From IMG/VR virus record IMGVR_UViG_3300042542_006078: a stretch of DNA of 64,000 bases; one strand, written 5' to 3'. The notes below the pieces were generated by a model. That model was not told the DNA's origin, ran no database searches, and saw only the letters and a program-made list of their open reading frames with translations. Of the stretch, positions 1 through 64,000 are shown in pieces. The stretch is from a virus. Lineage: Duplodnaviria; Caudoviricetes. The translations under genes were made by a program, and so were the position numbers. How positions within the stretch are numbered: position 1 is the first letter of the stretch; each line of letters opens with the position of its first letter.

Positions 1-593
1 TATCCGATCATAGTAATTGTTCCGTCATTTACTGGACGGAATTTAAGCAAGCAATATCCATCATCATATCCCCAATAAATAACGCCTTTTATTTTACTTT
101 TTATCCATTCGTTTTCAATTAAAAAAGGATTAACATCAGTGATGTGGTTATATTGATTTGTGACTAGTTTTTCGTCTATATCATCAAGATAATTTTGTGT
201 GAATTTTTGTGAAATTTTGAATTTCCTAAGTTGATCACTTAATTTGTAATTGTCGCCATGAATTCTTTTAGCCATATTTGTATGGAATACAAGATATTTA
301 TCAAGATCAGTGATTTTGAATTTTATTATAGCATTTCCGTAAGTTTCTGCCTTTCCCATAGTGCTTTCAAGATCAAAGACGAAGAACATACTATTTGGTT
401 GAAAGCTTTTATCAAAATTGGATAACATAGGATACTTGGATAACATAGGGTCGTCTTTATCATAATCGGATTTAGATCCATGTTGGAGTATTGAAAGTGC
501 ATTTTCAATTTCGTCGGTTCTATGATAAACTATTGCTGTTTTGCCATTACTGTCAATTTCTTCTTTAAGAAGCCATTGTTTGAAAGTAGTCAT
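1..593 (-). CDS. Partial (runs off left edge) ADP-ribosyltransferase/PARP-like protein with N-terminal capsid-targeting-like motif
   Basis: Not in the ORF track; translated by hand. ATG at 593, MTTFKQWLLKEEIDSNGKTAIVYHRTDEIENALSILQHGSKS...FFVFDLESTMGKAETYGNAIIKFKI, open to base 1. YHxT...I...G and YG...hKh resemble His-type ART strands. ATAAATA lies 4 nt upstream. Confidence 0.65.
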   Translation of the reverse strand, partial: MTTFKQWLLKEEIDSNGKTAIVYHRTDEIENALSILQHGSKSDYDKDDPMLSKYPMLSNFDKSFQPNSMFFVFDLESTMGKAETYGNAIIKFKITDLDKYLVFHTNMAKRIHGDNYKLSDQLRKFKISQKFTQNYLDDIDEKLVTNQYNHITDVNPFLIENEWIKSKIKGVIYWGYDDGYCLLKFRPVNDGTITMIG

Positions 594-696
594 GTTATAT
601 TTATCCTTAAACAAAAAAATGTTGTAATTCTAGGAATTGTTTGAATGTTATCATGGTTTATTTATTTTTTGTTTGTAAATATATGAGGTGATATAT

Positions 697-1200
697 TTAT
701 TTTGTTTTGATGTCCCACACCATCATTTGTTTATCGCCTCTTAAAAGGGCAGAAATAAAGCGACCTACTCCAAAAACAATTTCCCCATCTACCATTACGG
801 AAGGTTTAGCTGTTTCTCCAGTGAATTTTAGTGCCGTGTCCTTATATCGATTAGGTGTTGGATCATAAACCTTTCCCGGTTTTATTTGTAATCCCCATTT
901 TTGATTTATTTCTTGAACAACTTCTGATGGAGTTCGTGTTATTGATGAAAGGTTGTTTGGGTTTTTAAGCAAATCGGTCATGTTGTATTTAACTGGTTCT
1001 GGTCCGACTTGAAAAGAAGAGACCCAATCAATGTCTTCTTGTGTTGGTTCTTTTCTTTCGTCTAGAATTTCTTTTTGAAGAATTGATGGAAGTTTTGTTA
1101 ATGCTTGTATCCATTGTTGTGGTTTTCCCTGAAGTGCTTGTTGTGTGTTTATAGCACTCATCTTGTCTTGATTTTCGACAAATTGTTTGAAGGTGATCAT
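697..1200 (-). CDS. Tagged protein with degenerate ParB/Srx-like C-terminal domain
   Basis: Starts MITFKQFVEN. C-terminal KPSVMVDGEIVFGVGRFISALLRGDKQMMVW resembles ParB-N (P-h-h-h-DG-x-HR-h-x-A...G) with the core altered. Confidence 0.55.
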   Translation of the reverse strand: MITFKQFVENQDKMSAINTQQALQGKPQQWIQALTKLPSILQKEILDERKEPTQEDIDWVSSFQVGPEPVKYNMTDLLKNPNNLSSITRTPSEVVQEINQKWGLQIKPGKVYDPTPNRYKDTALKFTGETAKPSVMVDGEIVFGVGRFISALLRGDKQMMVWDIKTK

Positions 1201-1220
1201 GGTTTATTTAGTTTTTGTTT
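1180..1220. repeat. 41-bp exact direct repeat, copy 1 (copy 2 at 2052-2092), covering promoter box and MITFKQF codons
   Basis: aaattgtttgaaggtgatcatggtttatttagtttttgttt is present at both positions. Confidence 0.95.
1205..1211 (-). promoter_or_regulatory. T4-late-like promoter box CTAAATA (representative of 15 boxes located 4-5 nt before an ATG)
   Basis: NTAAATA, or ATAGATA, followed by 4-5 nt then ATG at 598-604, 1205-1211, 2077-2083, 2757-2763, 3731-3737, 5229-5235, 5539-5545, 6053-6059, 6227-6233, 9240-9246, 9610-9616(+), 10716-10722, 14587-14593, 17653-17659(+), 25922-25928(+). The T4 late consensus is TATAAATA. Confidence 0.8.
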
Positions 1221-1229
1221 ATGGTTTTA

Positions 1230-2072
1230 TCATTTCAGAATTTTTCTCACATTGCCAACATGATCGCTACCAGCGAAAAATATACCTCCTTGATTTTTCA
1301 TTAATTCTAATAAATGAGTATCACGCTGGATTTGAACCTCTGACTCCAAATTTGCAAGTTGGTTTGTGTTTGTTCGCCCTTTGACATAAAATATATTATA
1401 AGCCAAGTTTTGTCCTAGACTCAAAAACTTGTGCATATTTTGCGGTGTTGCTTCCATATCAAGCATTACAGACAAATGTGGTGTTTGTGAAAGTAATTTT
1501 CTTATATTTTCAGGTGATGCTTGTGCTGATTTAGATGCCCATGCTTGTTGATCGCCACTAGATGATTTAATTAACAATTCTAAAATTGTAGGAATATAAG
1601 AAGATGTAGAATTCCACTTTATTTGAGAAGTTCCTTTTTTATGGTTATTTTTAATTTGATGACCACCTTTTGCCATCTTATTTGCAACATCTGGATGTGA
1701 GTATATCATATACAACATATTTTTCGTATCTCCGCCGAAGATATCATTTAACAACGATCCTTGAGAGTTAATTTTTTTACCATGTTCTTCTGGCTCCCAT
1801 GAAAGAAGAGGCAGGTTTTCTAATTGGTTTTTTTGCAGGAAATCGACAACAATATGTTCAGCCTGATTTCCTTCATGCCAAACAGTAGTGCCTTTTTGCA
1901 TTAAATCTTTCATTTTATTGACACTTTGGTCGTCAGTTACTACTTCTTGACCATGTGAAACAGGAAATAGGACAGAATTTTGTAATGTAAGTGGTTGGTT
2001 AAATTTTGCTCTTACTAGGGAATAGGCCCTATTTTCTGCTTTTCCTTCGAGAAATTGTTTGAAGGTGATCAT
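1230..2072 (-). CDS. Tagged hypothetical protein
   Basis: 280 aa, starts MITFKQFLEG. C-terminal IFFAGSDHV is weakly reminiscent of TraB/ChaN-like G-x-x-H ends. Confidence 0.6.
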   Translation of the reverse strand: MITFKQFLEGKAENRAYSLVRAKFNQPLTLQNSVLFPVSHGQEVVTDDQSVNKMKDLMQKGTTVWHEGNQAEHIVVDFLQKNQLENLPLLSWEPEEHGKKINSQGSLLNDIFGGDTKNMLYMIYSHPDVANKMAKGGHQIKNNHKKGTSQIKWNSTSSYIPTILELLIKSSSGDQQAWASKSAQASPENIRKLLSQTPHLSVMLDMEATPQNMHKFLSLGQNLAYNIFYVKGRTNTNQLANLESEVQIQRDTHLLELMKNQGGIFFAGSDHVGNVRKILK

Positions 2073-2092
2073 GGTTTATTTAGTTTTTGTTT
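2052..2092. repeat. 41-bp exact direct repeat, copy 2
   Basis: Identical to 1180-1220. Confidence 0.95.
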
Positions 2093-2160
2093 GAATTTTC
2101 TTAAATTTCTTGTTTCATAGCTTGGATGTGATATGATACTAGATTTGTTTTCTTATTTAT

Positions 2161-2751
2161 TTATCCTAATATTTCTGGTTCTGTTTTTTTAGTCCATTTT
2201 TTTGTTTCTGGGTTTTTGACATATATTGCTATCAATTTGAGTGTTGGATAAGCAGAGTGGAGTATAGGAACTTCGTTTTCGATGTGTGAATCTTCTATTC
2301 CGACTTGACCTATTTTGTGTGGGTTCCAATATGATTCAACATCAGATCCTTTAGAAACTCCATGTCCAAGTATAGTTTTGCCCCACTGTTTCCAATCTAT
2401 TTGATCTCTGTTTGGCCCATCAAGTTCTGCTTCTACGATAATGTTGACTGTATTTTCTTTTCCTAGAAGGTATCCTTGTGAGCTTATTGCGCTTCCAGTT
2501 GCGAATCTTTCAGCAACTGGAAATTCAAGACTCCAAGGGTCTGATTGACCTTTATTTTTTTTGAATTCTGTTCCTTGAATGAGAATATCTCTGATTTTCA
2601 TTTTTCGTGATTCAACTGGCAATCTGACACCTCTGTATATCTTGGTTCCTTCCTTGATGTATTGCGAGTTCATATTGGAAAAATTACCATATGATGGTTC
2701 ACTTTGTGGTCTATTTGTTCTATTTTCGATGAATTTTTTGAAGGATATCAT
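2161..2751 (-). CDS. Putative R-S-E clade ADP-ribosyltransferase, tagged
   Basis: Starts MISFKKFIEN. Ordered motifs KIYRGV (R), PWSL (S) and ENEVPI (ExE), as in Alt/Mod/C2-like ARTs. Confidence 0.65.
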   Translation of the reverse strand: MISFKKFIENRTNRPQSEPSYGNFSNMNSQYIKEGTKIYRGVRLPVESRKMKIRDILIQGTEFKKNKGQSDPWSLEFPVAERFATGSAISSQGYLLGKENTVNIIVEAELDGPNRDQIDWKQWGKTILGHGVSKGSDVESYWNPHKIGQVGIEDSHIENEVPILHSAYPTLKLIAIYVKNPETKKWTKKTEPEILG

Positions 2752-2797
2752 GATAATATTTAGTTTATTTTTATGATTTTATCAAGTTGATAATTGT

Positions 2798-3307
2798 TTA
2801 GTTTATGATTACTTGTGGATTTTCTGAAATGAATTTGAAGTAGAATGGGTGGTTAAGAGTTTTGAGTCTCCACATGCTTGCTTCTTCGGGAGTTGCGGGT
2901 AATCTTTCGTCTGTCCAGTTGTGTTTTTTGACATTTTTTAGTTCTGGGTGTGGGTAAACAGTTATAAATTGTCCGTAGTGGTCTTGTATTCTTTTTCTTG
3001 TTCTTATTGCATCTGGAGATAGTGTTGTGTCTGATGCTAGTAGTGCGTTTACTGGTTTTATTGCGTATTTGACTACGAATTCAAGGGCGGCAAAGTATAA
3101 AATTGTTCCTGCTCCTTTTGATTGACCTTTTATGCTATGTACTGAGTAATATTTTGAATTCCAATAAAGTCTTATTGAACCTATGTTTTTTATTTCGAGA
3201 GTTGGTTGGTCTATTGTTCTTCCAGTTATGACAACCTCATATTCAGGATTTTCTAATTGGCTTCTTAGTATTTGGTCTTCGATTAAAAATTGTTTGAAAT
3301 TGATCAT
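2798..3307 (-). CDS. GNAT-like acetyltransferase, tagged
   Basis: Starts MINFKQFLIE. VHSIKGQSKGAGTILYFAALEFV resembles the acetyl-CoA-binding motif A, followed by LASDTTLSPDA. Confidence 0.55.
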   Translation of the reverse strand: MINFKQFLIEDQILRSQLENPEYEVVITGRTIDQPTLEIKNIGSIRLYWNSKYYSVHSIKGQSKGAGTILYFAALEFVVKYAIKPVNALLASDTTLSPDAIRTRKRIQDHYGQFITVYPHPELKNVKKHNWTDERLPATPEEASMWRLKTLNHPFYFKFISENPQVIIN

Positions 3308-3318
3308 TAGAATATTCC

Positions 3319-3726
3319 TTATTCTGGTTTAATGGTTATGACTTCGTCATTGACTAATTCGTATGTGTTCATTTTTTCTAGTGATTTTCGTAATAATGAA
3401 GATGCTTCATATTTGTTTACGAATAGACCTTTGGAGTAAAGGTTAGCTACTTTTTGAATAGCTGTTCTGTAGATGTTTTTGTTTTGGTATTTTTGGTCAT
3501 TTCTGGTTTCGGATTTCAGTTCGGTTTTGTATAGATGGAACATATTTTTGAATTGACCGAATTCTTGTTCAAATCCGCTTATATGTCCGATCATTTTTTC
3601 ATTATCATAGATGATATAGTTTATTCCATCTCCTGCTTTTATTTTAGTTATATATATATCATCTATATTGAGTGGTATTGCATTTGGTGGAATTTGGTTT
3701 TCTAAAAATTTTTTGAAGCTGGTCAT
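3319..3726 (-). CDS. Possible degenerate GNAT-fold protein, tagged
   Basis: Starts MTSFKKFLEN. YIIYDNEKMIGHI and YQNKNIYRTAIQKV resemble GNAT strands and motif A. Confidence 0.45.
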   Translation of the reverse strand: MTSFKKFLENQIPPNAIPLNIDDIYITKIKAGDGINYIIYDNEKMIGHISGFEQEFGQFKNMFHLYKTELKSETRNDQKYQNKNIYRTAIQKVANLYSKGLFVNKYEASSLLRKSLEKMNTYELVNDEVITIKPE

Positions 3727-3762
3727 ATTTTATTTAATCATATTGAAACTAATTTTTTAACA

Positions 3763-5223
3763 TTATCTTAATACTTCTGTCATGTAACTTTCAAGATTTG
3801 CAATTCCTTTTACTTTTTTGATTGGTACGAATTCATAGTTATTATCATCTGGTATAGAGATAACATATTCCAAGTTGTTTAACATTTTTTCATCGACTGA
3901 GTTTTTTGGATATTCATATCTTATCATAAATTTATATTCATCTGTTTTATATTTTTTGTTGTGTACATTTGATTTGTTTGTACGGAAATTAATTGTTTGT
4001 TGTTTGATGGTTCCCGAATACTGTTCTTGTGTGTTGATATTTTTTGCTCCTATCGTCTTAAGGATACGAGTTACTTTTATTGATGGATCAACAATTTTAT
4101 TTTCATGTAACCATTTTCTTATTTCTGGCGTGACTTGTGATTCTATGTTGTTGTCTTTGATATGTTTGCTTATTATGTTATAAGCTTCAAGTGCAACATT
4201 TGATATTTTTTCAAGTAGTTTTCTGTACATGCTTGGTTTCTTTTCCTTAAACCTAGTCATGTAAGATTTTACATCTTTGAATCCATTTGATTGAATTAAA
4301 GGATTAAATTTTTCTCTATGTGATTTTCCTTCTCTGATATAATTTATCAAGTCTTTGAAAACTGTTATTTGTTTTATAACCATTGCGCTTGGGTCGTCAT
4401 TTTTGATAGATTGTCTTGCGTAATTGATGACATAGTTAGCCCATCCAGATACATTTGCTATGAATTCTGGTTCTTGTTCAAAATATTTGCCGAATGCTTT
4501 TTTTCTTCCTTCTTCTGTACCATCGTGTTCAGAAGCAGACAAATAAGGAGCGAGTTTTGTTTTTTCTGAATCTTTTAGATGTTGTTGAAATTCTTCTTCT
4601 GGGTTTTTTCTGCCAAACAATTTACCAACACCAGTTTTGTCTAAAAGGGTTGATATTGGACCTCTGCCTCTTAATGCTTTTTCTTTTTTCATATATTCTT
4701 CAGGAGAACCACTTTTATATCTATATCCTTTTGATAAAGTTGGGTCGTATGCGTGAGCTAGTTCATGAGATAAAGTATCGTATAAATCTTCTAGTACTTT
4801 TTCTTTGTTATTATAGACGAATTTGTAAATTATTTCATGCGATGTTCCTTTTTCCAAAGAATCCAACCATTGTTGATTTTTTTCTAATTCTGGAAATGCC
4901 ATATTTGTTGTAATTACTATATGTGGTCTTTGGGAAAAAGCTTGTTGCCAGCCACCAGTTTTACTTTTTGATTCAATTGTTCTAACTGCCCAAACATCAT
5001 ATGTTCTTTTTTTGTTTTGATAAGGATCATTAAATTCAATTGTATCAACAAATTTGTATTTATCTGATTCTATTTTGCCTTCTTCTTTTTTTAGTTCAAT
5101 TAGTATTGGCAGCATTTTGTTTGCAATTTCATGCAATTTTTGTTGTATTTCTGGTGGAAAAATAATTGCTTTGGATTCATTAAAAAACCATTCTTTGAAT
5201 GAAAATGTTTTTGAATTATTCAT
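3763..5223 (-). CDS. Zincin-like metallopeptidase, tagged
   Basis: DTLSHELAHAYD (HExxH) with a downstream EPEF. Start moved to ATG 5223 (MNNSKTFSFKEWFFNE) because CTAAATA lies 5 nt upstream. Confidence 0.65.
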   Translation of the reverse strand: MNNSKTFSFKEWFFNESKAIIFPPEIQQKLHEIANKMLPILIELKKEEGKIESDKYKFVDTIEFNDPYQNKKRTYDVWAVRTIESKSKTGGWQQAFSQRPHIVITTNMAFPELEKNQQWLDSLEKGTSHEIIYKFVYNNKEKVLEDLYDTLSHELAHAYDPTLSKGYRYKSGSPEEYMKKEKALRGRGPISTLLDKTGVGKLFGRKNPEEEFQQHLKDSEKTKLAPYLSASEHDGTEEGRKKAFGKYFEQEPEFIANVSGWANYVINYARQSIKNDDPSAMVIKQITVFKDLINYIREGKSHREKFNPLIQSNGFKDVKSYMTRFKEKKPSMYRKLLEKISNVALEAYNIISKHIKDNNIESQVTPEIRKWLHENKIVDPSIKVTRILKTIGAKNINTQEQYSGTIKQQTINFRTNKSNVHNKKYKTDEYKFMIRYEYPKNSVDEKMLNNLEYVISIPDDNNYEFVPIKKVKGIANLESYMTEVLR

Positions 5224-5237
5224 GTTGATATTTAGTA

Positions 5238-5534
5238 TCACACGAAGAAATAATGAACATCTTTTTCGTCATCGTATAGCATAAACAAATCATGATTTTT
5301 ATCGTGGAGATAGATAGCATCTATGTCTTTAAGATTATTTGGCAAATTGACATTTTGCATGAATTGGTCTTTATTTATTTGTGTTGCATTTTCTTCAGAT
5401 TGGGCGAATTGTGTGGTGTCTTTGTATGGAATTTGTGGGATTGTGCAGTTTCCGTCTTCGTCGAATGAATTGACGCAATTTCCGACTAGTTGTTTTTTGT
5501 TTTTATTTTCTAGGAATATTCTGAATGATATCAT
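5238..5534 (-). CDS. Small tagged hypothetical protein
   Basis: 98 aa, starts MISFRIFLEN, CTAAATA 4 nt upstream. Confidence 0.7.
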   Translation of the reverse strand: MISFRIFLENKNKKQLVGNCVNSFDEDGNCTIPQIPYKDTTQFAQSEENATQINKDQFMQNVNLPNNLKDIDAIYLHDKNHDLFMLYDDEKDVHYFFV

Positions 5535-5602
5535 GTTTTATTTAGAATTAGCAGTTAAAATATTCTTCATAGATTGAGTAGAGGATGAACAAGGTTGTTA
5601 TG
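5505..5602. repeat. ~98-bp imperfect direct repeat, copy 1 (copy 2 at 6019-6116)
   Basis: Shared aggaatattctgaatgatatcatg..ttatttaga..ttagcagttaaaatattcttcatagattgagtagag.atgaa...gttgtta. Confidence 0.9.
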
Positions 5603-5622
5603 GAAGTTGTTGCATGGTGCGG

Positions 5623-6048
5623 TTACCTTCGTTTTCTGGGAAATTCATTAATAGCATCAATCCAGTCTGATTTTGATAGTGGGTATTTTTTATCTAAGGT
5701 TAAATATTCTTCTGGTGTATATCTGGCTTTAACTTTGCTGACATAAGAAGGTTTTTCTAAATAATGCGAAAACTGATCGAAAGTAGGGTCTATTTTTTCT
5801 CCATTCATTTCAATCCAAGTATGTTGTCTCAATTTGTCTTCTTGTTTATATTTGACCCATCCTTCAACTACGATGAAGTTTGTGATTCCTTTTTTGAGGG
5901 CTACTTTAGTGAACCAAGTGGCAAAAGCCATGCATGTTCCGACCTTTTTGCATTGAAGAATTTTTGCAATATTATTGGCAACATCTTTGGCTTTGTCTAA
6001 ATCAGACTTATCTTCTTGATTTTCAAGGAATATTCTGAATGATATCAT
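5623..6048 (-). CDS. Transglutaminase-like (Cys-His-Asp) protein, tagged
   Basis: Starts MISFRIFLEN. GTCMAFA...VVEGW...QHTWIEMNGEKIDPT fits the C-H-D triad spacing of the transglutaminase-like/papain-like superfamily. Confidence 0.7.
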   Translation of the reverse strand: MISFRIFLENQEDKSDLDKAKDVANNIAKILQCKKVGTCMAFATWFTKVALKKGITNFIVVEGWVKYKQEDKLRQHTWIEMNGEKIDPTFDQFSHYLEKPSYVSKVKARYTPEEYLTLDKKYPLSKSDWIDAINEFPRKRR

Positions 6049-6116
6049 GATTTATTTAGATTAGCAGTTAAAATATTCTTCATAGATTGAGTAGAGTATG
6101 AAGATAGTTGTTATTG
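6019..6116. repeat. ~98-bp imperfect direct repeat, copy 2
   Basis: Matches 5505-5602. Confidence 0.9.
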
Positions 6117-6222
6117 GCATTATTGCGATAAATGACAGGGTGCTAATTAATTCTTGTTGAGAATTAGGTAGTGCTGGGTTATTTGTTGTTATATGTTGAA
6201 TTATGTAGATTATTTCTTCCAT
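6061..6222 (-). CDS. Small (53 aa) predicted membrane peptide
   Basis: Hand-translated MEEIIYIIQHITTNNPALPNSQQELISTLSFIAIMPITTIFILYSIYEEYFNC*. ATAAATA lies 4 nt before the ATG; hydrophobic C-terminal stretch. Confidence 0.55.
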   Translation of the reverse strand: MEEIIYIIQHITTNNPALPNSQQELISTLSFIAIMPITTIFILYSIYEEYFNC

Positions 6223-6429
6223 GCATTATTTATAAAAATTTTAATCTCAAATACATGAATTTTGGATGAAGTTATTTGTCTATTACTGAAATTTCTCGTT
6301 GTTTTAATTAATTTTCTAAAGATCTTTTTAACAATTGGCTTATGAAATTAATTTTTATTATGTTGGCCCTCATTAAAGTTTTTTTCAAAAAAATGATTCT
6401 CGATTAGTTTGGGTCAAATGGAGAGAAAA

Positions 6430-7551
6430 ATGAAGTATTTTATATATTGTCCTTACATTACATCTTCATCGTCGAAATCCATGCATCATTTGTGTTCGAG
6501 TTTGAATAGTTGTGGTCATGATGCAATTATGGTTTATGAGGGAATTGATTTCGATGTTGAAATTCTTTATGGTAATTGTTTTGATTTTCTCAAATCGAGT
6601 TCACAAGTTGATGATTCATATGAGAATGTGATAATTTTCCCTTCATTGTATACGAGGGATTATATGATTAAGAGGCTTGGTTTGAAAAGGATAAGGATGG
6701 CCATTTGGTGGCTTTCCAAGGAAAAAAAAGAAGAATCTGGTTCATCTTGGTTAAATAGGTCTTTGATAAATCTTTGCTTTTCTGAGGATTTGCTTAAAGA
6801 TTTCGATTTTGGTAAATTTCTTTTGGATGAAGGTAAAATTGATTCTTGTATCGTTGACATAAACAATTTTTTCCGTATGAATTGTGATTTTAATGATTTG
6901 GGAAGGAACATCATTGAGTTTGAGAATGTTGTTTCTTGTTTCTCGAACTCGATATTTGTTGATTTGGGTGTGAGGACTGGAGTGAGTAGCATGATGATGT
7001 TGAATTATGCTAATGAGAGAAATAATGAGGTTTATGGAGTTGATGTTGATTTCTCGATGACTGAAAATTTTGTTTTGTCGAATACGAGTTACAAAAGAAT
7101 TTTTGGGGATTCGAGTAGTATTGGTAAGATATGGAATAAGGGAGATGTTTCTGTATTGTTTGTTGACACTATACACGCATATGAGCAGGTGATGTGTGAG
7201 TTATATTACTGGTATGAACATGTTCGTGATGGAGGTTGGATAGTATTTCATGATACTGATTGGCCTGATGGCAAGAATGAGTTTATAGGAGGAAGGAATT
7301 GGGAAAGGGCAGACAATGGTGTGAAAAATTTCTTTGGAATTGAATCCTTGAATTACGAGGATGATTACATCTTGGTTAAGCATTACCCTTCATCTTGGGG
7401 AATGACATTCGTTAATGTTAAAAAGAAGAAGGATTATGTGTCCTTATTCAAGGATTGGGACAATGTTTTTGCGGAAAGAAATTATTTAACATCAATTTTT
7501 TGGAATGAAGGCAATTTGGGTGGAAGGAAAATTGATTTAGTTTTGCCTTGA
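6430..7551 (+). CDS. Class I SAM-dependent methyltransferase (Methyltransf_24-like) with N-terminal glycosyltransferase-like segment
   Basis: Motif I FVDLGVRTGVSS; LFVDTIHAYEQV; GGWIVFHDT. N-terminus YFIYCP...HHLCSSL...IWWLS resembles the start of phage GT-B proteins. ATG 6430 follows GGAG. Confidence 0.75.
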   Translation: MKYFIYCPYITSSSSKSMHHLCSSLNSCGHDAIMVYEGIDFDVEILYGNCFDFLKSSSQVDDSYENVIIFPSLYTRDYMIKRLGLKRIRMAIWWLSKEKKEESGSSWLNRSLINLCFSEDLLKDFDFGKFLLDEGKIDSCIVDINNFFRMNCDFNDLGRNIIEFENVVSCFSNSIFVDLGVRTGVSSMMMLNYANERNNEVYGVDVDFSMTENFVLSNTSYKRIFGDSSSIGKIWNKGDVSVLFVDTIHAYEQVMCELYYWYEHVRDGGWIVFHDTDWPDGKNEFIGGRNWERADNGVKNFFGIESLNYEDDYILVKHYPSSWGMTFVNVKKKKDYVSLFKDWDNVFAERNYLTSIFWNEGNLGGRKIDLVLP

Positions 7552-7578
7552 CATTGATAATTAGTCTATTTCGGTCAT

Positions 7579-7962
7579 TTATTCGTCACCGTACTGGAAG
7601 TAGTTGGATTTACGGTCAAAGGATTTGAGTATTTCTGGGAGGTCTTCTCTGTTGTTTATATCATTAATATTTATGACATAACCTTTGCCACCTGATGTCA
7701 TCATTCTATATTGTCCTGTTCCAAATCCTCCTTCTTCTTGAGTTTTTCTCAAATCTATGATTTCCCCTGCTTTTGTTGTTCTTCTTGAAAATGTATCATC
7801 TTTGTGAAAAAGGAGTTCGTATTTTGATCCTGATTTTCTAATTTCTACTGATATTCCTTTTGATCTTAAGGAGTGATGATATTTATCATCTGGCAATATT
7901 TTCATTTCCTGAACTTGGCTTTCAATTTTCAATCTTTTGGATAGCCATTTATTGAATTTCAT
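7579..7962 (-). CDS. Tagged hypothetical protein
   Basis: 127 aa, starts MKFNKWLSKRLKIE. Confidence 0.6.
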   Translation of the reverse strand: MKFNKWLSKRLKIESQVQEMKILPDDKYHHSLRSKGISVEIRKSGSKYELLFHKDDTFSRRTTKAGEIIDLRKTQEEGGFGTGQYRMMTSGGKGYVININDINNREDLPEILKSFDRKSNYFQYGDE

Positions 7963-8013
7963 TTTTGCCTTAAATTAAATTTTGTTTAATTATATATGTG
8001 TTAAATTAACTAT

Positions 8014-9234
8014 TTACATATTTCCGAGAAAAATTTCTTTTTCTTTTTGATTCATGGAGTTGGCTATTTCAGGGCCTTTCATGTGCATAAAATCTTTTGA
8101 ATTAGTTTGTTGTTTATAGTCAGCGAACTTATGAATGATGTTATTTTTTTGTAGTTTGGCAAATTCTAAGATATCATCTTTTGATCCTTGAAGAATTTCT
8201 TTTCTTTTGATTAGAGGAATGATTGGTGATGTTTCGAGGTTGTTGAGTTTGAGTAGTAGTTCAACTTTGTCTGAAACATCGTTTGTGTATTTGAGTGCTG
8301 ATAGTTTCTTTCTTACTTCTGTTGGTTCTGTGTTATCTCTCAAAATGAATGCTAGAGAAGCTGGGAAGCTTTTGACGCTTTCGATGTTTTGAGTATTTAC
8401 AATAAGTCCGGGTAGTACTGCTGGGAATAGTCCCAATTCTTGGTAATTTTTGAGGTAGCTTGATTTGTCTTTTGCTGATTTGAATCCGCTCATGAATTCT
8501 GCAACTATTCTTTCTCCTGATACACCTTCTAGTGTTTTGTATTTTTCTATTGCTCCGAGAGTATCGGAATCAAGTTGGTCTTTGATTCTGTTTGCATTAA
8601 ATCTACTGAAGAATCGGATCAATCTTAGTACTCTGAGTTTATCTTCTCTGAATCTGTCATATGGATTGCCTACTGGTCTTGCGACAAGGTTTTTGATGTC
8701 TTCAATTCCTTGGCCTTTTCCATTTGTTGTGTTGAAGTCAAGAATAGTTTTTTTATCGATGTCATAGAAAAGGGCATTCATGGTGAGGTCACGCCTGCTC
8801 GCATCTTTATCTGCTGTTGAGAAGCTTACTTTATCAGGTCTTCTTCCATCACCTGATATTGGATCATAATATTCTTCACGGAAAGTAGCTATTTCATATT
8901 CGTTGCCATTAAGGATTGCGGAAATGACACCGAATGCTTCTCCTTTTGGAAGTACTTTAATTCCGTGTCTAAGAGAATCTTGGCTTTTAAGAATTGCTGT
9001 TATTTGATCTGGTGTTGCATCTGTGGTGAGATCGACATCTTTTGGTCCAGAACCTTTTCCAGCCATGTGAAAATGGCTTATGAGGAAGTCACGAATTACT
9101 CCTCCTACTGCATAAAGTTTCTTGTTGTGTTTCTTGAATAGATCATTAAGAACCATGATATCATTAGGCATCGGTATTTCGATGTTGATATATTCTGCTT
9201 TTTCTTCGTTTTCAAGCCAAAGTTTGAATTTCAT
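8014..9234 (-). CDS. cca: Class II tRNA nucleotidyltransferase (CCA-adding enzyme / poly(A) polymerase family), motifs intact, tagged
   Basis: YAVGGVIRD, KDVDL (DxD), ATFREE..GRRPDKV loop, RRDLTMNAL, EDKLRVLRLIRF, SGERIVAEF. Start moved to ATG 9234 (MKFKLWLENE), which has ATAAATA 5 nt upstream. Confidence 0.9.
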   Translation of the reverse strand: MKFKLWLENEEKAEYINIEIPMPNDIMVLNDLFKKHNKKLYAVGGVIRDFLISHFHMAGKGSGPKDVDLTTDATPDQITAILKSQDSLRHGIKVLPKGEAFGVISAILNGNEYEIATFREEYYDPISGDGRRPDKVSFSTADKDASRRDLTMNALFYDIDKKTILDFNTTNGKGQGIEDIKNLVARPVGNPYDRFREDKLRVLRLIRFFSRFNANRIKDQLDSDTLGAIEKYKTLEGVSGERIVAEFMSGFKSAKDKSSYLKNYQELGLFPAVLPGLIVNTQNIESVKSFPASLAFILRDNTEPTEVRKKLSALKYTNDVSDKVELLLKLNNLETSPIIPLIKRKEILQGSKDDILEFAKLQKNNIIHKFADYKQQTNSKDFMHMKGPEIANSMNQKEKEIFLGNM

Positions 9235-9336
9235 GAGATTATTTATGGTATTAGAAAAATTTTTTGGTTTTGCTGAATTTTGGATTTTTCTTGACGAATA
9301 GGTATTGGTTTCTTTGATTTCATAGGAGTGCTTGAA

Positions 9337-9624
9337 ATGCAATACACGACTGTAATTCGTTGTTCTGGTTCTGATTTTGTTGGTAAAGACAAGAATGCTT
9401 TTAAGTCAGCTTTGGCTGCAAAGAAAGGTTTGAATTTGCCCAAAAAGGTTCATGTTTCGATTTCATTGGTTTTGGATGGTACTGAGATATTTCGTTCTCA
9501 TGGATTGGGTTTGAAGAGTGCTTTTTGGAGTTTTAAGGATAAATTGAGAAAGATGAAATTTGAAAGTAAAATTTTGATTGTCAAACCAATTACTTTGGTT
9601 TCGAGAGAGATAAATAAGGCATGA
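9337..9624 (+). CDS. Basic hypothetical protein
   Basis: AGGAG at 9324-9328 precedes ATG 9337; stop overlaps the next start (ATGA). Confidence 0.55.
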   Translation: MQYTTVIRCSGSDFVGKDKNAFKSALAAKKGLNLPKKVHVSISLVLDGTEIFRSHGLGLKSAFWSFKDKLRKMKFESKILIVKPITLVSREINKA

Positions 9625-10214
9625 TTTATTTTAAGTCTTGGTTAGAGAGTTCTGATTCTTTTCCAAGATATCTTTATCATGTAACTCCATCTTGTGATGA
9701 AGTTTTGAAAACTGGATTCAAGACTTCATCGCAATTGCCGCCCGGTTCGACTGTAATGGGTGGTAGTCATCAAAATTCTGTTAGTTTTACTTATGATTTG
9801 AAATGGGCCTATTATTATAAAGAGGCATTAGAAGAAGTCCGAGATATGTTAAATGATTCGGATTACATGTATAGCGATAAAATGTGGGACAGATTGCTTA
9901 AAAAGTTTCCTCTTTCTTCTAATGGCAGATATCTGATTGATTTAACAAAAAATATGATATATCCAAAAAAAGATGAACATGAAAAGATGCAGTTGTTTTT
10001 TCATATGCTTCCTCAAATATTTGATGGTCATTTCCCATTGATTTTTGGATCTGGATTAAAGAGAAGGCTTTCTGGAAATCCAAATATTTGCATATTAAAA
10101 GTTGACACTAGTGGATTATCATTGGATTTGGGGGAATCTAATCCAAAAGAAAAAGAAATTAGAGTTAAAAATCCAGAATTAATTAGTCTTGATAGAATCG
10201 ATGTTGTTTCGTGA
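9621..10214 (+). CDS. ADP-ribosyltransferase-fold protein (Tpt1/PARP-like His type), tagged
   Basis: Starts MIYFKSWLES. YLYHVT...VLKTGFK, SVSFTYD, ILKVD, EKEIRV. ATAAATA 4 nt upstream. Confidence 0.6.
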   Translation: MIYFKSWLESSDSFPRYLYHVTPSCDEVLKTGFKTSSQLPPGSTVMGGSHQNSVSFTYDLKWAYYYKEALEEVRDMLNDSDYMYSDKMWDRLLKKFPLSSNGRYLIDLTKNMIYPKKDEHEKMQLFFHMLPQIFDGHFPLIFGSGLKRRLSGNPNICILKVDTSGLSLDLGESNPKEKEIRVKNPELISLDRIDVVS

Positions 10215-10225
10215 ATCAATAATCT

Positions 10226-10711
10226 TCACTTTGCTTCTATCCAAACTGGAATTTCTGTTCTTCCTGCGTTTTTGTATGATTGCATTCTATGATGTCCGTC
10301 TCTAACCGAGTAATTATCGGGTGTTCCTTGTACTGTTATTGCTTCTGTATCTTTATTTGGATATCTTTTTAGATATGCTGTATATTTTGTAACTGTTCTA
10401 GGAGAATAAAGTTCTCTTTGTCCTATTGCGCTCCCTTTGAATCCTGATATTGGATATATTTTTTTGACAAACACTCCATCCATCGAGTTAAGATATTCAG
10501 TTCCATTGATTATAGCTCTGAATCCAACTCGTTGTTTTTTGAGGAATGGCATCAAATCCATTCTTCCAGCTTTGAATTCTTTTTCTGCTTCAATTGCAAT
10601 TTTATCGCTAAGGGGGATATATCCCAAATTAGGGTTTAACCTAGGTCTTTGGACAACCTTGTATTCAAGAGGGTTAGATTCACAGAAAATAAGAAAATCT
10701 TTGAAGTTCAT
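10226..10711 (-). CDS. ParB/Srx-like domain protein, tagged
   Basis: Starts MNFKDFLIFCE. AITVQG...YSVRDGHHRMQSYKNAGRTEIPVWI is a typical ParB-N motif. Confidence 0.75.
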   Translation of the reverse strand: MNFKDFLIFCESNPLEYKVVQRPRLNPNLGYIPLSDKIAIEAEKEFKAGRMDLMPFLKKQRVGFRAIINGTEYLNSMDGVFVKKIYPISGFKGSAIGQRELYSPRTVTKYTAYLKRYPNKDTEAITVQGTPDNYSVRDGHHRMQSYKNAGRTEIPVWIEAK

Positions 10712-10714
10712 GTT

Positions 10715-11842
10715 TTATTTATTCAATTTCAAGTCAATTTTTTCCCAAGAAAATTCATTTCTTCCGAAATGTCCTCCGCTTGCTGTAGCTGAATAAATTG
10801 GTTGTCGAAGTTGAAGTCTATCGATGATTGATTTGGGATTGAGTGGTACATTTTTAGTGATGAGTTGTGTGAGTTCTTCATCATTTCCTGTTCCGAATGT
10901 TTGCACACGGATTGAAACAGGTTCTATTACTCCTATTGCGTATGATACTTGAACTTGGCATTTTTTGGCGAATCCTTGTGATACCAAGTTTTTGGCTACA
11001 TGTCTTGCTGCGTATGCTGCACTTCTGTCTACTTTAGTTGGGTCTTTGCCGCTAAAGCTTCCTCCTCCTATTGGGCAATCTGCTCCGTAATTATCAACGA
11101 CGATTTTTCTGCCGCTTAGTCCTGTATCTGCTGCTGGCCCTCCAAGAGTCCAAAGTCCAGCAGGGTTGTATAACCATTTAGTTGTATTGTTCACTAATTG
11201 GCCAAAATCTTTAGTAATTGCCGGATAAACGATTTCATGGACATATTCATGAAGTTTTTCTATATTTTTGAAAACACCTTCACGATGTTGAGTTGAGACA
11301 AGTATTGTATCGATATATTTTGGATTTCCATCATTGTCATATGCTATGGTTACTTGGCTTTTTGCGTCTGGTAAAAGTGTATTAGAAATTGTTCTATTTT
11401 CTTTAAGTGCGTTAATTGCCACAAAGCTTAGATGATGGGCAAGAGGCATGAGTGGTTTTGTTTCATTGCAAGCAAATCCGAACATAAGTCCTTGGTCGCC
11501 CGCTCCGATATTTCCATCTTCTTTAGCTACTGCTTGAGCAATTTGCGATGATTGTCTATTGAGGTGATCAAGAATTTTAATTGTATTTCCGTCATAGCTT
11601 GTTTCTGGTGAGTTGTAGCCTATTTCGGTTATTTTTCTACGGACAAGTTTTTCAATGTCGAGTTTTTTTGATGATGATGTTTCACCTGTAACGAGTACGA
11701 GTTCTTTGCAACATGTTACTTCGACTGCGACACGGCTATTTGGTTCTAATTCCAAGTATGCATCAAGAATGGTATCTGCTATTTGGTCTGCGACCTTGTC
11801 TGGATGACCGTTTGAAACTGCTTCGCTTGTCCAAAGATACAT
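10715..11842 (-). CDS. metK: S-adenosylmethionine synthetase
   Basis: TSEAVSNGHPDKVADQI, GAGDQGLMFGFA, GGPAADTGLSGRKIVVDNYG, GGGSFSGKDPTKVDRSAAY. GAGGT RBS upstream. Confidence 0.97.
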   Translation of the reverse strand: MYLWTSEAVSNGHPDKVADQIADTILDAYLELEPNSRVAVEVTCCKELVLVTGETSSSKKLDIEKLVRRKITEIGYNSPETSYDGNTIKILDHLNRQSSQIAQAVAKEDGNIGAGDQGLMFGFACNETKPLMPLAHHLSFVAINALKENRTISNTLLPDAKSQVTIAYDNDGNPKYIDTILVSTQHREGVFKNIEKLHEYVHEIVYPAITKDFGQLVNNTTKWLYNPAGLWTLGGPAADTGLSGRKIVVDNYGADCPIGGGSFSGKDPTKVDRSAAYAARHVAKNLVSQGFAKKCQVQVSYAIGVIEPVSIRVQTFGTGNDEELTQLITKNVPLNPKSIIDRLQLRQPIYSATASGGHFGRNEFSWEKIDLKLNK

Positions 11843-11930
11843 ATGATTTACCTCATTTTGGTTTCAGATTAATGTAGTAATATTCCTATGATATATTTGG
11901 ATTTTATGTTAGTGAAGGAAAATAAAAATC

Positions 11931-12077
11931 ATGAAAAAAGATCAAGAGGTAAAGTCGCAATCTTTGGGTTTTTTGGCGACATTTATTTTGATTTCTGCTT
12001 GCAGGTCTGTGATTGGATATATAGCAGTTTGGCTTTTTAAGCCAATCTGGAATTGGTTTTGGAACAAGAAAAATTAA
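11931..12077 (+). CDS. Small (48 aa) membrane protein
   Basis: Hand-translated MKKDQEVKSQSLGFLATFILISACRSVIGYIAVWLFKPIWNWFWNKKN*. GAAGGA upstream. Confidence 0.5.
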   Translation: MKKDQEVKSQSLGFLATFILISACRSVIGYIAVWLFKPIWNWFWNKKN

Positions 12078-12084
12078 TTAATCC

Positions 12085-12612
12085 TCAGAATTTTCTTATT
12101 GATTTAAGATTTTTGAATTTTGAGTCAGGTATGATATCAGATGGTTTGTCCAATTTTTCTCCAACATGTTGCATGTGTTTTCTAACTCCACGCTCATTTT
12201 GGCCGACTCTCTTGTGAATTGGCGGGAAATTTGTTTCCATCCATTGGATGATTGCTTTTGGATCGCCTTCACTTCCGCATGTGAAAACATCAATATTGAG
12301 AAGTCCTTTTTCTGGCCATGTGTGGACTACGATGTGGCTTTGTCCTAGGACGATGAGATATGTGAATCCTGATTCTGGCTTGTTGTCATAAAGAGTCAGT
12401 CTTTTGTCGAAAACTTTCATGTTTCCATGTTCGGCTGCTTTGACTAGTGAATCAATAAGTGTTTCCTTATTGGCGACCTGTAGAAAATCGCTTTTTTCAG
12501 GATGATACCAAAAATCAACATTAAGGCTTAATCCAGAGCAATAATCACCTGTTGGAGTGTGAATTATTTCTGATTGTTCTTCTTCAATTAGCCATTTTTT
12601 GAAATCAATCAT
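12085..12612 (-). CDS. speD: Pyruvoyl-dependent S-adenosylmethionine decarboxylase family protein, tagged
   Basis: GFTYLIVLGQSHIVVHTWPEKGLLNIDVFTCG (consensus G-x-T-x-h-h-h-L-x-ESH-h-x-h-HTWPE...DhFTCG). Starts MIDFKKWLIEE. Confidence 0.88.
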   Translation of the reverse strand: MIDFKKWLIEEEQSEIIHTPTGDYCSGLSLNVDFWYHPEKSDFLQVANKETLIDSLVKAAEHGNMKVFDKRLTLYDNKPESGFTYLIVLGQSHIVVHTWPEKGLLNIDVFTCGSEGDPKAIIQWMETNFPPIHKRVGQNERGVRKHMQHVGEKLDKPSDIIPDSKFKNLKSIRKF

Positions 12613-12743
12613 AATTTACCTTAATTTGTGGAATAATATTTCCGATCATATTTAATCATTTGATAAATTACTTCTTTGGGAAAACTTTATCTAATTCTTG
12701 TCCGAATGATGATGGCGAAAGCATGTTTATATATTATGAGTCT

Positions 12744-14582
12744 TTAATCTGGCAATAAAGGTTGGCTTCTTGCTTTAGCAATATCAGAAATTTGCTTTGA
12801 AAGATTGGATAATTTATCAACATCTGGTGTGCCACCAGCGTTCTTGATGATTTTTAGTGCTAATTCAGCAGCATTGCCGGTTGGTCCATTTCCTGCAATG
12901 GCAGTAATTTGCATGTCAAGTCTAGAGTCAAATAGTCTCTTTGTTTGGTATGATAATTCTCCGCCTCTAGAGAAAGGGTCTTTAATTAAATCATGAAATT
13001 TATCTTTAGTTTCTCTAATTGCGTTTTGCAATGATTCATAATCTTTAATTTCACCTTTTTGTATCTTTTCAATAATTTCCATTTTTGCTTGTTTAATGGC
13101 TACCGTGCTAGTAAGGCTATGTTTTGCAGCGGTGGCTGCATTTGCTGCTTGAGCTTTAGCATCTGCTGCCGCTTTGGCTTTAGCATCGACTGCTGCTTGG
13201 GCTTTAGCATCTGCTGCCGCTTGGGCTTTAGCATCGACTGCTGCTTGGGCTTTAGCATCGACTGCTGCTTGAGCTTTAGCATCGACTGCTGCTTGGGCTT
13301 TTGTTTGAGCAACATCGACTGCTGCTTGACCTTTAGCTTGAGCAACATCGACTGCTGCTTGACCTTTGGCTTGAGCCAAATCTGCTACTGCTTGACCTTT
13401 GGCTTGAGCCATATCTGCTGCAACAGCAACAGGAGCTACTTGTGCAACTGCGCTTTGAACATCTTGAGGATTAACATCTGGGACTAAGGCGGCAACTTTT
13501 TGACTTATAGCGTCTTGAATTGAATGTGATACTCTACCTAAAGCTCCGCCAGTAACTATTGAAACAGCTACAATAGCTGCCAATTTTACTACCATTTTTG
13601 GATTATTTGTCACATATTTATAAATTTCTTTTACACGATTAGCGAGTCCTGTAAAAAGATTTTTTGTTGCGCCAGCGACATATCCTGTTGTTGCGCCAAA
13701 AAAACTACCAAGACCTTTAGCCATCCTGCTAAAAAAGCCTTGTTTTTCTTCTTCTGTCATATAAATTGATTCATCTATTTTGAGCCAATTTCTAAATGAT
13801 AAACCATTTGTGATTGAAAAATTTAATTCAGGGTTTAGCAATTCGTAGTCAAAACTTTCTGCGGTAACAGGCTTTTTTTGTTTCAGAAAATTAACAATTT
13901 GACCAAGCGTGTCTTTTAGATTTTTGGTTTGTGGGCCATATGGAATTTTTCTTGCTTGGTCATTGATTTTATTATAAGTAGCAGCAAAGTTTCTCCATTG
14001 TTCTGGGTTCAACTCTCTTTTGCCTATTTTTAAGAGATTATTGAAAAGAGCTTGTGCGTATTTTTGAAGATTTCCGCCCATATCGTTTTCGGGAGATAAT
14101 TTTTTATCAGGTTCGGGAGATAATTTTTTATCATTTTGATCAGGCCCCATGACAGCATCAACAGCAGCAGAAACGCCTTTTCCAAATAGTTTGTTCAAAG
14201 GCTGTCTTGCAAAATACATAATTGCAGCCAAGGGAATAGCAGCACTAGATGTTGCTGTAAGTCCAGCTACTGACATGCTAAGAACTAGAGGAAAAGTTAT
14301 TCCTGTGTTATTTGAAATAGTAGAAGCGCCTTGATAAGCTGCTTTGATGTAGGGAAGTACTGCGTCTCTAAATTTTTCAAAATGTTGTTCTGGGGCATCG
14401 TAAGAGCTTTTGAAAGAAGATGAAAAGCCTTGAAGAAAAGGGCTTTTGCTGAGGTTAAAAAAATCTGATTCAAAGTATTCTGATTCAAAGTATTCTGATT
14501 CAAAATATTGAATAGCAACTTCTTGATATATTTTATCAAAGTTTTTGTATTTAGTTCTGTCGAATATAATTGCAGATTCCAT
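12744..14582 (-). CDS. Ala/Gln/Lys-repeat protein with hydrophobic helices; candidate virion internal or ejection protein
   Basis: 612 aa; two hydrophobic segments; internal LSFRNWLKIDE; DAKAQAAV repeats; ATAGATA 4 nt before the ATG. Confidence 0.6.
   Translation of the reverse strand: MESAIIFDRTKYKNFDKIYQEVAIQYFESEYFESEYFESDFFNLSKSPFLQGFSSSFKSSYDAPEQHFEKFRDAVLPYIKAAYQGASTISNNTGITFPLVLSMSVAGLTATSSAAIPLAAIMYFARQPLNKLFGKGVSAAVDAVMGPDQNDKKLSPEPDKKLSPENDMGGNLQKYAQALFNNLLKIGKRELNPEQWRNFAATYNKINDQARKIPYGPQTKNLKDTLGQIVNFLKQKKPVTAESFDYELLNPELNFSITNGLSFRNWLKIDESIYMTEEEKQGFFSRMAKGLGSFFGATTGYVAGATKNLFTGLANRVKEIYKYVTNNPKMVVKLAAIVAVSIVTGGALGRVSHSIQDAISQKVAALVPDVNPQDVQSAVAQVAPVAVAADMAQAKGQAVADLAQAKGQAAVDVAQAKGQAAVDVAQTKAQAAVDAKAQAAVDAKAQAAVDAKAQAAADAKAQAAVDAKAKAAADAKAQAANAATAAKHSLTSTVAIKQAKMEIIEKIQKGEIKDYESLQNAIRETKDKFHDLIKDPFSRGGELSYQTKRLFDSRLDMQITAIAGNGPTGNAAELALKIIKNAGGTPDVDKLSNLSKQISDIAKARSQPLLPD
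13143..13420 (-). repeat. Coding tandem repeats: 24-nt (DAKAQAAV) and 33-nt (DVAQAKGQAAV) units
   Basis: Repeated gctttagcatcgactgctgcttg units visible at 13150-13300. Confidence 0.9.
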
Positions 14583-14609
14583 GAATTATCTATGAATCAA
14601 AATAATTTT

Positions 14610-15314
14610 TTAGATAACTTGTGAAATTTCTTCTGGGCTTATTGTGAATGCAATGTTGGCCAGTTTTATCAAATCGATTCTGTCTTTTTCTGGACTGTCG
14701 TAGTAGGCCCTGTGTGCCGCATTGGCTGAAAACTGCCAAGAATCGACTAATACTGCCATAATTGATGCGATGCCGCAACTGACATATTCTTCTTGTTGAT
14801 CTTTTGCCTTATTCATTTCAATGTTTTGCAATTGTTGCATGACGCAGTCTGCTGTTTCTTTTGTTCTGTTGTTTCCGTTAAGATAATTCTTGGCCCAAAT
14901 TTTATAGAATTGATTTTTCATTAAATGAATGCTGCAAAGTATGGAAAATGCTATTCTTTGAATACTTGTTGGTTCTGTGATTTCTATTCTTTTAATTGCC
15001 TTTAGTTTTTTACATTCATATCTAAAACCAAAGGATAATGTCTTTTCTCCTTCTACTTTCCAGATGTGAGGATTCTTGAATCCTTCGTATGCTGCATTCA
15101 TCATAAGAGCCAAAATTGGATCATCATAAACGCTGAATAGATAATTTGGATTTTCAAATTGTTCATTTGTGCAGTTTTCTGTCCAAAGAACATTTTTTAA
15201 TGTTTTGTCATCACCATCTGTAATTAGGTACATAATGTTCCCTCCAGCAATTATAAGAGTGACATTTTTTATTCTTTCTTTGACTTTAGCGTCAATAATA
15301 TATGATATTTGCAA
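14610..15314 (-). CDS. Hypothetical protein
   Basis: 234 aa; TTG start with AGGAGG about 9 nt upstream; could also start at the MYLITD Met. Confidence 0.6.
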   Translation of the reverse strand: MQISYIIDAKVKERIKNVTLIIAGGNIMYLITDGDDKTLKNVLWTENCTNEQFENPNYLFSVYDDPILALMMNAAYEGFKNPHIWKVEGEKTLSFGFRYECKKLKAIKRIEITEPTSIQRIAFSILCSIHLMKNQFYKIWAKNYLNGNNRTKETADCVMQQLQNIEMNKAKDQQEEYVSCGIASIMAVLVDSWQFSANAAHRAYYDSPEKDRIDLIKLANIAFTISPEEISQVI

Positions 15315-15336
15315 TTTGAATTATCCTCCTTACTAC

Positions 15337-15861
15337 ATGAATAAATTTGTTGATTTGCTGATTCAACCAGATGATATTACATGTGGTCCAACATCTACTT
15401 CTATGTTGCTTCGTTTTTATGGTGTTGATGCGAAAATTGACGATGTGAAAAAATTGACAAAAACAGTTTGGTATACTATGGATGGCAAGGATTTTGGGAT
15501 GACTGTTCCATCATTTATTAGAGACTGTTTGATTTCTTATGGTTTTACGGCATTATTGAAAAAGGGTGATTTGAGTCATTTGAAAAATATTATCAGTTCT
15601 GGAAGGCCTTCAATAGTATTGGTTAGAAGTGGAGAGTGGAATTGGCATTACATTGTTGTTGTTGGATATGGAGATGGTTTCATTTATTTTGCTAATCCAA
15701 GTAATGGAGAAGTTGAAGGATTAAGTGAAAGTGAGTTTAAGAGAGCTTGGAATTGGAGTGGTGATTTGCGTGGCAATAAAAGAAGCTGGTGGGTTGCTTT
15801 TTGGTTAAGTTCTTTAGAAATTTATCCTTGTTCCTATGTTTACATAAAGGGTAATATATAG
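15337..15861 (+). CDS. Peptidase C39-like (papain-fold) protein
   Basis: QPDDITCGPTS (Q-x5-C), WHYIVVVGY (H), FANPS. Start moved to ATG 15337 to avoid overlap with the divergent gene. Confidence 0.85.
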   Translation: MNKFVDLLIQPDDITCGPTSTSMLLRFYGVDAKIDDVKKLTKTVWYTMDGKDFGMTVPSFIRDCLISYGFTALLKKGDLSHLKNIISSGRPSIVLVRSGEWNWHYIVVVGYGDGFIYFANPSNGEVEGLSESEFKRAWNWSGDLRGNKRSWWVAFWLSSLEIYPCSYVYIKGNI

Positions 15862-15872
15862 CCTTTAGAGGT

Positions 15873-16829
15873 ATGGTCATGAAATACATAATGATTGCTG
15901 TTTTGCTAATTTTATCGTATTTTTTCTTTTTTGGAATTGGTGGAAGAAAGCAAACAAAGGTTGATGATGTTGTCAAAGAAGAGGTCGCAATCAAGGTTTC
16001 GACCAATGAAAAACCATTTTTAACAGAAGAGCCTAGATGGAAGAAGTTAAGTCGCATTCGTGAGGTGAGCAATCCTGACTTGGGTGTTGTTCTTGGAGAC
16101 TTGGAAAGTCATATTGTTGCTGGCCACAATTATAATGATCGGAACAAAATCACATGGGCTCATCAGGTTTCGCATGGAATTAGCGCCGCAATAAGAAACA
16201 AAGTTTACAGCAAGGAGCCATTAAACGGTTTTTATTTGCTTCAAGATAGGTCGATTGTGCTTAAAGAACCATTTATTACAATCAAGGATGTTGCCAGAGA
16301 GATACCTGAAAAATTGCAAGGTCCAAGTTTCAAACTTTATTTTGTAGAACAGAACGACAAGTGGAATGACAAGCCCTTTTACATTATAGACGAGTGGGTT
16401 GCTTTCACGAATGGTTCTGAGGTCGGCAAGGAATTGAATTATGATGGTTGGTATTTTGAGTTATTGCAGGCCCATAACTTCAATGTTTATTCAATTTATC
16501 TTGCTATGGTCACAAACAGAGATACAAGAAATTACCAAGATTCAGATCTTAAAAAATTTATGAAATGGAATATTGAGCGTGTATTCAGGATTAGTATGCC
16601 GAGTGATAGGGAAGAGATTGATAGGGCAAGACAAACAAAGATAGTGAGCAACAATACTAGTCATATTTGTCCTCATTGCAGGGTTGAGGGCAACATGGAA
16701 AAGGTTGATTTGAAAAGAAGTAAAGAATATATTGAATTATTCAGAACTTTACCAGAAGCGCAAAACATCAGGGATTTTGCCAAAGATTATTTTGGCGAAG
16801 AATGGTGTAAAAGAATTTATGGTTTTTGA
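15873..16829 (+). CDS. Membrane-anchored protein with metallopeptidase-like HQxxH motif
   Basis: N-terminal TM IMIAVLLILSYFFFFGIGG; TWAHQVSHGI; downstream YIIDEWVAF. Confidence 0.6.
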   Translation: MVMKYIMIAVLLILSYFFFFGIGGRKQTKVDDVVKEEVAIKVSTNEKPFLTEEPRWKKLSRIREVSNPDLGVVLGDLESHIVAGHNYNDRNKITWAHQVSHGISAAIRNKVYSKEPLNGFYLLQDRSIVLKEPFITIKDVAREIPEKLQGPSFKLYFVEQNDKWNDKPFYIIDEWVAFTNGSEVGKELNYDGWYFELLQAHNFNVYSIYLAMVTNRDTRNYQDSDLKKFMKWNIERVFRISMPSDREEIDRARQTKIVSNNTSHICPHCRVEGNMEKVDLKRSKEYIELFRTLPEAQNIRDFAKDYFGEEWCKRIYGF

Positions 16830-16832
16830 CCA

Positions 16833-17660
16833 ATGAAAATACTTTATTTGTTGAATGAATCGCCATTTTATATGCAGATGGCTTGGTTCAGTATTTATAC
16901 ATTGAGAAAATTCAACAAGGACATTAAGGTTGAAATTCTATATGTGTGTGATAATCAGAATGATAATAGATATTCTCCTGTGAATTTTGATTTTGGTTTG
17001 GATATTTTTAGTAAAGATACATTTGTTGAATCGTTGAAAAAGTTCGATGTTGAATTTAACTTTGTGCATGATTTAGATTTGAAGGAAGAAAAGGGTTATC
17101 ACCCGATTCACAGGATTGCTTTCCAGAATGTTGAGGATGATCAAATACTACTTCTTGATGCTGACACATTCATATTTGGAGATTTGACTCCATTTTTTAA
17201 TGCTTTGAATTATCATGACTTGGTTGCAGATATAAATGAATGGGGTAGATGGGGCAATAATTTTCCTTACAATGGCTTGGATGTGACACCTTTCAATTCT
17301 GGTGTTGTTCTTTTCAATAAGGGTTTGCTTCGTGATTATGGTAGTCAAGTTTATGATTTGAGCATGTCTGTAAAAGGTGTTGATCATCCAGTCGGAAGAT
17401 GGATGGCTGATTATGAAAGGTTTGAGGGCAGTAATGGTAAGGGGGGAAGAGAAGAGATTGCTTTCACATTGTTTGTTTTGGACAATAAAATTAATTTCAG
17501 GCATTCAACTTTTCGGGAAATACAGACTACTAGAAGATTCACGGATTGTTTGATACATCACACTCAGACACCCAACTATATTCGTTCTTGGAAAAAGTAT
17601 TTTAGATCAGGTGATTTCAAATCTAATCTAAAACTTAAATGTGTTTATCTGCATAAATAA
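16833..17660 (+). CDS. GT-A fold glycosyltransferase (GT8-like)
   Basis: ILLLDADTFIFGDL (DxD), FNSGVVLFN, C-terminal IHH. Confidence 0.8.
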   Translation: MKILYLLNESPFYMQMAWFSIYTLRKFNKDIKVEILYVCDNQNDNRYSPVNFDFGLDIFSKDTFVESLKKFDVEFNFVHDLDLKEEKGYHPIHRIAFQNVEDDQILLLDADTFIFGDLTPFFNALNYHDLVADINEWGRWGNNFPYNGLDVTPFNSGVVLFNKGLLRDYGSQVYDLSMSVKGVDHPVGRWMADYERFEGSNGKGGREEIAFTLFVLDNKINFRHSTFREIQTTRRFTDCLIHHTQTPNYIRSWKKYFRSGDFKSNLKLKCVYLHK

Positions 17661-17663
17661 TTC

Positions 17664-17831
17664 ATGAAAAAGAAAAAAAATAAATATAAAATGTATCCTG
17701 ACAAAACGATACCCATGCAATTCCATGATCCGGTATCACCCATGCCCATGTGTGGGGAGGGTTTTATTGGATTTAATGAATGGTTGAAAAAGCGGGATGT
17801 TAAACATCCCGCTAAGAAAAAGAGGCATTGA
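17664..17831 (+). CDS. Small basic protein (55 aa)
   Basis: Hand-translated MKKKKNKYKMYPDKTIPMQFHDPVSPMPMCGEGFIGFNEWLKKRDVKHPAKKKRH*. ATAAATA 4 nt upstream. Confidence 0.5.
   Translation: MKKKKNKYKMYPDKTIPMQFHDPVSPMPMCGEGFIGFNEWLKKRDVKHPAKKKRH
17797..17823 (-). terminator. Rho-independent terminator between convergent operons
   Basis: Perfect inverted repeat agcgggatgt-taa-acatcccgct followed by a T run on the minus strand. Confidence 0.7.
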
Positions 17832-17867
17832 GGTAGGATTTAATTACATCGGTCGATGTAAATTAAA

Positions 17868-18170
17868 TTAATTTTCAACATGAAATTTTCTGTTAGCATA
17901 TTCTTGTGCTTTTTCAATTTTACCTTCGTCCATAAATCGATTGAATTTTTTGCGCCGAATTAGTTCAATGATTGCTTCAATTTGGGCAAGAGAGGCTGGT
18001 TTGGGGAAATACACTTGTTCTTCGTCATTTTTCTTGGCGATGAAGCAGATTACTTGATCGATATCTGCGTCAATTATTTTAACCGTTTCTTCGCCCAAAC
18101 CATAGCATTGATCAAATGCTTTGGTTTCGACAATTCTTTTTGGCTTAGTTGAATTTACTGTTTTGCTCAT
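17868..18170 (-). CDS. Hypothetical protein
   Basis: AGGAG precedes ATG 18170 (MSKTVN...). Confidence 0.6.
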   Translation of the reverse strand: MSKTVNSTKPKRIVETKAFDQCYGLGEETVKIIDADIDQVICFIAKKNDEEQVYFPKPASLAQIEAIIELIRRKKFNRFMDEGKIEKAQEYANRKFHVEN

Positions 18171-18262
18171 GTGTACAACTCCTTTGTTTGCTGCTTTCAT
18201 CGACGGATGACATATTACACACTTACTTTTTACTGAGAATTGAATCGATTGTAAAGCCAACT

Positions 18263-18865
18263 TTAAGCAAAACTATATGTCACTCTTATTGTTGCAGTCA
18301 TTTCTGGAACTCCAATGTTGGTGCAAATTTTGTGTTTTTTTGCTTCTTTTGATGTAAGAAACCAGTCTGCGTGTCCTTTTTCGTGAATGATTTTATCAAA
18401 ATAATCGGTTTGTTGGCCGCAGTTTTCAGCCAACAAACTGAATATTAGCTTGTTGAGTCTTTCTAGTTCTTTTGCATCACTCTTAACTTCTTCTATTTTT
18501 CCTCCTGTCCAAGTTGCCGCATCGTGAAGCATGAGTGTGGCGTGTTCTGCCATCCATCTGGTTTTTCCCATTCCGAAAAGTATTGCTCCAGCAGACATGG
18601 CTTTACCAGTAACAATTGTGTGGACTGGAAGAGATGCCTTTTTCAAATAGTTAATCATACTAAGGCAACCATAAACACTTCCTCCGTATGAGTCGATAAG
18701 AACAGGGATCAGTGGTTGACCAGTATGATGAGCCTTTTCCATATCTTCACGGAAAATTCTCACCCCATTGTCATCAAATGTAGTGACTACAACAATAACT
18801 GGCTGATCAATCAGTTCATTGTGTTTCGCTCGTATGACAGAATCAACCAATAACTTCTTGAACAT
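18263..18865 (-). CDS. clpP: ClpP-family serine protease
   Basis: IDSYGGSVYGCLSM, GKAMSAGAILF (Ser), LMLHD (His), DWFLTSKEAKK (Asp region). Confidence 0.9.
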   Translation of the reverse strand: MFKKLLVDSVIRAKHNELIDQPVIVVVTTFDDNGVRIFREDMEKAHHTGQPLIPVLIDSYGGSVYGCLSMINYLKKASLPVHTIVTGKAMSAGAILFGMGKTRWMAEHATLMLHDAATWTGGKIEEVKSDAKELERLNKLIFSLLAENCGQQTDYFDKIIHEKGHADWFLTSKEAKKHKICTNIGVPEMTATIRVTYSFA

Positions 18866-18889
18866 TTTGTATGTCCTTTCTTATTTTTT

Positions 18890-19123
18890 TCAGTATTTCC
18901 CTAACCGATATCGATCATAAAAAATTATTTGTTCTTTTCTGAAATGGTGTAATAGATCGATCAATCCCATTCTCTTGAAAAAATTTATTTTTTCATCTTT
19001 GTCAAAATGAATTTCATTAATTTTTTTGATTGCGTTCAAAAATTCTTTTTGATTACTTATTGTAAAATTAATGCCATCTTGTGTGATGTGAATGACACCT
19101 TTTTCATGGTAAATTCTTTGCAT
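18890..19123 (-). CDS. Hypothetical protein
   Basis: 77-aa ORF co-oriented with clpP. Confidence 0.5.
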   Translation of the reverse strand: MQRIYHEKGVIHITQDGINFTISNQKEFLNAIKKINEIHFDKDEKINFFKRMGLIDLLHHFRKEQIIFYDRYRLGKY

Positions 19124-19183
19124 GTTTACACCGAACTAGAGCTAATTTGATTGAGCTATTTAGATTTTATTTTTGAGGTAAAA

Positions 19184-19570
19184 ATGGAAAAAAATCATAA
19201 GCATATGGTTTTGAATGCGACAGTAAGAAATCCCATTGTTTCAGCCGATATGTGTGTTAAATGGCTTACGCAGCTTGTTAATATTATAGACATGCAAATT
19301 TTGATTGATCCGGTTGCGAGATATTGTGACACAGAAGGTAATGAAGGTGTTACTGGAACAGTTGTAATTGAGACAAGTCACGCCAGTATTCATGTGTGGC
19401 ATAAAGAAGAAAACCCATATATCAGAATGGATGTTTATTCTTGCAAGGATTTTTCAGCAGAAAAAATCCTTAACTTTGTAAGGGAAACCATGGACTTGGT
19501 TCATGCGGGATACTTTTTGATAGACAGGAATGATTCATTGCCAAAAATGATTGAAAATGTAATTATTTAA
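19184..19570 (+). CDS. Second SpeD-family pyruvoyl decarboxylase
   Basis: NHKHMVLNA, GVTGTVVIETSHASIHVW, RMDVYSCKDF. GAGGT precedes ATG 19184. Confidence 0.85.
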   Translation: MEKNHKHMVLNATVRNPIVSADMCVKWLTQLVNIIDMQILIDPVARYCDTEGNEGVTGTVVIETSHASIHVWHKEENPYIRMDVYSCKDFSAEKILNFVRETMDLVHAGYFLIDRNDSLPKMIENVII

Positions 19571-20435
19571 TTTTTACTTTTCTTTTATTTAGAATATTTT
19601 TTGCCATCTTAGACATGAAATGTGAATTTGGTGTTGAGATGCAAGTTGATATTTTTTCTATTGGGTCTCCAAAAGAAATAAATTTTGGAGGCGGGAATGT
19701 GAACATGGAATTGCTGAAATCTGGAGGAAGTCCATGTTCATAGTCAATGAATACTGAGTCTGTACTATCATTCATGATGGCAGAAAGTCCAAAGTTTGGA
19801 ATAATTTCTATGTCTTTTGCCGATTCTATGATCGACATAACCCAAGCAAGTCTAATTGTTTCAGACCAAACAGTTTTATTGGCCATGATTTGATTGACGA
19901 TCAATGTTTCGGCAATTCGGATTATTTTCTGAACGAACCATTCTGGGAATCCAGCCAGAACATAGACTTTTCCAAGGTTAAACCAATTGTTTTCGTATAG
20001 TTCTTTTTCCTTGTCGAATTCTTTCCAGAATTCTCCACAATTTTCAACAGCTTTGTCAAATGTAAAAAATGGGTCTTGGACATATATGAAGGCTCTAGCA
20101 TCAAGTGTTTTAATTAGTTTTTCTATTGGCTTCTTCATAACCATATGTGGTTTTATGACGCACAATGGGGTTTTCATTTTATTTGTCATTAGCAAGTGAT
20201 TGATTTGATAAATTTCGTTAAGTGGTTCAAAACCTTTTTTCTTGCCGAAATCATCGTAAATGAAACCATTTTTCAATGAATTAACATGGTTGATATAAGG
20301 GTATCTGTGGCAGCTACCCTTGCTGATACCGACAAATAGTTTGTCGGTGGCAGAATTAATGTTGAAGCTTTCAATCAATAATTCTAGTTGCCAATCGTGA
20401 TATGCTTTTAGGTTGACGCTTACGAAGTAATTCAT
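19563..20435 (-). CDS. Hypothetical protein, possibly a degenerate glycosyltransferase
   Basis: Long ORF; start moved to MNYFVSV at 20435 to avoid overlap with the upstream gene. Confidence 0.5.
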   Translation of the reverse strand: MNYFVSVNLKAYHDWQLELLIESFNINSATDKLFVGISKGSCHRYPYINHVNSLKNGFIYDDFGKKKGFEPLNEIYQINHLLMTNKMKTPLCVIKPHMVMKKPIEKLIKTLDARAFIYVQDPFFTFDKAVENCGEFWKEFDKEKELYENNWFNLGKVYVLAGFPEWFVQKIIRIAETLIVNQIMANKTVWSETIRLAWVMSIIESAKDIEIIPNFGLSAIMNDSTDSVFIDYEHGLPPDFSNSMFTFPPPKFISFGDPIEKISTCISTPNSHFMSKMAKNILNKRKVKIK

Positions 20436-20451
20436 GAGATAATGTAGTAAT

Positions 20452-20796
20452 TTATTTTGAGTCTTTTCCAAATAAGAAATGATGTTCGTATGTCCTATAG
20501 ACCTCGCTATAAGCCACTCCCCATGATGCATCGTGCGATCTTAGTTCAAATTCTTTGTCGTCTAGCGAATCATGAAGGTGATTCCAAGCTCTGGCGTGAG
20601 CCCATTCATGAATGAGGCAGTCTATTGCTGAACCTTCGTCCATTTCTTTGTTGATTCTGATGTAGAACTTCTTTTCGTCCAACATGCAGTCTCCGTCAAT
20701 TCCTACCAGTTTGACACGCCTAACAATGACTGGATATGCTGGAGGTAGATTTTCCCTGAGAACTTTGATTATTTTTCTGTAAACTTCATATCCCAT
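20452..20796 (-). CDS. Small zincin-like metallopeptidase
   Basis: DCLIHEWAHARAW (HExxH), later HDASWG. Confidence 0.65.
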   Translation of the reverse strand: MGYEVYRKIIKVLRENLPPAYPVIVRRVKLVGIDGDCMLDEKKFYIRINKEMDEGSAIDCLIHEWAHARAWNHLHDSLDDKEFELRSHDASWGVAYSEVYRTYEHHFLFGKDSK

Positions 20797-20813
20797 TCGT
20801 CCCCCTAACAGGA

Positions 20814-21407
20814 TCAGAATTTTTCTTTAGAGCCTCTTTTCACATCATGTATAATTACTGTTTTAAGATTTGGATTTTCTTCCTTAAGTTTTAATCCAAG
20901 TTTTGAAAATTCATGTACATGTTCGGGCCTGTCTTCCCATATTTCTAATACTTCATAATCAGAATTCATTAAATTTTTTATATTGTTGGATTTTATTTCA
21001 AAGGTGTTTTCTCCCTTTGTGCCCGGTTGTCCTGCAAAAAATGTGTCGTGGAAATGCATTCCTGCATTTTCCAAAATTTCCATGACACGATTTTTAAGAT
21101 GAATTGCTCTGCCTGTCATGAGGATTACTGTGGCATTAGAATCTTGTGAATCACTCTTCTGTGATTCAACAACATTGCTCACATACCAGCTTGAATCTGG
21201 ATTTTGTGGAACTAATGGAGGAGATAGTGTTTCTTTTCTTCCCCACCAACCCTTGAATGGCCAATTTTTATTGGTGATGTCATAATACATTTGTTTGCCA
21301 TTGTGTTCTTCTGGTGAATGAAACAATGTTCCATCAAAATCGTAAATGACCAGTCTTTTTTCCGCTGTTGATTCTTTCATACACAGATATTCAAGAAAGT
21401 TTTTCAT
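20814..21407 (-). CDS. HAD phosphatase of the RNA-repair (Swiss-army-knife HAD) type, tagged
   Basis: IYDFDGTLFHSP (DxD), GWW, ILMTGR, IWEDRPEHV. Start 21407 (MKNFLEYLCMKE) overlaps the stop of the upstream gene (ATGA). Confidence 0.75.
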   Translation of the reverse strand: MKNFLEYLCMKESTAEKRLVIYDFDGTLFHSPEEHNGKQMYYDITNKNWPFKGWWGRKETLSPPLVPQNPDSSWYVSNVVESQKSDSQDSNATVILMTGRAIHLKNRVMEILENAGMHFHDTFFAGQPGTKGENTFEIKSNNIKNLMNSDYEVLEIWEDRPEHVHEFSKLGLKLKEENPNLKTVIIHDVKRGSKEKF

Positions 21408-22873
21408 AAAATTCTGTCGTTCATTTCTTTCCATCTTTTGGTCATCAGTATTTTTCTCATTTCATCAGGTTCAGATCCAACAGGTTCTCTTCCAAGAAAT
21501 TGTATGAAAATTGGATTGATCTTCTTGTTGCCAAATTCATCTGTGTTGTGCGAATTTAGATCATCTTTGTTAAAATGTAAAAACTGGTCAACCTCTTTTC
21601 CATGCATATTTGCCAAATGCATCCATTCTCGGATTTTGGCTTTTGTCAAACCAGTATGGGACTGAATCATATTGTAGAATTGATTTATGTCAAACTTTGA
21701 TTTGCCCCATTGATAGAATCTGACGAGGTATGCAATGTCGCTTGCTTCCTGCTTGCTCCACCCTCCTGCTATAAGCACATCTTTAACATCAGTTGGGTTG
21801 TTGTTTCTAAGAATCCAAGCAGCAGCCATCCATCTATCACATCTCATGTCGTTAGGAACATCTTCAATATCTATATGAATATTTGGGAATACGATGTTTA
21901 ACAAACCTGTTGAGTGATATGTTTTCAAGAATTTTTTGGCATTGACATCTGGATTTTCCAGACCATTAACGAATTCATCCTTGATTTTATCAGGAGAAAT
22001 ATCTTCGTAATCATCTTCAGATCCTATGTGCTTTAAGTATTCCTCAGGTACATTTTGACCTTTGCCGAAACGGTTGAAGTGATTGACAAGACGGAATGCT
22101 GTCATTGGGTCTTCCTGCATTCTGTCCTCGAATTTGCCGCCAACTGCTTTCATTTCTCCAGATTTCAGGTGATGCGCTCCACCGAAAGGATCGATTAATT
22201 CGCTGTTTGGTCCATCATCGTTGGTTAAAGGAATGTACATTGCATTGATGGTGAAATCTCTGTTGATTGCATCTTCTTCTACACTGGATGCCAATTTAAT
22301 GTCGGATGGATCAAAATATCTGCTCTTTGGTGACTTTGTCATAGATGAAAGTCTAAAAGGTTGTCCTTTTACAACTGCGACAATTTCAAGTTCTTTGCTT
22401 TTTTTATCGGTTCTGCTCACATAGAAAATCTTTTTACCTGATACATCATTGGGTAAATCATCATATTTATTATTATCTATTTGGCCTTTTACTTCCTTGA
22501 ATCCTGAATATTTGAGTATCATCCTGATCTCACTAGCTGTTGCATCAGTTACGAGATCGTAGTTTTTGGGAGTCTTGCCAAGAAGATGGTCCCTAACTGC
22601 TCCTCCTGTCAAAAATATTGATTTTTTCTTGAGTTGCGGCTCTATTTCGCCCTTGTTTCTGTCTATTGTGGTGTATCCTAATCCAACTTTGTCAGAATCT
22701 AGAAATGCTCCTATTAAAGGAGCTAAGTTTGCATGATTGTCCTTGTCAATAATAAATGGAGTAAATTCATTACTTCCCTGTTTTTTTTGCAGCTTTATCT
22801 TAGCTGTAACTCCAACTGGGGCTTCTTCGCTTTCTTCACGAAGTTTGATATATTTTGAGAATAAGCTTTTCAT
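21404..22873 (-). CDS. CCA-adding enzyme paralogue with degenerate catalytic motifs
   Basis: FLTGGAVRDHLLG, KNYDL (DxD changed to NxD; codons aac tac gat checked), INRDFTINA (RRD to NRD), EDPMTAFR (EDxxR to EDxxT). Starts MKSLFSKYIKLREE. Confidence 0.85.
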   Translation of the reverse strand: MKSLFSKYIKLREESEEAPVGVTAKIKLQKKQGSNEFTPFIIDKDNHANLAPLIGAFLDSDKVGLGYTTIDRNKGEIEPQLKKKSIFLTGGAVRDHLLGKTPKNYDLVTDATASEIRMILKYSGFKEVKGQIDNNKYDDLPNDVSGKKIFYVSRTDKKSKELEIVAVVKGQPFRLSSMTKSPKSRYFDPSDIKLASSVEEDAINRDFTINAMYIPLTNDDGPNSELIDPFGGAHHLKSGEMKAVGGKFEDRMQEDPMTAFRLVNHFNRFGKGQNVPEEYLKHIGSEDDYEDISPDKIKDEFVNGLENPDVNAKKFLKTYHSTGLLNIVFPNIHIDIEDVPNDMRCDRWMAAAWILRNNNPTDVKDVLIAGGWSKQEASDIAYLVRFYQWGKSKFDINQFYNMIQSHTGLTKAKIREWMHLANMHGKEVDQFLHFNKDDLNSHNTDEFGNKKINPIFIQFLGREPVGSEPDEMRKILMTKRWKEMNDRIL

Positions 22874-22923
22874 ATTGATCCCTGCTTCTAAGTGTGTTTT
22901 TATTTATGGATTGAATTGCTTTT

Positions 22924-23217
22924 TTAGCTAGGAGGGCTTTGAAGTTTTAACATATATAAAATTAATGCCCCCAAAACCATAAGAGCTATTTTCCATCCAC
23001 CATCAAAAAGTTTTTCCCAAAAACCATGAATGTTTTCAACTTTTAACTTATATGATTCAAGATTTAATTTGAGATTAGAAAATTCAGTTTTAATTTGTTC
23101 TATCTCATTAAATATGTTGTCCTTTTCGTCAGCAAGAGACATGATGCGTTCATCATGTCTTGAAACCTTCTCTAAAAGAGAATCTAGGTTATCTTGTAGT
23201 TGGTTCTTTGTTGACAT
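22924..23217 (-). CDS. Coiled-coil protein with C-terminal TM helix (holin/XhlA-like architecture)
   Basis: Heptad-rich N-terminus, then WKIALMVLGALILYML. Confidence 0.55.
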   Translation of the reverse strand: MSTKNQLQDNLDSLLEKVSRHDERIMSLADEKDNIFNEIEQIKTEFSNLKLNLESYKLKVENIHGFWEKLFDGGWKIALMVLGALILYMLKLQSPPS

Positions 23218-23258
23218 ATTTTACCATTTATGCAGACCTAACTCTATATATTTAAGCA

Positions 23259-23777
23259 ATGAGAAATACAGAAAAAATAAGTGAAAACACAGAAGTCATT
23301 ATACCAGAAAAGGTTGAGGAAACAACCTATATTGAAAATGACATGATGGAAAATTTGATGCCTCCCATGAACATCAATGTTCCTCAAAATCCACCAGCAG
23401 ATAATAATCATCTTATATCAGATGAAAAGTATCTCGATGTTGTTGAAGAAATATTGACTAATATGCGTGATGATAGAAAACAAGTTAGTGAATTTATTGA
23501 TACATTTGCAGATATGGTTTTGAATGATGGTGATGCGACAACATCTTCAAAGGAAGCTCTTGTAAATTTAATTAAAACCAAAGTTGATCTTCAGGATAAG
23601 ATGTTAAAGGCAGCAGACTTGATGACCAGATTGAAATTGAAAAACGCATATGCTTATTCAGGTCCGCATTTGAACGCTTTGCAACAAAACAACATAAATA
23701 TTGGCACAGATGAGAGTAATTTTAATCGCAAGGAAATTATCAGGGCAATAAATCAGGCCAAAAAGAAAAAGGAATAA
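23259..23777 (+). CDS. Hypothetical helical protein
   Basis: 172-aa ORF, first of a tightly packed + strand operon. Confidence 0.65.
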   Translation: MRNTEKISENTEVIIPEKVEETTYIENDMMENLMPPMNINVPQNPPADNNHLISDEKYLDVVEEILTNMRDDRKQVSEFIDTFADMVLNDGDATTSSKEALVNLIKTKVDLQDKMLKAADLMTRLKLKNAYAYSGPHLNALQQNNINIGTDESNFNRKEIIRAINQAKKKKE

Positions 23778-23779
23778 AA

Positions 23780-25117
23780 ATGAGCAGACACGCATTGGAT
23801 TCATGGCTTACCGAAGCGTCTGGTGATGTAGCAGCACCCCAATCACCAATGGGACAACCAGATTCTCCAGTTGGTGCTGGTGGTCCTCCATCTGGCGATC
23901 CTAATGTTGCCAATCCACCTTCTGACATGGCTACTCCATCACCGGGAACACAACAGAATAGTCCAAATGCAGCATCTAAATCAGATGGCCAAGACCAATC
24001 ATCAATGCCAGATGTTGCAAATGATCCACAAGCTCCTGATATGCCGCAACAGCAGGGCAAACAGGATTTTGAAAATTGGAAGAACGAGTTCTTCAAGGCT
24101 AGTGTCCGTGGCGATGTTAACAAAATGATTGAATCAATTCAGCAAATCAGGGACACCAATCTAGAGGCTTATCCAAGAAAGTTTGTCGAAGATAACCTGC
24201 AAATTCTATTTTTGAGACAAAATGCCAATATCGACAAGGCATCTAAAACCATTAGAAACAACATTAAGCAGAACCTCGATCAAAACAATCCATCAGTAAG
24301 CATGGTAAACCACATGTTTTCTGTTCTACAAACCATGCCAGAGTTGAATAATACATTAATCAAGCTAAAGGGATTGCTTGGCATGAAAGGCGACATGCAC
24401 AGGAAATACATGGCAAGCCTTTTGGGAGCTATCCAAGTTGGCTCTGGAGGCAATAACGAGGATTTGATTTATAACGAGCGTGATTATTCAATCAGAATTT
24501 CAACAAGATTTAATGATAAGTGGGGAAAAGTTGATATCGGCAAGTGGAGTATGAGGGAAGATGATCCAGAAAGATTCCTCAGCGATTCAGAACAAAAAAG
24601 GCTTGATGAGGGAAGTCCTGAAGAAAAAGAAGTACTTAGGCACAGGATTGTAATAGAAGCCATATCAGACACATTTAAGAAAAGATCTTTTCTAATCAAT
24701 GTCGTAACCCAAGATGGAACAATCAACACTCTTGGTTGGGACTTGGGAGGAAGCATCAGGAATGCATACACATCTGGAAAACTCATTGTGAAATTAATGC
24801 AAGGAGAAAACACAGAGGCCATGATCGACACAGATGGAGCTATTGTTCCATATGTAGATGTTAAAATAATTTATGTAAAGGATGCTGCTGGCGGTGTTGA
24901 TGACGAAGGAAAGCCCGCCAAAGAAGAACATGAGTTCATGGAAAGAATTGATGGAATTTTATTCCTTACTGCTCAATACAATATATTAAAAGAGGCTGCA
25001 TCTTCATTCGGAGGCATTGTTCTCAAAGAAACTCCTTATTCTGGCAATCCTAGCGACTTGCAAGTTTTAATGAGATGTGTTCCGAGTGCGCCTGAAATTC
25101 TCTTAAGAAATTGTTGA
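23780..25117 (+). CDS. Hypothetical protein with Pro/Gln/Asp-rich N-terminus, probably virion-associated
   Basis: 445 aa; MSRHALDSWLTE followed by a low-complexity segment. Confidence 0.65.
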   Translation: MSRHALDSWLTEASGDVAAPQSPMGQPDSPVGAGGPPSGDPNVANPPSDMATPSPGTQQNSPNAASKSDGQDQSSMPDVANDPQAPDMPQQQGKQDFENWKNEFFKASVRGDVNKMIESIQQIRDTNLEAYPRKFVEDNLQILFLRQNANIDKASKTIRNNIKQNLDQNNPSVSMVNHMFSVLQTMPELNNTLIKLKGLLGMKGDMHRKYMASLLGAIQVGSGGNNEDLIYNERDYSIRISTRFNDKWGKVDIGKWSMREDDPERFLSDSEQKRLDEGSPEEKEVLRHRIVIEAISDTFKKRSFLINVVTQDGTINTLGWDLGGSIRNAYTSGKLIVKLMQGENTEAMIDTDGAIVPYVDVKIIYVKDAAGGVDDEGKPAKEEHEFMERIDGILFLTAQYNILKEAASSFGGIVLKETPYSGNPSDLQVLMRCVPSAPEILLRNC

Positions 25118-25143
25118 TTAAAATATTTATGGAAGTAGGAAAA

Positions 25144-25626
25144 ATGGAATTTTTTCTTGAATTCATCGACAGAAAACAGCGTGAGGCAAAGAAACAATTG
25201 AAACTTGTTGAGAAGGCTCTACGCAAAGCAAAACTTCATGTTTATTCTCATCTTGAAGATGAGGATGAAGATCCTTATCTTTTTGTAAAGTCAAATAACA
25301 AAAAACTGAGTTTTGAAGGTGTCCGTGTTTATCACATTGGTGACGGCATAGCATATAGAATTCAGAAGCTTGAAAGTACTGAACCATATGGAAAATCTTA
25401 TGAATTGAATGCTGAAGAAATGTTCAATGATTTCATGAGTGATGATATGGACGAGAAAGAGGCTGCTAATAAAGTTATGGAGGCCATAGGAAAAGAAATT
25501 AAGAATTTCTTTCATAAAAGTGCCAAGGCCGAAGAGGAACTCAGAACTGGTCAGAAAGATGGAGTAGGTATGATTGTGAAGACTGGAGGATCTGATTATA
25601 GCAGCACTGTGCTAAATAGATTGTAA
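25144..25626 (+). CDS. Acidic hypothetical protein
   Basis: AGGA precedes ATG 25144 (MEFFLEFIDRK). Confidence 0.65.
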   Translation: MEFFLEFIDRKQREAKKQLKLVEKALRKAKLHVYSHLEDEDEDPYLFVKSNNKKLSFEGVRVYHIGDGIAYRIQKLESTEPYGKSYELNAEEMFNDFMSDDMDEKEAANKVMEAIGKEIKNFFHKSAKAEEELRTGQKDGVGMIVKTGGSDYSSTVLNRL

Positions 25627-25634
25627 GGAGAATC

Positions 25635-25844
25635 ATGGAAGAAAAATTAAAATCTCAAAATGAATCTTACGATGTCGTTGCTCTTATTCTTTCTATATTT
25701 CTCCCTCCTTTGGGAGTTGCGATTAAAAGAGGAGTTGACATTCAACTTTTCATCAACATTATATTGACTATGTTTGGTTGGCTACCGGGTATCATTCACG
25801 CACTTTATATTATCCTGAAGGATCGTGTCAAAAATGACACTTGA
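25635..25844 (+). CDS. YqaE/Pmp3-family small membrane protein
   Basis: LILSIFLPPLGVAIKRG...LFINIILTMFGWLPGIIHALYII is the family signature; AAGGAG RBS. Confidence 0.9.
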   Translation: MEEKLKSQNESYDVVALILSIFLPPLGVAIKRGVDIQLFINIILTMFGWLPGIIHALYIILKDRVKNDT

Positions 25845-25878
25845 AAAACGAAGTGATTACTGCCGGTAGCTCCAAATT

Positions 25879-25913
25879 AAAAAGACTCACAGTTCGCTTT
25901 GGGTCTTTTTTTT
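25879..25913 (+). terminator. Rho-independent terminator
   Basis: aaaagactca-loop-tgggtctttt followed by a T run. Confidence 0.65.
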
Positions 25914-25932
25914 GTTTCTACATAGATAAATT

Positions 25933-26421
25933 ATGGCAGTTCCATTTGTAGATGCTCTTTTACCGGGAGCTAATGAAAGGCCCGTGACCAACGCAGTTGG
26001 AAGAGGAAGTCTCGTTACATTTGGCTATTCTTTTCACAAGCCCGGCCATGATCCATATCCAGTAGTCTTGATTACTGATATTTGGCCAAACTACATTCGT
26101 GGAATAAACCTGAATTATCTTACATTCCCGACAATTAAAAAAATGGTTTTCCCTTCTCCCGGTCAAACTGTATGTGACAGTCCTAATTTTACCTATCAAT
26201 TCATCAAGGGGAATGACTACATAGTTTCAGCATTCCGTCAGTATAAGCGCAATGGAATCCAGAGACTTAAAAAGTTGGATTGCGCTTTTATCGTGAAGGC
26301 TCTCGGATTATCTCGATCATTCGATCCAAATGAGATAGAAGCGATAAGAAAATCAGTCCGAGAACAGATACGCCAGCTTGTCAATCAAAAGGCAGCACCC
26401 ACAGGCGAAATGACGGCATAA
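25933..26421 (+). CDS. T4 gp2-like DNA end protector protein
   Basis: DPYPVVLITDIWPNYIRGINLNYL resembles gp2 D-x-x-P-L-V...GLNLHYL; located next to the tail module. Confidence 0.6.
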   Translation: MAVPFVDALLPGANERPVTNAVGRGSLVTFGYSFHKPGHDPYPVVLITDIWPNYIRGINLNYLTFPTIKKMVFPSPGQTVCDSPNFTYQFIKGNDYIVSAFRQYKRNGIQRLKKLDCAFIVKALGLSRSFDPNEIEAIRKSVREQIRQLVNQKAAPTGEMTA

Positions 26422-26508
26422 CAAATAATTTAATTTCTGTGTGATAAGTGTATTATCATGCCATAAATACTCATATAATTAAAGTTTAAGTTATTTTTTC
26501 AGGTATAA

Positions 26509-29500
26509 ATGGACCAAACAGCAATCGACAATCTTGGCAGAACAATAACTCCTTTAATAGGAAGTATTGATGCTCTTCGTAGTGCCTTGGGCTCTTTGAA
26601 GACTGGTGATCCTCAGGCAGTTGGAGGAGATCCCAAAGCAATCAGTGATCTTACTGGTCTGATGTCAGAGTTTATCAAAGATTTCAAAAAATCAGCAGAT
26701 GAAGAAAAATCTTTGCTTAACGAAGTAGTAAATGCCATGAAAAGTGGCAAGGCTTCGAGGTCTAAAACAAAAGCTTCATCAGGAGGAACTGGACCAGATT
26801 CTAAAAGTGCTAAAAATTCTGAGGAAATCGCCGACAATCAGGAAAGAGCCAATAACGCACAGACAAGTGGTTATAAAACCGGCCAATTAATGAGAAATCT
26901 TTCAAATGAATTGAAAATTAATTATAAAGAACATAATAGTTTATTGGAAAAAGCAATCCAAAATGTTGTAGAACAAAATAACCATCAAGCAAAAATAACA
27001 GATAGCCAATTTAATGGCTATCAAATAACAAAAGAATTGAACGAAGAACAAAAAAAACTTGTAAAGGCGGAATTTGACAGTCTTCTTTATCAAAGGAAAT
27101 CTACTGATGCGGCTTATAAATTTAGGCAACAGCTTTCTGATGTTAGATCGACTTTTGACAGCATAAATTCATCACTTGGAATTCAAACAAATTTAACAGA
27201 AGGTCTTGTCAAGGAAGAAGCCCAATTTACAAGAGATGTTCGTGCTGCCGCTTATGAAACTGCTGGAGTTACAAAAAACAGCAAATCTCTTCAAAGAGTT
27301 TACGAAGATATAGGCACAAGTGTAAGAGCAACAGGAGTTGATAGAACTAAGTTCCAGCAATCTTATATGAAAGCCCTTAAGGGTGGCGTAAAAGACTTGA
27401 AACAGGCTGTTTCTTTGACGACAACTCAGTTAAATACCGAACAACAACTTGGAATGGAAGCCGGTTCTCTTCAAGACACATTTCAAGGCATGGCTCAATC
27501 AGGTCGAATGACAAATAGTCAAATATCTGAAGTCGGTCGTGGAATGCGTGATGTTGCAAGGAATACTGGTCTTACTGGAGAGGCACTTAGAGGCGCTGTG
27601 GATTCAAGCCGTGAAATTATCAATCAACTAAGAAATGCTGCGAATCTTACTGCTACTGCAACCAAGAATGTTATTGAAATGAATGCCAACGCCAAGAAAC
27701 TTGGAGTTGAAAGTCAGATGCAAAGTCTGCAAAGCGGTTTGACAAGCGGTGCTAAACTTCTGACCGAATCATCTACCGAAACAAGAAATGCCATTTTAAT
27801 GGCTGCTGGGAAAACAGGTAAGCTCAGAGAAGCAATGAATGGCACATTGCTTGATACAAAGGATGGAATCAAGTCTTTAGGCAAGGGATTCCAAGGAATT
27901 CTAAAAGATTTCGGAGTTGGTAGCCTTGAAGAAATTGATCAGTTATCAGCAGAAGCAAAAACAAGACTAAATATTCAGTTAAAATCCGTTGTGGGTATGG
28001 AATTAGGGGAATTCCGATCATTGATTGAATCTGTTAATGAAGCGGGCAAGGGATTGGGAGACAGACTGACAGATATCAATAAGAAGATGCAAGGAAACAT
28101 AACTGCCGACGAAAAAAAGAATTTAATGGAAGAGCAAAGAAGATTAAAAGCAAGCAAACAACTTGAGATGCTGACAGCCCTCGATGAAGCAGCCAAGGGT
28201 GCCAAGGACATGAATGGTGCCTTGGCTAAGTTTGGTGAAAAGAAAAAGGATTTTGAAGGCGATTTACAAGCTTTGGGAACTAGTTGGACAGACTCTACTC
28301 AAGTTGCTAGAGAATCTATTAGAGGAGCCTTGGAAAATGTTAACCAAGGACTAAAAGAAGCTGGAAAATCTCAATTAAAAATTGATTCGACTGAAATAGA
28401 AAAAGCCCTCAAAGACCCAACAGCACTTCGTGAATTGACTGCTAAAATTACCAAAGGAGAACAAGAACTTGCTACTGCTCAAAAAGCGCAACTTGATCCA
28501 GTAACTCAATCTAATCAATATTTGAGTGAAATCAATGACAATATGAGAAACTTGTCTCAGAACATCATGTCAAAGGGCATGAATAGCATAGTTGGACAAG
28601 GCGCTGTGGCAGCTAGCGTAATGGGATCACTTGCAACCCAATTCGGTCAATTTGCTTCTTCATCATCAGAAACATTTGGAGATCTTAAAGGAGCTTTATT
28701 TGGAAAAGCAAGGGTTGGAGATAAAGAAGCAGAAAAAAGTATTTTTGGCAACATAAAAACTTTGATTTTTGGAGCAGGAAAAGAATCTGGACAACAACCA
28801 GAAGAAGCGGCAAAAACTGCTGGCCAAGCAGCTACAACAGAAGCAGCAAAAACTGCTGGCCAAGCAGCTACAACAGAAGCAACAACTACCCAAAAACCAT
28901 TAGATGCATTTTTAGCTGCTGGTTTAAGTAGCAAGGGCGAAGTACCAACTTCAGCATCACAAAAAGCAGAGAGTGCTGCTGGTAAGGAAGCGTCAGATAA
29001 GTCTGGCGGTATTTCTGGCGGAAAATACATGAAAGTTTTCCAAGACATGATCACTTCAATTGAACTGATGGGTGTATGTTGTGAAAGAACACATGAGTCG
29101 ATAAAAACAGCAATTGCTGCACTTGAGCATATTGCTAAATGTTGTGATTTAACAAATAATTCGATACAAAAAGCTATTGAATCTGTTAAATCTCCTTCTC
29201 CGACTGCTACTGCTTCTGCTGCTGAAGCTAAACCAAATGCCGCAGAAGATGCTATAAACAAAAAAATTCAAGATCAGCAAATGGAGAATGCAATAACCGA
29301 TGCAAATGTAAACAAAATTAAAATTAGAGAACAGAAAAAAGAAGTAAGAATGTTGAGGGTTGATCAAAGACTTCAAAGAGAAGAAGTCAAGGAATCTAAA
29401 ACAAAAGAAGCTGAATCTTCTGCTGGAGGGGCGGCAACAGGACCACCAGATGCATCAGTACTTGATCCAAAAGCCATGGAACAGGGCGGCAAATCAATGA

Positions 29501-32500
29501 TGAAGACGGCAGCTTCTGCCGCCGTTCTTACTGCTGGCGCTGTTCTTCTTGGTGCTGCTATCATGTTCTTGGGCGATAAGCTTTTGAAATTATTGAATAT
29601 TGATGTCAACAGGATGATGGAAATAGGTACTGCATTAACCGCTCTTGTTGGGGTGACAGCAGCAGTTACGGCAGCAAGTGTATTTGTAAGTGAAAAAATA
29701 CTAGAATTTGCTCCAAAAGTAGAAGAAATTAGAAAACAATCTGGAACATTAATTAAAACAGCATTGGCATTGGTTCTTATTGGTTCTGCTCTAGTTTTGT
29801 TTGGAGCAGCACTGGTTGGAATTACCGGCAAAATTCTTAGTATGTCTGGTCTTGATGCTGCTTCAACGATTGAAATTGCAGCAAATATTGGCGCATTGGC
29901 TGCTGTTGCTAGTGGTGTGGCAGTAGCAACTGTTGAGTTCGCTGAAGTATTGCAGGAATTCACAGAAAGCGCAATGTACCAGCAACTAAGTAAAAATCCT
30001 AAAGAATATGTCATGAAAATTCTTAAGGCAGCAGCAGTAATAGGTGCATTCAGCGTTGGTATTGTGACATTTGGAGCATTATTAGTAAAGGCTATTCAGG
30101 GAATTCTTTATGTTACAGGAATTGATGCTTCTGTAGTCACTGGAGTTGTAGATACACTTTGGGCTCTTGGCTGGGGAGTAGGAAAGATAGTATTGGCCAC
30201 AGCAGCAGCGGTTGGCGTTATTATGGGCCTAGGATGGGCTTTTAGTTTGATAAATAATCCTGCTGGATGGACTTTACTTGGAGTCGGGGCCGCTGCTATC
30301 GCTGTAGCAGTACCATTAATTGCTGCTTTTTCAATAGGTGTCATATACGCTGCTGCCGCATTTTCAAATCTGATGGACACAAAGACTGCTAATGATGTAG
30401 CTGATGGAATAGCAGCAATTGCTGGATCAACAACAAGAATTGTTGGAGCATTGGCAGGCGCAGCCGCATCACTGGTAGGTTTGGCTGGAGTTGGCGTAAC
30501 AGCCTTTTTCTTATCATTCATAATAGGATACGCAACAGATGCAGTTAATGCAATAGTTCCAGTATTGGTAGATTTTTCTAATGCAGCAGTTAAAGCAGCA
30601 AAGTCAATTGTCGGAGTAATTCCTCCAAGACTTGTAGATGAAGCCACTTCTGGAATGCAAACAGTATTAGATGGTGTTAGAAAAATAGGTTCTGCAATAG
30701 TGGGAATGATTCCATACTTGTCTGGAATGAGTGCTTTGGGAACAATAAGTGGCATTCTAGCTAATATTTTATATTTGGCAGGATGGGCAATCTTAGATTT
30801 AACTCCTCCTATTGTGTTTTTTGGGACGGCAGTAATAATTGCGGCAAAAGCAATAGTTTCAATCATTAATCCAAAATATGTTCAAAGTGCTGTAGAAGGA
30901 GTCGAAGCGGTTCTAAATGCCGTTAAGACTATTGGAACAGCAATGAAAAACATGTCAGATTTTTTATATGGATTTTCTAGTAATTATGATTTCACTGGTT
31001 GGGTGCCAATGTGGTTGTATATGGCATCAGATGCAATAATAACCATTAAGAATCCAATTCTTTATTATGCACTTGTTATAAAAAATTTCGCAAAAGCACT
31101 TGGTGCTGTTTTTAGTCCACGACTTGCAAAAGGTGCTTCTGAAGGAGTTACGGCAGTAGTTGATGCAATAACCGATATAACAAATTCCATAATGAAATTA
31201 AAGGAAACAATTGACAAATATTCAACAACTGCGTTATATGCAGGTGTGCTTGTCTGGTGGATGAATGGTGCAATTAGATTCTTTCAAATAATTCAAGAAC
31301 CAATTATAAATTTTGGAATAGCAATAAGTGATTTTGCATTGGCTCTCAATACTGCTTTTAGCGCAAGACTTGCAAAGAGTGCTTCTGAAGGTGTGAATGC
31401 TATTATCGGAGCTATAACTGAAATTACAACTTCTGTTATGGAATTTAAGAAAACAATTGACAAATATTCTGTTTGGGCACCCGACTGGGTTGCTTGGTGG
31501 CTAAGGGGCGCTGTTACTTACATGCAAACAATAAGAGAGCCAATTGTAAATTTTGTAATAGAAGTAATGGGTCTTGCACAAGAATTAGGTAATAATGTAA
31601 AAATTGGTCCGGCCAAATTACTTGCAAAGACATTAACTGTTTTGTCAACAATTATTGAAAAAACAACGACAGTAATAAGCGATCTTTCCAACAAGTTAGT
31701 TCCATTAGTGAGAGGAGGTTGGTTTAAGAAATCTCCAGCAGAACTTATAAAAGAATCAGAAAACAAATTGAAGAGTTTCTTCAAAACAGTATCTGGACTT
31801 GTTGTTTCAATAATCGATGAAGTCCAAACAAACTTCAAAGATATTGGAAAATTGAAATCTACTGCTAAAATTCTTATGGTTGTTGGAATGATAATAACCG
31901 AGATGGCAAAAGCAGTTGAATTATTCTCGACAAAAATAATGCCTTTTACAAAGAAAGATTTTGCAACAGGTAAGTCTCCAATAGAAAAAATAAATGAATC
32001 TCAGGGTCAACTTGGTAAATTCTTTGAAAATATAAGTAATCTTATTTCTGAAGGAATAGTTGCTCCAGTATCAATGATTGGAAATGTTGAAACATTGAAG
32101 CCAGTTGCTAAGACATTGGCTGTTATTTCAGTTTTGTTGAATGAAGCAGCCAAGACAATCAAGGCTTTAGCTGATGTTGTTGGATTAATGGACCCAGTAA
32201 GCTTCTTCCAAGAATCGCCAATAAGTAAAATTTCTAAGTATAAAAATCAATTTGCAGAATATTTCCTTGAAATAGCTGATTTGGTTACTTGGGGAATTGT
32301 TTGGCCAATTCTCTTTGCTATGCCAAATACAGAAGACTTAAGAAAAGCTCAGACAATTTTAATTGGAGTTGCAACAATTGCTTGCGCTACAGGAAAAACA
32401 ATCAAATCTCTTGCTGAAGTAATGGCTCTGATGGACCCTGTTAGTTTGTTTTTTGATTCTCCCATGGAAAAAATTGTCAATAACAAAAAACAATTTACAG

Positions 32501-34635
32501 ATTGGTTTGATTCAATTGCCGTATTTGTTCGTGATGGGATTGTTGATCCTGTTGTGGCCATATTTACCGATACGACTCAATTGAATAAGGCGGCAGTTAT
32601 AATCAAGGCCATGAGTCTAATTGCGATAAGACTTGTTCCTCTCATTAAAAATCTTGCAGAAGCAATTTCATTGGCAACAGATGCTCCCACATTCTTCGGA
32701 GTTGCTCCGATGCAAAAAATTGTAGACAATAAAGAAAAATTTAAGGGTTGGTTCATATCAATTGCCGAATTCATGAAAACTGGAATTATAATACCTGTTT
32801 TCACGAATCTTGGTGATGTAGACATGGGCAAGGCTCAAAAAATAATCATGGCTATGGCCACAATTGCAAGAAATATATCTCCACTCATCAAGAACATGGC
32901 ATCGGCAGTTGGCATGGTGAGCGAAGGAGGAGAAGAAAGCATAGACACCGATTTTCCAATGGACAAAATAATTGCCAGCAAGGATAAATTTGCTAAATTT
33001 TTCAATACTACTGCAATATTTTTGAGAGACGGCGTGGTAATGCCTATTTTGCAACAAATGGGCGATCTTAAACAGATTCAACAGGCATCAAGAACTTTGT
33101 TGGCTATGAATTCTTTGTTGACAAATATTCCACTAGTAATCAAAAACTTTGCAAATAATGTTCTTCCATTGGTTGTAAGTGCAGACACAGATTTAAGGGA
33201 TACTCCTGCTGAGAAAATAGATGCAGGAAAAGAAAAATTTGCAATATTCTTCAGGAATGTTACAGCTTTCTTGCGTGACGGAATTGTAAATCCAGTAATA
33301 CAAGAAATGCCAGACTCTAAGACCATTCAAACAGCGGGAAGAATCATGCTTGGAATGAACATGCTGTTAAACAATGTTTCTGGAGTAATCAAAAATTTGG
33401 TTAAATTGTTTGGTGGATCACTTGATCCAAACCAATGTTTGAAAGAAGCTCCTATACCTATGATTGCTAGAATGGCACCAATTTATCAGGAATTCTTTGG
33501 GGCTGTAATTGGATTTTTGGTTGATGGAATTGCGAATCCCATATTGCACGGATTCCCTTCAGAAGATGATATGAAGGAGGCAAATGGCAGAATGAAAAAC
33601 ATGCTTTTGCTTATCACTCAAATTCCTCCATTTATTCAACAATTGAATAAAACAATTAATGATCTTGGAACCAATATTGTTGGTTTTGGAACAATGTTTA
33701 GCGTGGCGGTATTTACAGGAACTTTTGGTTATATTTCCAATCTTTTAATTGAAGGTGTTATCAATCCAATCAGAATGATGCCAGACTCAGAAGAGCTTGA
33801 TGAAATGTTAAATAAATTAAATTTGATGTCAGAAGTTGTTTATACTGCTGGAGTTGTTATGAGCAGAATGAATCAGACATTCAACAACTTCGCATCAGCA
33901 ACAAATATTTTCTCATCACTTACTGGCAGATGGGATCAACACTTCTTCCAGAAATCATTCACGGGAATGGCGATAAGCTTAAAGAGTGGAATCATAGAGC
34001 CGATCACAAATCTTTTCCCGAAAGCATCTGAGCTTCAGATCGTTGTTGATAAGCTTGCTTTGCTTGGACAAGTATTAAATAAGCTTGAAGAGGTCATGAA
34101 CTCACTTGGAGCAACATTCTCATCAATTGGCAAGATGGGAGTCGATATGAGCCAAATTAATACAATGCCAATGGATAAGTTGTTGGCTTTGGCAAATATA
34201 GCACAAAGTGGGGCGCAAGCGGCAATCACACCTGTTGGAGCAGCAGTTGCAAATTCTCCAGCAGGAGCGGCAGTATCTACAGCAGCATCCGGCTCAACAA
34301 ATGCCGCAATTGAGAATAAAGTCGCTGCCAAGAAAGCTGGAGAAGAGCCAGCGACAAATAAAGTTACATCGAAAGAATTGCAAGATATATCTAAAAATTC
34401 TTCTGATCAAAACGCAAAACTTGACACGCTTATTACATTATTCCAGAAGGTCGTCGATGCACTTAAACCTTCTCCCGCATCGGGAGGAGGTGGTGGAAGT
34501 GTAGCTGGTGAAACTCCTGATACTTCGTTGAATAGACCACCTGCCAAGAGTCCCATGTTTCCTAGGGCTGTGACCGGAAGGGTTGGACAGGGACCAGCAA
34601 AGCAAGTGAATACCTTGCTACCAATAAGACTGTAA
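26509..34635 (+). CDS. Tail tape measure protein
   Basis: 2708 aa, Ala-rich and helical, with a central hydrophobic region and long C-terminal imperfect repeats (DGIVxPI); directly upstream of baseplate genes. Confidence 0.85.
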   Translation: MDQTAIDNLGRTITPLIGSIDALRSALGSLKTGDPQAVGGDPKAISDLTGLMSEFIKDFKKSADEEKSLLNEVVNAMKSGKASRSKTKASSGGTGPDSKSAKNSEEIADNQERANNAQTSGYKTGQLMRNLSNELKINYKEHNSLLEKAIQNVVEQNNHQAKITDSQFNGYQITKELNEEQKKLVKAEFDSLLYQRKSTDAAYKFRQQLSDVRSTFDSINSSLGIQTNLTEGLVKEEAQFTRDVRAAAYETAGVTKNSKSLQRVYEDIGTSVRATGVDRTKFQQSYMKALKGGVKDLKQAVSLTTTQLNTEQQLGMEAGSLQDTFQGMAQSGRMTNSQISEVGRGMRDVARNTGLTGEALRGAVDSSREIINQLRNAANLTATATKNVIEMNANAKKLGVESQMQSLQSGLTSGAKLLTESSTETRNAILMAAGKTGKLREAMNGTLLDTKDGIKSLGKGFQGILKDFGVGSLEEIDQLSAEAKTRLNIQLKSVVGMELGEFRSLIESVNEAGKGLGDRLTDINKKMQGNITADEKKNLMEEQRRLKASKQLEMLTALDEAAKGAKDMNGALAKFGEKKKDFEGDLQALGTSWTDSTQVARESIRGALENVNQGLKEAGKSQLKIDSTEIEKALKDPTALRELTAKITKGEQELATAQKAQLDPVTQSNQYLSEINDNMRNLSQNIMSKGMNSIVGQGAVAASVMGSLATQFGQFASSSSETFGDLKGALFGKARVGDKEAEKSIFGNIKTLIFGAGKESGQQPEEAAKTAGQAATTEAAKTAGQAATTEATTTQKPLDAFLAAGLSSKGEVPTSASQKAESAAGKEASDKSGGISGGKYMKVFQDMITSIELMGVCCERTHESIKTAIAALEHIAKCCDLTNNSIQKAIESVKSPSPTATASAAEAKPNAAEDAINKKIQDQQMENAITDANVNKIKIREQKKEVRMLRVDQRLQREEVKESKTKEAESSAGGAATGPPDASVLDPKAMEQGGKSMMKTAASAAVLTAGAVLLGAAIMFLGDKLLKLLNIDVNRMMEIGTALTALVGVTAAVTAASVFVSEKILEFAPKVEEIRKQSGTLIKTALALVLIGSALVLFGAALVGITGKILSMSGLDAASTIEIAANIGALAAVASGVAVATVEFAEVLQEFTESAMYQQLSKNPKEYVMKILKAAAVIGAFSVGIVTFGALLVKAIQGILYVTGIDASVVTGVVDTLWALGWGVGKIVLATAAAVGVIMGLGWAFSLINNPAGWTLLGVGAAAIAVAVPLIAAFSIGVIYAAAAFSNLMDTKTANDVADGIAAIAGSTTRIVGALAGAAASLVGLAGVGVTAFFLSFIIGYATDAVNAIVPVLVDFSNAAVKAAKSIVGVIPPRLVDEATSGMQTVLDGVRKIGSAIVGMIPYLSGMSALGTISGILANILYLAGWAILDLTPPIVFFGTAVIIAAKAIVSIINPKYVQSAVEGVEAVLNAVKTIGTAMKNMSDFLYGFSSNYDFTGWVPMWLYMASDAIITIKNPILYYALVIKNFAKALGAVFSPRLAKGASEGVTAVVDAITDITNSIMKLKETIDKYSTTALYAGVLVWWMNGAIRFFQIIQEPIINFGIAISDFALALNTAFSARLAKSASEGVNAIIGAITEITTSVMEFKKTIDKYSVWAPDWVAWWLRGAVTYMQTIREPIVNFVIEVMGLAQELGNNVKIGPAKLLAKTLTVLSTIIEKTTTVISDLSNKLVPLVRGGWFKKSPAELIKESENKLKSFFKTVSGLVVSIIDEVQTNFKDIGKLKSTAKILMVVGMIITEMAKAVELFSTKIMPFTKKDFATGKSPIEKINESQGQLGKFFENISNLISEGIVAPVSMIGNVETLKPVAKTLAVISVLLNEAAKTIKALADVVGLMDPVSFFQESPISKISKYKNQFAEYFLEIADLVTWGIVWPILFAMPNTEDLRKAQTILIGVATIACATGKTIKSLAEVMALMDPVSLFFDSPMEKIVNNKKQFTDWFDSIAVFVRDGIVDPVVAIFTDTTQLNKAAVIIKAMSLIAIRLVPLIKNLAEAISLATDAPTFFGVAPMQKIVDNKEKFKGWFISIAEFMKTGIIIPVFTNLGDVDMGKAQKIIMAMATIARNISPLIKNMASAVGMVSEGGEESIDTDFPMDKIIASKDKFAKFFNTTAIFLRDGVVMPILQQMGDLKQIQQASRTLLAMNSLLTNIPLVIKNFANNVLPLVVSADTDLRDTPAEKIDAGKEKFAIFFRNVTAFLRDGIVNPVIQEMPDSKTIQTAGRIMLGMNMLLNNVSGVIKNLVKLFGGSLDPNQCLKEAPIPMIARMAPIYQEFFGAVIGFLVDGIANPILHGFPSEDDMKEANGRMKNMLLLITQIPPFIQQLNKTINDLGTNIVGFGTMFSVAVFTGTFGYISNLLIEGVINPIRMMPDSEELDEMLNKLNLMSEVVYTAGVVMSRMNQTFNNFASATNIFSSLTGRWDQHFFQKSFTGMAISLKSGIIEPITNLFPKASELQIVVDKLALLGQVLNKLEEVMNSLGATFSSIGKMGVDMSQINTMPMDKLLALANIAQSGAQAAITPVGAAVANSPAGAAVSTAASGSTNAAIENKVAAKKAGEEPATNKVTSKELQDISKNSSDQNAKLDTLITLFQKVVDALKPSPASGGGGGSVAGETPDTSLNRPPAKSPMFPRAVTGRVGQGPAKQVNTLLPIRL

Positions 34636-34650
34636 TTTGAGGTTAATTAA

Positions 34651-35211
34651 ATGAATGCAACATTGCCAAGTGGAGATTTGAATGAGTTTATTTTTGAACA
34701 AAAATGTTATATCGATATAATAGGAAATGGAATAGATGAAACAATAGTAATGCAAAGTCTTCCAGATATATCAGATACTAAAGGCGCAAGTTATTCCGAT
34801 GAAACATCAATAGGTAGAAGTACACCATTTAAGACATATAACAATTCTGATAATAGAACCATAAGCTGGACTGCTCACTTTATGGTGACAAAAAAAGATC
34901 ATATAGAAAAATTTTTTGGATACATTCGTGCAATACAGGCAGCAGTATATCCATTTGATAGCAGAAGCAGTCAAGGAGGATTGGGAGGCGCTCCTTATGC
35001 TCCTCCTCCAATTTGTAAATTGCAATGTGGAGATCTATTGTCAAAACTACCTCTTAATGCAATAATGAAAAGCTATACTATAAAATTTGATACTTCTGTT
35101 CCTTGGGACGAAAATACATTTTTACCCTATAAGTTTGATATTGATATGAATTTTGATATAATTTATGATCAATCAAATTTACCCGATTCAAATAAAATAT
35201 TAAATGATTGA
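34651..35211 (+). CDS. Tail tube initiator / baseplate-tube junction protein (gp48/gp54-like)
   Basis: IGRSTPFKTY...RTISW...PPICKLQCG...W fits CIS tube-initiator proteins; follows the tape measure gene. Confidence 0.65.
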   Translation: MNATLPSGDLNEFIFEQKCYIDIIGNGIDETIVMQSLPDISDTKGASYSDETSIGRSTPFKTYNNSDNRTISWTAHFMVTKKDHIEKFFGYIRAIQAAVYPFDSRSSQGGLGGAPYAPPPICKLQCGDLLSKLPLNAIMKSYTIKFDTSVPWDENTFLPYKFDIDMNFDIIYDQSNLPDSNKILND

Positions 35212-35235
35212 AAATAAAATATTACAGGATTAAAA

Positions 35236-35562
35236 ATGGCAAACTACATAGAATACACAAAAATACAACCATCTAGATTTGTTCCCATATCGAGTAGGTA
35301 CTATGAATCGCCTGTTGTTTATTATACAGAAAACAAGTTAATGACATTTGCGACATATAAAAAAACAGTTATACCAAAGACCAACAGGGATAGATACTAT
35401 GTAATTACTGCTGGCAGAGAATATAGGCCAGACTTAGTGTCTTTGGCGGCTTATGGCACTGTAGATTATTGGTGGAAAATCATGGAAGCCAATGACATCA
35501 AAGATATTTTTAATTTTAAGGCTGGTTTGAATATTCGTTTGCCAGATGCCATTTTAGGATAA
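35236..35562 (+). CDS. Baseplate wedge protein, gp53/LysM-like
   Basis: YRPDLVSLAAYGTVDYWWKIMEANDI...G..IRLP. Confidence 0.85.
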   Translation: MANYIEYTKIQPSRFVPISSRYYESPVVYYTENKLMTFATYKKTVIPKTNRDRYYVITAGREYRPDLVSLAAYGTVDYWWKIMEANDIKDIFNFKAGLNIRLPDAILG

Positions 35563-35564
35563 TT

Positions 35565-37100
35565 ATGCCTGTTCAATCTTGTGTTGTTGAAAATGGATTG
35601 CTTAAAATGTTTGGTTGTGCCACTCCAGAAGCACCCATAGAAGGAGCGGTTTACGCTGCATATGTAGAAATGAGATTTGGGTCATCAAATCCAGAAGAAC
35701 AAGTAGTTTTAACAGTTGGTAATAACTCAGCGCCTACAGGAAACTTAGCGGTAATTAATTCATTTGAATATGGACAAGAAGGATCAAGCGGATATCAAAT
35801 TGATATTGAAATCATGGATCATGGAGGAGCCATGTATAAAGAAATCATCAGAAACCTGAACAAATCATTCGTCACTCAAAAACAAGAAGCGGAATTTATA
35901 GCAATTGATTTTGGATGGATAATAAGCGATGAAGATGGCAATTCTAGATTGAAAACAAGTAGAACTACAATTGGAACAGTATTAACTGGAGTGATGACAT
36001 CTGTTGAAACAAGTTTTGCAGGAGGCAATGTCAAGATTAAAGTAAAAATAACGGCTCCTCAAGACATTGGATCAGCCCAAACAGGTTCGGAAGGAAGCAA
36101 TGATCAGCTTATGGACTTAAAAACTGCCATCAGGAATGTTTTGGTTGATGGAGAACAGCCTTTGTTTTCAAATGTTTCTTTTAGAAGTGCATCTTCATTT
36201 GAAGATGCGGGTGCAGACAATAATTTAGAATTTGAAAAATCAAAAGGTGGAGAAAAGGGTCCGCCATCAGTTTGGCCAAAAGATCAGATGAGTGTTTTGT
36301 CTTGTGTAAGATCTTGGCTTTCAACAGTAACATCTGCTGATGGTAGAGGACTTATGATTCTTTACGATGCTGCCAATAATGGAATTATAATCCAAGAAGA
36401 CCCATTGGACCCTAGCGGACAAAATTCTGGATGTTGCACTACAAGTGTTGCCACCTATATTGTCAATGGAGGGAATTGCAGTCCTGTTATTGAATTCAGT
36501 CCATCTGTTCAATGGGCACCAACCATGGTTCCCGGCAAGGGTGGTACTAATGGTGGTGCTTCTGGCGGAAATGCACCTCTTCTTGAACCAATCAACAACA
36601 TTCAGGACACAGGTTCTCAAACTAGTCCAACAATGGAATCTCATGTTTGGAATTTCATTCCTCCTAAAGATCAAGCTGATAATGCAAACAAAGCTATTGG
36701 TGCAGCTATGGACGCAGAAGAGAAGACAGGACCGGGTCTTTCAGGAGGAACTCCAGCATGGTCTGCTGATTTGAAAATAATGGGCGATCCTTTCTATACT
36801 AATGTATATAACTTCCTTGGAAAATCAGTATCAATACTTTTTATAAACCCATATTATTTTGGCAATGAAGCTAATTCAACATGGCTTCAAACATCACTAT
36901 GCAATACAATGTTAAGCAATAAAAGATATATGATTAAAAGAGTAAATCACAGTATTAGTGCCGGAAGCTACACAACCACTTTGCAACTTCAATTGAATGT
37001 GCCGAACATTGATATAGATTGGGATGCCAGTCTTGGCGGAAACGGTTGTGGTAGTTTGGAACAAAGCTTCGTTGATGCTCCTGCTAAGAGTACACTATAA
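35565..37100 (+). CDS. Baseplate hub protein (gp27/gpD-like)
   Basis: Lies between gp53 and the spike gene; C-terminal ADLKIMGDP...YMIKRVNHSISAGSYTTTLQL. Confidence 0.7.
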   Translation: MPVQSCVVENGLLKMFGCATPEAPIEGAVYAAYVEMRFGSSNPEEQVVLTVGNNSAPTGNLAVINSFEYGQEGSSGYQIDIEIMDHGGAMYKEIIRNLNKSFVTQKQEAEFIAIDFGWIISDEDGNSRLKTSRTTIGTVLTGVMTSVETSFAGGNVKIKVKITAPQDIGSAQTGSEGSNDQLMDLKTAIRNVLVDGEQPLFSNVSFRSASSFEDAGADNNLEFEKSKGGEKGPPSVWPKDQMSVLSCVRSWLSTVTSADGRGLMILYDAANNGIIIQEDPLDPSGQNSGCCTTSVATYIVNGGNCSPVIEFSPSVQWAPTMVPGKGGTNGGASGGNAPLLEPINNIQDTGSQTSPTMESHVWNFIPPKDQADNANKAIGAAMDAEEKTGPGLSGGTPAWSADLKIMGDPFYTNVYNFLGKSVSILFINPYYFGNEANSTWLQTSLCNTMLSNKRYMIKRVNHSISAGSYTTTLQLQLNVPNIDIDWDASLGGNGCGSLEQSFVDAPAKSTL

Positions 37101-37108
37101 GGAATAAA

Positions 37109-39238
37109 ATGACATTTGTATCACATAAAGATTTTCAATCTCTAAAGAAAAAAGTTGACACAATTGTCAATCAAATGGGAGGACTTAATTATGATATGAG
37201 ACAAGTTGTTCGTGCAGAAATTTTGTCAAATTCCAAAGTAATTGACCAGTCACAAATGCAATATGGTCTTTATACGGCTTTGTGTGTTGACACTTTGGAT
37301 ATATGGAAGCAGAACAGAATTCGTTTTTATTCGCCTCTTTTTCAGAACCCTCAAATGAAAGTTGAACAACTTCCTTGGGCTAATGCAGTAAGCGCCATGG
37401 GAGGATTTGATGATACCGGATTGACATGGGTTCCTCCAGCAGGATCAACTGTTGTCATTATGTTTGAAAATGGTAGTCGTAGTTCTCCTTATTACCTTGG
37501 AACAACATGGCATCGAGATCGTGGTCCTAGTGGTCAACATACTTGGGGCTACAACATAAATGAATATTATAAAATATGGGAAGGAACAAGAAATGGTTAT
37601 TTAGTGGGACCAGACGATGGATCTCAAGTTTTGCCTCCTTGGAATACTGAAAACTATAATGGTTTTGATCTCACATCAGTAATTGACTTTAATTCCAATC
37701 CAGAAGCACAAAGGCTTTTGACATATCCAAACATATACGGATTCAAAACTCCAGAAAAGCATATGATTAAGATGGTCGATGGAGACCCTAAGTGTAATAG
37801 AAAGTGGAAAAGATTTGAAATCATGTCCAGTTGTGGAAACTGGATTATGTTAAAAGACGATCATTTGCATTATGCCGGTCAGTGGGCTCACCCTGATTGC
37901 GGAGGAGTGGTCAAAGAAGGTGAAACAAGTTGTGTTGAAGATGCTTACACGCAGAATCAAATTGACAACATATCATCTGGAGGAACAATTGAACAAGCAC
38001 AAAATACAACAGACTTGAGTCCCGAGTCTGGAAAAAAACTTGAAGAAAATTCTTGTGAAGGAAAAAAGAGCAACAAAAAAATCATTGGAGGACACCCAAA
38101 CACAGGTTCTCCCAGATCAACATATTACAAAAAACAAATAGGTTCTAATCCTTTTTTTAAGCAAAGGCAGGAGTGTCGTCCTTACAAGGGTCCGCCTACT
38201 CCGCAGAATAATTCTGCTGATTTACCGCAAAGTGGAATTCAGATTCAATCAATATCTGGTCATTCTTTCGTAATGGATGACTCAGTTGAGGAACCAAGTG
38301 GTTCACCGACATGGGACAGAGAATTTGATTTTGGTTGCAACAACAAGTATGTTGGAAGAAGTTATTGGAAGTCGGCAACTGGACATAGCATAGAATTAAG
38401 TGATGTTGAAGGTGAGTCTGGTAGTGACAAAGGTGCAATTCGTGGTGAAGATAATTACATTAGGATAAAAACAGCTACTGGCAATAAAATTGAACTGAAT
38501 GACCACACTCAATCCGAGCCAGATTGCAAGGGTTGTCCTCCCAATATTGCTGGAGAGAGAAGAGGTATTCTTCTTCAAAGCACTAGTAATCACATTATTC
38601 AAATGTCTGATGAAGGCAATGAACAATGTGGACCATGTCGAGTCGAAGGCGGGAATCCTGTAGCCAAAGCAAAGAAAGCCTTTGTCAAGATTCGTTCTGG
38701 TTATGGTCTTGAGATGAGTTTTAATGATGATTCAAATCAGGAAACTGCGGAAAACCAAAACATTCAGATATATTGTCCTCACAAGCAAAATGTGAATGGA
38801 CCTCATATTTTCAGGATGCAGGAAGCAACTGATCCCTCACCCGGATTAGTATTTCTGAGAGTTGGTGGCAACTACATTAACATGACCGCAATTAACCATT
38901 ATACGATTGTCGGAACAAATGAAGACAGTAGTTTAATTGAGTTTGTAACAAAGTATAACTTGGTTTATTCCAAAGATGCTTACATGAATATTACTGATAC
39001 ATCTCATTTATTTTTGGCGAAAGATAAAATTATTCTTTTGGCTGGTACTGACTGTCCAGACCCAGAGGGAGGCCCTTCTGGACCATGTTTAGCTCCTGTT
39101 TGTGTTCTTAAGGATGGTGCTATTAGAGCTAGTGATCGTGTTTTTGCAAGTGCATCTCCCGATGCTACGGTTTTGAGTATGTTTCAGTTGAAACCATTCT
39201 ATAAAGAACCTCCAACAACTCCACCGACTACTGGATAA
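37109..39238 (+). CDS. Baseplate central spike (gp5/VgrG OB-fold)
   Basis: YTALCVDTLD...RIRF...LPWA...GLTWVPPAGSTVVIMFENG..SSPYYLG, then repeated SGH/TGH beta-helix units (SISGHSFVMDD, ATGHSIELSD). No lysozyme motif seen. Confidence 0.85.
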   Translation: MTFVSHKDFQSLKKKVDTIVNQMGGLNYDMRQVVRAEILSNSKVIDQSQMQYGLYTALCVDTLDIWKQNRIRFYSPLFQNPQMKVEQLPWANAVSAMGGFDDTGLTWVPPAGSTVVIMFENGSRSSPYYLGTTWHRDRGPSGQHTWGYNINEYYKIWEGTRNGYLVGPDDGSQVLPPWNTENYNGFDLTSVIDFNSNPEAQRLLTYPNIYGFKTPEKHMIKMVDGDPKCNRKWKRFEIMSSCGNWIMLKDDHLHYAGQWAHPDCGGVVKEGETSCVEDAYTQNQIDNISSGGTIEQAQNTTDLSPESGKKLEENSCEGKKSNKKIIGGHPNTGSPRSTYYKKQIGSNPFFKQRQECRPYKGPPTPQNNSADLPQSGIQIQSISGHSFVMDDSVEEPSGSPTWDREFDFGCNNKYVGRSYWKSATGHSIELSDVEGESGSDKGAIRGEDNYIRIKTATGNKIELNDHTQSEPDCKGCPPNIAGERRGILLQSTSNHIIQMSDEGNEQCGPCRVEGGNPVAKAKKAFVKIRSGYGLEMSFNDDSNQETAENQNIQIYCPHKQNVNGPHIFRMQEATDPSPGLVFLRVGGNYINMTAINHYTIVGTNEDSSLIEFVTKYNLVYSKDAYMNITDTSHLFLAKDKIILLAGTDCPDPEGGPSGPCLAPVCVLKDGAIRASDRVFASASPDATVLSMFQLKPFYKEPPTTPPTTG

Positions 39239-39325
39239 ATAATTTGTTGTACAAGTTTGTAAGATTGATAAATAAAAAGTATTTTAGGAAAACCGTCATA
39301 ATTTGGCGGGAGGAAATAATATAAT

Positions 39326-39742
39326 ATGGCTACATTTGGCGGTGTTCCCTACCCAACAGTAAAAACACCAAGGGGTTATTGGTATTCACAGACTGGAAGC
39401 AGTCAGATCAAGTCTGATTTGCTTTGTCTTCTTTTGACAAATCCGGGTGAAAGGGTAATGATTCCAGATTTTGGCACTCCTCTTAAAAAACTATTATTTG
39501 AGCAAAATGATGTTGTTTTGAGGAATGAAGTGAAAAGAGTTATATCTTCTGCTATAAAAAAGTGGGAGCCTAGAATTGTTGTGCAAAATATTGAGGTTTC
39601 TTCTCAAATTGACGAAAATTCTTTGAATAATGATGATGACAGAAGCTCTATAGATAGCATTATATCTGTTAAAATAATTTTCGTTGATCCACAGAATATT
39701 AAACAGGTGGAACAACTTGTACTTGAAATTCCACTAAGTTAG
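39326..39742 (+). CDS. gp25/gpW-like baseplate wedge, sheath initiator
   Basis: IKSDLLCLLLTNPGERVMIPDFGTPLKKLLFE...IKKWEPRI. Confidence 0.92.
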   Translation: MATFGGVPYPTVKTPRGYWYSQTGSSQIKSDLLCLLLTNPGERVMIPDFGTPLKKLLFEQNDVVLRNEVKRVISSAIKKWEPRIVVQNIEVSSQIDENSLNNDDDRSSIDSIISVKIIFVDPQNIKQVEQLVLEIPLS

Positions 39743-39750
39743 GAGAAAAA

Positions 39751-41310
39751 ATGGCGACAAACAATAATTGCCCATTTGATATTACGCCATATACTCAGTC
39801 TCAACTGATTACAACGCCTAGTATTTTCAGCCTCAATTATACAAACCAAGATTTTTGGAGCATGAAGACCCGTCTTGTTGAATTTATCAGGCAGAAATTC
39901 AGCACGGATTTTTCTGACTTTGTTGAGTCATCTTTGGCGATGATGTTAATTGAAAACTGGGCTTTTCTTGCTGACACATTGTCTTTCAAGATGGATCAGA
40001 TTGCTAATGAAATTTTCATTGACACGGTAACAGAGCTTGAGAATGCCTTCAGGTTGGCTAATTTGGTTGGTTATCAGCCACAACCTCCAATAGCAGCCAG
40101 ATCATTGTGGACTGCAACCTTGAATAATCCTGTTTTAAGCGATGTTCCAATACCAGCGCCATTTGATGTTCAGATCAATGCTGGAGGAACAGCAATAACT
40201 GTTGAGCTATTCCCAGCAGATTCAGAAAACAACCCTATTTTTGATGAGGACATCATTATTCCGGCTGGCAATCTTGTTAATGCAAGCATAGTTGGTCTTG
40301 AGGGCAAAACAAGAAATATCTTGATTGCTGGAACAGGTGCTGTTGGACAAGTAATAACCTTGGGACAAAACCCTGTTATTTTTGATTCGATCAGGGTTTA
40401 TGTTGACGGAATCAAATGGGACCAAGTGCCTTATTTCACAGATTCACAACCAAGAAGAGAATACAGGATTGAATATGATTCAACATATACGGCTTATGTA
40501 ATTTTTGGAAATAATCAAACTGGTTTGGTTCCAAATAGTGGAAGTAACATTCGTGTGATTTACAGACAGGGAGGCGGAACTGTAGGAAACATTGTAAGTG
40601 GAACTATTGAAAAGCAGGCAATCATCAATGTGCCGGGAATTCCATATGGAATTCCAATTGTTATGAGAAATTATACTAGAGGTGAATTTGGATATGATGG
40701 GGACACTATTGACGATATCAGACTTAAGCTTCCAGCTTGGGTAAGGTCTCAAAACAGGGCTGTTACTGGTTTGGATTACAAGACATTGACTGATCAATTT
40801 TCAACTCCATATCAGGGTCAAATTGGAAAAAGCACGGCTGTACTAAGAAACAGTGGATGTTCTGGCAACATTGTTGATATTTATATTTTGGCCAGAAATG
40901 GCATAGATGGTCTTCAAGAGGCAGGACCAGACTTGAAAGTTGCTTTAGAAAGATATCTTAATGATGTAAAAATGATTACTGATTTTATTTGTATAAGAAA
41001 TGGATTCATTATACCAGTAGACATAAATATAGACATTGTAATGGACAGGCTTTATAGAAAGTTTGAAGAAGAATTTAGGGTAAAAATACAGAGAAGACTT
41101 GATCAATTTTTTGCAATATCCAATTGGGAATTTGGTGAGCAATTGAAGGAAATCGATATTACAAAGACTCTGTCGGATTTGAAAGAAATAACAAGTATTG
41201 ATGTATCTTTCACAACAGACAATCCTAATAATAGCGGCAATATAGTCAACTCAAGATTCTTTGAGATTATAAGGCCAGATGTGACAACGATCACATTTAC
41301 ATTTGAGTAA
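39751..41310 (+). CDS. Baseplate wedge gp6/gpJ-like
   Basis: DFSDFVESSLAMMLIE..A...SFKMD...E.FIDT; YRQGGGTVGN; QNRAVTGLDY. Confidence 0.9.
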   Translation: MATNNNCPFDITPYTQSQLITTPSIFSLNYTNQDFWSMKTRLVEFIRQKFSTDFSDFVESSLAMMLIENWAFLADTLSFKMDQIANEIFIDTVTELENAFRLANLVGYQPQPPIAARSLWTATLNNPVLSDVPIPAPFDVQINAGGTAITVELFPADSENNPIFDEDIIIPAGNLVNASIVGLEGKTRNILIAGTGAVGQVITLGQNPVIFDSIRVYVDGIKWDQVPYFTDSQPRREYRIEYDSTYTAYVIFGNNQTGLVPNSGSNIRVIYRQGGGTVGNIVSGTIEKQAIINVPGIPYGIPIVMRNYTRGEFGYDGDTIDDIRLKLPAWVRSQNRAVTGLDYKTLTDQFSTPYQGQIGKSTAVLRNSGCSGNIVDIYILARNGIDGLQEAGPDLKVALERYLNDVKMITDFICIRNGFIIPVDINIDIVMDRLYRKFEEEFRVKIQRRLDQFFAISNWEFGEQLKEIDITKTLSDLKEITSIDVSFTTDNPNNSGNIVNSRFFEIIRPDVTTITFTFE

Positions 41311-41313
41311 GGA

Positions 41314-44300
41314 GTGATGGTGGCAATAGTCGATCTTGAAAAAAATCCCACAATAACCGACACTGTCAGGTTTCGTCTTTTGACACCTGATTATAACGGT
41401 TGCTTTTTGACGATGCCGTACAAGTTTGACAGCATCACCATTTACTTTGTTGAAAGAGATTTTTCTAGTGGAAACACAAGCGCATACAATGAAAAAAGCT
41501 ATGATCCAAAGAAAATTGCTTCAGCAGAAGAGCTTGAGGCGACAGCTTGTGCAAACCCAACATCAGATAATATAGCAGCAGCGAAAAGGGCAAGAGCATT
41601 AGCCGAACAAACTGTTGCTTCATCTTTTTTTTATTTTAATCAAGCCAATCCAATAAAAATTGTTGGTAAAAATACTGAACCAGCTTGGATTACTGGTCAT
41701 GAAATAACTGGAATAAGTGCAACAAATCCTGTTGTAATAACATCAGCAAGTCACGGCTTAAACACAGGCGATACAGTTTACATATACGCAACAAATTCCG
41801 CCCCTCCAGTTGACGGCGAATATGAAATAACATATTTAACATCGAATACTTTTTCAATTGATTTTGATTTAAGCGATCCAAGTTATACTGCCGGTACGGA
41901 CGGCATGTGGTTCACATCACTGGAAAACAGCAATAATTTTGTTCAGCCTGTAGTTGTCAACAATCAGACAACAATTGGCCTTTTTGAGTATCTTTGGGAG
42001 CCAAGGGGAGTTAGAGAGGGTGACTATTTCATTTGTTGGAAGTGGACACCATTGGTGGGTGGAGATTCAATTTCTTCTCACATTAAGTTTAGTTTATCTG
42101 GAAACACGCATGTAACAACAAGTATACCAACTCATTTTACAAATCCTGAAAAATACAAAACTTTGTTAGAAAAGTATACTCCAGAAATGTTCAAAACACT
42201 CATTTCTGATGTTGATGAAACACCATCTGTAATTGACAGGTTCAATCAATCAGTGGCTCTTGGATTTACAACTCTTGAAAACTTAGCCAATCAGATTGTT
42301 GACCTTCAAGATCCAAATGTCATAGCAGAACCACTATTGCCTTATTTGTCAAATTTGTTCAATTTGAAATTAAAAAGCAATGATCCGACAAGATGGCGTG
42401 GACAAATAGCAAGAGCAATTCCTCTTTTCAAAAATAAAGGAACAAGGAATGCGTTAGAAGAATCGTTTGGTCATGCAGGAATGAAACTTGTTTCATATAA
42501 GCCATTGTGGCAAGTTGTTTCAAGGTATACATGGCAAGAATCATTTACATATGAAGGCATAATTTATGCTTGGGAATTAGAAAAAGTTTTAATTGAACCT
42601 ATTGATCTAAATAATTTTTATTTGTGGATAAGACCTTATAATTCAGACGCATATACGATATTGACATCTAGTTATGTGTCATTCTCAACAGTAGATGGCA
42701 TAACAACTATGACTTGGGTTGGTGATACTCTTTCAGTTGATCCAATTACATTGATTTCTGGAGATACAATTAGAGTTTTGTATCAATATTCAACAATTCC
42801 AAGTCCTGTTGAACAAGATTTGGAAAATTATGTTAGAACTCTTGAGTTAATAGACAAGCGTGACGAAAGAAGTCAAATATATCCTTTGAAGAATTGGAAT
42901 GTTCGTGGAATTGAACAAGACGATGTTTTATTTAATTTGATTGTTCCTTCAAGAAATCCATTTCATGATTTCTTAATTTTTGGCCAGATAAGGACTGAAT
43001 TTCCTTATTCGGAAAACATTTACAATATGGAAGAGTACAACGGTAGTATTAGAAATTCCAAGGTTCCTTGCGACATAGGAAGGGAATTTGTTGATCCTTG
43101 TTCATCCTGCATAAGCAGTAGTTATAACATAGATGTTCAAATAGACGCATTGTCAAATGATAGAATAAATGAGTTTTATGAAGTTTTGGCAGAAAACATG
43201 CCATTTCATGCTTTGTTGAATACTGTAAATTTCTATGGAGGACTACAAGAATTCATTGCTTCTCCACAAGAAACCATTGAATGCTTAGTAAAGGTTGCTC
43301 AACTGCAATATTGCATTTCTGGAGAAGGTCAGACTTATTTCAATAGATCTATGAGACTCAGCAATCTTAATGACCTTCCAAATAGCCAATGCATCTTTAG
43401 AAATGAACTTGCAACAAAAACACAAGTTGTAACATCGGCTACAGCTACTGCCTATAACTCCGACATCGTTGTTTATTGTCCAAGTCAACCATTAGCTGGA
43501 TTTGCAATAAGGGGCGATCATAGTGCAATATTGCAAATTCTTGATGGTGCATATCAAGGTTCTTATATAGTATACGGCGTTGATGACAGAATTGTTTATT
43601 TCAATACTTCACCAACAGAGCCAATTGATGGGTGCAATAACATATTCTCGTGGTCTGGATCATTGAGTACATGTTCATTTCCTTTCAGAATCATTAATCC
43701 AATTATTGACAATTACAACTATGGATCTTTGTGCAATATAATTCAGGACAATCTTGTTGTATTTGGCGATTCTTCTAAGGATTTTGGATTACTTGGCATC
43801 AAGTCGCAATTTGATGTTAATCAAGGAACTGCTTTATCTGCTTATGAAATTTCTATTCCCGCTTACGGACTAACAAATTATACAATATTGAATGTTGATC
43901 CTAGCGGAAATTTAACTATAGATTATGACAGTACTCTTCCTTCTTCTTCCTCTACAAATATAAGCTACACAATTTATAACGGTGCTACTCCAGTTACCAC
44001 AGGAACATTAGGTTTTCTAACTGTTACCACCAGAGGCCGGGTTACAGTTTTGAATTCGTCTTTGCTACCAATAAGCAGCATGATAACTGGACCAAATTTT
44101 TATCATAATGTTAGTTCAATTGATTATGAAATATCCAGTTTGGTTGATGGAACAACAGACCAGTTTTATATAAGCGGTTATAATGGTGGTACTATAGCTG
44201 GACTTAATATGGTTATCACTAAAAGAATGGTTGACAATGTCATTGGCTACATGAGTCATCGTGGCATGAACATTCAATTTTCTGGAATTGACTACGAAAC

Positions 44301-44769
44301 AAGCCTTGGAATTCAAGATGGATCAAACAATATTTTACCATATGTTGATCCTGTAGTAAATAATTTCATGGCTAATTATATTGTCGAAGTTGATGGTGTA
44401 AATTATTGGATGTCGGGTATTAACGGAAATAGTCCAGCAGGCGATACTACAATAAATTTAAGTGGTCCTGACATTTATTGGAGAACTTTGCTAAACGGAG
44501 GAACATCAGTTACAGTCAATATGTATAAATACAATAGCTTGGGATCAACGATTCCCGGCCAACAATCAGGTCAACCAACTCATACTTTCCAAAAGCTGGA
44601 TAGATCAGGAAGTCCTAATGTTACTGGGACAAATGAGTTGAATGATGCGATAGTCGCTTCTCTGAGTGTTGAAGATCAGGGAATGCCGAAGGAAAACATA
44701 AAGCAGAAAGAATCAATCTCGTATAAAATTGTTTATTCCAATGGAAGCGGAGAAGAAGGCACACTATGA
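41314..44769 (+). CDS. Large baseplate wedge subunit (gp7/gpI-like)
   Basis: LLPYLSNLF...WRGQIARAIPLFKNKGTRNALE is a tail-I-like motif; beta-rich domains; follows gp6. Confidence 0.7.
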   Translation: MMVAIVDLEKNPTITDTVRFRLLTPDYNGCFLTMPYKFDSITIYFVERDFSSGNTSAYNEKSYDPKKIASAEELEATACANPTSDNIAAAKRARALAEQTVASSFFYFNQANPIKIVGKNTEPAWITGHEITGISATNPVVITSASHGLNTGDTVYIYATNSAPPVDGEYEITYLTSNTFSIDFDLSDPSYTAGTDGMWFTSLENSNNFVQPVVVNNQTTIGLFEYLWEPRGVREGDYFICWKWTPLVGGDSISSHIKFSLSGNTHVTTSIPTHFTNPEKYKTLLEKYTPEMFKTLISDVDETPSVIDRFNQSVALGFTTLENLANQIVDLQDPNVIAEPLLPYLSNLFNLKLKSNDPTRWRGQIARAIPLFKNKGTRNALEESFGHAGMKLVSYKPLWQVVSRYTWQESFTYEGIIYAWELEKVLIEPIDLNNFYLWIRPYNSDAYTILTSSYVSFSTVDGITTMTWVGDTLSVDPITLISGDTIRVLYQYSTIPSPVEQDLENYVRTLELIDKRDERSQIYPLKNWNVRGIEQDDVLFNLIVPSRNPFHDFLIFGQIRTEFPYSENIYNMEEYNGSIRNSKVPCDIGREFVDPCSSCISSSYNIDVQIDALSNDRINEFYEVLAENMPFHALLNTVNFYGGLQEFIASPQETIECLVKVAQLQYCISGEGQTYFNRSMRLSNLNDLPNSQCIFRNELATKTQVVTSATATAYNSDIVVYCPSQPLAGFAIRGDHSAILQILDGAYQGSYIVYGVDDRIVYFNTSPTEPIDGCNNIFSWSGSLSTCSFPFRIINPIIDNYNYGSLCNIIQDNLVVFGDSSKDFGLLGIKSQFDVNQGTALSAYEISIPAYGLTNYTILNVDPSGNLTIDYDSTLPSSSSTNISYTIYNGATPVTTGTLGFLTVTTRGRVTVLNSSLLPISSMITGPNFYHNVSSIDYEISSLVDGTTDQFYISGYNGGTIAGLNMVITKRMVDNVIGYMSHRGMNIQFSGIDYETSLGIQDGSNNILPYVDPVVNNFMANYIVEVDGVNYWMSGINGNSPAGDTTINLSGPDIYWRTLLNGGTSVTVNMYKYNSLGSTIPGQQSGQPTHTFQKLDRSGSPNVTGTNELNDAIVASLSVEDQGMPKENIKQKESISYKIVYSNGSGEEGTL

Positions 44770-45248
44770 AAGATCTAATTAACAGTATCAAGACCCGTGG
44801 CGATGTGCAGATGATAATAGATTATGCTTGTGGAAAGCGTGAGATTATTGAGTTTCCAAACACGGTATTAAATAATGGTCGTGAAGCTCTAGCTGCTTCT
44901 CTCGGAAACAAATTTACTGGAAATTATAGTTTCTACATTAACAGGATGATTTTTGGAACTGGTGGAACTACTGGCGGAAATGTAAAATTCGTTGATGCTG
45001 GTAGAAATGGTTTGTTTTGTGGTTCTCCAGTTTCATCAAAGCCCGTCATATCCGCAATTGATCCTAATGTTAATTCGCAGATAATTTTGACCTCTGTTTT
45101 GGCAACTGGTGATGCAGTTGGCGAAACTCTCAACGAGATGGCATTACAAATGGCCACTGGTGATTTGTACAGTATGGTTACATTTCCTGATTTGACTAAA
45201 ACAGATCAGATGAGTATCATTTGGAATTGGACTCTAAGCTTTATCTAA
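44766..45248 (+). CDS. Baseplate/tail-fibre attachment domain protein
   Basis: NTVLNNGREALA...LNEMAL...YSMVTFPDLTKT...WTLSF resembles tail-collar/fibre N-terminal domains. Confidence 0.6.
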   Translation: MKDLINSIKTRGDVQMIIDYACGKREIIEFPNTVLNNGREALAASLGNKFTGNYSFYINRMIFGTGGTTGGNVKFVDAGRNGLFCGSPVSSKPVISAIDPNVNSQIILTSVLATGDAVGETLNEMALQMATGDLYSMVTFPDLTKTDQMSIIWNWTLSFI

Positions 45249-45263
45249 TATTGAAGGGGGAAA

Positions 45264-46100
45264 ATGCCTGACTTAAATGGTTTACCAGTTCCACAATACA
45301 ATGCTGGCCAGCCTTATCACTGGGAATATGACAATCTGCCTTTGCAAACATTGGCTGATAGGGATGATCTGATCAATGCTGTTGTAGACACTCATCAAGA
45401 GATTTTAAGAAATAGTGCTGGCACTGTAGGAACATTGGCTAATCGTCTTGATCAATCGATTCAAGATGATGGTAATTTGCTTACTAGTGCTGTTAATGAT
45501 GCCTTGCACAATATTGCAAAACATACAGATGGTAGTACTACCGTTTCTGGTTCTGATCTTACAGATTACCAAAATCTTGGTTATGTGACAGTAAGCAATC
45601 CTGTTCCTTTTGTGAGGATGCTAGAGGCGGAGAGAGATAAGCTTTCTCTTGTTGCAGATGAAGCCACTAAGTTGTTGGTTGATGTCAACACGCCATCTCT
45701 TGTTTATACATTCGGTGATGGTGGTATTGACAATCTTGTCTTGGCTGAGTCAACTAGTATTGGATGGACATTTGAAGGCCCGAATAGCGTAAAGCCGGAA
45801 ATTAAATTTTCTATTGCTTTTGCCCATCGTCATTATTATGATTTAGAACCAATAACTAGCAATTACATCAATTTTCAGGTCAATAGCCCATCTACTCCAT
45901 ACATGGAAGACAGTTTGCGAGTTTATATCAATGGTGTGAGACTTAATTCAGAGTATAATGTATATGTTCCAAACAACACCGTAAGCACATGGACTTCCAA
46001 TAGGTTCACTCCAAGTCATCTTGCTGGGACATTTGCGCTTGCGACTGCAATCAATGCTTCTGATATAATCAGAATTGATTTTGATGTAGCTGTAACATAG
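45264..46100 (+). CDS. Tail-associated structural protein
   Basis: N-terminal coiled segment; C-terminal SLRVYINGVRL beta domain; in the tail operon. Confidence 0.55.
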   Translation: MPDLNGLPVPQYNAGQPYHWEYDNLPLQTLADRDDLINAVVDTHQEILRNSAGTVGTLANRLDQSIQDDGNLLTSAVNDALHNIAKHTDGSTTVSGSDLTDYQNLGYVTVSNPVPFVRMLEAERDKLSLVADEATKLLVDVNTPSLVYTFGDGGIDNLVLAESTSIGWTFEGPNSVKPEIKFSIAFAHRHYYDLEPITSNYINFQVNSPSTPYMEDSLRVYINGVRLNSEYNVYVPNNTVSTWTSNRFTPSHLAGTFALATAINASDIIRIDFDVAVT

Positions 46101-46108
46101 GAGCTTGC

Positions 46109-46831
46109 ATGTCATTTATAAACTGGGTGAAGAATAGAGATAATGATCTTTATTGTGAGTTCATCTTGCAGGATGAGTATGGCAATGAAAATACAGACAG
46201 CAAAAAAGAACTTGTTGTTCTGGTCGGACCTCCAGCAGTTGGCAAAAGCACATATATAGCTCAAAAATTTCATTCAGATGATGTTTTTGTTGTAAGTCGT
46301 GATGAAATAGTTGATCGTGTATCAAAAGATTACGACATGACATATGATGATATGTTTGCATTACCTCCAAAAGATGCTTTGCCAAATACTAGCGTGGCTG
46401 GAATGGAAAAGTATGGGAATGTGCAAAAAGCTCCTTTGTGGATGAAATGGACTCCCGTGGTTTTCGATAGAGTTCAAGAAGCGAATGATAGAATAAATAA
46501 TTTATTGCAAAAAAGATTTGCTGATGCAGTAAATTCTGACCTGAATATTGTTGTTGATATGACAAACATGACAGCTTCTGTTCGCAAGAACGCTTTGAAA
46601 CATGCAGACAAAAAAGATTATTTCAAAAGAGCGGTGGTTTTTACATTTCAGGATTCTGATCTTCCTGAATTGATGAGAAGAATGAAAGAAAGAAGCGATA
46701 AGATTAGAAAGCAGGGAGGAAGCAAAACAATTGGCGAAGATGTCGTCAATAGAATGATTCAAAGTTTTGAAGCTATAGATCCGAAAGAAGGATTTGACCG
46801 AGTTGACACAATCAATACTTTTTCTGTTTGA
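46109..46831 (+). CDS. P-loop kinase, polynucleotide-kinase-like (AAA_33 type)
   Basis: VVLVGPPAVGKSTY, VVSRD, VVDMTNMTASVR, lid RMKER. Starts MSFINWVKNRD. Confidence 0.8.
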   Translation: MSFINWVKNRDNDLYCEFILQDEYGNENTDSKKELVVLVGPPAVGKSTYIAQKFHSDDVFVVSRDEIVDRVSKDYDMTYDDMFALPPKDALPNTSVAGMEKYGNVQKAPLWMKWTPVVFDRVQEANDRINNLLQKRFADAVNSDLNIVVDMTNMTASVRKNALKHADKKDYFKRAVVFTFQDSDLPELMRRMKERSDKIRKQGGSKTIGEDVVNRMIQSFEAIDPKEGFDRVDTINTFSV

Positions 46832-47412
46832 TTGTATCAAAGCATTTCTCTTATAATTACGGAGGAGTGCTTATTGTGACTATGTTTTCAAACAAAGATT
46901 TGAAAGTGTGTTTTGTAATTTTATCGCCAGATTGTGCTGTTAATCTAATCAAAAATACAGCCAGTTCGATCAAATACCACTATCCAAAATTACCTTTTAT
47001 AACAATTACGGAATCATCAGCAATCAAAGAAGATGTGGCTGAAATTAAAAAAATATGCCCTGTATACAAGGGAAATGAAACAATAAGTTCTCTTATAAAT
47101 GTTGGAATGCGCCACTCTCCTGCCGAATGGGTTTTTCTTGTAATAGCTGGAACAAATGTAAGACCAAACCTTGATTCCAAATTTTCATTCTATGTTGCAA
47201 ATGAAAAAGATATTCTTTATCCAGTTGCAAATTACAAATATAATTTTATTGATGCCACTTTGAATGGATTGTTTATAAATCGCAAAACATTCAGGGAAGT
47301 TGGAGAAATGCAGGAAAGTGGCTCTCTTGACATGGTTAAACTTGCTTGGGCAGCGGAAGCTGTCGAATATGGTTGTAAGTTCAAGGCAATAGTAGGCAGT
47401 AAAATGTGCTAA
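46828..47412 (+). CDS. Degenerate GT-A glycosyltransferase-like protein
   Basis: VCFVILSPD..., LINVGMRHSPAEWVFLV, GLFINRKTFREVG resemble GT2 elements. Confidence 0.5.
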   Translation: MIVSKHFSYNYGGVLIVTMFSNKDLKVCFVILSPDCAVNLIKNTASSIKYHYPKLPFITITESSAIKEDVAEIKKICPVYKGNETISSLINVGMRHSPAEWVFLVIAGTNVRPNLDSKFSFYVANEKDILYPVANYKYNFIDATLNGLFINRKTFREVGEMQESGSLDMVKLAWAAEAVEYGCKFKAIVGSKMC

Positions 47413-47422
47413 GGAGCATGAC

Positions 47423-48130
47423 ATGGAACTTGTAAAAAATGAATTGCTGAAAGAAATTGATGAAGTGATTTCAAAAAGAGAAATCAATCAAAGACATAGT
47501 TATTTTCAGTTAAAGTATTTTTTGATTGGCAAAGAGCCGACAATGCAATCAAAAATGTGGCAATGCCTTCGGGAAATGAAAAATAGAAGCGAAAGCTTGA
47601 AAAGCATTGATCTTGAAACTGAAGAGTTAAAAGATAAGTTGGAGCTACTAGATATTAATGTCCAAAAAGTAAAACATGACAAGGATAAATCCCTACCTGA
47701 AGATAAGATTTTACATGATCTTTTTATGAAAGAATGTGACATTAAAATTCGCCAGTTGGATCGTCAAAAAAAGGCTTTGGAACAAAGTTATAAGGATATT
47801 CAAGAAAGAAGGCGTTGGATATCAGAGGAAGGTAAGTTTTTTCTGGAAACATTCAAAAATCTGGAAAAGATTGAACCACTCAAACATTTTGATGATTTGG
47901 AGGCTCAAAAGGAATACTGGCAAGAAAAACTTACCCAAAAAGTTAATCTTAAGATGTTGACCCAGAACACAATTGATGTCGATCTTATTGAAACAATTGT
48001 GGCTTTGCCAGACGACTTAAAAATCAAACAACAAACACTACAAACATTAAACTTAAAACAAAATGAAATACTTGTTAAACTTTCAGAAACAGCCAAAAAA
48101 CTTGAATCTAAGAATTTGAAGGAGACTTGA
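47423..48130 (+). CDS. Coiled-coil hypothetical protein
   Basis: 235 aa, charged heptads; AAGGAG RBS. Confidence 0.65.
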   Translation: MELVKNELLKEIDEVISKREINQRHSYFQLKYFLIGKEPTMQSKMWQCLREMKNRSESLKSIDLETEELKDKLELLDINVQKVKHDKDKSLPEDKILHDLFMKECDIKIRQLDRQKKALEQSYKDIQERRRWISEEGKFFLETFKNLEKIEPLKHFDDLEAQKEYWQEKLTQKVNLKMLTQNTIDVDLIETIVALPDDLKIKQQTLQTLNLKQNEILVKLSETAKKLESKNLKET

Positions 48131-49188
48131 TGGCAGTAACAAAAATATCATCGTATGATACTGGTTATGTTACAGGAAATTTATCTCTTTATCCAGAGGC
48201 GATAGATTCAAGATATCAGCTTTATGAGGCAAAAAACAATGCCGAAACTAAATTATCTCAATCATTAACATATACTGCAAAATTTATTTTAGTCGAAAAC
48301 AATGATAGTTTTCCATCAACAGGCATCATCAGGATTGGTCCTCCTCCCGGCCAATCCGGTGCCGCAGAGATGATTTATTACGACAATAAATCTCAAGGGA
48401 TTTTTAAGAATTTGATAAGGGGATTCGCTGGATCAAGGCAAAATCCTTGGCCAGTTGGAAGTTATGTTACAAGCGCAGTTTTCGCAGAACATCACAATAG
48501 TATCAAGGATGCCATAATCAACATCGAAACAAATGTTGGAGTTGAAACAAATCCATTATCTACTTCCCTCAATGGTATCCTTAAGACTCAAGAAAACAGA
48601 TTTTTAGCACCAAGACCAGTTTTCAGAAGTTATCCAACAATTGCCTTGCCCGGTAAAAAAATAAGATTCCAGAACTTCAGTTCTGGACCAATAATTAGAT
48701 ATCTTTGGGACTTTGGAGACGGAACTACTTCAATAGAAAAATCTCCATCACACACATATTACAAGGAAGGTGTTTTTTCGATCAAATTGAACATCATTAC
48801 TGAGAGCGGGGCTCAGGGAATTGCTGAAAAGAAAAATTACATCACAATAAGTAACGATGCAGCTTTGCCATTTTTCTATATTCTTCCAAAAACAGGAATT
48901 TCAATGCAGACTGCCATTTCCTTGGGAGATTCTAATTTGGCGACAAAATTCAACTTTGTTGACCAAGCAGACGGCGACATCATTCAAAGATACTGGGTTT
49001 TTGATGGTGTTGGTTATCAAAATGGTGTACTTGTTCCTTCACAAACAATTACGGAACTTGATCCAAATATCCATTTTACTTCCTATACCTACGATAAACC
49101 CGGAAAATACACTCCATCATTATTGATCGTGTATGAAAACCAAAAAGTGAAAAGGTCTGTTCTTGCTGACAGCATAGTGGTGGAATAA
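48127..49188 (+). CDS. PKD-domain tail/fibre protein, paralogue 1
   Basis: AEHHNSIKDAI; PKD motif YLWDFGDGTTS...PSHTY..EGVFSIKL. Confidence 0.75.
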   Translation: MMAVTKISSYDTGYVTGNLSLYPEAIDSRYQLYEAKNNAETKLSQSLTYTAKFILVENNDSFPSTGIIRIGPPPGQSGAAEMIYYDNKSQGIFKNLIRGFAGSRQNPWPVGSYVTSAVFAEHHNSIKDAIINIETNVGVETNPLSTSLNGILKTQENRFLAPRPVFRSYPTIALPGKKIRFQNFSSGPIIRYLWDFGDGTTSIEKSPSHTYYKEGVFSIKLNIITESGAQGIAEKKNYITISNDAALPFFYILPKTGISMQTAISLGDSNLATKFNFVDQADGDIIQRYWVFDGVGYQNGVLVPSQTITELDPNIHFTSYTYDKPGKYTPSLLIVYENQKVKRSVLADSIVVE

Positions 49189-51539
49189 TGGCAACAAATT
49201 ATCCTGTATCTTTTGATACCAATCTAAACCTTTACAAGGTTAGTGATGGGTTAAGAGTATTTCTTGCAGAGGATTACAATCCCGGCGATACCACCATTAC
49301 GGTTCTTGGCGACGAATCAACCATGAGGTTGTTTAACAACACCGGAATCATCACTCTCACCGAACAATGTAGTGAACCATCTCTTCGTGCCCTGAGCTTT
49401 TCCTACACATCCAGAACACTTACAACATTTGAAGGTCTGACACTTCTATCTGGATTTGTTGATAATGCCAAGCCAAAAAATGTAACCAATGTCATTCAGA
49501 ATGTAATGGCAGAACACCACAATGCAATCAAAGATGCATTGATAGGAATTCAAGAGTTTGTTGGAAAAAAAGGTGAAGTTGCAACAGGGCCTCTCGAAGG
49601 AACGATGGAAGAAAGAATTAATTATTTAAGACAAATAGCATTGCAGCCGAAAGCTTGGTTCAAGGTTGATAAGACTAGTGGTCTAGCACCTCTTACGGTT
49701 ACTTTCACAGACTTAAGTTTTCGTCTTGGCACTGATGGATCATCATCGAATATTCAATATTTTTGGAATTTTGGCGACAATACAACATCTACCATTTCAT
49801 TCATATCAGTTATTGGAGGAATATCCACATTAGAAGTAATGTCAGTTTTACCTTCAGTAATTTCTTTAGCATCTTATGTTCCAAACAATATATCCAATAT
49901 TATTGTGGAAGATATTGATGGCGGCACAATTAGTAAGGTTTATACTGAGCCGGGCGTATACACCGTGCAGCTTAAAATAGTTAATGATTTTGGAGAAGAC
50001 ACAGTAATATTTGATGATCTCATAGAAGCCAAATTTCCTGCTCCAAGCGAAGCATGCATTACATTTGTTGCAAGAGCCAATCAAATAATTACCACAGCCG
50101 GAGTGCCATCTGGAGGCCCTTACACGACAACTCCAGTTATTCGTGCCCCAATCAATTCAATCATTGACATGTACATTCCAACTGGAACTAATCCAAACAC
50201 ACCGGGAGTGACATATTCTGGCGAAACCATGATAGACGGAACGATTATTGATCCTATCGAAACTTACACTTGGTCTTTCACGGATGATTTGACACATGGA
50301 AATTCCACTGTCGCAAGAGCAGTTTATAGCGTTGGTGGAATATATGACATGGTTTTAAGATGCGACACAAAATTGGGCGCATACAGAATCACAGTATATG
50401 AAAGCGCATTTGACATTGTGGAAAAATATAACCTTTGGCTTTGGTTGTATAACACCAATAAAACGCAAGCTTCTGTATCTGAATTTGGACTTCTAAGCGA
50501 AACATTCAAGTCAACTACCGCTCCTTTGACATTAAATGTAAACCAGTCATTTCTTGTGAATACAGTTTCCAATCCAGTTGTTAATTCGGCACAGCAACTT
50601 AGGGAATTCAACAGAAATGTTGGATTTGCTCCTAGAACATCAGCAAGTTCCGGTAATGCTGGGACAGGAATTCTTTACTGGGCAAGTGGAAGACCCGCTA
50701 ACAGTTCTGTTCTAAATGAAAAAATTCTTAGCTCGCAATTCAATGGTTTCACTCAAGTTTACACAAGTGGGATTGATAACGCTGGTGTTGATATCCAAAG
50801 ACCTTGGAACTGGATTGGGTTGGCTTCAACACAAAAAATTTATTTTGTGTTTGGAGGAGTAATTGGATCAATATCTCCCAATACATCACCAACAAATCAA
50901 ACCAAGGATGTTGTTCCTCTAAGCACTTTATCTGCCGTGATACCAGCAACCATTTTAGCAAATGATAATTATCAAAACGGAGCAGAAGAATTACAGGAAA
51001 ATGAGGTGACATTCAATATTTCTGGCATAGCAGAACAAGGAAACATGAGTGTTTACCGTAGTTGTTGGAAGGACGATGCAGGATTTTTTCTCAGAAACCA
51101 AGGAACTGGAACATTTTTCAGAATCAAAAGTTTTTACAGAACAAGTGGAAATACATCAGAACCATTTATTAATATCAAGAAACTTCCAGATATGACAGGT
51201 TCGTCTAAGGTAGAAGGGCAATTGGTTGCGCTTTCAACTGGTGTTTATTTCTTTAGCAACTCTGGCGCAGTTGCGGCTTATAACCCCACTACAGGCGTTT
51301 GGGGCACTGGCGGGCCGGGAGTTAACTCTCCAGCATTCAAGGCTCTTCAGGACAGTACAGTCTCTGGATTCGATAGCGAAAGCCAAACATTATTGGCAGC
51401 TTCTGACGGAGACAAGCTGGCTTATTTAAGTTTTGACTATAGTGCAAAAGCATTTATAAAATTTAATGAAACAGACACAACATTCAGTAGTGTTACCAGC
51501 AGGCCAAGTGGTGATCAATGGAACATGACCATTTTTTAA
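49188..51539 (+). CDS. PKD-domain tail/fibre protein, paralogue 2
   Basis: AEHHNAIKDAL; YFWNFGD; VYTEPGVYTVQL; YTWSF. Confidence 0.75.
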   Translation: MATNYPVSFDTNLNLYKVSDGLRVFLAEDYNPGDTTITVLGDESTMRLFNNTGIITLTEQCSEPSLRALSFSYTSRTLTTFEGLTLLSGFVDNAKPKNVTNVIQNVMAEHHNAIKDALIGIQEFVGKKGEVATGPLEGTMEERINYLRQIALQPKAWFKVDKTSGLAPLTVTFTDLSFRLGTDGSSSNIQYFWNFGDNTTSTISFISVIGGISTLEVMSVLPSVISLASYVPNNISNIIVEDIDGGTISKVYTEPGVYTVQLKIVNDFGEDTVIFDDLIEAKFPAPSEACITFVARANQIITTAGVPSGGPYTTTPVIRAPINSIIDMYIPTGTNPNTPGVTYSGETMIDGTIIDPIETYTWSFTDDLTHGNSTVARAVYSVGGIYDMVLRCDTKLGAYRITVYESAFDIVEKYNLWLWLYNTNKTQASVSEFGLLSETFKSTTAPLTLNVNQSFLVNTVSNPVVNSAQQLREFNRNVGFAPRTSASSGNAGTGILYWASGRPANSSVLNEKILSSQFNGFTQVYTSGIDNAGVDIQRPWNWIGLASTQKIYFVFGGVIGSISPNTSPTNQTKDVVPLSTLSAVIPATILANDNYQNGAEELQENEVTFNISGIAEQGNMSVYRSCWKDDAGFFLRNQGTGTFFRIKSFYRTSGNTSEPFINIKKLPDMTGSSKVEGQLVALSTGVYFFSNSGAVAAYNPTTGVWGTGGPGVNSPAFKALQDSTVSGFDSESQTLLAASDGDKLAYLSFDYSAKAFIKFNETDTTFSSVTSRPSGDQWNMTIF

Positions 51540-51585
51540 CTTATAGAGATAAATACTTTGATACAAAAAAGGGATAAATCAAAAA

Positions 51586-54500
51586 GTGGCCAATTACTTT
51601 CCACCAACTCCTGTCTACCCTAAAAATTACGACAGTGAACAAACTTTGTTTCTGGTTTACAACACATCAGAAACATTAACAAGCGGAGAAAATCTGCCTT
51701 GGGCTCAGGAAATTGATATTGTTCCTGTTGCGGCAGAATTACAAGAGCAATGGTCAACTAATGGTTTTGCAAATATTGATGGTGAATTATTTTACTACGA
51801 TTCAGTTGCATATGATGAAAATGGAAAAATAAACAAGTTTAAGCGTTGCTCAAGAAATTTAGGCGGGACTCATACTCATAAAACTCAGGCCGGAAGTGAA
51901 GTTCGTGGTTTCGTAATTGCGGAGCATCACAATCAGCTTGTTGATGCTATAGTTCAGACTGAAAAATTCATTGGATATAACTTTACTCCAGACAAAACCA
52001 CATTGGATTGGAGAATAAGAAATCTTCAACAGTTAAATCCAATTTTTGATGATTTTTCATGTCCAGATGTTGTTTTTGACAAAAGCATATTGAGCGAAAA
52101 CCCTGTTACTGGCACAGTCATGAGTTATGCCATAACCATTACAGGAATTTTTACAAACTACAGGCTTGATTTTGGAGATGGCAATTTTACAACGACATCG
52201 ACAAGTGGAACTCACACTTACGCTCCAAACTCAAAAATCGACCCTGTTTTAACTATTTCAAATAGCCAATGTGCCATAGTCCAAACTCCGATTGAAAGAG
52301 AAGTTTTAACAGAAATTCCACAACAGGCTGTAACACCTGTTTTGGAAATACCAATACCAACTATTCCAGACTTTCCTTTTATTACACTACCAGATATAAC
52401 TGTTCCATCTCTTACTCCACAAATTCCACCAATTGTATTTCCTTATTTGAATATTGGGCCTGTTGGGCCAATTATTGTCCCAAGCGTCATTAGTGTTGTT
52501 CCACCTATTGTCATTCCGTCCATTGTTTCAATTACGCCTTTGAATGTTCCCAGCATTATTTCAGTTGTGCCCAATGAAATTATTATCACTGGCAATATTA
52601 TCCCAACTGAAATTAATGTAATAGATGATATTCCGAATGAAATCAACATAAACGATGATTTACCAACTGAAATACCAATAGTAGATGATTTACCAACTGA
52701 AATACCAATAGTAGATGATTTACCAACTGAAATACCAATAGTAGATGATTTGCCAACTGAGATTAATGTAAATAGTGATATTCCAACTGAAATTAATGTA
52801 AATAGTGATATTCCGACAAATATCACCATTGATGACGATATACCTGAAATCATCACAATAATAGAAGACATTCCTACTACAATAGCCATTGTTGAAGATA
52901 TACCAACAATTATAAATATTATTGATGATGTGCCTACAACTATTACAGTAGATGATGATTTACCTACAACTATTACAATAGACGATGATTTGCCTACCAC
53001 GATTGTAGTAACAGATAGTTTGCCAACAATCATAATAGTGAATGACGATATCACTCCTGTCATTACAGTAGAAGACGATATCACTCCTGTCATTACAGTA
53101 GAAGATGATATCACTCCTGTCATTATAGTAGAAGATGATATCACTCCTGTCATTATAGTAGAAGATGATATTGACCCAGTTATTACAGTATTTGACTCAT
53201 TACCAACCAATATACCATTTTTGGATGATTTGCCTCCATATATTGAGTTGTATGACGACTTGCCTACAGTTATTTCAATTATTGATGACATAACAAGAAT
53301 AATTTCAATTCTTGAAGACATTCCTTCAACTATTACTGTGATTGGTCTAGAAATACCATCAATAATTTCGATTCAAGTAACGGCAACTATACCAACACTA
53401 ATATCAATAACTGGAAACATACCATCTGTTATTTCTGTTACTAGTGAAATTCCATCTGTTATTTCTTTGAGTCATGATTTGCCATCAAATATCAATGTAA
53501 TTGATAATATACCAAGTGAAATAAATGTTATGGAAGATATTCCAGATGTTATTACGCTTGAGTCTACTGTACCAGATATCATTACACTTGTAGAAAATCT
53601 ACCAAGGAGCATAAATTTAGTTGGTACTATTCCAGAAAACATAAATTTAATTGCAAACCTGCCAGAAAGCATAGACCTCAATGATGATCTTCCAACATCA
53701 ATTAATTTGGCAGATGATCTTCCTGAGACAATAACTTTGGCATCAGACATACCAACTATTATTGAGCTTTATGATGATATTCCTGATGCAATTGTTCTGG
53801 TTGATGATATTCCCCTTTTCATTCAGGTTATTGATGATTTGCCATCAAGAATTTCATTTGGTCCAGCGCCAACTTTCCCGAAGATTCAATTTGCCCCAGC
53901 ACCAAAATTAGGGCCTATATCAGTAGATTGGGGAACACCGCCCTACATCCCTGTTTCGTGGGGAACTCCTCCAAAACTGAGTGCTGTTGTGACCGTGCAA
54001 TGTGCCCCAGCAAGTACGCCATTCACTAAAGTCAAGGATTTGTTTTCAGAGCAGGATTCATTCAGTCCATTGGAGCCTGTAAGAATCCAAGCTGAAGAAG
54101 TTGGAATACCATCAGAAATTACTTTGAAAATTCCCGAGATACCAGACATCAAGGTTTTGCATGACATACCCGCAATAATCAGGGTTGAGTCGCCAAAAAT
54201 TCCTGATATTAGGATTATTGCTCCAGATGTGCCCATACCAAATGAAATCAGAATTAATTCTGAAAATGTTCCTTCAACAATAGAGCTTTTGGCCACTAAC
54301 ATACCATCATCAATTAAGCTTGAGACATCAAATCTTCCAAGTTCAATTAAATTAGAAGTTCCAAATGTTATGCCAACAATAAAGATTGATGCTTCTGGAA
54401 TACCAGAAAAAATTCAAGTTGTTGGAATACCATCTGCAATTGAATTGATAGGCGCTCCTTCGGAAATCAAGTTGGTCATGCCAGAAAAACCGGAAATCGA

Positions 54501-54618
54501 ACTTGTTTATAAGGGGGCTCCAATTGATGTGAAGATCAATCTGGATGTGACAAAATTAACTGGAGAAAATGGCGAACAACCCTGCTTTGCCTTAGTACCC
54601 TGCAACAAACCGGCGTAA
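51586..54618 (+). CDS. Tail fibre-like protein, paralogue 3, with ~40 acidic 10-aa repeats
   Basis: AEHHNQLVDAI; LDFGDG..HTY; repeats of the DDLPTEIPIV type. Confidence 0.7.
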   Translation: MANYFPPTPVYPKNYDSEQTLFLVYNTSETLTSGENLPWAQEIDIVPVAAELQEQWSTNGFANIDGELFYYDSVAYDENGKINKFKRCSRNLGGTHTHKTQAGSEVRGFVIAEHHNQLVDAIVQTEKFIGYNFTPDKTTLDWRIRNLQQLNPIFDDFSCPDVVFDKSILSENPVTGTVMSYAITITGIFTNYRLDFGDGNFTTTSTSGTHTYAPNSKIDPVLTISNSQCAIVQTPIEREVLTEIPQQAVTPVLEIPIPTIPDFPFITLPDITVPSLTPQIPPIVFPYLNIGPVGPIIVPSVISVVPPIVIPSIVSITPLNVPSIISVVPNEIIITGNIIPTEINVIDDIPNEININDDLPTEIPIVDDLPTEIPIVDDLPTEIPIVDDLPTEINVNSDIPTEINVNSDIPTNITIDDDIPEIITIIEDIPTTIAIVEDIPTIINIIDDVPTTITVDDDLPTTITIDDDLPTTIVVTDSLPTIIIVNDDITPVITVEDDITPVITVEDDITPVIIVEDDITPVIIVEDDIDPVITVFDSLPTNIPFLDDLPPYIELYDDLPTVISIIDDITRIISILEDIPSTITVIGLEIPSIISIQVTATIPTLISITGNIPSVISVTSEIPSVISLSHDLPSNINVIDNIPSEINVMEDIPDVITLESTVPDIITLVENLPRSINLVGTIPENINLIANLPESIDLNDDLPTSINLADDLPETITLASDIPTIIELYDDIPDAIVLVDDIPLFIQVIDDLPSRISFGPAPTFPKIQFAPAPKLGPISVDWGTPPYIPVSWGTPPKLSAVVTVQCAPASTPFTKVKDLFSEQDSFSPLEPVRIQAEEVGIPSEITLKIPEIPDIKVLHDIPAIIRVESPKIPDIRIIAPDVPIPNEIRINSENVPSTIELLATNIPSSIKLETSNLPSSIKLEVPNVMPTIKIDASGIPEKIQVVGIPSAIELIGAPSEIKLVMPEKPEIELVYKGAPIDVKINLDVTKLTGENGEQPCFALVPCNKPA
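52590..53853 (+). repeat. Coding tandem repeat, 30-nt / 10-aa unit (x-D-[LIV]-P-x-x-I-x-[VIL]-x)
   Basis: Includes near-exact blocks gatgatttaccaactgaaataccaatagta x3 and DDITPVI[TI]VE x4. Confidence 0.9.
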
Positions 54619-54620
54619 AA

Positions 54621-55490
54621 ATGTCTGATAGAATTAAAAAAACAACTGATGGTAACAAGTATTATTTAACAGAGGAAGGGATGTGGGTCAGAGATTTCAC
54701 ATCTGATCAATTTCCTTTTGTTGACCTGAATAATACTATAGACAACAAAGATTATTTTACCTTCTTGGAAAACGAAACAAAAAATAGTCTGGAAAAATGT
54801 GCTTGGATTGATAGCGAAAGTTTTCAAATGCGTGATGTTGTGATTGTTTCTGATGGTTATGGTTTTCAGAACAAACAGAAAATTCTTTCTAAATTGCCAA
54901 AGTCAACAACAATCATAGGTGTAAATGGTTCTTTGATAAAATGGAACCTAACCGATAGAGTCATGAACTGGTATGTGGTGAATAATCCATATAGAGAATG
55001 CATGAAATATCTTCCCAGAAGAAATCGTATCATGCCAAAATGCATAGCTTCATGCAGAACAAATCATCAATTTATGAGTGCGTACAAAGGAATAAAATAT
55101 AAATATTATCCTGTCAATGAAAAGAAATATTCTGGATTTGGGTTAAAGGAAACCCAATGGCAGGTTGATGATTATAGGAACTCTATATGCGCCGCACTCA
55201 ATATAGCTTATCGTTTTGGTGCTGAAAATATAATGTTATTTTGTTGTGATGACAGTTTTGATGGTGAAAGACCCGGTGCTATAAAACTTGAAAATGGATT
55301 ATATGAATATCCACAACATTCTATAGCTCACGGAATAATTGATGGATTTTTCTATTGGATAAAAAATCATCCTCATTTTGAAACTAAATTAAGTGATCAT
55401 TCAAGCACTAAAGAATATAAACATGCACCATATATAAGAGAGGAAGAATTACTTCCTTTTTTTCAACAAGGTGGTGAAAAATATGACTAG
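54621..55490 (+). CDS. Hypothetical protein resembling DUF115/MptE-like (glycosylation-associated) folds
   Basis: VVIVSDGYG...TIIGVNGSL...NSICAALNIAYRFGAENIMLFCCD. Confidence 0.5.
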   Translation: MSDRIKKTTDGNKYYLTEEGMWVRDFTSDQFPFVDLNNTIDNKDYFTFLENETKNSLEKCAWIDSESFQMRDVVIVSDGYGFQNKQKILSKLPKSTTIIGVNGSLIKWNLTDRVMNWYVVNNPYRECMKYLPRRNRIMPKCIASCRTNHQFMSAYKGIKYKYYPVNEKKYSGFGLKETQWQVDDYRNSICAALNIAYRFGAENIMLFCCDDSFDGERPGAIKLENGLYEYPQHSIAHGIIDGFFYWIKNHPHFETKLSDHSSTKEYKHAPYIREEELLPFFQQGGEKYD

Positions 55491-55797
55491 ATGGAATTAT
55501 AAAAACGATGATGATCCTTTTGGACCATTCAATTTCAGCGACTTCAAAAAATGGATGTCGCAGCAACAAGAAAACGGCAGATCAAGTATGGTCGGTGTTC
55601 AAGTTGAATCAAAAATACCCCTCAAAAAACTCGTTTCAAGAATTGAAACCCAAGATGGCGAATTACTTGAAGTGGCAAAAGATTTTAAGAAAAACGGTGG
55701 TAAAATCACAGAAGAAAACGGACATTACATGTATGTCGCTGTTGATAGCGGCTCATTTATGATCCACAAAATGCATTTGAAAAAATCAGATTGCTAA
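55483..55797 (+). CDS. Hypothetical protein
   Basis: GGTGG precedes ATG 55483; contains FSDFKKWMSQQQE. Confidence 0.6.
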   Translation: MTRWNYKNDDDPFGPFNFSDFKKWMSQQQENGRSSMVGVQVESKIPLKKLVSRIETQDGELLEVAKDFKKNGGKITEENGHYMYVAVDSGSFMIHKMHLKKSDC

Positions 55798-56162
55798 GTT
55801 TTTTTCCTGATCATTGTTATCTTCTGTGGCAATTGATTAGTGTTAATTTTGGGTATTGTTGTTTTTATGGTTATTTGAGGCTGCGAACTCAAAGGTATAT
55901 TAGTGTAACCACGATCTTTGAGAGCAGCCCTTAAGTCTTCAAATTTATCGGCTGACTCGGCCCAAGGCTCCCAAAACATCCTGTTATCGTAAATTAATTG
56001 AACTAATTCATCTGTCATATTTGAAGGCAAGTTCAATATTTCAGGATTATCAAGCCTTGATGCGAGTATTTCTTTGCCCTTTGCAACAATTAAAATTTTG
56101 ACAGATGATTTGTCTCTTCTGGCCAAATAAATATAAATGTTTGTGGTTTGATTAGCTGCCAT
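55794..56162 (-). CDS. Hypothetical protein
   Basis: 122-aa ORF filling the gap, convergent with the previous gene. Confidence 0.6.
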   Translation of the reverse strand: MAANQTTNIYIYLARRDKSSVKILIVAKGKEILASRLDNPEILNLPSNMTDELVQLIYDNRMFWEPWAESADKFEDLRAALKDRGYTNIPLSSQPQITIKTTIPKINTNQLPQKITMIRKKT

Positions 56163-56323
56163 GATTTTAATTACCTGAATTTTTTAGATTTTTATTGCTT
56201 AAAAAAAGCTCTTCTAGTAAAATTTCGATTACTAATTTAGTATAGTCGTCATTTGCATCAAATTGCTTGACGAATTCTTGCAATGCGTCAACCGTGGAAT
56301 TAATTTCATTTTGGTGGTTTTTC

Positions 56324-56935
56324 ATGATAGCTTTACCAGATTATGCGAAGATCAAAGATAATTACTGCATATCGTATTTTGGTTACAACAAAGAATATTT
56401 GACACAGCTTCGTCTTCTCAGGCCTCAAATGGAACAAGCCTTTCCCGGCATCAAAGTTTATCTTTGTTGCAGAGATGATCTCTTTTATTTATTTCATGGA
56501 GAACCAAGAACATTGGTTAAATCAAAACTTTTTGCAGAAAAGAATCAATTTGCTTATGTCAGAGAAATTTCTTATAAAGAAGGAGAACATCCAATTGAGC
56601 AGCTTTTTATCGAATCTGATTTGAAAATTAAACCAATATGCACTTCTTTTAGTAAATATGGACCAGCTAACCTTCTCACAAATGGCGTTTATCCAATAAA
56701 TAGCTTAAATCACAAACAAATACAATTTTCATTAGAATATATTGCATCGAAAAATTGCACCTGCCAAATTAACAAAGACTGGAATAATTTTGAATGGATT
56801 GTGGGAGTTGAAAATGAATTATTGTACGAGGCTGCTTCTTCAGGAAAGAAAGTAACCCTCATTTCTAATGGAATTGGTGAAAATATTTTCAAGATGATGT
56901 TCCCGAAATCTGAAATCTTGAATATTCCTTTGTGA
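56324..56935 (+). CDS. Degenerate GT-B-like protein
   Basis: C-terminal WIVGVENELLYEAASSGKKVTLI resembles the GT9 C-terminal motif. Confidence 0.5.
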   Translation: MIALPDYAKIKDNYCISYFGYNKEYLTQLRLLRPQMEQAFPGIKVYLCCRDDLFYLFHGEPRTLVKSKLFAEKNQFAYVREISYKEGEHPIEQLFIESDLKIKPICTSFSKYGPANLLTNGVYPINSLNHKQIQFSLEYIASKNCTCQINKDWNNFEWIVGVENELLYEAASSGKKVTLISNGIGENIFKMMFPKSEILNIPL

Positions 56936-57000
56936 ATGAATCACTTGTGCATAAATATGTAAGAGGTAGTTTTGATCCCTTTTTATCTCCAAGGAGAAAA

Positions 57001-57579
57001 ATGAGCGTATTCAAGGTGAATTTGAATAACATTACTCAAGGTAGTTTAGACTTAAATCCTGCAACAGGGGTAAAGTTTGTCGATTCAATTCAGCGCACCA
57101 TTTATGTAACTGGTCCAAACAAAATTTATCGTAAACTTAATGATGGCGATCAGTTTACTGATTGCAATTATTGGAAAAGATTTGCTTATCCACAAGTTAG
57201 CTATGATCAGTCTTTCATTGAAGTCGTAACAGATGATGGTTCAATTTATAGCGACATTCCAGAAGAAAATACATATCCTTTGGTTTATAATTTCACTGTT
57301 CTTGATGGTGATGTTTATGTTGATCATGAAGCGGACATCGTTGACGACACAGGATCTCCAGCCAACTTCGTTCAGATTGCTTCAACTGATGCTGCTGGCG
57401 GTGATGTAAAAGTGAAGCTTAATGGTCTTGCTGGAGCAATTTTTGACCTTAAAGCCGGAGACACTCAAGTTTTCAACTATGGTGACCTTGCTGTAACCAA
57501 ATTGAATTTTGAGAACACAAGTGGTTCTAATCAGACAGTTCAGGTTATCGTATCGGCAAGAAGCATTTGCTATAGCTGA
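57001..57579 (+). CDS. Hypothetical beta-rich protein, probably structural
   Basis: AGGAG before ATG 57001; ATAAATA at about 56950; followed by a terminator. Confidence 0.7.
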   Translation: MSVFKVNLNNITQGSLDLNPATGVKFVDSIQRTIYVTGPNKIYRKLNDGDQFTDCNYWKRFAYPQVSYDQSFIEVVTDDGSIYSDIPEENTYPLVYNFTVLDGDVYVDHEADIVDDTGSPANFVQIASTDAAGGDVKVKLNGLAGAIFDLKAGDTQVFNYGDLAVTKLNFENTSGSNQTVQVIVSARSICYS

Positions 57580-57596
57580 TTTTCATGATTAATCGT

Positions 57597-57632
57597 GTTA
57601 AGCCCGGCCTCTATTTCAAGGCTGGGCTTAAC
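57597..57632 (+). terminator. Terminator-like hairpin
   Basis: gttaagcccggcct-loop-aggctgggcttaac (14-bp stem with one G-U pair), then tatttt. Confidence 0.7.
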
Positions 57633-57643
57633 TATTTTAAGTC

Positions 57644-58591
57644 ATGCAAGAATCAAGAAAAAACATGTCATTAAAGGAATTCAACGAGGCAAGAAATTCA
57701 ATCTTGTTCATATCTGATTGGGGAGGGCTTGGAGATGTTCTTATTCATCGCTTAATATTTGATGATGTTAAAAAAATAATTCCAGAAGCAAAAATACACT
57801 TTTGTTGCCTTAATCAATATCAAGATGCAATAAAAGATCATCCTCTTGTTGATAAAATTATTTTCCCAGAAGACCTAAAAAAAGAAAAATATCTTGTTTT
57901 TTATCAAACTTGTGTGAAAACATCCAACAAGTACGAAAGTCATTATGGTAAAGAATGCAAACTACATCGTGCCGAAGTATGGGGGCTTTTTTGCGGTTAT
58001 GAAATAAAAGATCCCAATATGCATTTTGATTTGCATAAGGGAAAAATTGCAATATACAAAAAAAGAATGCAAGAAATGGTAAAAGATGAAAAAAAACCAA
58101 TCGTTGTATTCAGTCCTAAATCTGCAATTACAACCAAGTGTCTTCAGCCAAATCAAATAAAAGCTGTAATAGAAGAATTAATTGATTTCAATGTGTTTGT
58201 AATTGAAAAAAAAGAAGACAAAGAACTGAAAAAATTTAACATCAATACCATTTCAAACACAACAATTGATGAGTGGATTTACTACACGGCATGCGCCGAT
58301 TATGTCGTAACTGTTGATACAGCAACATTCCATCTTGCTGGAGGTCTTGGAATACCAATGACTGGCATATTCACTTTCGCTAATGGAAAAACATATGGAA
58401 AATATTATGATTTTATTCTTGTGCAAAAACATATGGATGATGGAAATTGGGATTGCGGACCTTGTTACAATTATCGAATTTGTCCCAAGACACAAAAAGA
58501 ACTAAAGCCTTGTTTGACAGAGTTGACAGAAAAGGAAATCAAAGAAGGCATAAATAAAATGTTCAAAAAATGGCCCATTTTGATTAGTTAA
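57644..58591 (+). CDS. GT9-family (heptosyltransferase-like) glycosyltransferase
   Basis: GGLGDVL...PEAKIHF...HPLVD; YVVTVDTATFHLAGGLGIPMTGIF. Confidence 0.88.
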   Translation: MQESRKNMSLKEFNEARNSILFISDWGGLGDVLIHRLIFDDVKKIIPEAKIHFCCLNQYQDAIKDHPLVDKIIFPEDLKKEKYLVFYQTCVKTSNKYESHYGKECKLHRAEVWGLFCGYEIKDPNMHFDLHKGKIAIYKKRMQEMVKDEKKPIVVFSPKSAITTKCLQPNQIKAVIEELIDFNVFVIEKKEDKELKKFNINTISNTTIDEWIYYTACADYVVTVDTATFHLAGGLGIPMTGIFTFANGKTYGKYYDFILVQKHMDDGNWDCGPCYNYRICPKTQKELKPCLTELTEKEIKEGINKMFKKWPILIS

Positions 58592-58630
58592 TTTAATATT
58601 GCTAGAGATAACTATAATGATTGTGACGGT

Positions 58631-58888
58631 TTGCGTGGAGGGTGCTTGGGACAATTACTTAAACCCAATACAGTCAAAGTTGTGACCAAAGATGGAGAAA
58701 TGCATGTGACCATCTCCTTGGAAATCACGATAAACCTTAACAGTGATAACCTTAAAGTTACTGCTGCTCCAAGTGTTGTTGTTCCACAAATGGAACAAAA
58801 GGTTGCAACTCAAAAAATTGAAGAGCCAATGTGGGAAATACCTGATTTTGCTCCCATGCCTAAAGTTGAATTTGGAAAGAAAGCGTAA
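58631..58888 (+). CDS. Small hypothetical protein
   Basis: Immediately upstream of the actin-like gene; start uncertain (alternative ATG 58700 after GGAG). Confidence 0.55.
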   Translation: MRGGCLGQLLKPNTVKVVTKDGEMHVTISLEITINLNSDNLKVTAAPSVVVPQMEQKVATQKIEEPMWEIPDFAPMPKVEFGKKA

Positions 58889-58900
58889 AGGAGAATAAAA

Positions 58901-59908
58901 ATGGCTAGTCATGGTTTTGATTGCGGAACATATAACTTGGTTCATTGTAACAGGGACAAAAATGGAAATTTTGAATATCACAGAGAAGTAAACGCATTCC
59001 TTGAAATGCCTTTGGAAAACAGATTCGTTTTCGACATGATGAAAAGGGCAGGAGTTCCTCTAATCGAGCGTGAAAAGAGAGCATACGCTCTTGGAGAAGC
59101 AGCAGTCAACATGACTTATACTATGAGTGCTTTAGAACTTAAAAGGCCAATGACACATGGTTGCGTTAACCCAAAAGAAAAAGACGCTTTCCAGATCATG
59201 AGCATCATGATTCATAGCCTAATCAATAATGTTCAAAAAGACGGCGAAACATTATATTATTGTGTTCCAGCAAATGCAGTCAATCAAGAAACAGATGCTG
59301 ATTACCATCAAAGAATTCTCGATGCCATTTTCAAAGCTTACAAAAGTGAAACAGGATATAAGGTTGATGCACATCCAATCAATGAAGCACTCGCACTTGT
59401 TTATGCTGAATTGGGCAAGAAAGCATATACGGGAATTTCTGCAAGTTTTGGTGCTGGCATGGTAAACATTTGCTATGCGATGTATGGATCGCCAGTTTTT
59501 ACTTTTGCTATTGTAAATTCAGGAGACTGGATTGATCGTCAAGCAGCCAAGGCAACTGGAGAAAGCATCAGTTTCATCAACAAGGAAAAAACCAAGATTG
59601 ATTTGACAAAGCCTCCATCAACTCTTGTTGAAAGAGCGATTCACACACAATATCAACTCATGATTGAACATACCGTAAACGGTTTGAAAAAAGGATTTAG
59701 CGATGTTAACAAAACTGTAAGAACTGATGGTGAAGTTGATGTCGTAATTGCAGGAGGAACAAGTTCTCCTAATGGATTTACTGAATTGTTCAAGGAAACA
59801 ATAAGTAAAGTTGAATTGCCAATTAAAATTGGCGATGTTATCAAGCCATCTGATCCATTGTATTCGGTGGCCAGAGGTTGCTTGGTAGCCGCAGAAGCAT
59901 CGAAGTGA
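58901..59908 (+). CDS. Actin-like ATPase (MreB/MamK/ParM superfamily)
   Basis: Phosphate-1 GFDCGTYNLV, connect PINEALA, phosphate-2 SFGAGMVN, adenosine VVIAGGTS, C-terminal VARGCL. AAGGAG RBS. Confidence 0.85.
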   Translation: MASHGFDCGTYNLVHCNRDKNGNFEYHREVNAFLEMPLENRFVFDMMKRAGVPLIEREKRAYALGEAAVNMTYTMSALELKRPMTHGCVNPKEKDAFQIMSIMIHSLINNVQKDGETLYYCVPANAVNQETDADYHQRILDAIFKAYKSETGYKVDAHPINEALALVYAELGKKAYTGISASFGAGMVNICYAMYGSPVFTFAIVNSGDWIDRQAAKATGESISFINKEKTKIDLTKPPSTLVERAIHTQYQLMIEHTVNGLKKGFSDVNKTVRTDGEVDVVIAGGTSSPNGFTELFKETISKVELPIKIGDVIKPSDPLYSVARGCLVAAEASK

Positions 59909-59964
59909 AGAATAGTCGTCTTCTTGTGGCGAATTAATTAGTGAACTGTATAGAAAGGTAAAGA

Positions 59965-60423
59965 ATGAAAGTTAATCAGAAATGCATAAGCGACCTTGGT
60001 GCCGCTGCATATTTGCTAATGCATGATTTCAAGGTAATTGGTAGAAAAGGCAAAGATATTTATTTTATCCTTGACCATAAACATACATCTGAACAATTTG
60101 ATCAATTTACTCTTGATTATTTGTCAAGTGAATTCCATCGATTTGATGCTTGCATCATGAGTCTCAAGAAAATCGGTGAATATAATTTTAATCCACATAA
60201 TTTTCGATTTGTTACCGATCTTGGAGCAGCAGCTTATATTCTAATGCACAAATATAAAGTTGTTGGCAAGAGAGGAAAAGCAATTTACTTTGATGTGGAC
60301 GATATTTCAGCAGATAAATTCGACGAAATAGCTTTGGAATACATAAGCAGCGATTTTCATAGATTCGATTCATGCCTTATGTCTTTGAAGAAAATCGGTG
60401 AATATATCAGCGAACAATATTAA
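59965..60423 (+). CDS. Protein made of two tandem copies of a ~70-aa domain
   Basis: SDLGAAAYLLMHDFKVIGRKGKDIYF...FHRFDACIMSLKKIGEY repeats as TDLGAAAYILMHKYKVVGKRGKAIYF...FHRFDSCLMSLKKIGEY. Confidence 0.75.
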   Translation: MKVNQKCISDLGAAAYLLMHDFKVIGRKGKDIYFILDHKHTSEQFDQFTLDYLSSEFHRFDACIMSLKKIGEYNFNPHNFRFVTDLGAAAYILMHKYKVVGKRGKAIYFDVDDISADKFDEIALEYISSDFHRFDSCLMSLKKIGEYISEQY

Positions 60424-60490
60424 AAAATTCAATATATAAAGTTAGAAATTGGCCAAAACCATCAAACAATGATGGAAGGTTGTAACACAT

Positions 60491-61729
60491 ATGTTGAAAT
60501 CTCGTAAAATAACAGAAAAAATAAATTTGAATCTTGTAGAAGGACTACAGGAAGTTGAAAAACAGATTGATGACTTGGTTGACTCTTGGTCATCACTCTT
60601 GAAAAAGGAACTGATTACTGGAACAACAGATGTTGACAGAAACCTTTGGGATAAATTCAAAGATTTTATTGATAATGTAAGTATTACTCCTCAGGGATTG
60701 ATACAAACAAAATCTCCTAGAAGAATGATTTTTGGCAAAAATCTTTCTCCAGACTTCAGTCAGTATTGGTCAGGGTCTTATCAAAAACCGAAAACCGCAG
60801 CAAATGATAAGACAGATTTCAAAAAGTTGTGGACTGGTAAGTATCAAAACAAAATGTCTCTTGAAGACTATAGAAATTTTCAAGAGATATTTTCCATGCT
60901 GTCAGAAGAATCAAATACTTCAAGTATTAAGATTTTCCAAATAATTGACAAACATGCAAATGAATTAAGAAAAAAATTGAAAGATTTATTTACAGTTGCA
61001 AGCAAATCTTCAAGTGCCATGCCAGCTTTGTCGTATCAACTTTCCCCAAAAGAAATAGAATTGGTGAGACAAAAATCTGATACGGAAATTCCAAATGTTA
61101 AAAAAGCTATTGAAAAAGCTCCAATTGAAAAAGACGAAAAAGAAAAAGTTCTAAAAATTATAAATAAATATATAATAAAAGACCAAGAAAAAACAGACGA
61201 TAAACAAAAACCAGTAGTTGGTAGTTCTTCAAGTTTTCGTGGCTTGAAAAAGACTTCAACTGAAACAAAGCCAACTGTATCAGGAAAAGAAGAAACAAAG
61301 CCAACTGTATCAGGAAAAGAAGAAACAAAGCCAACTGTATCAGGAAAAGAAGAAACAAAGCCAACTGTATCAGGAAAAGAAGAAACAAAGCCAACTGTAT
61401 CAACTGAAACAAAGCCGACTGTATCGGGAAAAGAAGAAACAAAGACTGTTGAAGATAATTTAGAAAATGTTCCAGCAATAGTCAAAAGATTTGTTCATGT
61501 TTTAGAAAATCAAAAAAAGCTGAGTCAAGAAATAAAAGATACTTTGAAAAATTGGCCAAGTCGAATAGACGACTTTTATTCATTTGTAACAGATATTTTA
61601 TTAGATGAAATCAAAAATTTGGAAACTAAGGAAAGAAAACATTTAAGAAAACAAATTGAAGAAACTGATAATCCAATAAATTTCCTTAAATTAGCTACAA
61701 CTATATTGATGAAATTGGGAGATGATTAA
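60491..61729 (+). CDS. Hypothetical protein with ETKPTVSGKE linker repeats
   Basis: 412 aa; many L-x-E sites near the N-terminus. Confidence 0.65.
   Translation: MLKSRKITEKINLNLVEGLQEVEKQIDDLVDSWSSLLKKELITGTTDVDRNLWDKFKDFIDNVSITPQGLIQTKSPRRMIFGKNLSPDFSQYWSGSYQKPKTAANDKTDFKKLWTGKYQNKMSLEDYRNFQEIFSMLSEESNTSSIKIFQIIDKHANELRKKLKDLFTVASKSSSAMPALSYQLSPKEIELVRQKSDTEIPNVKKAIEKAPIEKDEKEKVLKIINKYIIKDQEKTDDKQKPVVGSSSSFRGLKKTSTETKPTVSGKEETKPTVSGKEETKPTVSGKEETKPTVSGKEETKPTVSTETKPTVSGKEETKTVEDNLENVPAIVKRFVHVLENQKKLSQEIKDTLKNWPSRIDDFYSFVTDILLDEIKNLETKERKHLRKQIEETDNPINFLKLATTILMKLGDD
61262..61444 (+). repeat. Coding 30-bp tandem repeat (4 exact copies plus degenerate copies)
   Basis: gaaacaaagccaactgtatcaggaaaagaa repeated head-to-tail with no spacers. 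Confidence 0.95.
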
Positions 61730-62145
61730 CTGCCTCCCTTGTTAATCATCTTCTTGTTAAATTCTTGCGCTTGTTTTGAGAGCGCAGCAAGAGTCGCTGG
61801 ATCAACATATGGCGATGCTGAAGGATCAACTCCAATAATCATGGGATTATTGTTGGGTGTATTCTTTTTGACTTGATTGACTATATTTTCATATTCGGGA
61901 TTATTTTCATCTATTACTTGCTCTTCAAGTAATCCGACTACAAATTGCATAGAATAAAAATTCTTACATCCAGTTAAATGATGCCTTGTAAATATTCCAT
62001 CCTCATCTATTGATTCTACTATTCCAGTAAAGAAATCAGCAAATTGATGATCTTGTAAATTATTTTTGCCTATTCCGGTTGTCAAAACCGTGCATACTTT
62101 ATTGACAAACTGTTCTTGTAATTTTTTAATTGTTGTAATTTTCAT
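61726..62145 (-). CDS. Hypothetical protein, possible Sm-like beta fold
   Basis: FVNKVCTVLT...FTGIVESIDEDGIF. Confidence 0.55.
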   Translation of the reverse strand: MKITTIKKLQEQFVNKVCTVLTTGIGKNNLQDHQFADFFTGIVESIDEDGIFTRHHLTGCKNFYSMQFVVGLLEEQVIDENNPEYENIVNQVKKNTPNNNPMIIGVDPSASPYVDPATLAALSKQAQEFNKKMINKGGS

Positions 62146-62714
62146 GTGTACAAACTATATCCTATGCTAAACCTATCAGTCTCAGAGTAAACACAATGCC
62201 AAAGAAGATTTTCAGAAATGCGAAACATTCTAAAATTCCAGCCTTCTTTGTCCCATGAAGTAACGATCTCTCCATCATCTGGATCACGATACCTGAAAAA
62301 AGATTTATTGCTCTCTCTTGCATAAGTGCAATATAACCTGAATCCTTTGTTGTTGCTATTAGTATGCCATCCCATGTATCCATTGTTTGGATACCAAATC
62401 CTACCACTTATGCCTATTTTTTTGATATTTTTGTCTTTTACATATCTGCTAATACGATTTGTCAGAAAATCAAAGTTTATATTGTTAAATTTGTATACAT
62501 TGCAATCGTATGTTGCCACTTCTCTATCTTTTTCAAGATATTCTTGCAACGCCTTTTCATCAACCCTTGATAATGCAAACTCGTTAGTTATTTCTGACTT
62601 GTATAATTTACGCTCAACTTTTTTGGGTTCATAATTAATTGTATCTATGACCTTTTGCAACCCAGATAAGATTAATTCATCATCTACTTTTAATTCTTCG
62701 TAATTTTTGTCCAT
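62142..62714 (-). CDS. Cupin / 2OG-Fe(II) oxygenase-like protein
   Basis: WYPNNGYMGWHTN...LWHCVY...RFSIGY fits a double-stranded beta-helix with H...H ligands and a terminal R. Confidence 0.55.
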   Translation of the reverse strand: MDKNYEELKVDDELILSGLQKVIDTINYEPKKVERKLYKSEITNEFALSRVDEKALQEYLEKDREVATYDCNVYKFNNINFDFLTNRISRYVKDKNIKKIGISGRIWYPNNGYMGWHTNSNNKGFRLYCTYARESNKSFFRYRDPDDGEIVTSWDKEGWNFRMFRISENLLWHCVYSETDRFSIGYSLYT

Positions 62715-62781
62715 TTTGAATCTCCACTAAATTATAAGAGAAAAAAATAAAAAAATCAGATAAATAAAAAAGAGGTAAATT

Positions 62782-63285
62782 ATGAGACAAATGAAACAAA
62801 ATCGGCCACCAAAAAGCGATGATATTAAAGGCAATGTTGATCAAACAAAAATTGCCAGAGGCGCTTTACCAAGATTTAGTGGACAAGGCTATCATGCTGA
62901 CAAAAGAGAAAAAAGAGCAAGTGATCAAAAAAGAAAAGAGCTTCGTAACGAAGTTGCTCCTGTAGGTTTCCCCACTTTTTCTGAATGGCTTAAAAATAAT
63001 CATGGTGAAATTTATGATGAAAATGCGAAAAGCATATTATTGGCTGGTTTAGCAGGTGCAGGTATTGGAGCGGGTTTAGGAGCGGCTGCGCCTTATGCGA
63101 AAGAGTATGATCCTGAATATAGATTGCATCATGCTCTTGGAGCAACAGATACAGCTAAGGATGTATTTGCAAATATGTCAACGGGAAAAAGAGTTGGATT
63201 AGGTGGAGCTATTGGTGCTGCTGCTGGTGCTGGGGCGCTTGCTAGTGCGTTGAGAAAAAGAAAAGGTAACTGGATGAAAAAATAA
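62782..63285 (+). CDS. Glycine-zipper membrane protein with internal tag-like motif
   Basis: GLAGAGIGAGLGAAA and GLGGAIGAAAGAGALASAL; FPTFSEWLKNN; ATAAATA and GAGGT upstream. Confidence 0.65.
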   Translation: MRQMKQNRPPKSDDIKGNVDQTKIARGALPRFSGQGYHADKREKRASDQKRKELRNEVAPVGFPTFSEWLKNNHGEIYDENAKSILLAGLAGAGIGAGLGAAAPYAKEYDPEYRLHHALGATDTAKDVFANMSTGKRVGLGGAIGAAAGAGALASALRKRKGNWMKK

Positions 63286-64000
63286 CTATTGCCATATATC
63301 GCTAAATGCGAAGTAATCTCCGACAGTACCCCTAGGCCCCGAATAATCAAGGGGCCTTTGGTTTTTGATGATGTAATGATGCAACATAGCTGGACTGTTC
63401 CTGACCAAAAACTCATTCCAGTCGTTGTATCCTTTTGGTGGAATCACATACATTAGTTTTTCAGATGAGTTTTTGGCAGTTTCTAATGTTGCTATCATTG
63501 AACTCATCTTGGCCGTTCCGGCCTTTCCAGCATGATCTCTGTCTAGGCAAAGAACTGTTCTATAGTTTTTAAGAATCAATGCCTGCTTTTCGCTCATGTT
63601 CTTGCCACCGCAAGCAACGGCATTTAGTTCTGCCTGTTTAAGGCTCAATGAGTTGAATTCACCTTCACAGATGTATACAAGACTTCCATCTTCTGGCCAT
63701 TTTCCAGCCATAAATACAACATCTTCCTTGCCAACACCAACATCTTTAGGTGGGCCGAGATATTTGCATTTTGAATCGTGTAGCGCACGACCATTGTAAT
63801 AAATTAATTTTCCCTTTTTGTCATAATATGGTATGACGATCCTGTTCTTATATCTCCCATCCACGCAAATATACAAACCATCAATTGGCAGTTTTCGACC
63901 ATTCAAATAACCCTCTGCTTTTTGCCTCCATCTGTTATTGAGTCCAAGATCTGAAATTAAAAGACAACCACTGGGCATTGGCAGTCCAATTGGTTTTATG
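63286..64000 (-). CDS. DNA primase (TOPRIM), partial; continues beyond the right edge
   Basis: RIVIPYYDKKGKLIYYNGRAL, KYL, YICEGEFN, LCLDRDHAG. The frame is open to base 64000. Confidence 0.88.
   Translation of the reverse strand, partial: IKPIGLPMPSGCLLISDLGLNNRWRQKAEGYLNGRKLPIDGLYICVDGRYKNRIVIPYYDKKGKLIYYNGRALHDSKCKYLGPPKDVGVGKEDVVFMAGKWPEDGSLVYICEGEFNSLSLKQAELNAVACGGKNMSEKQALILKNYRTVLCLDRDHAGKAGTAKMSSMIATLETAKNSSEKLMYVIPPKGYNDWNEFLVRNSPAMLHHYIIKNQRPLDYSGPRGTVGDYFAFSDIWQ

What the first reader, a model, noticed from the sequence alone, without database searches (positions are those of the whole stretch)
1..46831. About 17 unrelated enzymes share a T4-like capsid-targeting N-terminal tag: a candidate virion-packaged enzyme payload
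Seen: N-termini MTTFKQWLLKE(593), MITFKQFVE(1200), MITFKQFLE(2072), MISFKKFIE(2751), MINFKQFLIE(3307), MTSFKKFLE(3726), ..TFSFKEWFFNE(5223), MISFRIFLE(5534, 6048), MKFNKWL..IE(7962), MKFKLWLE(9234), MIYFKSWLE(9621), MNFKDFLIFCE(10711), MIDFKKWLIEE(12612), MKNFLEYL..KE(21407), MKSLFSKY..RE(22873), MSFINWV(46109). Downstream of the tag the proteins are unrelated. Neighbours such as metK, clpP and the glycosyltransferases lack it. Established: T4 IPII/IPIII use the N-terminal MKTYQEFIAE to enter the prohead, and gp21 removes it after Glu. Inference: this phage tags a large, swappable set of enzymes for packaging and injection. The domain repertoire (ART, GNAT, zincin, papain/transglutaminase-like, ParB) matches that of phage polyvalent proteins, but here each domain is its own tagged gene.
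Basis: partly seen in the sequence, partly recalled or inferred. Interest (0 to 1): 0.92.

Follow-up and report, generated by a model that had tools for sequence, protein, structure and literature searches.

The report
T4-type capsid-targeting tags, huge phage
A fragment of an uncultured huge lake phage puts a near-copy of phage T4's "load me into the head, then cut me off" peptide on some twenty unrelated proteins, so its packaged and probably injected protein kit may be readable from sequence; no virion data exist yet.

Summary
In the 137-kb record that holds the window, 19 of 171 called genes begin with M-x-x-F-[KRQ]-x-[FWY]-[LIVM]-(0-3 aa)-E, against 0.85 expected. Thirteen lie in the window, plus three looser matches and one doubtful one. 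With the tag removed, no two cargos are alike.

The tag is almost the T4 capsid targeting sequence (IPI MKTFKEF..., IPII/III MKTYQEFIAE). It is conserved at the T4 positions mapped for targeting (4, 7) and for processing (8, Glu). The phage encodes a gp21-type S77 prohead protease with the His and Ser motifs kept, and a gp23-type capsid protein.

New here:
- 16 of 19 tagged genes lack a Shine-Dalgarno site. They carry a T4-late-promoter-like TAAATA box 4-5 nt before the ATG, which suggests leaderless late mRNAs.
- Near-identical strains differ by whole cassettes, with breakpoints at that box.
- Tagged proteins are basic.

Assigned cargo is a CCA-adding enzyme, an AdoMet decarboxylase and an ADP-ribosyltransferase-fold protein.

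Packaging, cleavage and injection are inferred, not shown. The scan has noted the same kind of tag before on other DNA. Verdict: a large, cassette-borne variant of the known T4 system.

The parts
1..593 (-). Tagged gene, MTTFKQWLLKEE. 344 aa, runs on past the window start. The N-terminal domain has a YHRT motif; an ART/RES-like fold is a weak lead only.
   Evidence: TAAATA box 4 nt before the ATG. In homologues the tag is 54-77% identical while the rest is 27-34%. MbcT and ParT match at Z 5.1-5.3.
607..668 (-). Orphan 5' module: box + ATG + MITFKQFLE, then a stop after 15 codons. Read as a recombination scar.
697..1200 (-). Tagged gene, MITFKQFVEN, 167 aa, no family.
   Evidence: Box CTAAATA + 4 nt.
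1230..2072 (-). Tagged gene, MITFKQFLEG, 280 aa, no family.
   Evidence: Its 5' module is identical over about 40 nt to that of 697-1200.
2161..2751 (-). Tagged gene, MISFKKFIEN, 196 aa. An empty box just downstream of its stop (2160-2164) marks the strain breakpoint.
2798..3307 (-). Tagged gene, MINFKQFLIE, 169 aa. It has an AAGGAA ribosome site instead of the box.
3319..3726 (-). Tagged gene, MTSFKKFLEN, 135 aa.
3763..5223 (-). Tagged gene with the tag set back 5 residues (MNNSKTFSFKEWFFNE), 486 aa. It holds an HELAH motif. In close strains the same cargo bears MNSFKQFLKIQE.
   Evidence: No family.
5238..5534 (-). Tagged gene, MISFRIFLEN, 98 aa.
   Evidence: Shares a 5' region of about 110 nt with the next gene (D1 and D3).
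5623..6048 (-). Tagged gene, MISFRIFLEN, 141 aa. Its cargo is unrelated to that of 5238-5534.
7579..7962 (-). Loosely tagged gene, MKFNKWLSKRLKIE, 127 aa, with a ribosome site.
8014..9234 (-). Tagged tRNA nucleotidyltransferase (CCA-adding type), MKFKLWLEN, 406 aa.
   Evidence: PolyA_pol E 5e-24, phrog_2244 E 9e-43; the domain starts at residue 38-40.
9621..10214 (+). Tagged protein with an ADP-ribosyltransferase fold, MIYFKSWLES, 197 aa, YHVT motif.
   Evidence: AF2 pLDDT 80, with tag residues 1-10 below 50. Nearly all of the 45 best VIA matches are ART-superfamily chains, Z 4.7-7.8. Atlas leads. Orthologues keep the tag.
10226..10711 (-). Tagged gene, MNFKDFLIFCE, 161 aa, with a DGHHR motif (ParB-like lead only).
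10715..11842 (-). metK (S-adenosylmethionine synthetase), untagged neighbour.
   Evidence: Three S-AdoMet_synt domains starting at residue 2.
12085..12612 (-). Tagged S-adenosylmethionine decarboxylase, MIDFKKWLIEEE, 175 aa, with a ribosome site.
   Evidence: AdoMet_dc E 2e-19; the match starts at residue 46.
18263..18865 (-). ClpP-family protease, untagged. It is separate from the S77 prohead protease.
   Evidence: CLP_protease E 6e-20.
20814..21407 (-). Loosely tagged HAD phosphatase of the RNA-repair type, MKNFLEYLCMKE.
   Evidence: HAD_SAK_1 E 4e-15. A HAD_SAK_1 protein of LR756511.1 starts MNLNFRQYVE.
21404..22873 (-). Loosely tagged second PolyA_pol/CCA-type enzyme, MKSLFSKYIKLREE, 489 aa. 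ATAAATA box 27 nt upstream.
46109..46831 (+). Doubtful tag (MSFINWV) on an AAA_33 kinase-like protein among tail genes.
39262..39742 (+). Reference late gene: a baseplate wedge (gp25-like) gene with a GATAAATA box 51 nt upstream and a normal leader.

Best explanation
The shared N-terminus is a T4-type capsid targeting sequence (CTS). Proposed course of events, all inferred by analogy with T4: late in infection each tagged protein is made; its first 9-13 residues bind the scaffolding core of the assembling prohead through aromatic residues 4 and 7; the shell closes around it; and the gp21-type prohead protease cuts after the Glu that follows the hydrophobic pair, which frees the mature protein inside the head. 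The mature proteins are mostly basic. They would then travel with the DNA and probably enter the next host at injection, as T4 IPI-III and Alt do. Each cargo gene sits in its own cassette: a T4-late-promoter-like TAAATA box, 4-5 nt, the ATG, the tag, the cargo, a stop. The box would start the mRNA at or next to the AUG, giving a leaderless late message. The roughly 45-nt 5' module, the only sequence the cassettes share, also serves as the site where cassettes are gained, lost and re-tagged between related phages. Shown here: the tag, its enrichment, its likeness to the T4 CTS, the protease and capsid genes, the box and its spacing, and the cassette breakpoints. Inferred: binding, cleavage, packaging, ejection and the transcription start.
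For: 1. Enrichment: 19 of 171 genes against 0.85 expected, and a Glu within 0-3 residues after the core in all 19.
2. Likeness to T4: the T4 record gives IPI MKTFKEF... and IPII/III MKTYQEFIAE, against M[IKT][TS]FKQF[LI]E here.
3. T4 genetics puts targeting at residues 4 and 7 and processing at residues 8 and 10 (PMC9026906). Those are the conserved positions here, and they are invariant across homologues only 27-34% identical elsewhere: M1, F4, W7, L8, E11.
4. Selection acts on the peptide. Third codon positions vary (Leu as CTA, CTC, CTT or TTA) and F, W and Y interchange. The same tag occurs in phages of 40-57% GC behind unrelated upstream DNA, for example L061 and L065.
5. The head machinery is T4-like. 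Peptidase_S77 scores E 5e-25 and is 31% identical to T4 gp21, with GELDHP and GISSRG aligned to GELNH85P and GVS140SRG. Gp23 scores E 4e-87. An acidic coiled-coil protein lies between the two genes.
6. The cargos are unrelated to each other, and AF2 models the tag as a low-confidence appendage outside the fold.
7. Tagged proteins are basic, like the T4 internal proteins: median pI 8.8 against 6.2, p=4e-4.
8. One cargo has an ART fold, as T4 Alt does.
9. The tag is absent from the early-like block, the structural genes, metK and clpP.
10. Late timing: the box precedes 16 of 19 tagged genes against 2 of 152 untagged (p=1e-17). The same box lies 15-51 nt ahead of baseplate and other structural operons. 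T4 late promoters are TATAAATA at -13 to -6 (PMC1524935). The closest complete relative has two matches to the gp55 family.
11. Cassette exchange: strains 97-99% identical differ by four cassettes against one, and the identity breaks at the box. An orphan module lies at 607-668.
Against: There are no virion proteome, N-terminal sequence, transcript or isolate data, so every functional step is by analogy. Glu sits at position 9 in most tags (F-L-E) rather than 10, which puts Phe rather than Leu or Ile at P3 of the presumed cut site. An AdoMet decarboxylase and a CCA-adding enzyme are odd cargo for a capsid. No gp55 homologue was found in this 31%-complete fragment. With T4's -13 to -6 geometry, the commonest 4-nt spacing puts +1 on the U of the AUG, so a leaderless start needs a 1-nt shift. 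Some conservation is at DNA level: TTC is used for Phe4 in 17 of 20 tags against 39% genome-wide. That could reflect shared descent of the module or a second, RNA-level role.
Confidence: 0.72

Rival explanations
1. The tag does send proteins into the prohead core, but they are assembly or in-capsid components (core fillers, DNA counter-ion or polyamine chemistry, maturation helpers). They are degraded or stay in the head and are not delivered to the next host.
For: In T4, gp67, gp68 and gp22 enter the core and are largely destroyed (PMC5694885; PMC9026906). AdoMet decarboxylase next to metK would fit polyamine supply for DNA condensation. The tagged 120-aa gene lies directly beside the portal gene.
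Against: The cargo set turns over between near-identical strains, which is typical of host-interaction genes and not of assembly parts. The ART-fold, Nudix and tRNA-repair-type enzymes act on host molecules.
Confidence: 0.1
2. The peptide is a signal for something other than the capsid: an N-terminal degron for the phage ClpP or a host Clp system that times protein removal, or a common handle for a host or phage partner.
For: The phage encodes a ClpP-family protease apart from the head protease. From my own knowledge, some ClpX substrates carry N-terminal motifs with a Thr-hydrophobic-basic pattern.
Against: The tag matches the T4 CTS residue for residue at the positions mapped as functional. 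The conserved Glu after the hydrophobic pair fits a gp21-type cut site and is not needed by a degron. No ClpX partner was seen. Tags also occur in other IMG/VR phages that encode S77.
Confidence: 0.1
3. The conservation lies in the nucleic acid, not the peptide. A shared promoter, leaderless translation start or recombination module about 45 nt long has been copied in front of many genes, and the peptide is a by-product.
For: The box and its 4-5-nt spacing are tightly conserved. TTC-AAA is over-conserved against codon usage. The module is a 7-copy direct repeat, and the breakpoints lie in it.
Against: Third codon positions of most tag codons are free, while F/W/Y and L/I/V/M classes are kept. 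Tags occur with ordinary ribosome sites in this genome (3307, 12612). They also occur behind unrelated upstream DNA in 40-57% GC phages. The tag stays 54-77% identical where the cargo has drifted to about 30%.
Confidence: 0.05

Closest known systems
[quoted passage not shown]
   Same: An N-terminal tag of about 10 residues with nearly the same sequence, including aromatic residues at 4 and 7 and a hydrophobic residue followed by Glu. The cargos are otherwise unrelated and mostly basic. A gp21-type protease and a gp23-type shell are present. The loci are hypervariable between strains.
   Different: T4 has three such proteins, and at least 10 are reported across the T-evens. Here there are 19-24 in about a third of one genome. 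Cargo includes sizeable enzymes (up to 486 aa) rather than small nuclease inhibitors. Glu is usually at position 9. T4 ip genes have normal ribosome sites, whereas most genes here have a promoter-like box abutting the ATG. The host and lineage are far from Tequatrovirus: the capsid protein is 30% identical to gp23.
T4 Alt, the packaged ADP-ribosyltransferase
   Same: A head-packaged enzyme with a short N-terminal propeptide removed by gp21. The 197-aa tagged protein here has an ART fold.
   Different: No sequence similarity to Alt was tested or seen. Its catalytic residues and target are unknown.
Propeptide-bearing ejection proteins of phiKZ and SPN3US giant phages (PMC5694885)
   Same: Many internal head proteins processed after Glu by a gp21-related protease. 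Paralogues share N-termini.
   Different: Those propeptides are mostly over 100 residues and are not one portable decapeptide. The phage lineage also differs.
PeSL mobile regulatory cassettes of T4-type phages (PMC2839356, PMC4122927)
   Same: A short conserved regulatory motif flanks small variable genes and is the apparent site of insertion, deletion and replacement between close relatives (titles and abstracts only).
   Different: PeSLs are early promoter-terminator stem-loops. Here the repeat is a late-promoter-like box fused to a start codon and a coding tag. I did not test for a stem-loop.
Polyvalent proteins of phages and conjugative elements (Iyer et al. 2017, cited in PMC7824862)
   Same: An injected set of counter-host enzyme domains such as ART.
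   Different: Those are single giant multidomain proteins. Here each domain is a separate gene with its own tag. No shared domain family was demonstrated, apart from a weak LPD23 lead at 0.84.

Membership tests
T4-type CTS / internal protein system | The tag starts at Met1 and is about 10-19 residues long | tested here: met
   The tag is set back by 5 residues in one gene (5223).
T4-type CTS / internal protein system | Targeting determinants at residues 4 and 7 (aromatic in IPIII: Y4, F7) | tested here: met
   F4 in all strict tags and F/W/Y at position 7. F4 and W7 are invariant in distant homologues. The T4 mapping comes from PMC9026906.
T4-type CTS / internal protein system | Processing determinants: an aliphatic residue at 8 and Glu at 10 (gp21 cuts after Glu) | tested here: met
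   L/I/V/M at 8 and Glu within 0-3 residues in 19 of 19. Glu is at 9 in 12 of 19, a one-residue shift from IPIII.
T4-type CTS / internal protein system | A gp21-family (S77) prohead protease with catalytic His and Ser | tested here: met
   PF03420 E 5e-25. 31% identical to T4 gp21, with the GELDHP and GISSRG motifs aligned. The residue numbering H85/S140 is from my own knowledge.
T4-type CTS / internal protein system | A gp22-type scaffolding core to which the tag binds | tested here: inconclusive
   A 299-aa acidic, L-x-E-rich protein lies between the protease and capsid genes, but it matches no family.
T4-type CTS / internal protein system | Cargo proteins unrelated apart from the tag | tested here: met
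   No BLASTP pair at E<0.01 once the tag is trimmed.
T4-type CTS / internal protein system | Proteins found in virions, N-terminally processed and ejected into the host | not testable with these tools
   The phage is uncultured and no proteome or RNA run is listed.
T4-type late transcription (gp55 promoter) | A TATAAATA box | tested here: met
   The core TAAATA is kept while the first two positions vary, as reported for other T4-like phages.
T4-type late transcription (gp55 promoter) | A gp55-family sigma factor | tested here: inconclusive
   None in this 31%-complete fragment. There are two phrog_234 matches (E 7e-8 and 2e-5) in the closest complete relative, LR756511.1.
T4-type late transcription (gp55 promoter) | The box lies at -13 to -6 of a mapped transcript start | not testable with these tools
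   No RNA data. The geometry puts +1 on or next to the A of the ATG.
ADP-ribosyltransferase superfamily (protein 9621-10214) | The ART fold | tested here: met
   Nearly all of the 45 best VIA matches are ART-superfamily chains, Z 4.7-7.8, 80-110 residues aligned, rmsd 2.4-5.0. Foldseek E-values are not significant.
ADP-ribosyltransferase superfamily (protein 9621-10214) | A catalytic triad (H-Y-E or R-S-E) | tested here: inconclusive
   Invariant YHVT, SVSFT and EKEIR motifs in orthologues. They were not mapped onto a template.
Polyvalent proteins | Many effector domains in one giant polypeptide | tested here: not met
   Cargo is encoded as separate genes of 98-486 aa.

The most novel reading that the evidence does not exclude
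Each cargo gene is a self-contained plug-in cassette. A gp55-type late promoter is fused directly to the start codon, so the message is leaderless and is read only when made from its own late promoter. A capsid address and a cleavage site follow. The same 45-nt module is the recombination handle that moves cargo between phages. Huge T4-related phages would then carry dozens of such cassettes (several percent of their genes), including tRNA-repair, SAM-metabolism, Nudix and ADP-ribosylating enzymes. That would be a sequence-readable, rapidly exchangeable injected enzyme arsenal.
Probability: 0.35. Interest if true: 0.75.

Novelty: new variant of a known kind. Interest (0 to 1): 0.6.

Why it matters
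If the tag works as in T4, the packaged (and probably injected) proteome of uncultured T4-related huge phages can be listed from sequence alone. That gives a ready catalogue of candidate first-minute counter-defence enzymes, most of unknown fold. It also extends the T4 rule from a few small nuclease inhibitors to dozens of enzymes. It shows how such cargo is exchanged: as cassettes with breakpoints in the shared 5' module. And it raises a testable point about gene expression, namely late-promoter-driven leaderless mRNAs in a phage that otherwise uses strong ribosome sites. The tag is close enough to T4's own that it can be tested directly in T4.

Tried and rejected
- Megablast of window 1-12700 against the phage records found no match.
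- Pfam and PHROGs gave nothing usable for most cargo, even at E up to 1.
- The Atlas feature search of the 486-aa and 344-aa proteins returned only unnamed viral clusters.
- Foldseek against the PDB with the 197-aa model gave no match at E<=0.001.
- The VIA search with the 344-aa model (pLDDT 66) was filled by its C-terminal helical repeats. Only two ART/RES-like rows matched the N-terminal domain, at Z about 5.
- A search with T4 gp55 as a single sequence found nothing in either genome.
- Sequencing runs: no RNA holder is listed. The DNA is held in lake-water metagenome runs from 18 studies, so I did not lay reads.
- Complex prediction of the tag (residues 1-40 of the 280-aa protein) with the 299-aa putative scaffold gave no verdict.
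- Co-occurrence of tags with PF03420 in seven IMG/VR records was mixed and the sample too small to read. Two tagged high-GC phages have S77. One record whose pattern match was not a gene start also has it. Fragments lack it.
- I considered and rejected paralogy as the cause of the shared N-termini, and a signal peptide, because the tag is not hydrophobic enough and contains Lys and Glu.

Full report
**What the window is.** The window is the minus strand of bases 32200-96199 of a single 136,667-bp IMG/VR virus record. CheckV rates the record 31% complete. It has about 35% G+C. Near-identical DNA is held in lake-water metagenome runs from 18 studies.

Its capsid protein is 81% identical to that of LR756511.1, a 595-kb uncultured 'huge phage', and about 30% identical to T4 gp23. 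My own simple gene call gives 171 genes in the record.

**The observation.**
- A strict pattern, F-[KRQ]-x-[FWY]-[LIVMF] near the N-terminus, is met by 19 of 171 genes. The expectation from the internal rate of the same pattern is 0.85.
- Thirteen of these lie in the window. Six lie just outside it, four of them continuing the same minus-strand cluster.
- A looser pattern gives 24 against 1.8 expected. The 21407 gene fell outside my gene call and was read directly.
- Every strict tag is followed by Glu within 0-3 residues.
- With the tag trimmed, no two tagged proteins match at BLASTP E<0.01.
- metK and clpP lack the tag.

**Peptide or DNA?** Both layers are conserved, but the peptide layer is clear.
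- Third codon positions of most tag codons are free (Leu as CTA, CTC, CTT or TTA; Thr as ACA, ACC or ACT). F, W and Y interchange at position 7, and L, I, V and M at position 8.
- The same tag is found in IMG/VR phages of 40-57% G+C behind unrelated upstream DNA, for example seven tags in L061 and MITFKEYIAE in L065.
- In homologues of the 344-aa cargo that have drifted to 27-34% identity, the first 13 residues stay 54-77% identical. M1, F4, W7, L8 and E11 are invariant.
- Against this, TTC for Phe4 is used in 17 of 20 tags against 39% genome-wide. So the DNA module also shows shared descent or a second constraint.

**Comparison with T4.** Read from the T4 record, IPI starts MKTFKEF and IPII/III start MKTYQEFIAE. 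The tag here is M[IKT][TS]FKQF[LI]E.
- The review of Black's work reports that only the first 10 residues of IPIII are needed. Targeting depends mainly on residues 4 and 7, and processing on residues 8 and 10 (PMC9026906). Those are the conserved positions here.
- T-even internal proteins are described as diverse proteins that share only this signal. At least 10 are known, and they are recognised by the signal (PMC3012670; PMC12373910).
- The machinery is present. A Peptidase_S77 protein (E 5e-25) is 31% identical to gp21, with the His and Ser motifs aligned. A Gp23 capsid protein scores E 4e-87. Between the two genes lies an acidic protein rich in L-x-E, which looks like a scaffold but matches no family.
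- AF2 models the tag as a low-confidence appendage outside the cargo fold.
- Tagged proteins are basic, as T4 internal proteins are: median pI 8.8 against 6.2, p=4e-4.

**What the cargo is.**
- Assignable: a CCA-adding type nucleotidyltransferase (8014-9234) and an AdoMet decarboxylase next to metK (12085-12612).
- One 197-aa protein has an AF2 model of pLDDT 80. Nearly all of its 45 best VIA matches are ADP-ribosyltransferase-superfamily chains, at Z 4.7-7.8.
- Loosely tagged: a HAD phosphatase of the RNA-repair type and a second PolyA_pol enzyme.
- In relatives, tagged cargo includes a Nudix protein, recognised by its motif, a C39-like peptidase and a HAD_SAK_1 protein.
- The rest match nothing.

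- Sixteen of the 19 tagged genes have (C/A)TAAATA followed by 4-5 nt and the ATG, and only 3 of 19 have a Shine-Dalgarno-like site. Among untagged genes, 2 of 152 have the box and 87 of 152 have such a site (Fisher p=1e-17).
- The 4-5-nt spacing recurs in LR756511.1 and in the IMG/VR relatives.
- The same box lies 15-51 nt upstream of baseplate and other structural operons that do have ribosome sites.
- T4 late promoters are TATAAATA at -13 to -6 (PMC1524935). LR756511.1 has two matches to the gp55 late-sigma family.
- I therefore read the box as a late promoter. It is placed so that transcription starts on or next to the AUG, giving leaderless mRNA. This is inference: no RNA data exist, and the commonest 4-nt spacing needs a 1-nt shift from the T4 geometry.

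**Cassette exchange.**
- Three IMG/VR contigs (L054, L059, L070) are 97-99% identical to the window on both sides of a replaced segment. Here that segment holds four cassettes plus an orphan module. There it holds a single Nudix cassette.
- Identity breaks exactly after GGATAAATA on one side and resumes at the box of the next gene on the other. In between, one cargo has changed its tag from MKTFKQFMEN to MISFKLFLEN.
- The 5' module is a 7-copy, 45-nt direct repeat in the window.
- At 607-668 a module is followed by a stop after 15 codons.
- So the units are swappable, and the shared module is the likely recombination site. This resembles the PeSL cassettes of T4-type phages.

**The relative.** LR756511.1 has 21 strict-pattern N-termini against 4.1 expected. 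About 15 more variants (MKTFNQWLE, MKTFAEWIVE and the like) turn up among genes preceded by the box.

**Verdict.** The most likely reading (0.72) is a T4-type capsid-targeting and cleavage tag on a large, late-expressed, exchangeable set of proteins. The rivals are:
- capsid targeting without delivery to the host (0.10);
- another peptide function, such as a Clp degron (0.10);
- a purely nucleic-acid module (0.05).

The kind is known from T4. The scale, the enzyme cargo, the promoter-start-tag fusion and the cassette breakpoints make it a new variant.

Earlier notes of this scan describe similar tags on other genomes and further along this one. Of the same-genome note, I verified only the four tags that lie inside the record I could read.

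Noticed in passing
L001:2357-3229 (-), equal to window coordinate 92971-93843 (+), outside the window: The tagged 290-aa protein starts MEFRNFIENASLNE, and Cys15 follows directly. It has a weak match to the AAT/C45 Ntn-hydrolase family (E 0.0018, below the cut-off). A cut after LNE would expose Cys as the new N-terminus, which is the nucleophile position in that enzyme class. So tag removal might also activate the enzyme. This is speculative.
   Followed up: partly
window 8014-9234, 20814-21407, 21404-22873, 46109-46831: A possible RNA-repair set: two PolyA_pol/CCA-type nucleotidyltransferase paralogues (25% identical), a HAD_SAK_1 phosphatase and an AAA_33 kinase-like protein. Three of the four carry strict or loose tags.
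   Followed up: partly
window 10715-12612: metK (untagged) sits close to a tagged AdoMet decarboxylase, which suggests a SAM to decarboxy-SAM pathway in a phage.
   Followed up: no
L003 and L004 (window coordinates about -33300 to -2400, outside the window): The early-like block of small plus-strand genes has strong GGAG sites. It also holds a dispersed repeat ending ...GAAGCAAAGCCGATAT just before ATG (about ten copies, 80-96% alike over 70-170 nt). This is probably an early promoter/leader family. No tags occur in this block.
   Followed up: partly
window 6061-6222 (-) and 17664-17831 (+); L001 for 94315-94941: Three untagged small ORFs also have the TAAATA box 4-6 nt before the ATG, so the box-at-start arrangement is not strictly limited to tagged genes.
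   Followed up: no
window 26509-34635 (+): A 2708-aa ORF with an ATAAATA box 39 nt upstream matches no PHROG family. It stands at the head of the tail/baseplate block.
   Followed up: no
L001:3326-4852 (-), equal to window coordinate 91348-92877: A 509-aa protein next to the capsid gene combines Mom-like/GNAT, TnsA-like endonuclease and HNH/endonuclease VII-like matches.
   Followed up: no
window 15235-15861 (+) and 18263-18865 (-): A Peptidase_C39-like protein with a hydrophobic N-terminus, and a ClpP-family protease. Both are untagged, and both are extra to the S77 head protease.
   Followed up: no
L059:5423-5916 (IMG/VR relative): The cassette that replaces four of this window's cassettes in a 97-99% identical strain encodes a tagged 159-aa protein with a Nudix-box motif.
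   Followed up: partly

Follow-up and report, generated by a model that had tools for sequence, protein, structure and literature searches.

The 41-bp repeat that occurs in two exact copies in the window (the whole stretch of 64,000 nt analysed, from IMG/VR record IMGVR_UViG_3300042542_006078) is the common start module of two unrelated genes, combining a promoter-like box with a T4-type head-packaging tag. It very probably represents the start module of a T4-type internal-protein gene array, coding for capsid-targeted cargo, in a huge phage of the T4 superfamily. As far as comparison of the sequences goes, the exact identity of 41 nt is the trace of a recent recombination between two adjacent cassettes. 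The features concerned are given in Table 1.

Table 1. Tagged genes, start modules and boxes in the window
Feature	Position	Strand	Remarks
344-aa tagged gene, 5' part (MTTFKQWLLKEE)	1..593	-	box 4 nt before ATG; gene leaves window
Tag without cargo	607..674	-	box, ATG and MITFKQFLE, 6 codons, stop
Tagged cargo gene, 167 aa	697..1200	-	helical N-terminal part and C-terminal ParB/sulfiredoxin-like domain (predicted)
Repeat copy A, start module of 167-aa gene	1180..1220	-	CTAAATA 1205-1211, ATG 1198-1200, MITFKQF
Tagged cargo gene, 280 aa	1230..2072	-	no known family; weak hint of a ChaN-like fold
Repeat copy B, start module of 280-aa gene	2052..2092	-	CTAAATA 2077-2083, ATG 2070-2072, MITFKQF
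Orphan GATAAATA box	2158..2165	-	overlaps stop codon of 196-aa gene
Tagged gene, 196 aa (MISFKKFIEN)	2161..2751	-	
Tagged gene, 169 aa (MINFKQFLIED)	2798..3307	-	only member of the run without TAAATA box
Tagged gene, 135 aa (MTSFKKFLEN)	3319..3726	-	
486-aa gene, longer tag variant (MNNSKTFSFKEWFFNE)	3763..5223	-	HELAH (HExxH) motif
Tagged gene, 98 aa (MISFRIFLEN)	5238..5534	-	start module duplicated at next gene
Tagged gene, 141 aa (MISFRIFLEN)	5623..6048	-	
Tagged tRNA nucleotidyltransferase-like gene, 406 aa (MKFKLWLENEE)	8014..9234	-	box 5 nt before ATG
Tagged gene, 197 aa (MIYFKSWLES)	9621..10214	+	opposite strand; box 4 nt before ATG
161-aa gene, tag-like start (MNFKDFLIFCES)	10226..10711	-	box 4 nt before ATG
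SpeD-like (AdoMet decarboxylase) gene, tag-like start (MIDFKKWLIEEE)	12085..12612	-	no box; membership uncertain

An exact 41-bp duplication in front of two unrelated genes had been claimed in a sequence-only reading of this DNA. Copies A and B indeed match with 0 mismatches, and no match of this kind arose in any of 100 dinucleotide-preserving shuffles, even with up to 3 mismatches allowed. Both copies and their genes lie on the minus strand. In gene direction, the 20 upstream nucleotides of each copy consist of a 9-nt A-rich stretch, the CTAAATA box and the 4-nt spacer AACC; the downstream half consists of ATG and six further codons, which together encode MITFKQF. The identity stretches to 47 nt with one mismatch (1174-1220 versus 2046-2092), located in base 1 of codon 8 (GTC for Val versus CTC for Leu), and codon 9 (GAA, Glu) is again the same in both genes. 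From codon 10 onward the two genes lack similarity, so the identity stops where the cargo starts. The alignment thus agrees with the earlier description, by which the identity covers upstream DNA, box and MITFKQF and ends at the cargo. In BLASTP of the 167-aa against the 280-aa protein, the alignment was limited to residues 1-27 (E 0.005) and clear identity did not go past residue 9, which bears out that the genes behind the repeat are unrelated. A third, diverged copy of the repeat is located at 628-674 (87% identity).

The two genes belong to a cluster of at least 16 unrelated genes beginning with M(K/I)(T/S)FKQF(L/V/I)E. All-against-all BLASTP of 16 tagged cargos minus their first 12 residues gave no pair below E 0.1, and Pfam and PHROGs returned nothing for most cargos of the run. 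The 406-aa tagged protein was recognized by PF01743 (E 5e-24) and phrog_2244 (E 9e-43). The 98-aa and 141-aa genes have 85 nt at 95% identity in common, comprising the upstream region and the tag. The predicted folds of the 167-aa and 280-aa cargos differ, the 280-aa model being weak. The model of the 167-aa protein had a pLDDT of 86.6, with the tag residues at about 49 beside the well-folded cargo; its best structural matches were Srx (Z 7.0), KorB (6.1) and PadC (6.0), and a Foldseek search against PDB gave nothing at E ≤ 0.001. Its assignment as ParB/Srx-like comes from eleven consistent VIA rows (Z 4.0-7.0) and weak Foldseek rows. For the 280-aa protein (pLDDT 60.9), the top match was ChaN at Z 6.7, which falls in the stated noise range of the tool, and therefore no fold is claimed.

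The record, 136.7 kb long, comes from a huge phage of the T4 superfamily and is a fragment, estimated to be 31% complete. It contains a gp23 capsid protein (PF07068, E 2.7e-88), a gp21 prohead protease (Peptidase_S77, E 2.7e-26), a coiled-coil gp22-like ORF between the protease and capsid genes and a gp6-like baseplate wedge. The closest record is that of the uncultured 595-kb phage LR756511, with a capsid protein 81% identical; identity of the capsid protein to cyanophages and jumbo T4-like phages is about 30%, as of a distant huge-phage lineage. A pattern search of LR756511 found no strict tag patterns, and a manual ORF scan of it revealed looser tags only, such as MKTFAEWME and MLTFLEYV. 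Positions 1-8000 of the window gave no match in a DNA search against isolate phage records, and IMG/VR searched for loci with the two cargos yielded no relatives. The related contigs discussed below (L-numbered) were obtained by a tag-pattern scan and from a large protein collection.

In T4 (NC_000866), IPI starts with MKTFKEF, IPII and IPIII start with MKTYQEFIAE, and ipII and ipIII have an exact 47-nt start module in common. The start of IPI and the 47-nt module make the T4-type capsid-targeting-sequence (CTS), or internal-protein, locus the closest match to the run. A T4-CTS-like leader of about 10 residues is present here (MKTFKQFLE or MITFKQFLE), the record holds a gp21-type protease together with T4-type head genes (gp23, scaffold), and the cargo BLASTP and the relatives show one leader attached to proteins that are unrelated and change fast, in loci that are polymorphic. 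What the CTS does, and that gp21 removes it by cutting after Glu, has been reported (PMC8442874, PMC3012670, PMC5694885, PMC7411985), the CTS sequence is also listed in PMC8442874, and T4-type proteases cleave after Glu (PMC5694885). Glu was found at position 9-12 after hydrophobic residues in 16/16 tags, the putative cleavage site being F-(L/V/I)-E, not I-A-E as in T4; some distant tagged homologues, e.g., MKTFEQYLQDKM, are without this Glu. By analogy with T4, the tagged proteins would be packaged into the head and their leader cleaved. The leader of about nine residues, M-(K/I)-(T/S)-F-K-Q-F-(L/V/I)-E, homologous to the T4 CTS, would dock the protein onto the prohead scaffolding core, and the gp21-type prohead protease would cut it off after Glu. 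The cargo would remain in the head and be injected together with the DNA.

It is unlikely that the conserved start works only at the level of RNA or translation (as an unstructured start or a 'downstream box'), or as a degron or localisation signal, on proteins that are left unpackaged. The first 27 nt of the tag region are A/T-rich and fairly conserved at the nucleotide level, which would suit such a role. However, codon 8 of the tag varies among seven codons (for Leu, Ile, Val or Met), whereas Phe4, Phe7 and Glu9 are invariant, and pairwise codon differences among the tags include 73 synonymous ones. Conservative and synonymous changes around fixed residues point to selection on the peptide, which is moreover kept across lineages of 30-60% G+C. 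The tag is also near-identical to the start of T4 IPI, the genome encodes a matching protease, and Glu follows hydrophobic residues as at gp21-type sites.

At the tagged genes, the (C/A)TAAATA box ends 4-5 nt before ATG and there is no Shine-Dalgarno sequence; AGGAG, carried by most other genes of the record, is absent. The distance from TAAATA to ATG has a sharp peak at 4 nt (15 cases) and 5 nt (6 cases) above a flat background, and the arrangement TAAATA-N4-5-ATG was observed 22 times versus 9.7 in shuffles. A -10-like element at a fixed 4-6 nt from the start codon, with the Shine-Dalgarno sequence missing, is what leaderless genes usually show, and both of these features are seen at the tagged genes. 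The T4 late promoter TATAAATA covers -13 to -6 (PMC1524935), and cyanomyoviruses use NATAAATA (PMC2984593). By analogy, the chances are about even that the box is a T4-type late promoter, in which case transcripts would begin at or next to AUG and the mRNA would be leaderless.

A real possibility, though distinctly short of even, is that the box is not a promoter. The genes would then be read in long late transcripts, the A/U-rich UAAAUA, set at a constant spacing from AUG, would serve as a Shine-Dalgarno-independent signal for starting translation or an RNA processing site, and the tag would still be a CTS. The capsid, scaffold and protease genes and the neighbouring 674-aa gene have no TAAATA box in their 150 upstream nucleotides, so the box need not be the general late promoter of the phage. 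A single-sequence search of the fragment and of LR756511 did not find a homologue of T4 gp55, which is weak evidence given the small size and divergence of this protein and the incompleteness of the fragment. With T4 numbering, the 4-nt spacer puts +1 on the T of ATG, one base too far downstream, and a 1-nt shift would be needed for most genes. The short spacers (about 29 nt) and the lack of terminator-like sites on the gene strand would also fit co-transcription. On the other hand, the box matches the late consensus of the T4 family and shows the leaderless signature described above; a few untagged genes have it 15-18 nt upstream of ATG with a normal Shine-Dalgarno sequence between, as a promoter would.

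The sequence-only reading had also proposed that promoter and tag move as a cassette and that the repeats allow shuffling of genes, and had suggested looking in related phages for gain or loss of genes bounded by the repeats. The relatives bear this out. Cassette content and order vary among L047, L038, L056, L012, L019, L062, L063, L073 and L075, whole cassettes being gained, lost and reordered with breakpoints at the box or tag. L047 and L062 have 76 identical nt (end of the upstream gene, box and nine tag codons), after which, with the break following codon 9, the cargos diverge (159 aa versus 280 aa). The 280-aa cargo of the window matches that of L062 at 813/816 nt, whereas the start modules agree at only 40/74. 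The window has 3.2 kb between the 196-aa and 197-aa genes versus 0.49 kb in L047, L038 and L056, and each breakpoint of the replacement lies at a box. The left one is the orphan box, which serves the next tagged gene in L047 and L062 and is followed here by an unrelated spacer of 85 nt. L012 has the 169-aa gene end and a box fused straight to the 344-aa gene. The place of the cargo-less tag holds a full tagged gene in L063 and L064. Some of the losses are illegitimate deletions without a tag-located end on the cargo side; L075 retains a dead 3' piece of the 280-aa gene from a deletion of this kind. The comparisons support the exchange of cargo genes exactly at the start module, with module and cargo assorting independently.

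Since every cassette starts with the same 30-50 nt or so, the modules act as portable homology for recombination. Crossover or gene conversion within them can join a cargo to any of the modules, remove cassettes or change their order, and maintain the identity of adjacent modules. L063 and L064, which come from two independent samples, have the 280-then-167 gene pair with its own exact 46-nt common module. Orthologous modules of the window and of L063/L064 agree at 42-44/74 positions while the cargos are about 95% identical. Modules that are alike within a genome and unlike between genomes, with cargos so similar, indicate concerted evolution.

The two findings by which the sequence-only reading could be overturned, full-length paralogy of the cargos and an artefact of assembly, can both be addressed here. 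Ordinary tandem duplication followed by divergence, or identity held by selection alone without recombination, is highly improbable. The genes do lie side by side on one strand, and selection on the box and tag is real, but similarity is absent past the first 27 residues, no pair remains once the first 12 are removed, and the predicted folds differ. Each cargo is found without the other in relatives. Moreover, the identity takes in synonymous sites and the 9-nt upstream stretch, which is unconserved in other cassettes, and the two modules of L063 are mutually identical yet differ from the orthologous ones. Both versions were rejected because the cargos are unrelated and orthologous modules differ between genomes. 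An assembly artefact, e.g., a chimeric join at a short repeat, has next to no likelihood. The record is a metagenomic contig, but final assembly k-mers are typically longer than the repeat and the window flanks are 97-99% identical to three further contigs. This explanation was rejected as well, as the gene order and common module recur in the two other samples mentioned.

An untagged homologue of the 167-aa cargo is encoded in L066 (P0026), its first Met aligning with Met14 of the tagged protein. Such a relative fits a one-step conversion of an ORF to an injected effector.

Among known systems, the internal proteins of T4 are the nearest. According to PMC3012670, PMC2839356 and PMC4122927 (citing Mullaney and Black 1996; Repoila et al. 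1994; Comeau et al. 2007), T4 ipI, ipII, ipIII and Alt have a CTS, and the IP loci of T-even phages are hypervariable. As in T4, a short N-terminal leader ending in Glu stands on otherwise unrelated proteins and is accompanied by a gp21-type protease; as in the T-even IP loci, the genes are clustered, and close relatives vary in how many they have, which ones and in what order. The 41-nt module common to two genes corresponds to the 47 nt of ipII and ipIII, and for this reason the principle is not new: it is known from the T4 internal-protein genes, while the expanded version found here is new. At least 16 cassettes occur in one run, whereas T4 has 3 and all T-evens together have about 30 variants. 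Unlike T4 internal proteins, the cargos reach 486 aa and include enzyme-like ones (CCA-adding enzyme, HExxH protein, ParB/Srx-like). In T4, the ip genes carry a Shine-Dalgarno sequence and lack a late box by the ATG, whereas here the box abuts the ATG and the Shine-Dalgarno sequence is missing. The leader is one residue shorter before Glu than that of T4, and the host phage, unlike T4, is of a distant huge-phage lineage.

PeSL, the promoter-early stem-loop elements, are mobile regulatory cassettes found in T4-type phages (Arbiol et al. 2010, PMC2839356; Comeau et al. 2014, PMC4122927). They resemble the present modules as short conserved repeats that flank variable genes and provide homology for modular shuffling between related phages. 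However, PeSL are non-coding and consist of a sigma70-type early promoter and a G+C-rich stem-loop, whereas the modules here have a late-type box and a coding tag without stem-loop. The intergenic spacers are A/T-rich and hairpin-free, and neither sigma70-like sites (59 vs 53 expected) nor terminator-like sites (8 vs 6.6) are enriched, so membership of the run in PeSL was rejected. In the giant phages phiKZ and SPN3US, ejection proteins have long propeptides (PMC5694885, PMC7411985). Head-internal, ejected proteins of these phages are cut after Glu by a T4-like prohead protease, and N-terminal identity exists between otherwise diverged proteins (gp53, gp54), in both of which they are like the tagged proteins. 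Their propeptides, however, are mostly longer than 100 residues and stand on paralogues, in contrast to the 9-residue T4-like tag on unrelated cargos.

Tentatively, and with a likelihood slightly below even, the start of about 40 nt could be a complete, self-contained module for late, leaderless, head-packaged and injected products, in which the -10 box of the promoter is joined to the start codon and the capsid tag. A single recombination there would then make any ORF an injected effector, and huge T4-related phages would reshuffle dozens of injected enzymes. Examples in the proposed arsenal are the CCA-adding enzyme, the ParB/Srx-like protein and the metalloprotease-like protein. Candidate injected proteins of uncultured huge phages can be listed by a simple rule, namely TAAATA followed after 4-6 nt by an ATG whose reading frame starts with M-x-(T/S)-F-K-x-(F/W/Y)-(L/I/V)-E. 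Should the layout with the box at the ATG hold true, it would be a compact, naturally occurring unit for expression and packaging that might be of use in engineering T4-style protein delivery. Proteins that are injected along with phage DNA act ahead of any phage gene expression, which makes them strong candidates for a role in counter-defence and host take-over; T4 IPI*, for one, blocks a restriction enzyme. Because the tag would be both a packaging address and a recombination handle, the locus may offer a view, at base-pair resolution, of how such cargos are recruited and exchanged.

The exact duplication reported by the sequence-only reading at positions 1180-1220 and 2052-2092 was borne out. 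No third exact copy of this 41-mer occurs in the whole window, and a chance origin was rejected, shuffled sequences giving no match even with up to three mismatches permitted. In a repeat search the pair lengthens to 47 nt with one mismatch, and weaker members of the same repeat family lie at 628, 2725, 3700 and 5508; for all genes bearing them the minus strand is the coding strand. In gene direction, each copy comprises a 9-nt A-rich stretch, CTAAATA, AACC, ATG and six further codons (MITFKQF). Within the 47 nt the copies differ at one position only, the opening base of codon 8, which gives Val in one and Leu in the other; both have GAA as codon 9, and the likeness stops at codon 10. The earlier description of an identity that spans upstream DNA, box and MITFKQF codons and ends as the cargo (the protein part after the tag) begins is therefore accurate. 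Ordinary paralogy of the 167-aa and 280-aa genes was also rejected, because only their first 27 residues align, and clear identity is confined to residues 1-9. The repeat is genuine rather than a product of chance, misassembly or paralogy.

Both repeat-bearing genes lie in a gene run sharing the start M-(K/I)-(T/S)-F-K-Q-F-(L/V/I)-E or a near variant; 13 tagged genes fall within window 1-12612, and another three lie just past the window start. When the first 12 residues were removed from these 16 cargos, no pair reached E 0.1 in an all-against-all BLASTP. A second module duplication (5502-5599 and 6011-6100; ~85 nt, 95% identity) carries the upstream region, box and MISFRIFLEN codons before unrelated genes of 98 and 141 aa, and extends further upstream than the 41-nt repeat.

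Selected tagged genes and their coordinates in the window
Feature	Position	Strand	Tag or motif	Family match
167-aa tagged gene	697-1200	minus	MITFKQF	
280-aa tagged gene	1230-2072	minus	MITFKQF	
486-aa protein	3763-5223		longer tag variant MNNSKTFSFKEWFFNE; HELAH (HExxH)	
tRNA nucleotidyltransferase (CCA-adding enzyme)-like	8014-9234		tag and box	PF01743, phrog_2244
SpeD-like AdoMet decarboxylase	12085-12612		tag-like start MIDFKKWLIEEE	PF02675

Most cargos fall into no family of Pfam or PHROG, among them the 486-aa HELAH protein (no significant match to either), which, judged by its tag and motif, may be a packaged metalloprotease-like protein. In place of the TAAATA box, the SpeD-like gene has a weak AAGG that resembles a Shine-Dalgarno sequence; its neighbour in the region 10715-12612 encodes a SAM synthetase (MetK, with three Pfam domains). 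The 167-aa cargo was modelled confidently (pLDDT 86.6, vs ~49 for the tag residues). [quoted passage not shown] About 30 metagenomic homologues of this cargo were found, on contigs of up to 389 kb. The model of the 280-aa cargo is poor (pLDDT 60.9), and its best match, ChaN at Z 6.7, is inside the noise range.

The tags resemble the leaders of the T4 internal proteins (IPs; NC_000866), which are MKTFKEF in IPI and MKTYQEFIAE in IPII and IPIII. Since T4 ipII and ipIII have an exact common block of 47 nt, of which 15 nt lie upstream, with the ribosome-binding site, and 32 nt are coding, the phenomenon noted in the window exists in T4 itself. In T4, the capsid targeting sequence (CTS) of ~10 residues directs IPs and Alt, as well as any foreign protein fused to it, to the scaffolding core; it is removed by the prohead protease gp21, which cuts after Glu (PMC8442874; PMC5694885; PMC7411985). 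The repeat is best explained as the start module in a T4-type array of CTS-tagged cargo genes. Phe4, Phe7 and Glu9 never vary across the ten canonical tags compared, and position 8 (Leu, Ile, Val or Met) is written with seven different codons. Differences at codon positions 1, 2 and 3 number 74, 64 and 114, and synonymous codon differences 73. This pattern suggests selection on the tag as a peptide. An exact-pattern scan of IMG/VR found MITFKQFxE at 54 loci, including lineages with 30-60% G+C, where a rough calculation of our own, rather than a tool, puts the chance expectation well under one match.

The window corresponds to positions 32200-96199, minus strand, of a 136,667-nt IMG/VR record with an estimated completeness of 31%. 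Head and baseplate genes in this record include those for a major capsid protein of T4 type (E 2.7e-88), a prohead protease of gp21 type (Peptidase_S77, E 2.7e-26), a gp22-like scaffold ORF and a gp6-like baseplate wedge. Tagged proteins would dock to the scaffold, be cleaved after Glu9 and be injected. Among public records the nearest is LR756511, an uncultured 595-kb phage with a capsid protein 81% identical; the next nearest capsid proteins (~30-40%) are those of Xanthomonas and Stenotrophomonas jumbo phages and cyanophages. Looser tags occur in LR756511.1 550000-595163 (MKTFAEWME, MLEFKEFID, MLTFLEYVV), and its CCA-enzyme homologue starts MRTTFLEFMG; these are scattered, with no single tight run, and the box at the ATG is mostly absent. 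A single 2708-aa open reading frame occupies window 26509-34635, upstream of the baseplate and tail genes. Past the window start, record positions 98700-129100 hold a long small-gene array on the other strand with two recurring upstream modules, one ending in a strong ribosome-binding site AAGGAGAC and one with a conserved ~30-nt motif beginning CTTCGGAAAGCCGAG. Its many internal repeats (80-96%) form a family distinct from the tag modules and are possibly another shuffling system.

By a crude gene call, AGGAG or GGAG precedes the ATG in most genes of the whole record. The tagged genes have neither; instead, (C/A)TAAATA ends 4-5 nt before the ATG. The distance from TAAATA to the next ORF-opening ATG is 4 nt in 15 cases and 5 nt in six, with 0-3 cases at each other distance; TAAATA-N4-5-ATG was observed 22 times vs 9.7 in shuffles. 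The box agrees with the late-promoter consensus known in the T4 family, both TATAAATA at -13 to -6 (PMC1524935) and NATAAATA of cyanomyoviruses (PMC2984593). It also precedes a few untagged genes, there at a distance of 15-18 nt and with an intervening Shine-Dalgarno sequence. On this evidence, leaderless transcripts that begin at or beside the AUG are plausible. Tagged genes would then be transcribed late, and the chances that the box is a late promoter giving leaderless mRNA appear evenly balanced. Against this reading, the 4-nt spacing is too short by one base in T4 numbering, the capsid, scaffold and protease genes have no box within 150 nt, and no match to gp55 was found in the fragment or in LR756511. 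The cluster shows no enrichment of sigma70-like promoters or intrinsic terminators.

The proposal that promoter and tag move as a cassette was supported by comparison with related phages, which show gene gain and loss bounded by the module. Three related contigs (L047, L038, L056) match window 3726-2158 at 99.3% identity and the sequence from window -1073 onward at 97.5-98.6% (negative coordinates are record positions beyond the window start). Between these flanks the window has 3.2 kb, with the 280-aa and 167-aa genes, a cargo-less tag and genes of 344 and 193 aa; the three contigs have 0.49 kb, with one 159-aa tagged gene only. The left break lies directly after a GATAAATA box overlapping the stop codon of a 196-aa gene. 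This box is orphaned in the window (2158-2165) and would drive the next gene in the three contigs. The right break lies at the box of a 197-aa gene, in which divergence is far greater in the tag than in the cargo. The same module precedes different cargos in L047 and a further relative, L062: 76 nt (gene end, box and nine tag codons) are identical, and the two diverge fully from codon 10, into a 159-aa vs a 280-aa cargo. Conversely, the 280-aa cargos of the window and L062 agree at 813/816 nt from codon 10, vs 40/74 in the 74 nt before it. In L012 and L055 the 169-aa gene is joined straight to the 344-aa gene, with the junction at a box, and L019, L073 and L058-L061 have still other neighbours beside the same cargos. 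A 60%-identical homologue of the 167-aa cargo (P0026, on a 55.6-kb contig) has no tag, an instance of tag gain or loss; there is an in-frame stop upstream, and the alignment pairs its Met1 with Met14 in the tagged protein. The start module is the junction for cargo exchange.

L063 and L064, from two different samples, keep the 280-then-167 gene order, and their two genes carry an exact common block of their own (46 nt), unlike that of the window. Orthologous modules of the window and L063 match at 42-44/74, vs ~95% identity of the cargos, and the next gene in L063 has 50 nt in common with the 280-aa gene, including three cargo codons. Neighbouring modules thus seem to evolve in concert. It is recombination that keeps modules identical between neighbours. 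In L073 (563-991) and on the minus strand of L058, L059 and L060, tagged genes are also found on the strand opposite to the main run and back to back with it; they start MKSFKEYL, MKTFFEYLE or MLTFFEYV, with TATT just before the ATG and no clear TAAATA box.

Relics of exchange were also found. At window 607-674 a full box and tag (MITFKQFLE) are followed by six codons and a stop, and the box of the following gene comes immediately after; in L063 and L064 a full tagged gene occupies this site. In L075, only the last ~29 codons of the 280-aa gene are left, right after a box and upstream of an intact 167-aa gene. The cargo-side end of this deletion is not at a tag, and therefore not every event is homologous.

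The principle of a shared tag with cargo exchange is already known from the T-even IP loci, which are highly polymorphic and for which recombinational shuffling was proposed in 1994 by Repoila et al. (as relayed in PMC2839356 and PMC4122927). In contrast to those loci, at least 16 cassettes lie here in 15 kb of one fragment, cargos are enzyme-sized, a box at the ATG occurs without a Shine-Dalgarno sequence, the array belongs to a huge-phage lineage, and the junctions are documented at base level. The cargos may have an anti-defence role. If packaged, the CCA-adding enzyme-like protein would be a tRNA-repair enzyme injected together with the DNA, and could conceivably counter host defences that target tRNAs.

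Follow-up and report, generated by a model that had tools for sequence, protein, structure and literature searches.

In phage T4, the internal proteins IPI-III bear a capsid-targeting sequence that is removed by the prohead protease gp21. Another T4 protein, the polynucleotide kinase Pnk (a 5' kinase joined to a HAD 3' phosphatase), repairs tRNA together with the RNA ligase Rnl1 and thereby counters the PrrC anticodon nuclease; Pnk itself is devoid of a capsid-targeting leader and acts after expression. On the bacterial side, CCA enzymes that carry an HD domain at the C-terminus have 2',3'-cyclic phosphodiesterase/phosphatase activity, as described for the HD domain of the E. coli enzyme. The T4 tag reads MKTYQEFIAE (PMC8442874), in which targeting depends on residues 4 and 7, and processing after L/I-x-E on residues 8 and 10 (PMC9026906). 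Jumbo phages are known to encode RNA ligases, polynucleotide kinases, PNK-HAD or stand-alone 'Swiss-army-knife' (SAK) HAD proteins and CCA-adding enzymes (Iyer et al. 2021, PMC7824862). Among these, HAD_SAK_1 is a stand-alone jumbo-phage RNA-repair phosphatase, distinct from the Pnk-fused HAD (PMC7824862).

Here we compare with these systems an uncultured huge phage with a T4-type head and an estimated whole genome of ~435 kb. We examined a 136,667 bp record (~31% of the genome), part of which is a 64,000-nucleotide window. The relatives of the proteins considered below are all from uncultured phages. In line with T4, the genome encodes a portal and a capsid protein, both T4-like, as well as a gp21-family prohead protease (Peptidase_S77, 2.7e-26). 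The earlier note had described a CCA enzyme, a HAD phosphatase and a P-loop kinase in the window, each beginning with a common N-terminal tag or its variant; we arrive at four RNA-end enzymes. Our leading interpretation, held tentatively and at slightly less than even probability, is that all four bear the form that the T4 capsid-targeting sequence takes in this lineage, and that they are packaged, injected and used to heal tRNA ends. The enzyme families, and the kind of genome that encodes them, match the jumbo-phage RNA-repair complement, and ligases are likewise encoded by related huge phages; N-terminal targeting leaders on these enzymes were not reported in that survey (PMC7824862). Since CCA enzymes, polynucleotide kinases and SAK HADs of jumbo phages have already been described, only the tagging is new.

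The shared leader has the form aromatic-x-x-aromatic-aliphatic, usually followed by Glu. This pattern occurs within the first nine residues of 23 of the 194 ORFs, compared with 1.6 expected, and the leader sits on about 20 unrelated ORFs in the 136-kb record. Typical examples are MKTFKQFLES and MITFKQFLEN; in the core leaders, 13 of which were used to construct a strict matrix, aromatic-Leu-Glu is followed by Asn, Ser or Gly. The resemblance to the T4 tag lies in the location (the extreme N-terminus of unrelated proteins) and in the two aromatic residues three positions apart, followed by an aliphatic residue and Glu; as in T4, the genome also encodes a gp21-family protease. In contrast to T4, the Glu is at position 9 instead of 10, and in some leaders the pattern is offset by one residue. 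As the Glu directly follows the aliphatic residue, the putative cut site differs from the L/I-x-E of T4. LLE-N/G motifs resembling the FLE-N of the leader are also present at the N-terminus of the capsid protein and in a 674-aa head protein. Like the internal-protein loci of T-even phages, the tagged genes form clusters, are hypervariable and for the most part have no known function. However, there are about 20 of them in 136 kb, compared with a handful in T4, and their products include sizeable RNA-metabolism enzymes.

The leader Leu is written with four different codons, which shows that selection acts on the peptide, and the leader is also kept across distant phages whose nucleotide sequences differ. 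Judging from sequence comparisons, it is a modular peptide that does not belong to the enzyme folds, since it is found on so many unrelated ORFs, on close and not distant HAD homologues, and on most homologues of the CCA enzyme and the kinase among those compared. Tagged genes are further distinguished by a TAAATA box, located no more than 16 nt from the ATG in 14 of the 23 tagged ORFs and in 4 of the 171 others (Fisher p 2.7e-12). The CCA enzyme gene is among those preceded by the box, whose distance from the ATG is only 3-5 nt.

The CCA enzyme is encoded at positions 8014-9234 of the minus strand (406 aa). It matches Pfam PolyA_pol (PF01743; 5e-24, 85.4 bits, cut-off 23) and phrog_2244 (tRNA nucleotidyltransferase; 9e-43), while its RNA-binding domain scores under the Pfam cut-off (18.4 versus 22 bits). 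Alignment with human TRNT1 revealed intact class II motifs GGxVRD..DxD, RRD and EDxxR (GGVIRD, DVD, RRDLTMN and EDKLRVLR, respectively). Among solved structures, human TRNT1 (9e-26) and bacterial CCA enzymes come first, followed by poly(A) polymerase (4e-16). Taken together, the protein is predicted to be an active CCA-adding enzyme. If the HAD clears the tRNA 3' end before CCA is rebuilt, the arrangement would parallel that of bacterial CCA-HD proteins and HD-Pnk end-healing proteins; however, the 406-aa enzyme has no Pfam HD domain, and the role of phosphoesterase would fall to a separate HAD protein. The phage also has a tRNA-Lys gene without encoded CCA, which gives the CCA enzyme an ordinary, packaging-free job.

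The leader of the CCA enzyme, MKFKLWLENEE, belongs to a stretch of ~25 residues preceding the catalytic head domain. It scores 18 bits with the strict matrix, like the core tagged cluster (background maximum 10), and has the key T4 residues (4/7 aromatic, 8 aliphatic) with a one-residue shift. A leader of the same kind is located upstream of the conserved ADIPLP in at least 86 of the 120 best CCA homologues. It is absent from the CCA enzymes of classical T4-like Aeromonas phages, so a CCA enzyme as such does not need it. Translation probably starts at the ATG at 9234, because the leader opens at this Met, homologues begin there and an ATAAATA box is found 5 nt upstream on the same strand (9240-9246, minus strand); an alternative TTG start at 9342 is disfavoured. 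The ATAAATA box, common to tagged genes, resembles the -10 element of T4 late promoters (TATAAATA).

The phosphatase (20814-21407, minus strand, 197 aa) is a stand-alone member of the HAD_SAK_1 family (PF10307; 3e-15, 56.8 bits, cut-off 25.6), with a weak match to Pfam HAD_PNKP. HAD motifs I-IV (D23, D25 and T27 of DFDGT, T98, K139 and D159) are unchanged in all 28 family members compared. We detected no solved structure for any member of the family by sequence. In the AlphaFold model (pLDDT 93) the leader forms a separate N-terminal helix. The top Foldseek matches of the model include Pnkp1 of the Pnkp1/Rnl/Hen1 RNA-repair complex (3e-4) and the T4 Pnkp phosphatase (1.4e-3), with TM-scores of only ~0.5, and also the protein phosphatase Ceg4. 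By analogy with the family context (PMC7824862), the enzyme is expected to remove 3' phosphates from RNA. Its leader, MKNFLEYLCMKES, precedes the DFDGT nucleophile motif and fits the T4 positions outright (F4, Y7, L8), ending in M-K-E-S, where homologues have L-K-E-S; the strict matrix does not match it. Canonical leaders (e.g. MKTFKQFLEKKE) are present on ~22 closest homologues, whereas distant ones have either no leader or a different one. The start at 21407 is supported by the overlap with the upstream stop codon and by many homologues of 197 aa.

That upstream gene encodes the fourth enzyme, which was not part of the earlier finding. It is a second class II nucleotidyltransferase (NTase2; 21404-22873, minus strand, 489 aa; PolyA_pol, 5e-20), whose stop overlaps the HAD start in an ATGA at 21404-21407. 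Compared with solved CCA enzymes, its active site is altered: DxD is replaced by NxD (NYD), RRD by NRD and EDxxR by EDxxT (EDPMT). Thus, NTase2 lacks the motif set of a CCA enzyme, and the changes are retained in relatives with 54-70% identity. Huge-phage contigs of 76-673 kb keep the NTase2-HAD gene order. By gene order, the partner of the HAD is an active-site-altered CCA paralogue, a pairing not reported in the jumbo-phage survey (PMC7824862). NTase2 is translationally coupled to the phosphatase and is plausibly its tRNA-end-binding partner. The NTase2 leader (MKSLFSKYIKLREESEE) is a shifted variant of the T4 tag (F5, Y8, I9) with an L-R-E-E end, not matched by the strict matrix. Its form, LFxKY(F/I)xLREE, is conserved as far as a 673-kb genome; in LR756511.1 the leader is MRTTFLEFMGLKE. 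The conserved block around the two genes further contains a ClpP-like protease, an SprT-like protease and a glycosyltransferase-like gene.

The kinase (46109-46831, plus strand, 240 aa) matches AAA_33 (6e-17) and phrog_505 (polynucleotide kinase; 8e-12). Searches of the PDB with its family profile returned the C. thermocellum Pnkp kinase (5e-7), Pnkp1, mammalian PNKP and T4 Pnk (1.4e-5) before any other kinase, the first 12 distinct sequences all being Pnkp, PNKP or T4 Pnk (5e-7 to 7e-5). The P-loop, the catalytic Asp after strand 2 and a VVDxTN-type motif are all present; GPPAVGKST, SRD (D65) and IVVDMTNM, corresponding to GSSGSGKST, SSD and VVDATN in CthPnkp, are invariant in 23 homologues. 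In other phages the homologues occur as fusions with CCA-type nucleotidyltransferases and HD domains, and not with HAD (kinase-nucleotidyltransferase, NTase-HD-kinase and HD-kinase architectures, the latter two recalling bacterial HD-Pnk), or adjoin genes for such nucleotidyltransferases and HD phosphoesterases. These fusions lend indirect support to the predicted activity, phosphorylation of 5'-OH ends of RNA. The leader (~33 residues, MSFINWVKNRDND..., before the P-loop strand) is a shifted variant of the T4 tag (F3, W6, V7). It is weak, scoring 4 bits with the strict matrix (p about 0.02), and has no Glu. Nevertheless, nearly all kinase homologues have N-terminal leaders and their neighbours are tagged as well; in L041, 11 consecutive genes are tagged, including that of the kinase. 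By themselves the HAD and kinase leaders are weak variants of the tag; their support comes from the canonical leaders of their homologues. With this qualification, the earlier description of three enzymes at these positions, starting with the tag or a variant, is borne out.

The same note had regarded the kinase and the phosphatase as a Pnk split into separate genes. Functionally this holds: as in T4 Pnk, there is a Pnk-clade kinase and a DxDxT HAD whose model ranks beside Pnkp phosphatase domains, and the two match complementary parts of the T4-Pnk PHROG profile (54-143 and 195-287, respectively). Literally it does not, because the phosphatase is of the stand-alone SAK family and not a Pnk-fused HAD, and the fusion partners of the kinase family are of a different kind. 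Moreover, the two activities reside on separate, unlinked genes. With the CCA, HAD and kinase genes scattered at ~8, 21 and 46 kb, the genome itself offers no link between the kinase and the other enzymes. Their context also differs: the CCA gene belongs to a tagged cluster and the HAD gene to a conserved core block, while the kinase gene, with its own Shine-Dalgarno TAGGAG, is inside a baseplate/tail operon next to a baseplate wedge protein.

T4 Pnk works with a ligase, whereas here none was found (PF09414, PF09511, RtcB), either in the window, as had been noted, or in the entire 136,667 bp (~31% of the genome). RNA ligases are encoded in 7 of the 9 related genomes checked: at least one in all five with a SAK-type phosphatase and in two of the four kinase-bearing viral contigs. 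From one complete kinase-bearing genome all three ligase families were missing. In the relative LR745206.1 the ligases have no leader, and therefore the data do not support a heal-and-seal pathway that is packaged as a whole. Functional links between the enzymes are nevertheless indicated by the kinase/NTase/HD fusions, the conserved NTase2-HAD synteny and the ligases of the related genomes.

If the four enzymes are indeed packaged, they would be synthesised late, and their leaders would dock them onto the scaffolding core of the prohead. The gp21-family protease would then cut the leader off after the Glu, and the enzymes would be ejected along with the DNA. In the new host they could heal broken or blocked tRNA ends before phage genes are expressed, by removing 3' phosphates, rebuilding CCA and phosphorylating 5' ends. 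This might also counter host defences that destroy tRNA, as the earlier note supposed. A more specific version, which we consider improbable, is a pre-loaded, injected tRNA 3'-end rescue. In it, a catalytically dead NTase2 would be an adaptor presenting the acceptor end to the SAK HAD, which would strip either 3' phosphates resulting from nuclease action or 3' pyrophosphates attached by immunity systems of the toxSAS/CapRel type; the packaged CCA enzyme would rebuild the end and the kinase would restore 5' phosphates. Such a phage would disarm tRNA-targeting abortive-infection systems before expressing any gene.

It might be argued that these are ordinary intracellular enzymes of translation support and RNA repair, which work only once made in the host and whose leader has nothing to do with capsid loading. 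Jumbo phages commonly have CCA enzymes, polynucleotide kinases and stand-alone SAK HADs (PMC7824862), and the phage tRNA-Lys requires CCA addition. The leader might instead aid translation of mRNAs with very short leaders, since with TAAATA 3-5 nt from the ATG its codons could matter for initiation. It might also act as a degradation or regulatory tag, which the ClpP-like protease in the NTase2-HAD block would fit, or direct localisation in the infected cell. We regard this as somewhat unlikely, because the leader amino acids are preserved through synonymous codons and across distant phages, and they agree with the T4 tag at positions 4, 7 and 8, which experiments have shown to matter. The leader also co-occurs with a gp21-family protease, and its hydrophobic-Leu-Glu end recurs in the propeptide region of the capsid protein; the leaderless CCA enzymes of Aeromonas phages, moreover, indicate that the enzyme can do without it.

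Packaging, on the other hand, does not by itself make the proteins a single tRNA kit. The CCA enzyme might mature or maintain tRNAs, while the kinase and phosphatase act on DNA, other RNA ends or nucleotides and NTase2 has a new, tRNA-unrelated activity. The dispersed and differently regulated genes would agree with that, as would the SprT-like protease and glycosyltransferase-like gene sharing the HAD block, the absence of HAD_SAK_1 from four kinase-bearing genomes, and the action on DNA of T4 Pnk and mammalian PNKP, both matched by the kinase profile. This is quite unlikely given that CCA-type nucleotidyltransferases and HD phosphoesterases are fusion partners or neighbours of the kinase homologues in other phages, that the HAD is coupled with a CCA-family protein across deep divergence, and that its model ranks nearest to RNA-repair Pnkp phosphatases. 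Even the tagging could be confined to the CCA enzyme, if the other N-termini resembled the tag by chance and through freedom in start-codon choice: the strict matrix gives only a marginal p-value for the kinase and no match for HAD or NTase2, and the HAD leader depends on the choice of an internal ATG. We consider this highly improbable, since typical leaders occupy this position in close HAD homologues, whereas distant homologues begin at the HAD core, the NTase2 leader is conserved out to the 673-kb genome, and kinase homologues both have leaders and sit in tagged arrays. The HAD start at 21407, for its part, is fixed by the ATGA overlap and the 197-aa homologues.

In reverse complement, the window corresponds to bases 32,200-96,199 of a 136,667-bp linear viral contig, the completeness of which is estimated by CheckV at about 31%. 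Because the same CCA protein was found on a 434,573-bp contig, we consider the phage to be huge, roughly 435 kb. Encoded on the 136,667-bp contig are a T4-like major head protein (phrog_138, 6e-85), a portal (phrog_213) and a T4 gp21-family protease of head maturation (Peptidase_S77, 2.7e-26; phrog_207, 1e-48); the structural genes within the window include one for a baseplate wedge protein. A search of the phage collection for near-identical sequence, made with 15 kb, produced no match; the deposited phage genomes include no close relative. Homologs of the kinase and the HAD phosphatase discussed below occur in the phage database solely in uncultured huge phages (485-642 kb). The structural region also contains a single ORF of 2,708 aa (26509-34635, plus strand), with counterparts of 2,352-4,553 aa at the same place in relatives. 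Adjoining the capsid gene, outside the window, is a 509-aa ORF (genome positions 3323-4852) that matches HNH/homing-endonuclease, Mom-like, head-closure and endonuclease VII families and could represent a mobile endonuclease that has fused with the head module or inserted into it.

The earlier note had proposed a dispersed tRNA end-repair kit of three genes, all of which were confirmed and to which we add a fourth. The CCA enzyme (8014-9234, minus strand; 406 aa) matches PolyA_pol (5e-24) and the tRNA nucleotidyltransferase PHROG (9e-43). Among solved proteins, its best relatives are the CCA enzyme of human mitochondria (9e-26) and those of bacteria, and its GGxVRD, DxD, RRD and EDxxR motifs all align. 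The sole tRNA gene in the 136-kb contig, tRNA-Lys(UUU) (genome positions 116771-116844, outside the window), has no encoded CCA, and therefore the CCA enzyme also has an ordinary task. This tRNA is a target of both PrrC and PARIS.

The kinase (46109-46831, plus strand; 240 aa) matches AAA_33 (6e-17) and the T4-Pnk PHROG (8e-12). With a profile of 23 homologs, the first twelve solved matches were the Clostridium thermocellum Pnkp kinase, Pnkp1, mammalian PNKP and T4 Pnk (5e-7 to 7e-5). The P-loop, the catalytic Asp and a VVDxTN motif are conserved in the family. The HAD phosphatase (20814-21407, minus strand; 197 aa) belongs to HAD_SAK_1 (3e-15), with a weaker match to the PNKP phosphatase domain, and the four HAD motifs are invariant in 28 family members. 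Since neither single-sequence nor profile searches against solved structures gave anything significant for this protein, a fold search was used. In the fold ranking of the confident model (pLDDT 93), the phosphatase belonging to the Pnkp1/Rnl/Hen1 RNA-repair complex and that of T4 Pnkp come nearest, with TM-scores that are modest (about 0.5).

Directly upstream of the phosphatase gene, and absent from the earlier note, is a second class II nucleotidyltransferase of the CCA family, NTase2 (21404-22873, minus strand; 489 aa), the TGA of which overlaps the HAD ATG (ATGA). It differs from solved CCA enzymes in three places: the first metal-binding Asp is Asn, RRD is NRD and the templating Arg of EDxxR is Thr. 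All three are also present in relatives at 54-70% identity. Moreover, the order nucleotidyltransferase, HAD, SprT-like protein, ~290-aa gene and ClpP-like protease is conserved across contigs of 76-673 kb. Because both the changes and the gene order are conserved in relatives, we regard NTase2 as a variant kept stable by selection rather than a copy in decay. We infer that NTase2 may be a tRNA-end-binding protein working together with the phosphatase. The complex prediction for the two proteins scored 0.00, which counts neither for nor against the pairing. As to the neighbors, the small SprT-like protein (20452-20796, minus strand) bears an HExxH motif. The ~290-aa gene (19563-20435, minus strand) was considered as a hidden ligase, but the atlas look-up indicated a glycosyltransferase-like family (score 0.97, with HPAT and GT8 as minor shares). 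The ClpP-like protease (18263-18865, minus strand) matches several head-maturation-protease PHROGs; together with the gp21-type protease near the capsid gene, it gives the phage two candidate maturation proteases.

A short N-terminal leader, M-x-x-F-K-Q-F-L-E-N or a close variant, opens about 20 ORFs of the contig. Most of them form one minus-strand cluster, which spans positions 1-12,612 of the window and continues past it to genome position 98278. A looser pattern (aromatic-x-x-aromatic-aliphatic, no more than nine residues from the start) was found in 23 of the 194 ORFs, with 1.6 expected. The leader Leu is encoded by four different codons, and thus selection acts on the peptide. A TAAATA box (usually C/ATAAATA) lies 3-5 nt before the ATG of tagged genes; within 16 nt of the ATG it is present in 14 of the 23 tagged ORFs and in four of the 171 others (p 2.7e-12); for the CCA gene it is at 9240-9246. 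Tagged genes with this box have no Shine-Dalgarno sequence. If the box is a T4-late-type -10 element, the mRNAs of tagged genes would be almost leaderless.

The claim that all three enzymes begin with the tag or a variant is supported, the weak cases being settled by their homologs. A strict matrix put the leader of the CCA enzyme (MKFKLWLENEE) with the core set, gave a marginal score to that of the kinase and rejected those of the HAD and NTase2. However, the matrix was trained on near-identical paralogous leaders and is too narrow. As it rejects HAD and NTase2 although their homologs are clearly leader-bearing, for these two we relied on comparative evidence. The closest HAD homologs, about 22 in number, have textbook leaders (MKTFKQFLEKKE, MITFEKFV, MKSFIEYL) before DFDGT, whereas distant ones begin at the HAD core or bear another type of leader. 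The NTase2 leader is kept as far as a 673-kb genome and has the canonical form MRTTFLEFMGLKE in LR756511.1. Nearly every kinase homolog has a leader of 15-35 residues, and several are located within arrays of tagged genes (eleven consecutive at one locus). Among the best 120 CCA homologs, at least 86 have a leader before the conserved ADIPLP; the CCA enzymes of T4-like Aeromonas phages have none. These comparisons identify the leader as an add-on module. In another clade, that of the distant HAD homologs P0032-P0057, P0072 and P0080-P0090, the aromatic leader is replaced by a different conserved one, MSKQQTLEKWLPKPRNRKRR (a TL-x-KWLP motif and a basic run), which may serve as another kind of targeting signal.

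The tag that T4 uses for capsid targeting reads MKTYQEFIAE (PMC8442874); targeting depends on its residues 4 and 7, and gp21 cleavage after L/I-x-Glu on residues 8 and 10 (PMC9026906). Leaders of the present phage (e.g. MKTFKQFLES) match the T4 tag at positions 1-4, 7 and 8, and, like T4, the genome encodes a gp21-family protease. In addition, LLE-N/G motifs resembling the FLE-N of the leader occur in the N-terminal region of the capsid protein and in a 674-aa head protein. We consider it somewhat more likely than not that the leader loads proteins into the prohead.

Bacterial immunity often targets tRNAs. tRNA-Lys is cleaved by PARIS AriB (PMC11464382), the CCA end is pyrophosphorylated by toxSAS enzymes (10.1101/2021.04.30.441581), and acceptor stems are extended by MenT toxins (PMC10435456). 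If the capsid does carry repair enzymes, the phage would bring a finished counter-measure with it, a tactic that would be new. To our knowledge, the answers so far known from phages, namely spare tRNAs and T4 Pnk with Rnl1, all require prior phage gene expression. Two features appear to be new. One is a capsid-targeting-type leader on CCA and repair enzymes, which is conserved in many uncultured phages. The other is the pairing, likewise conserved, of an altered CCA paralog with a HAD phosphatase; it suggests an arrangement of enzyme and adaptor at the tRNA 3' end that has not been described. Within the library covered, literature searches on packaged CCA enzymes and polynucleotide kinases found nothing, and likewise no published leader on such enzymes or paralog-HAD pairing. 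As most of the best 120 CCA homologs are leader-bearing, the packaging idea is testable in many lineages, and the leader plus a gp21-type protease, used as a sequence rule, would permit prediction of virion cargo from metagenomes.

The interpretation in the earlier note is supported in part. Links that would unite the enzymes as one kit are drawn from other genomes, and the enzyme set itself is known jumbo-phage biology: stand-alone SAK HADs have been described in jumbo phages beside polynucleotide kinases and CCA enzymes (PMC7824862). The HAD is linked to a CCA-family protein by the conserved gene order. Natural fusions join members of the kinase family to a CCA-type nucleotidyltransferase (621 aa, L022:4571-6433, a locus holding a kinase homolog), to HD alone, and to both nucleotidyltransferase and HD inside one 1,627-aa protein (L040:4591-9471, another such locus); on another contig a nucleotidyltransferase lies within about 2 kb of a kinase homolog. 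The suggestion that Pnk is split into separate genes stands as function, for the kinase and HAD together span both halves of the T4-Pnk PHROG. As history it does not: literal fission of a T4-type Pnk was rejected on family membership, the HAD being of the stand-alone SAK type, and therefore 'split Pnk' is a functional analogy.

All five related HAD-bearing huge phages have two to five RNA_ligase-family genes each (one has RtcB too), and Rnl1-type ligases occur in two further kinase-bearing contigs; one complete kinase-bearing genome lacks all three ligase families. The ligases of one relative were examined and no leader was seen. As the earlier note had stated, the window contains no RNA ligase, and the search beyond it that the note had called for returned one tRNA and no RNA ligase family in the whole 136-kb contig, itself a fragment. 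A pathway of end-healing and CCA rebuilding alone would fit the data as well as a full heal-and-seal pathway.

In a Pfam search of the tagged cluster proteins, AdoMet decarboxylase was the sole one recognized, and nothing else related to RNA was found. This tagged S-adenosylmethionine decarboxylase (AdoMet_dc, 2e-19; 12085-12612, minus strand) adjoins an untagged SAM synthetase (10715-11842, minus strand), and one relative has two AdoMet_dc copies.
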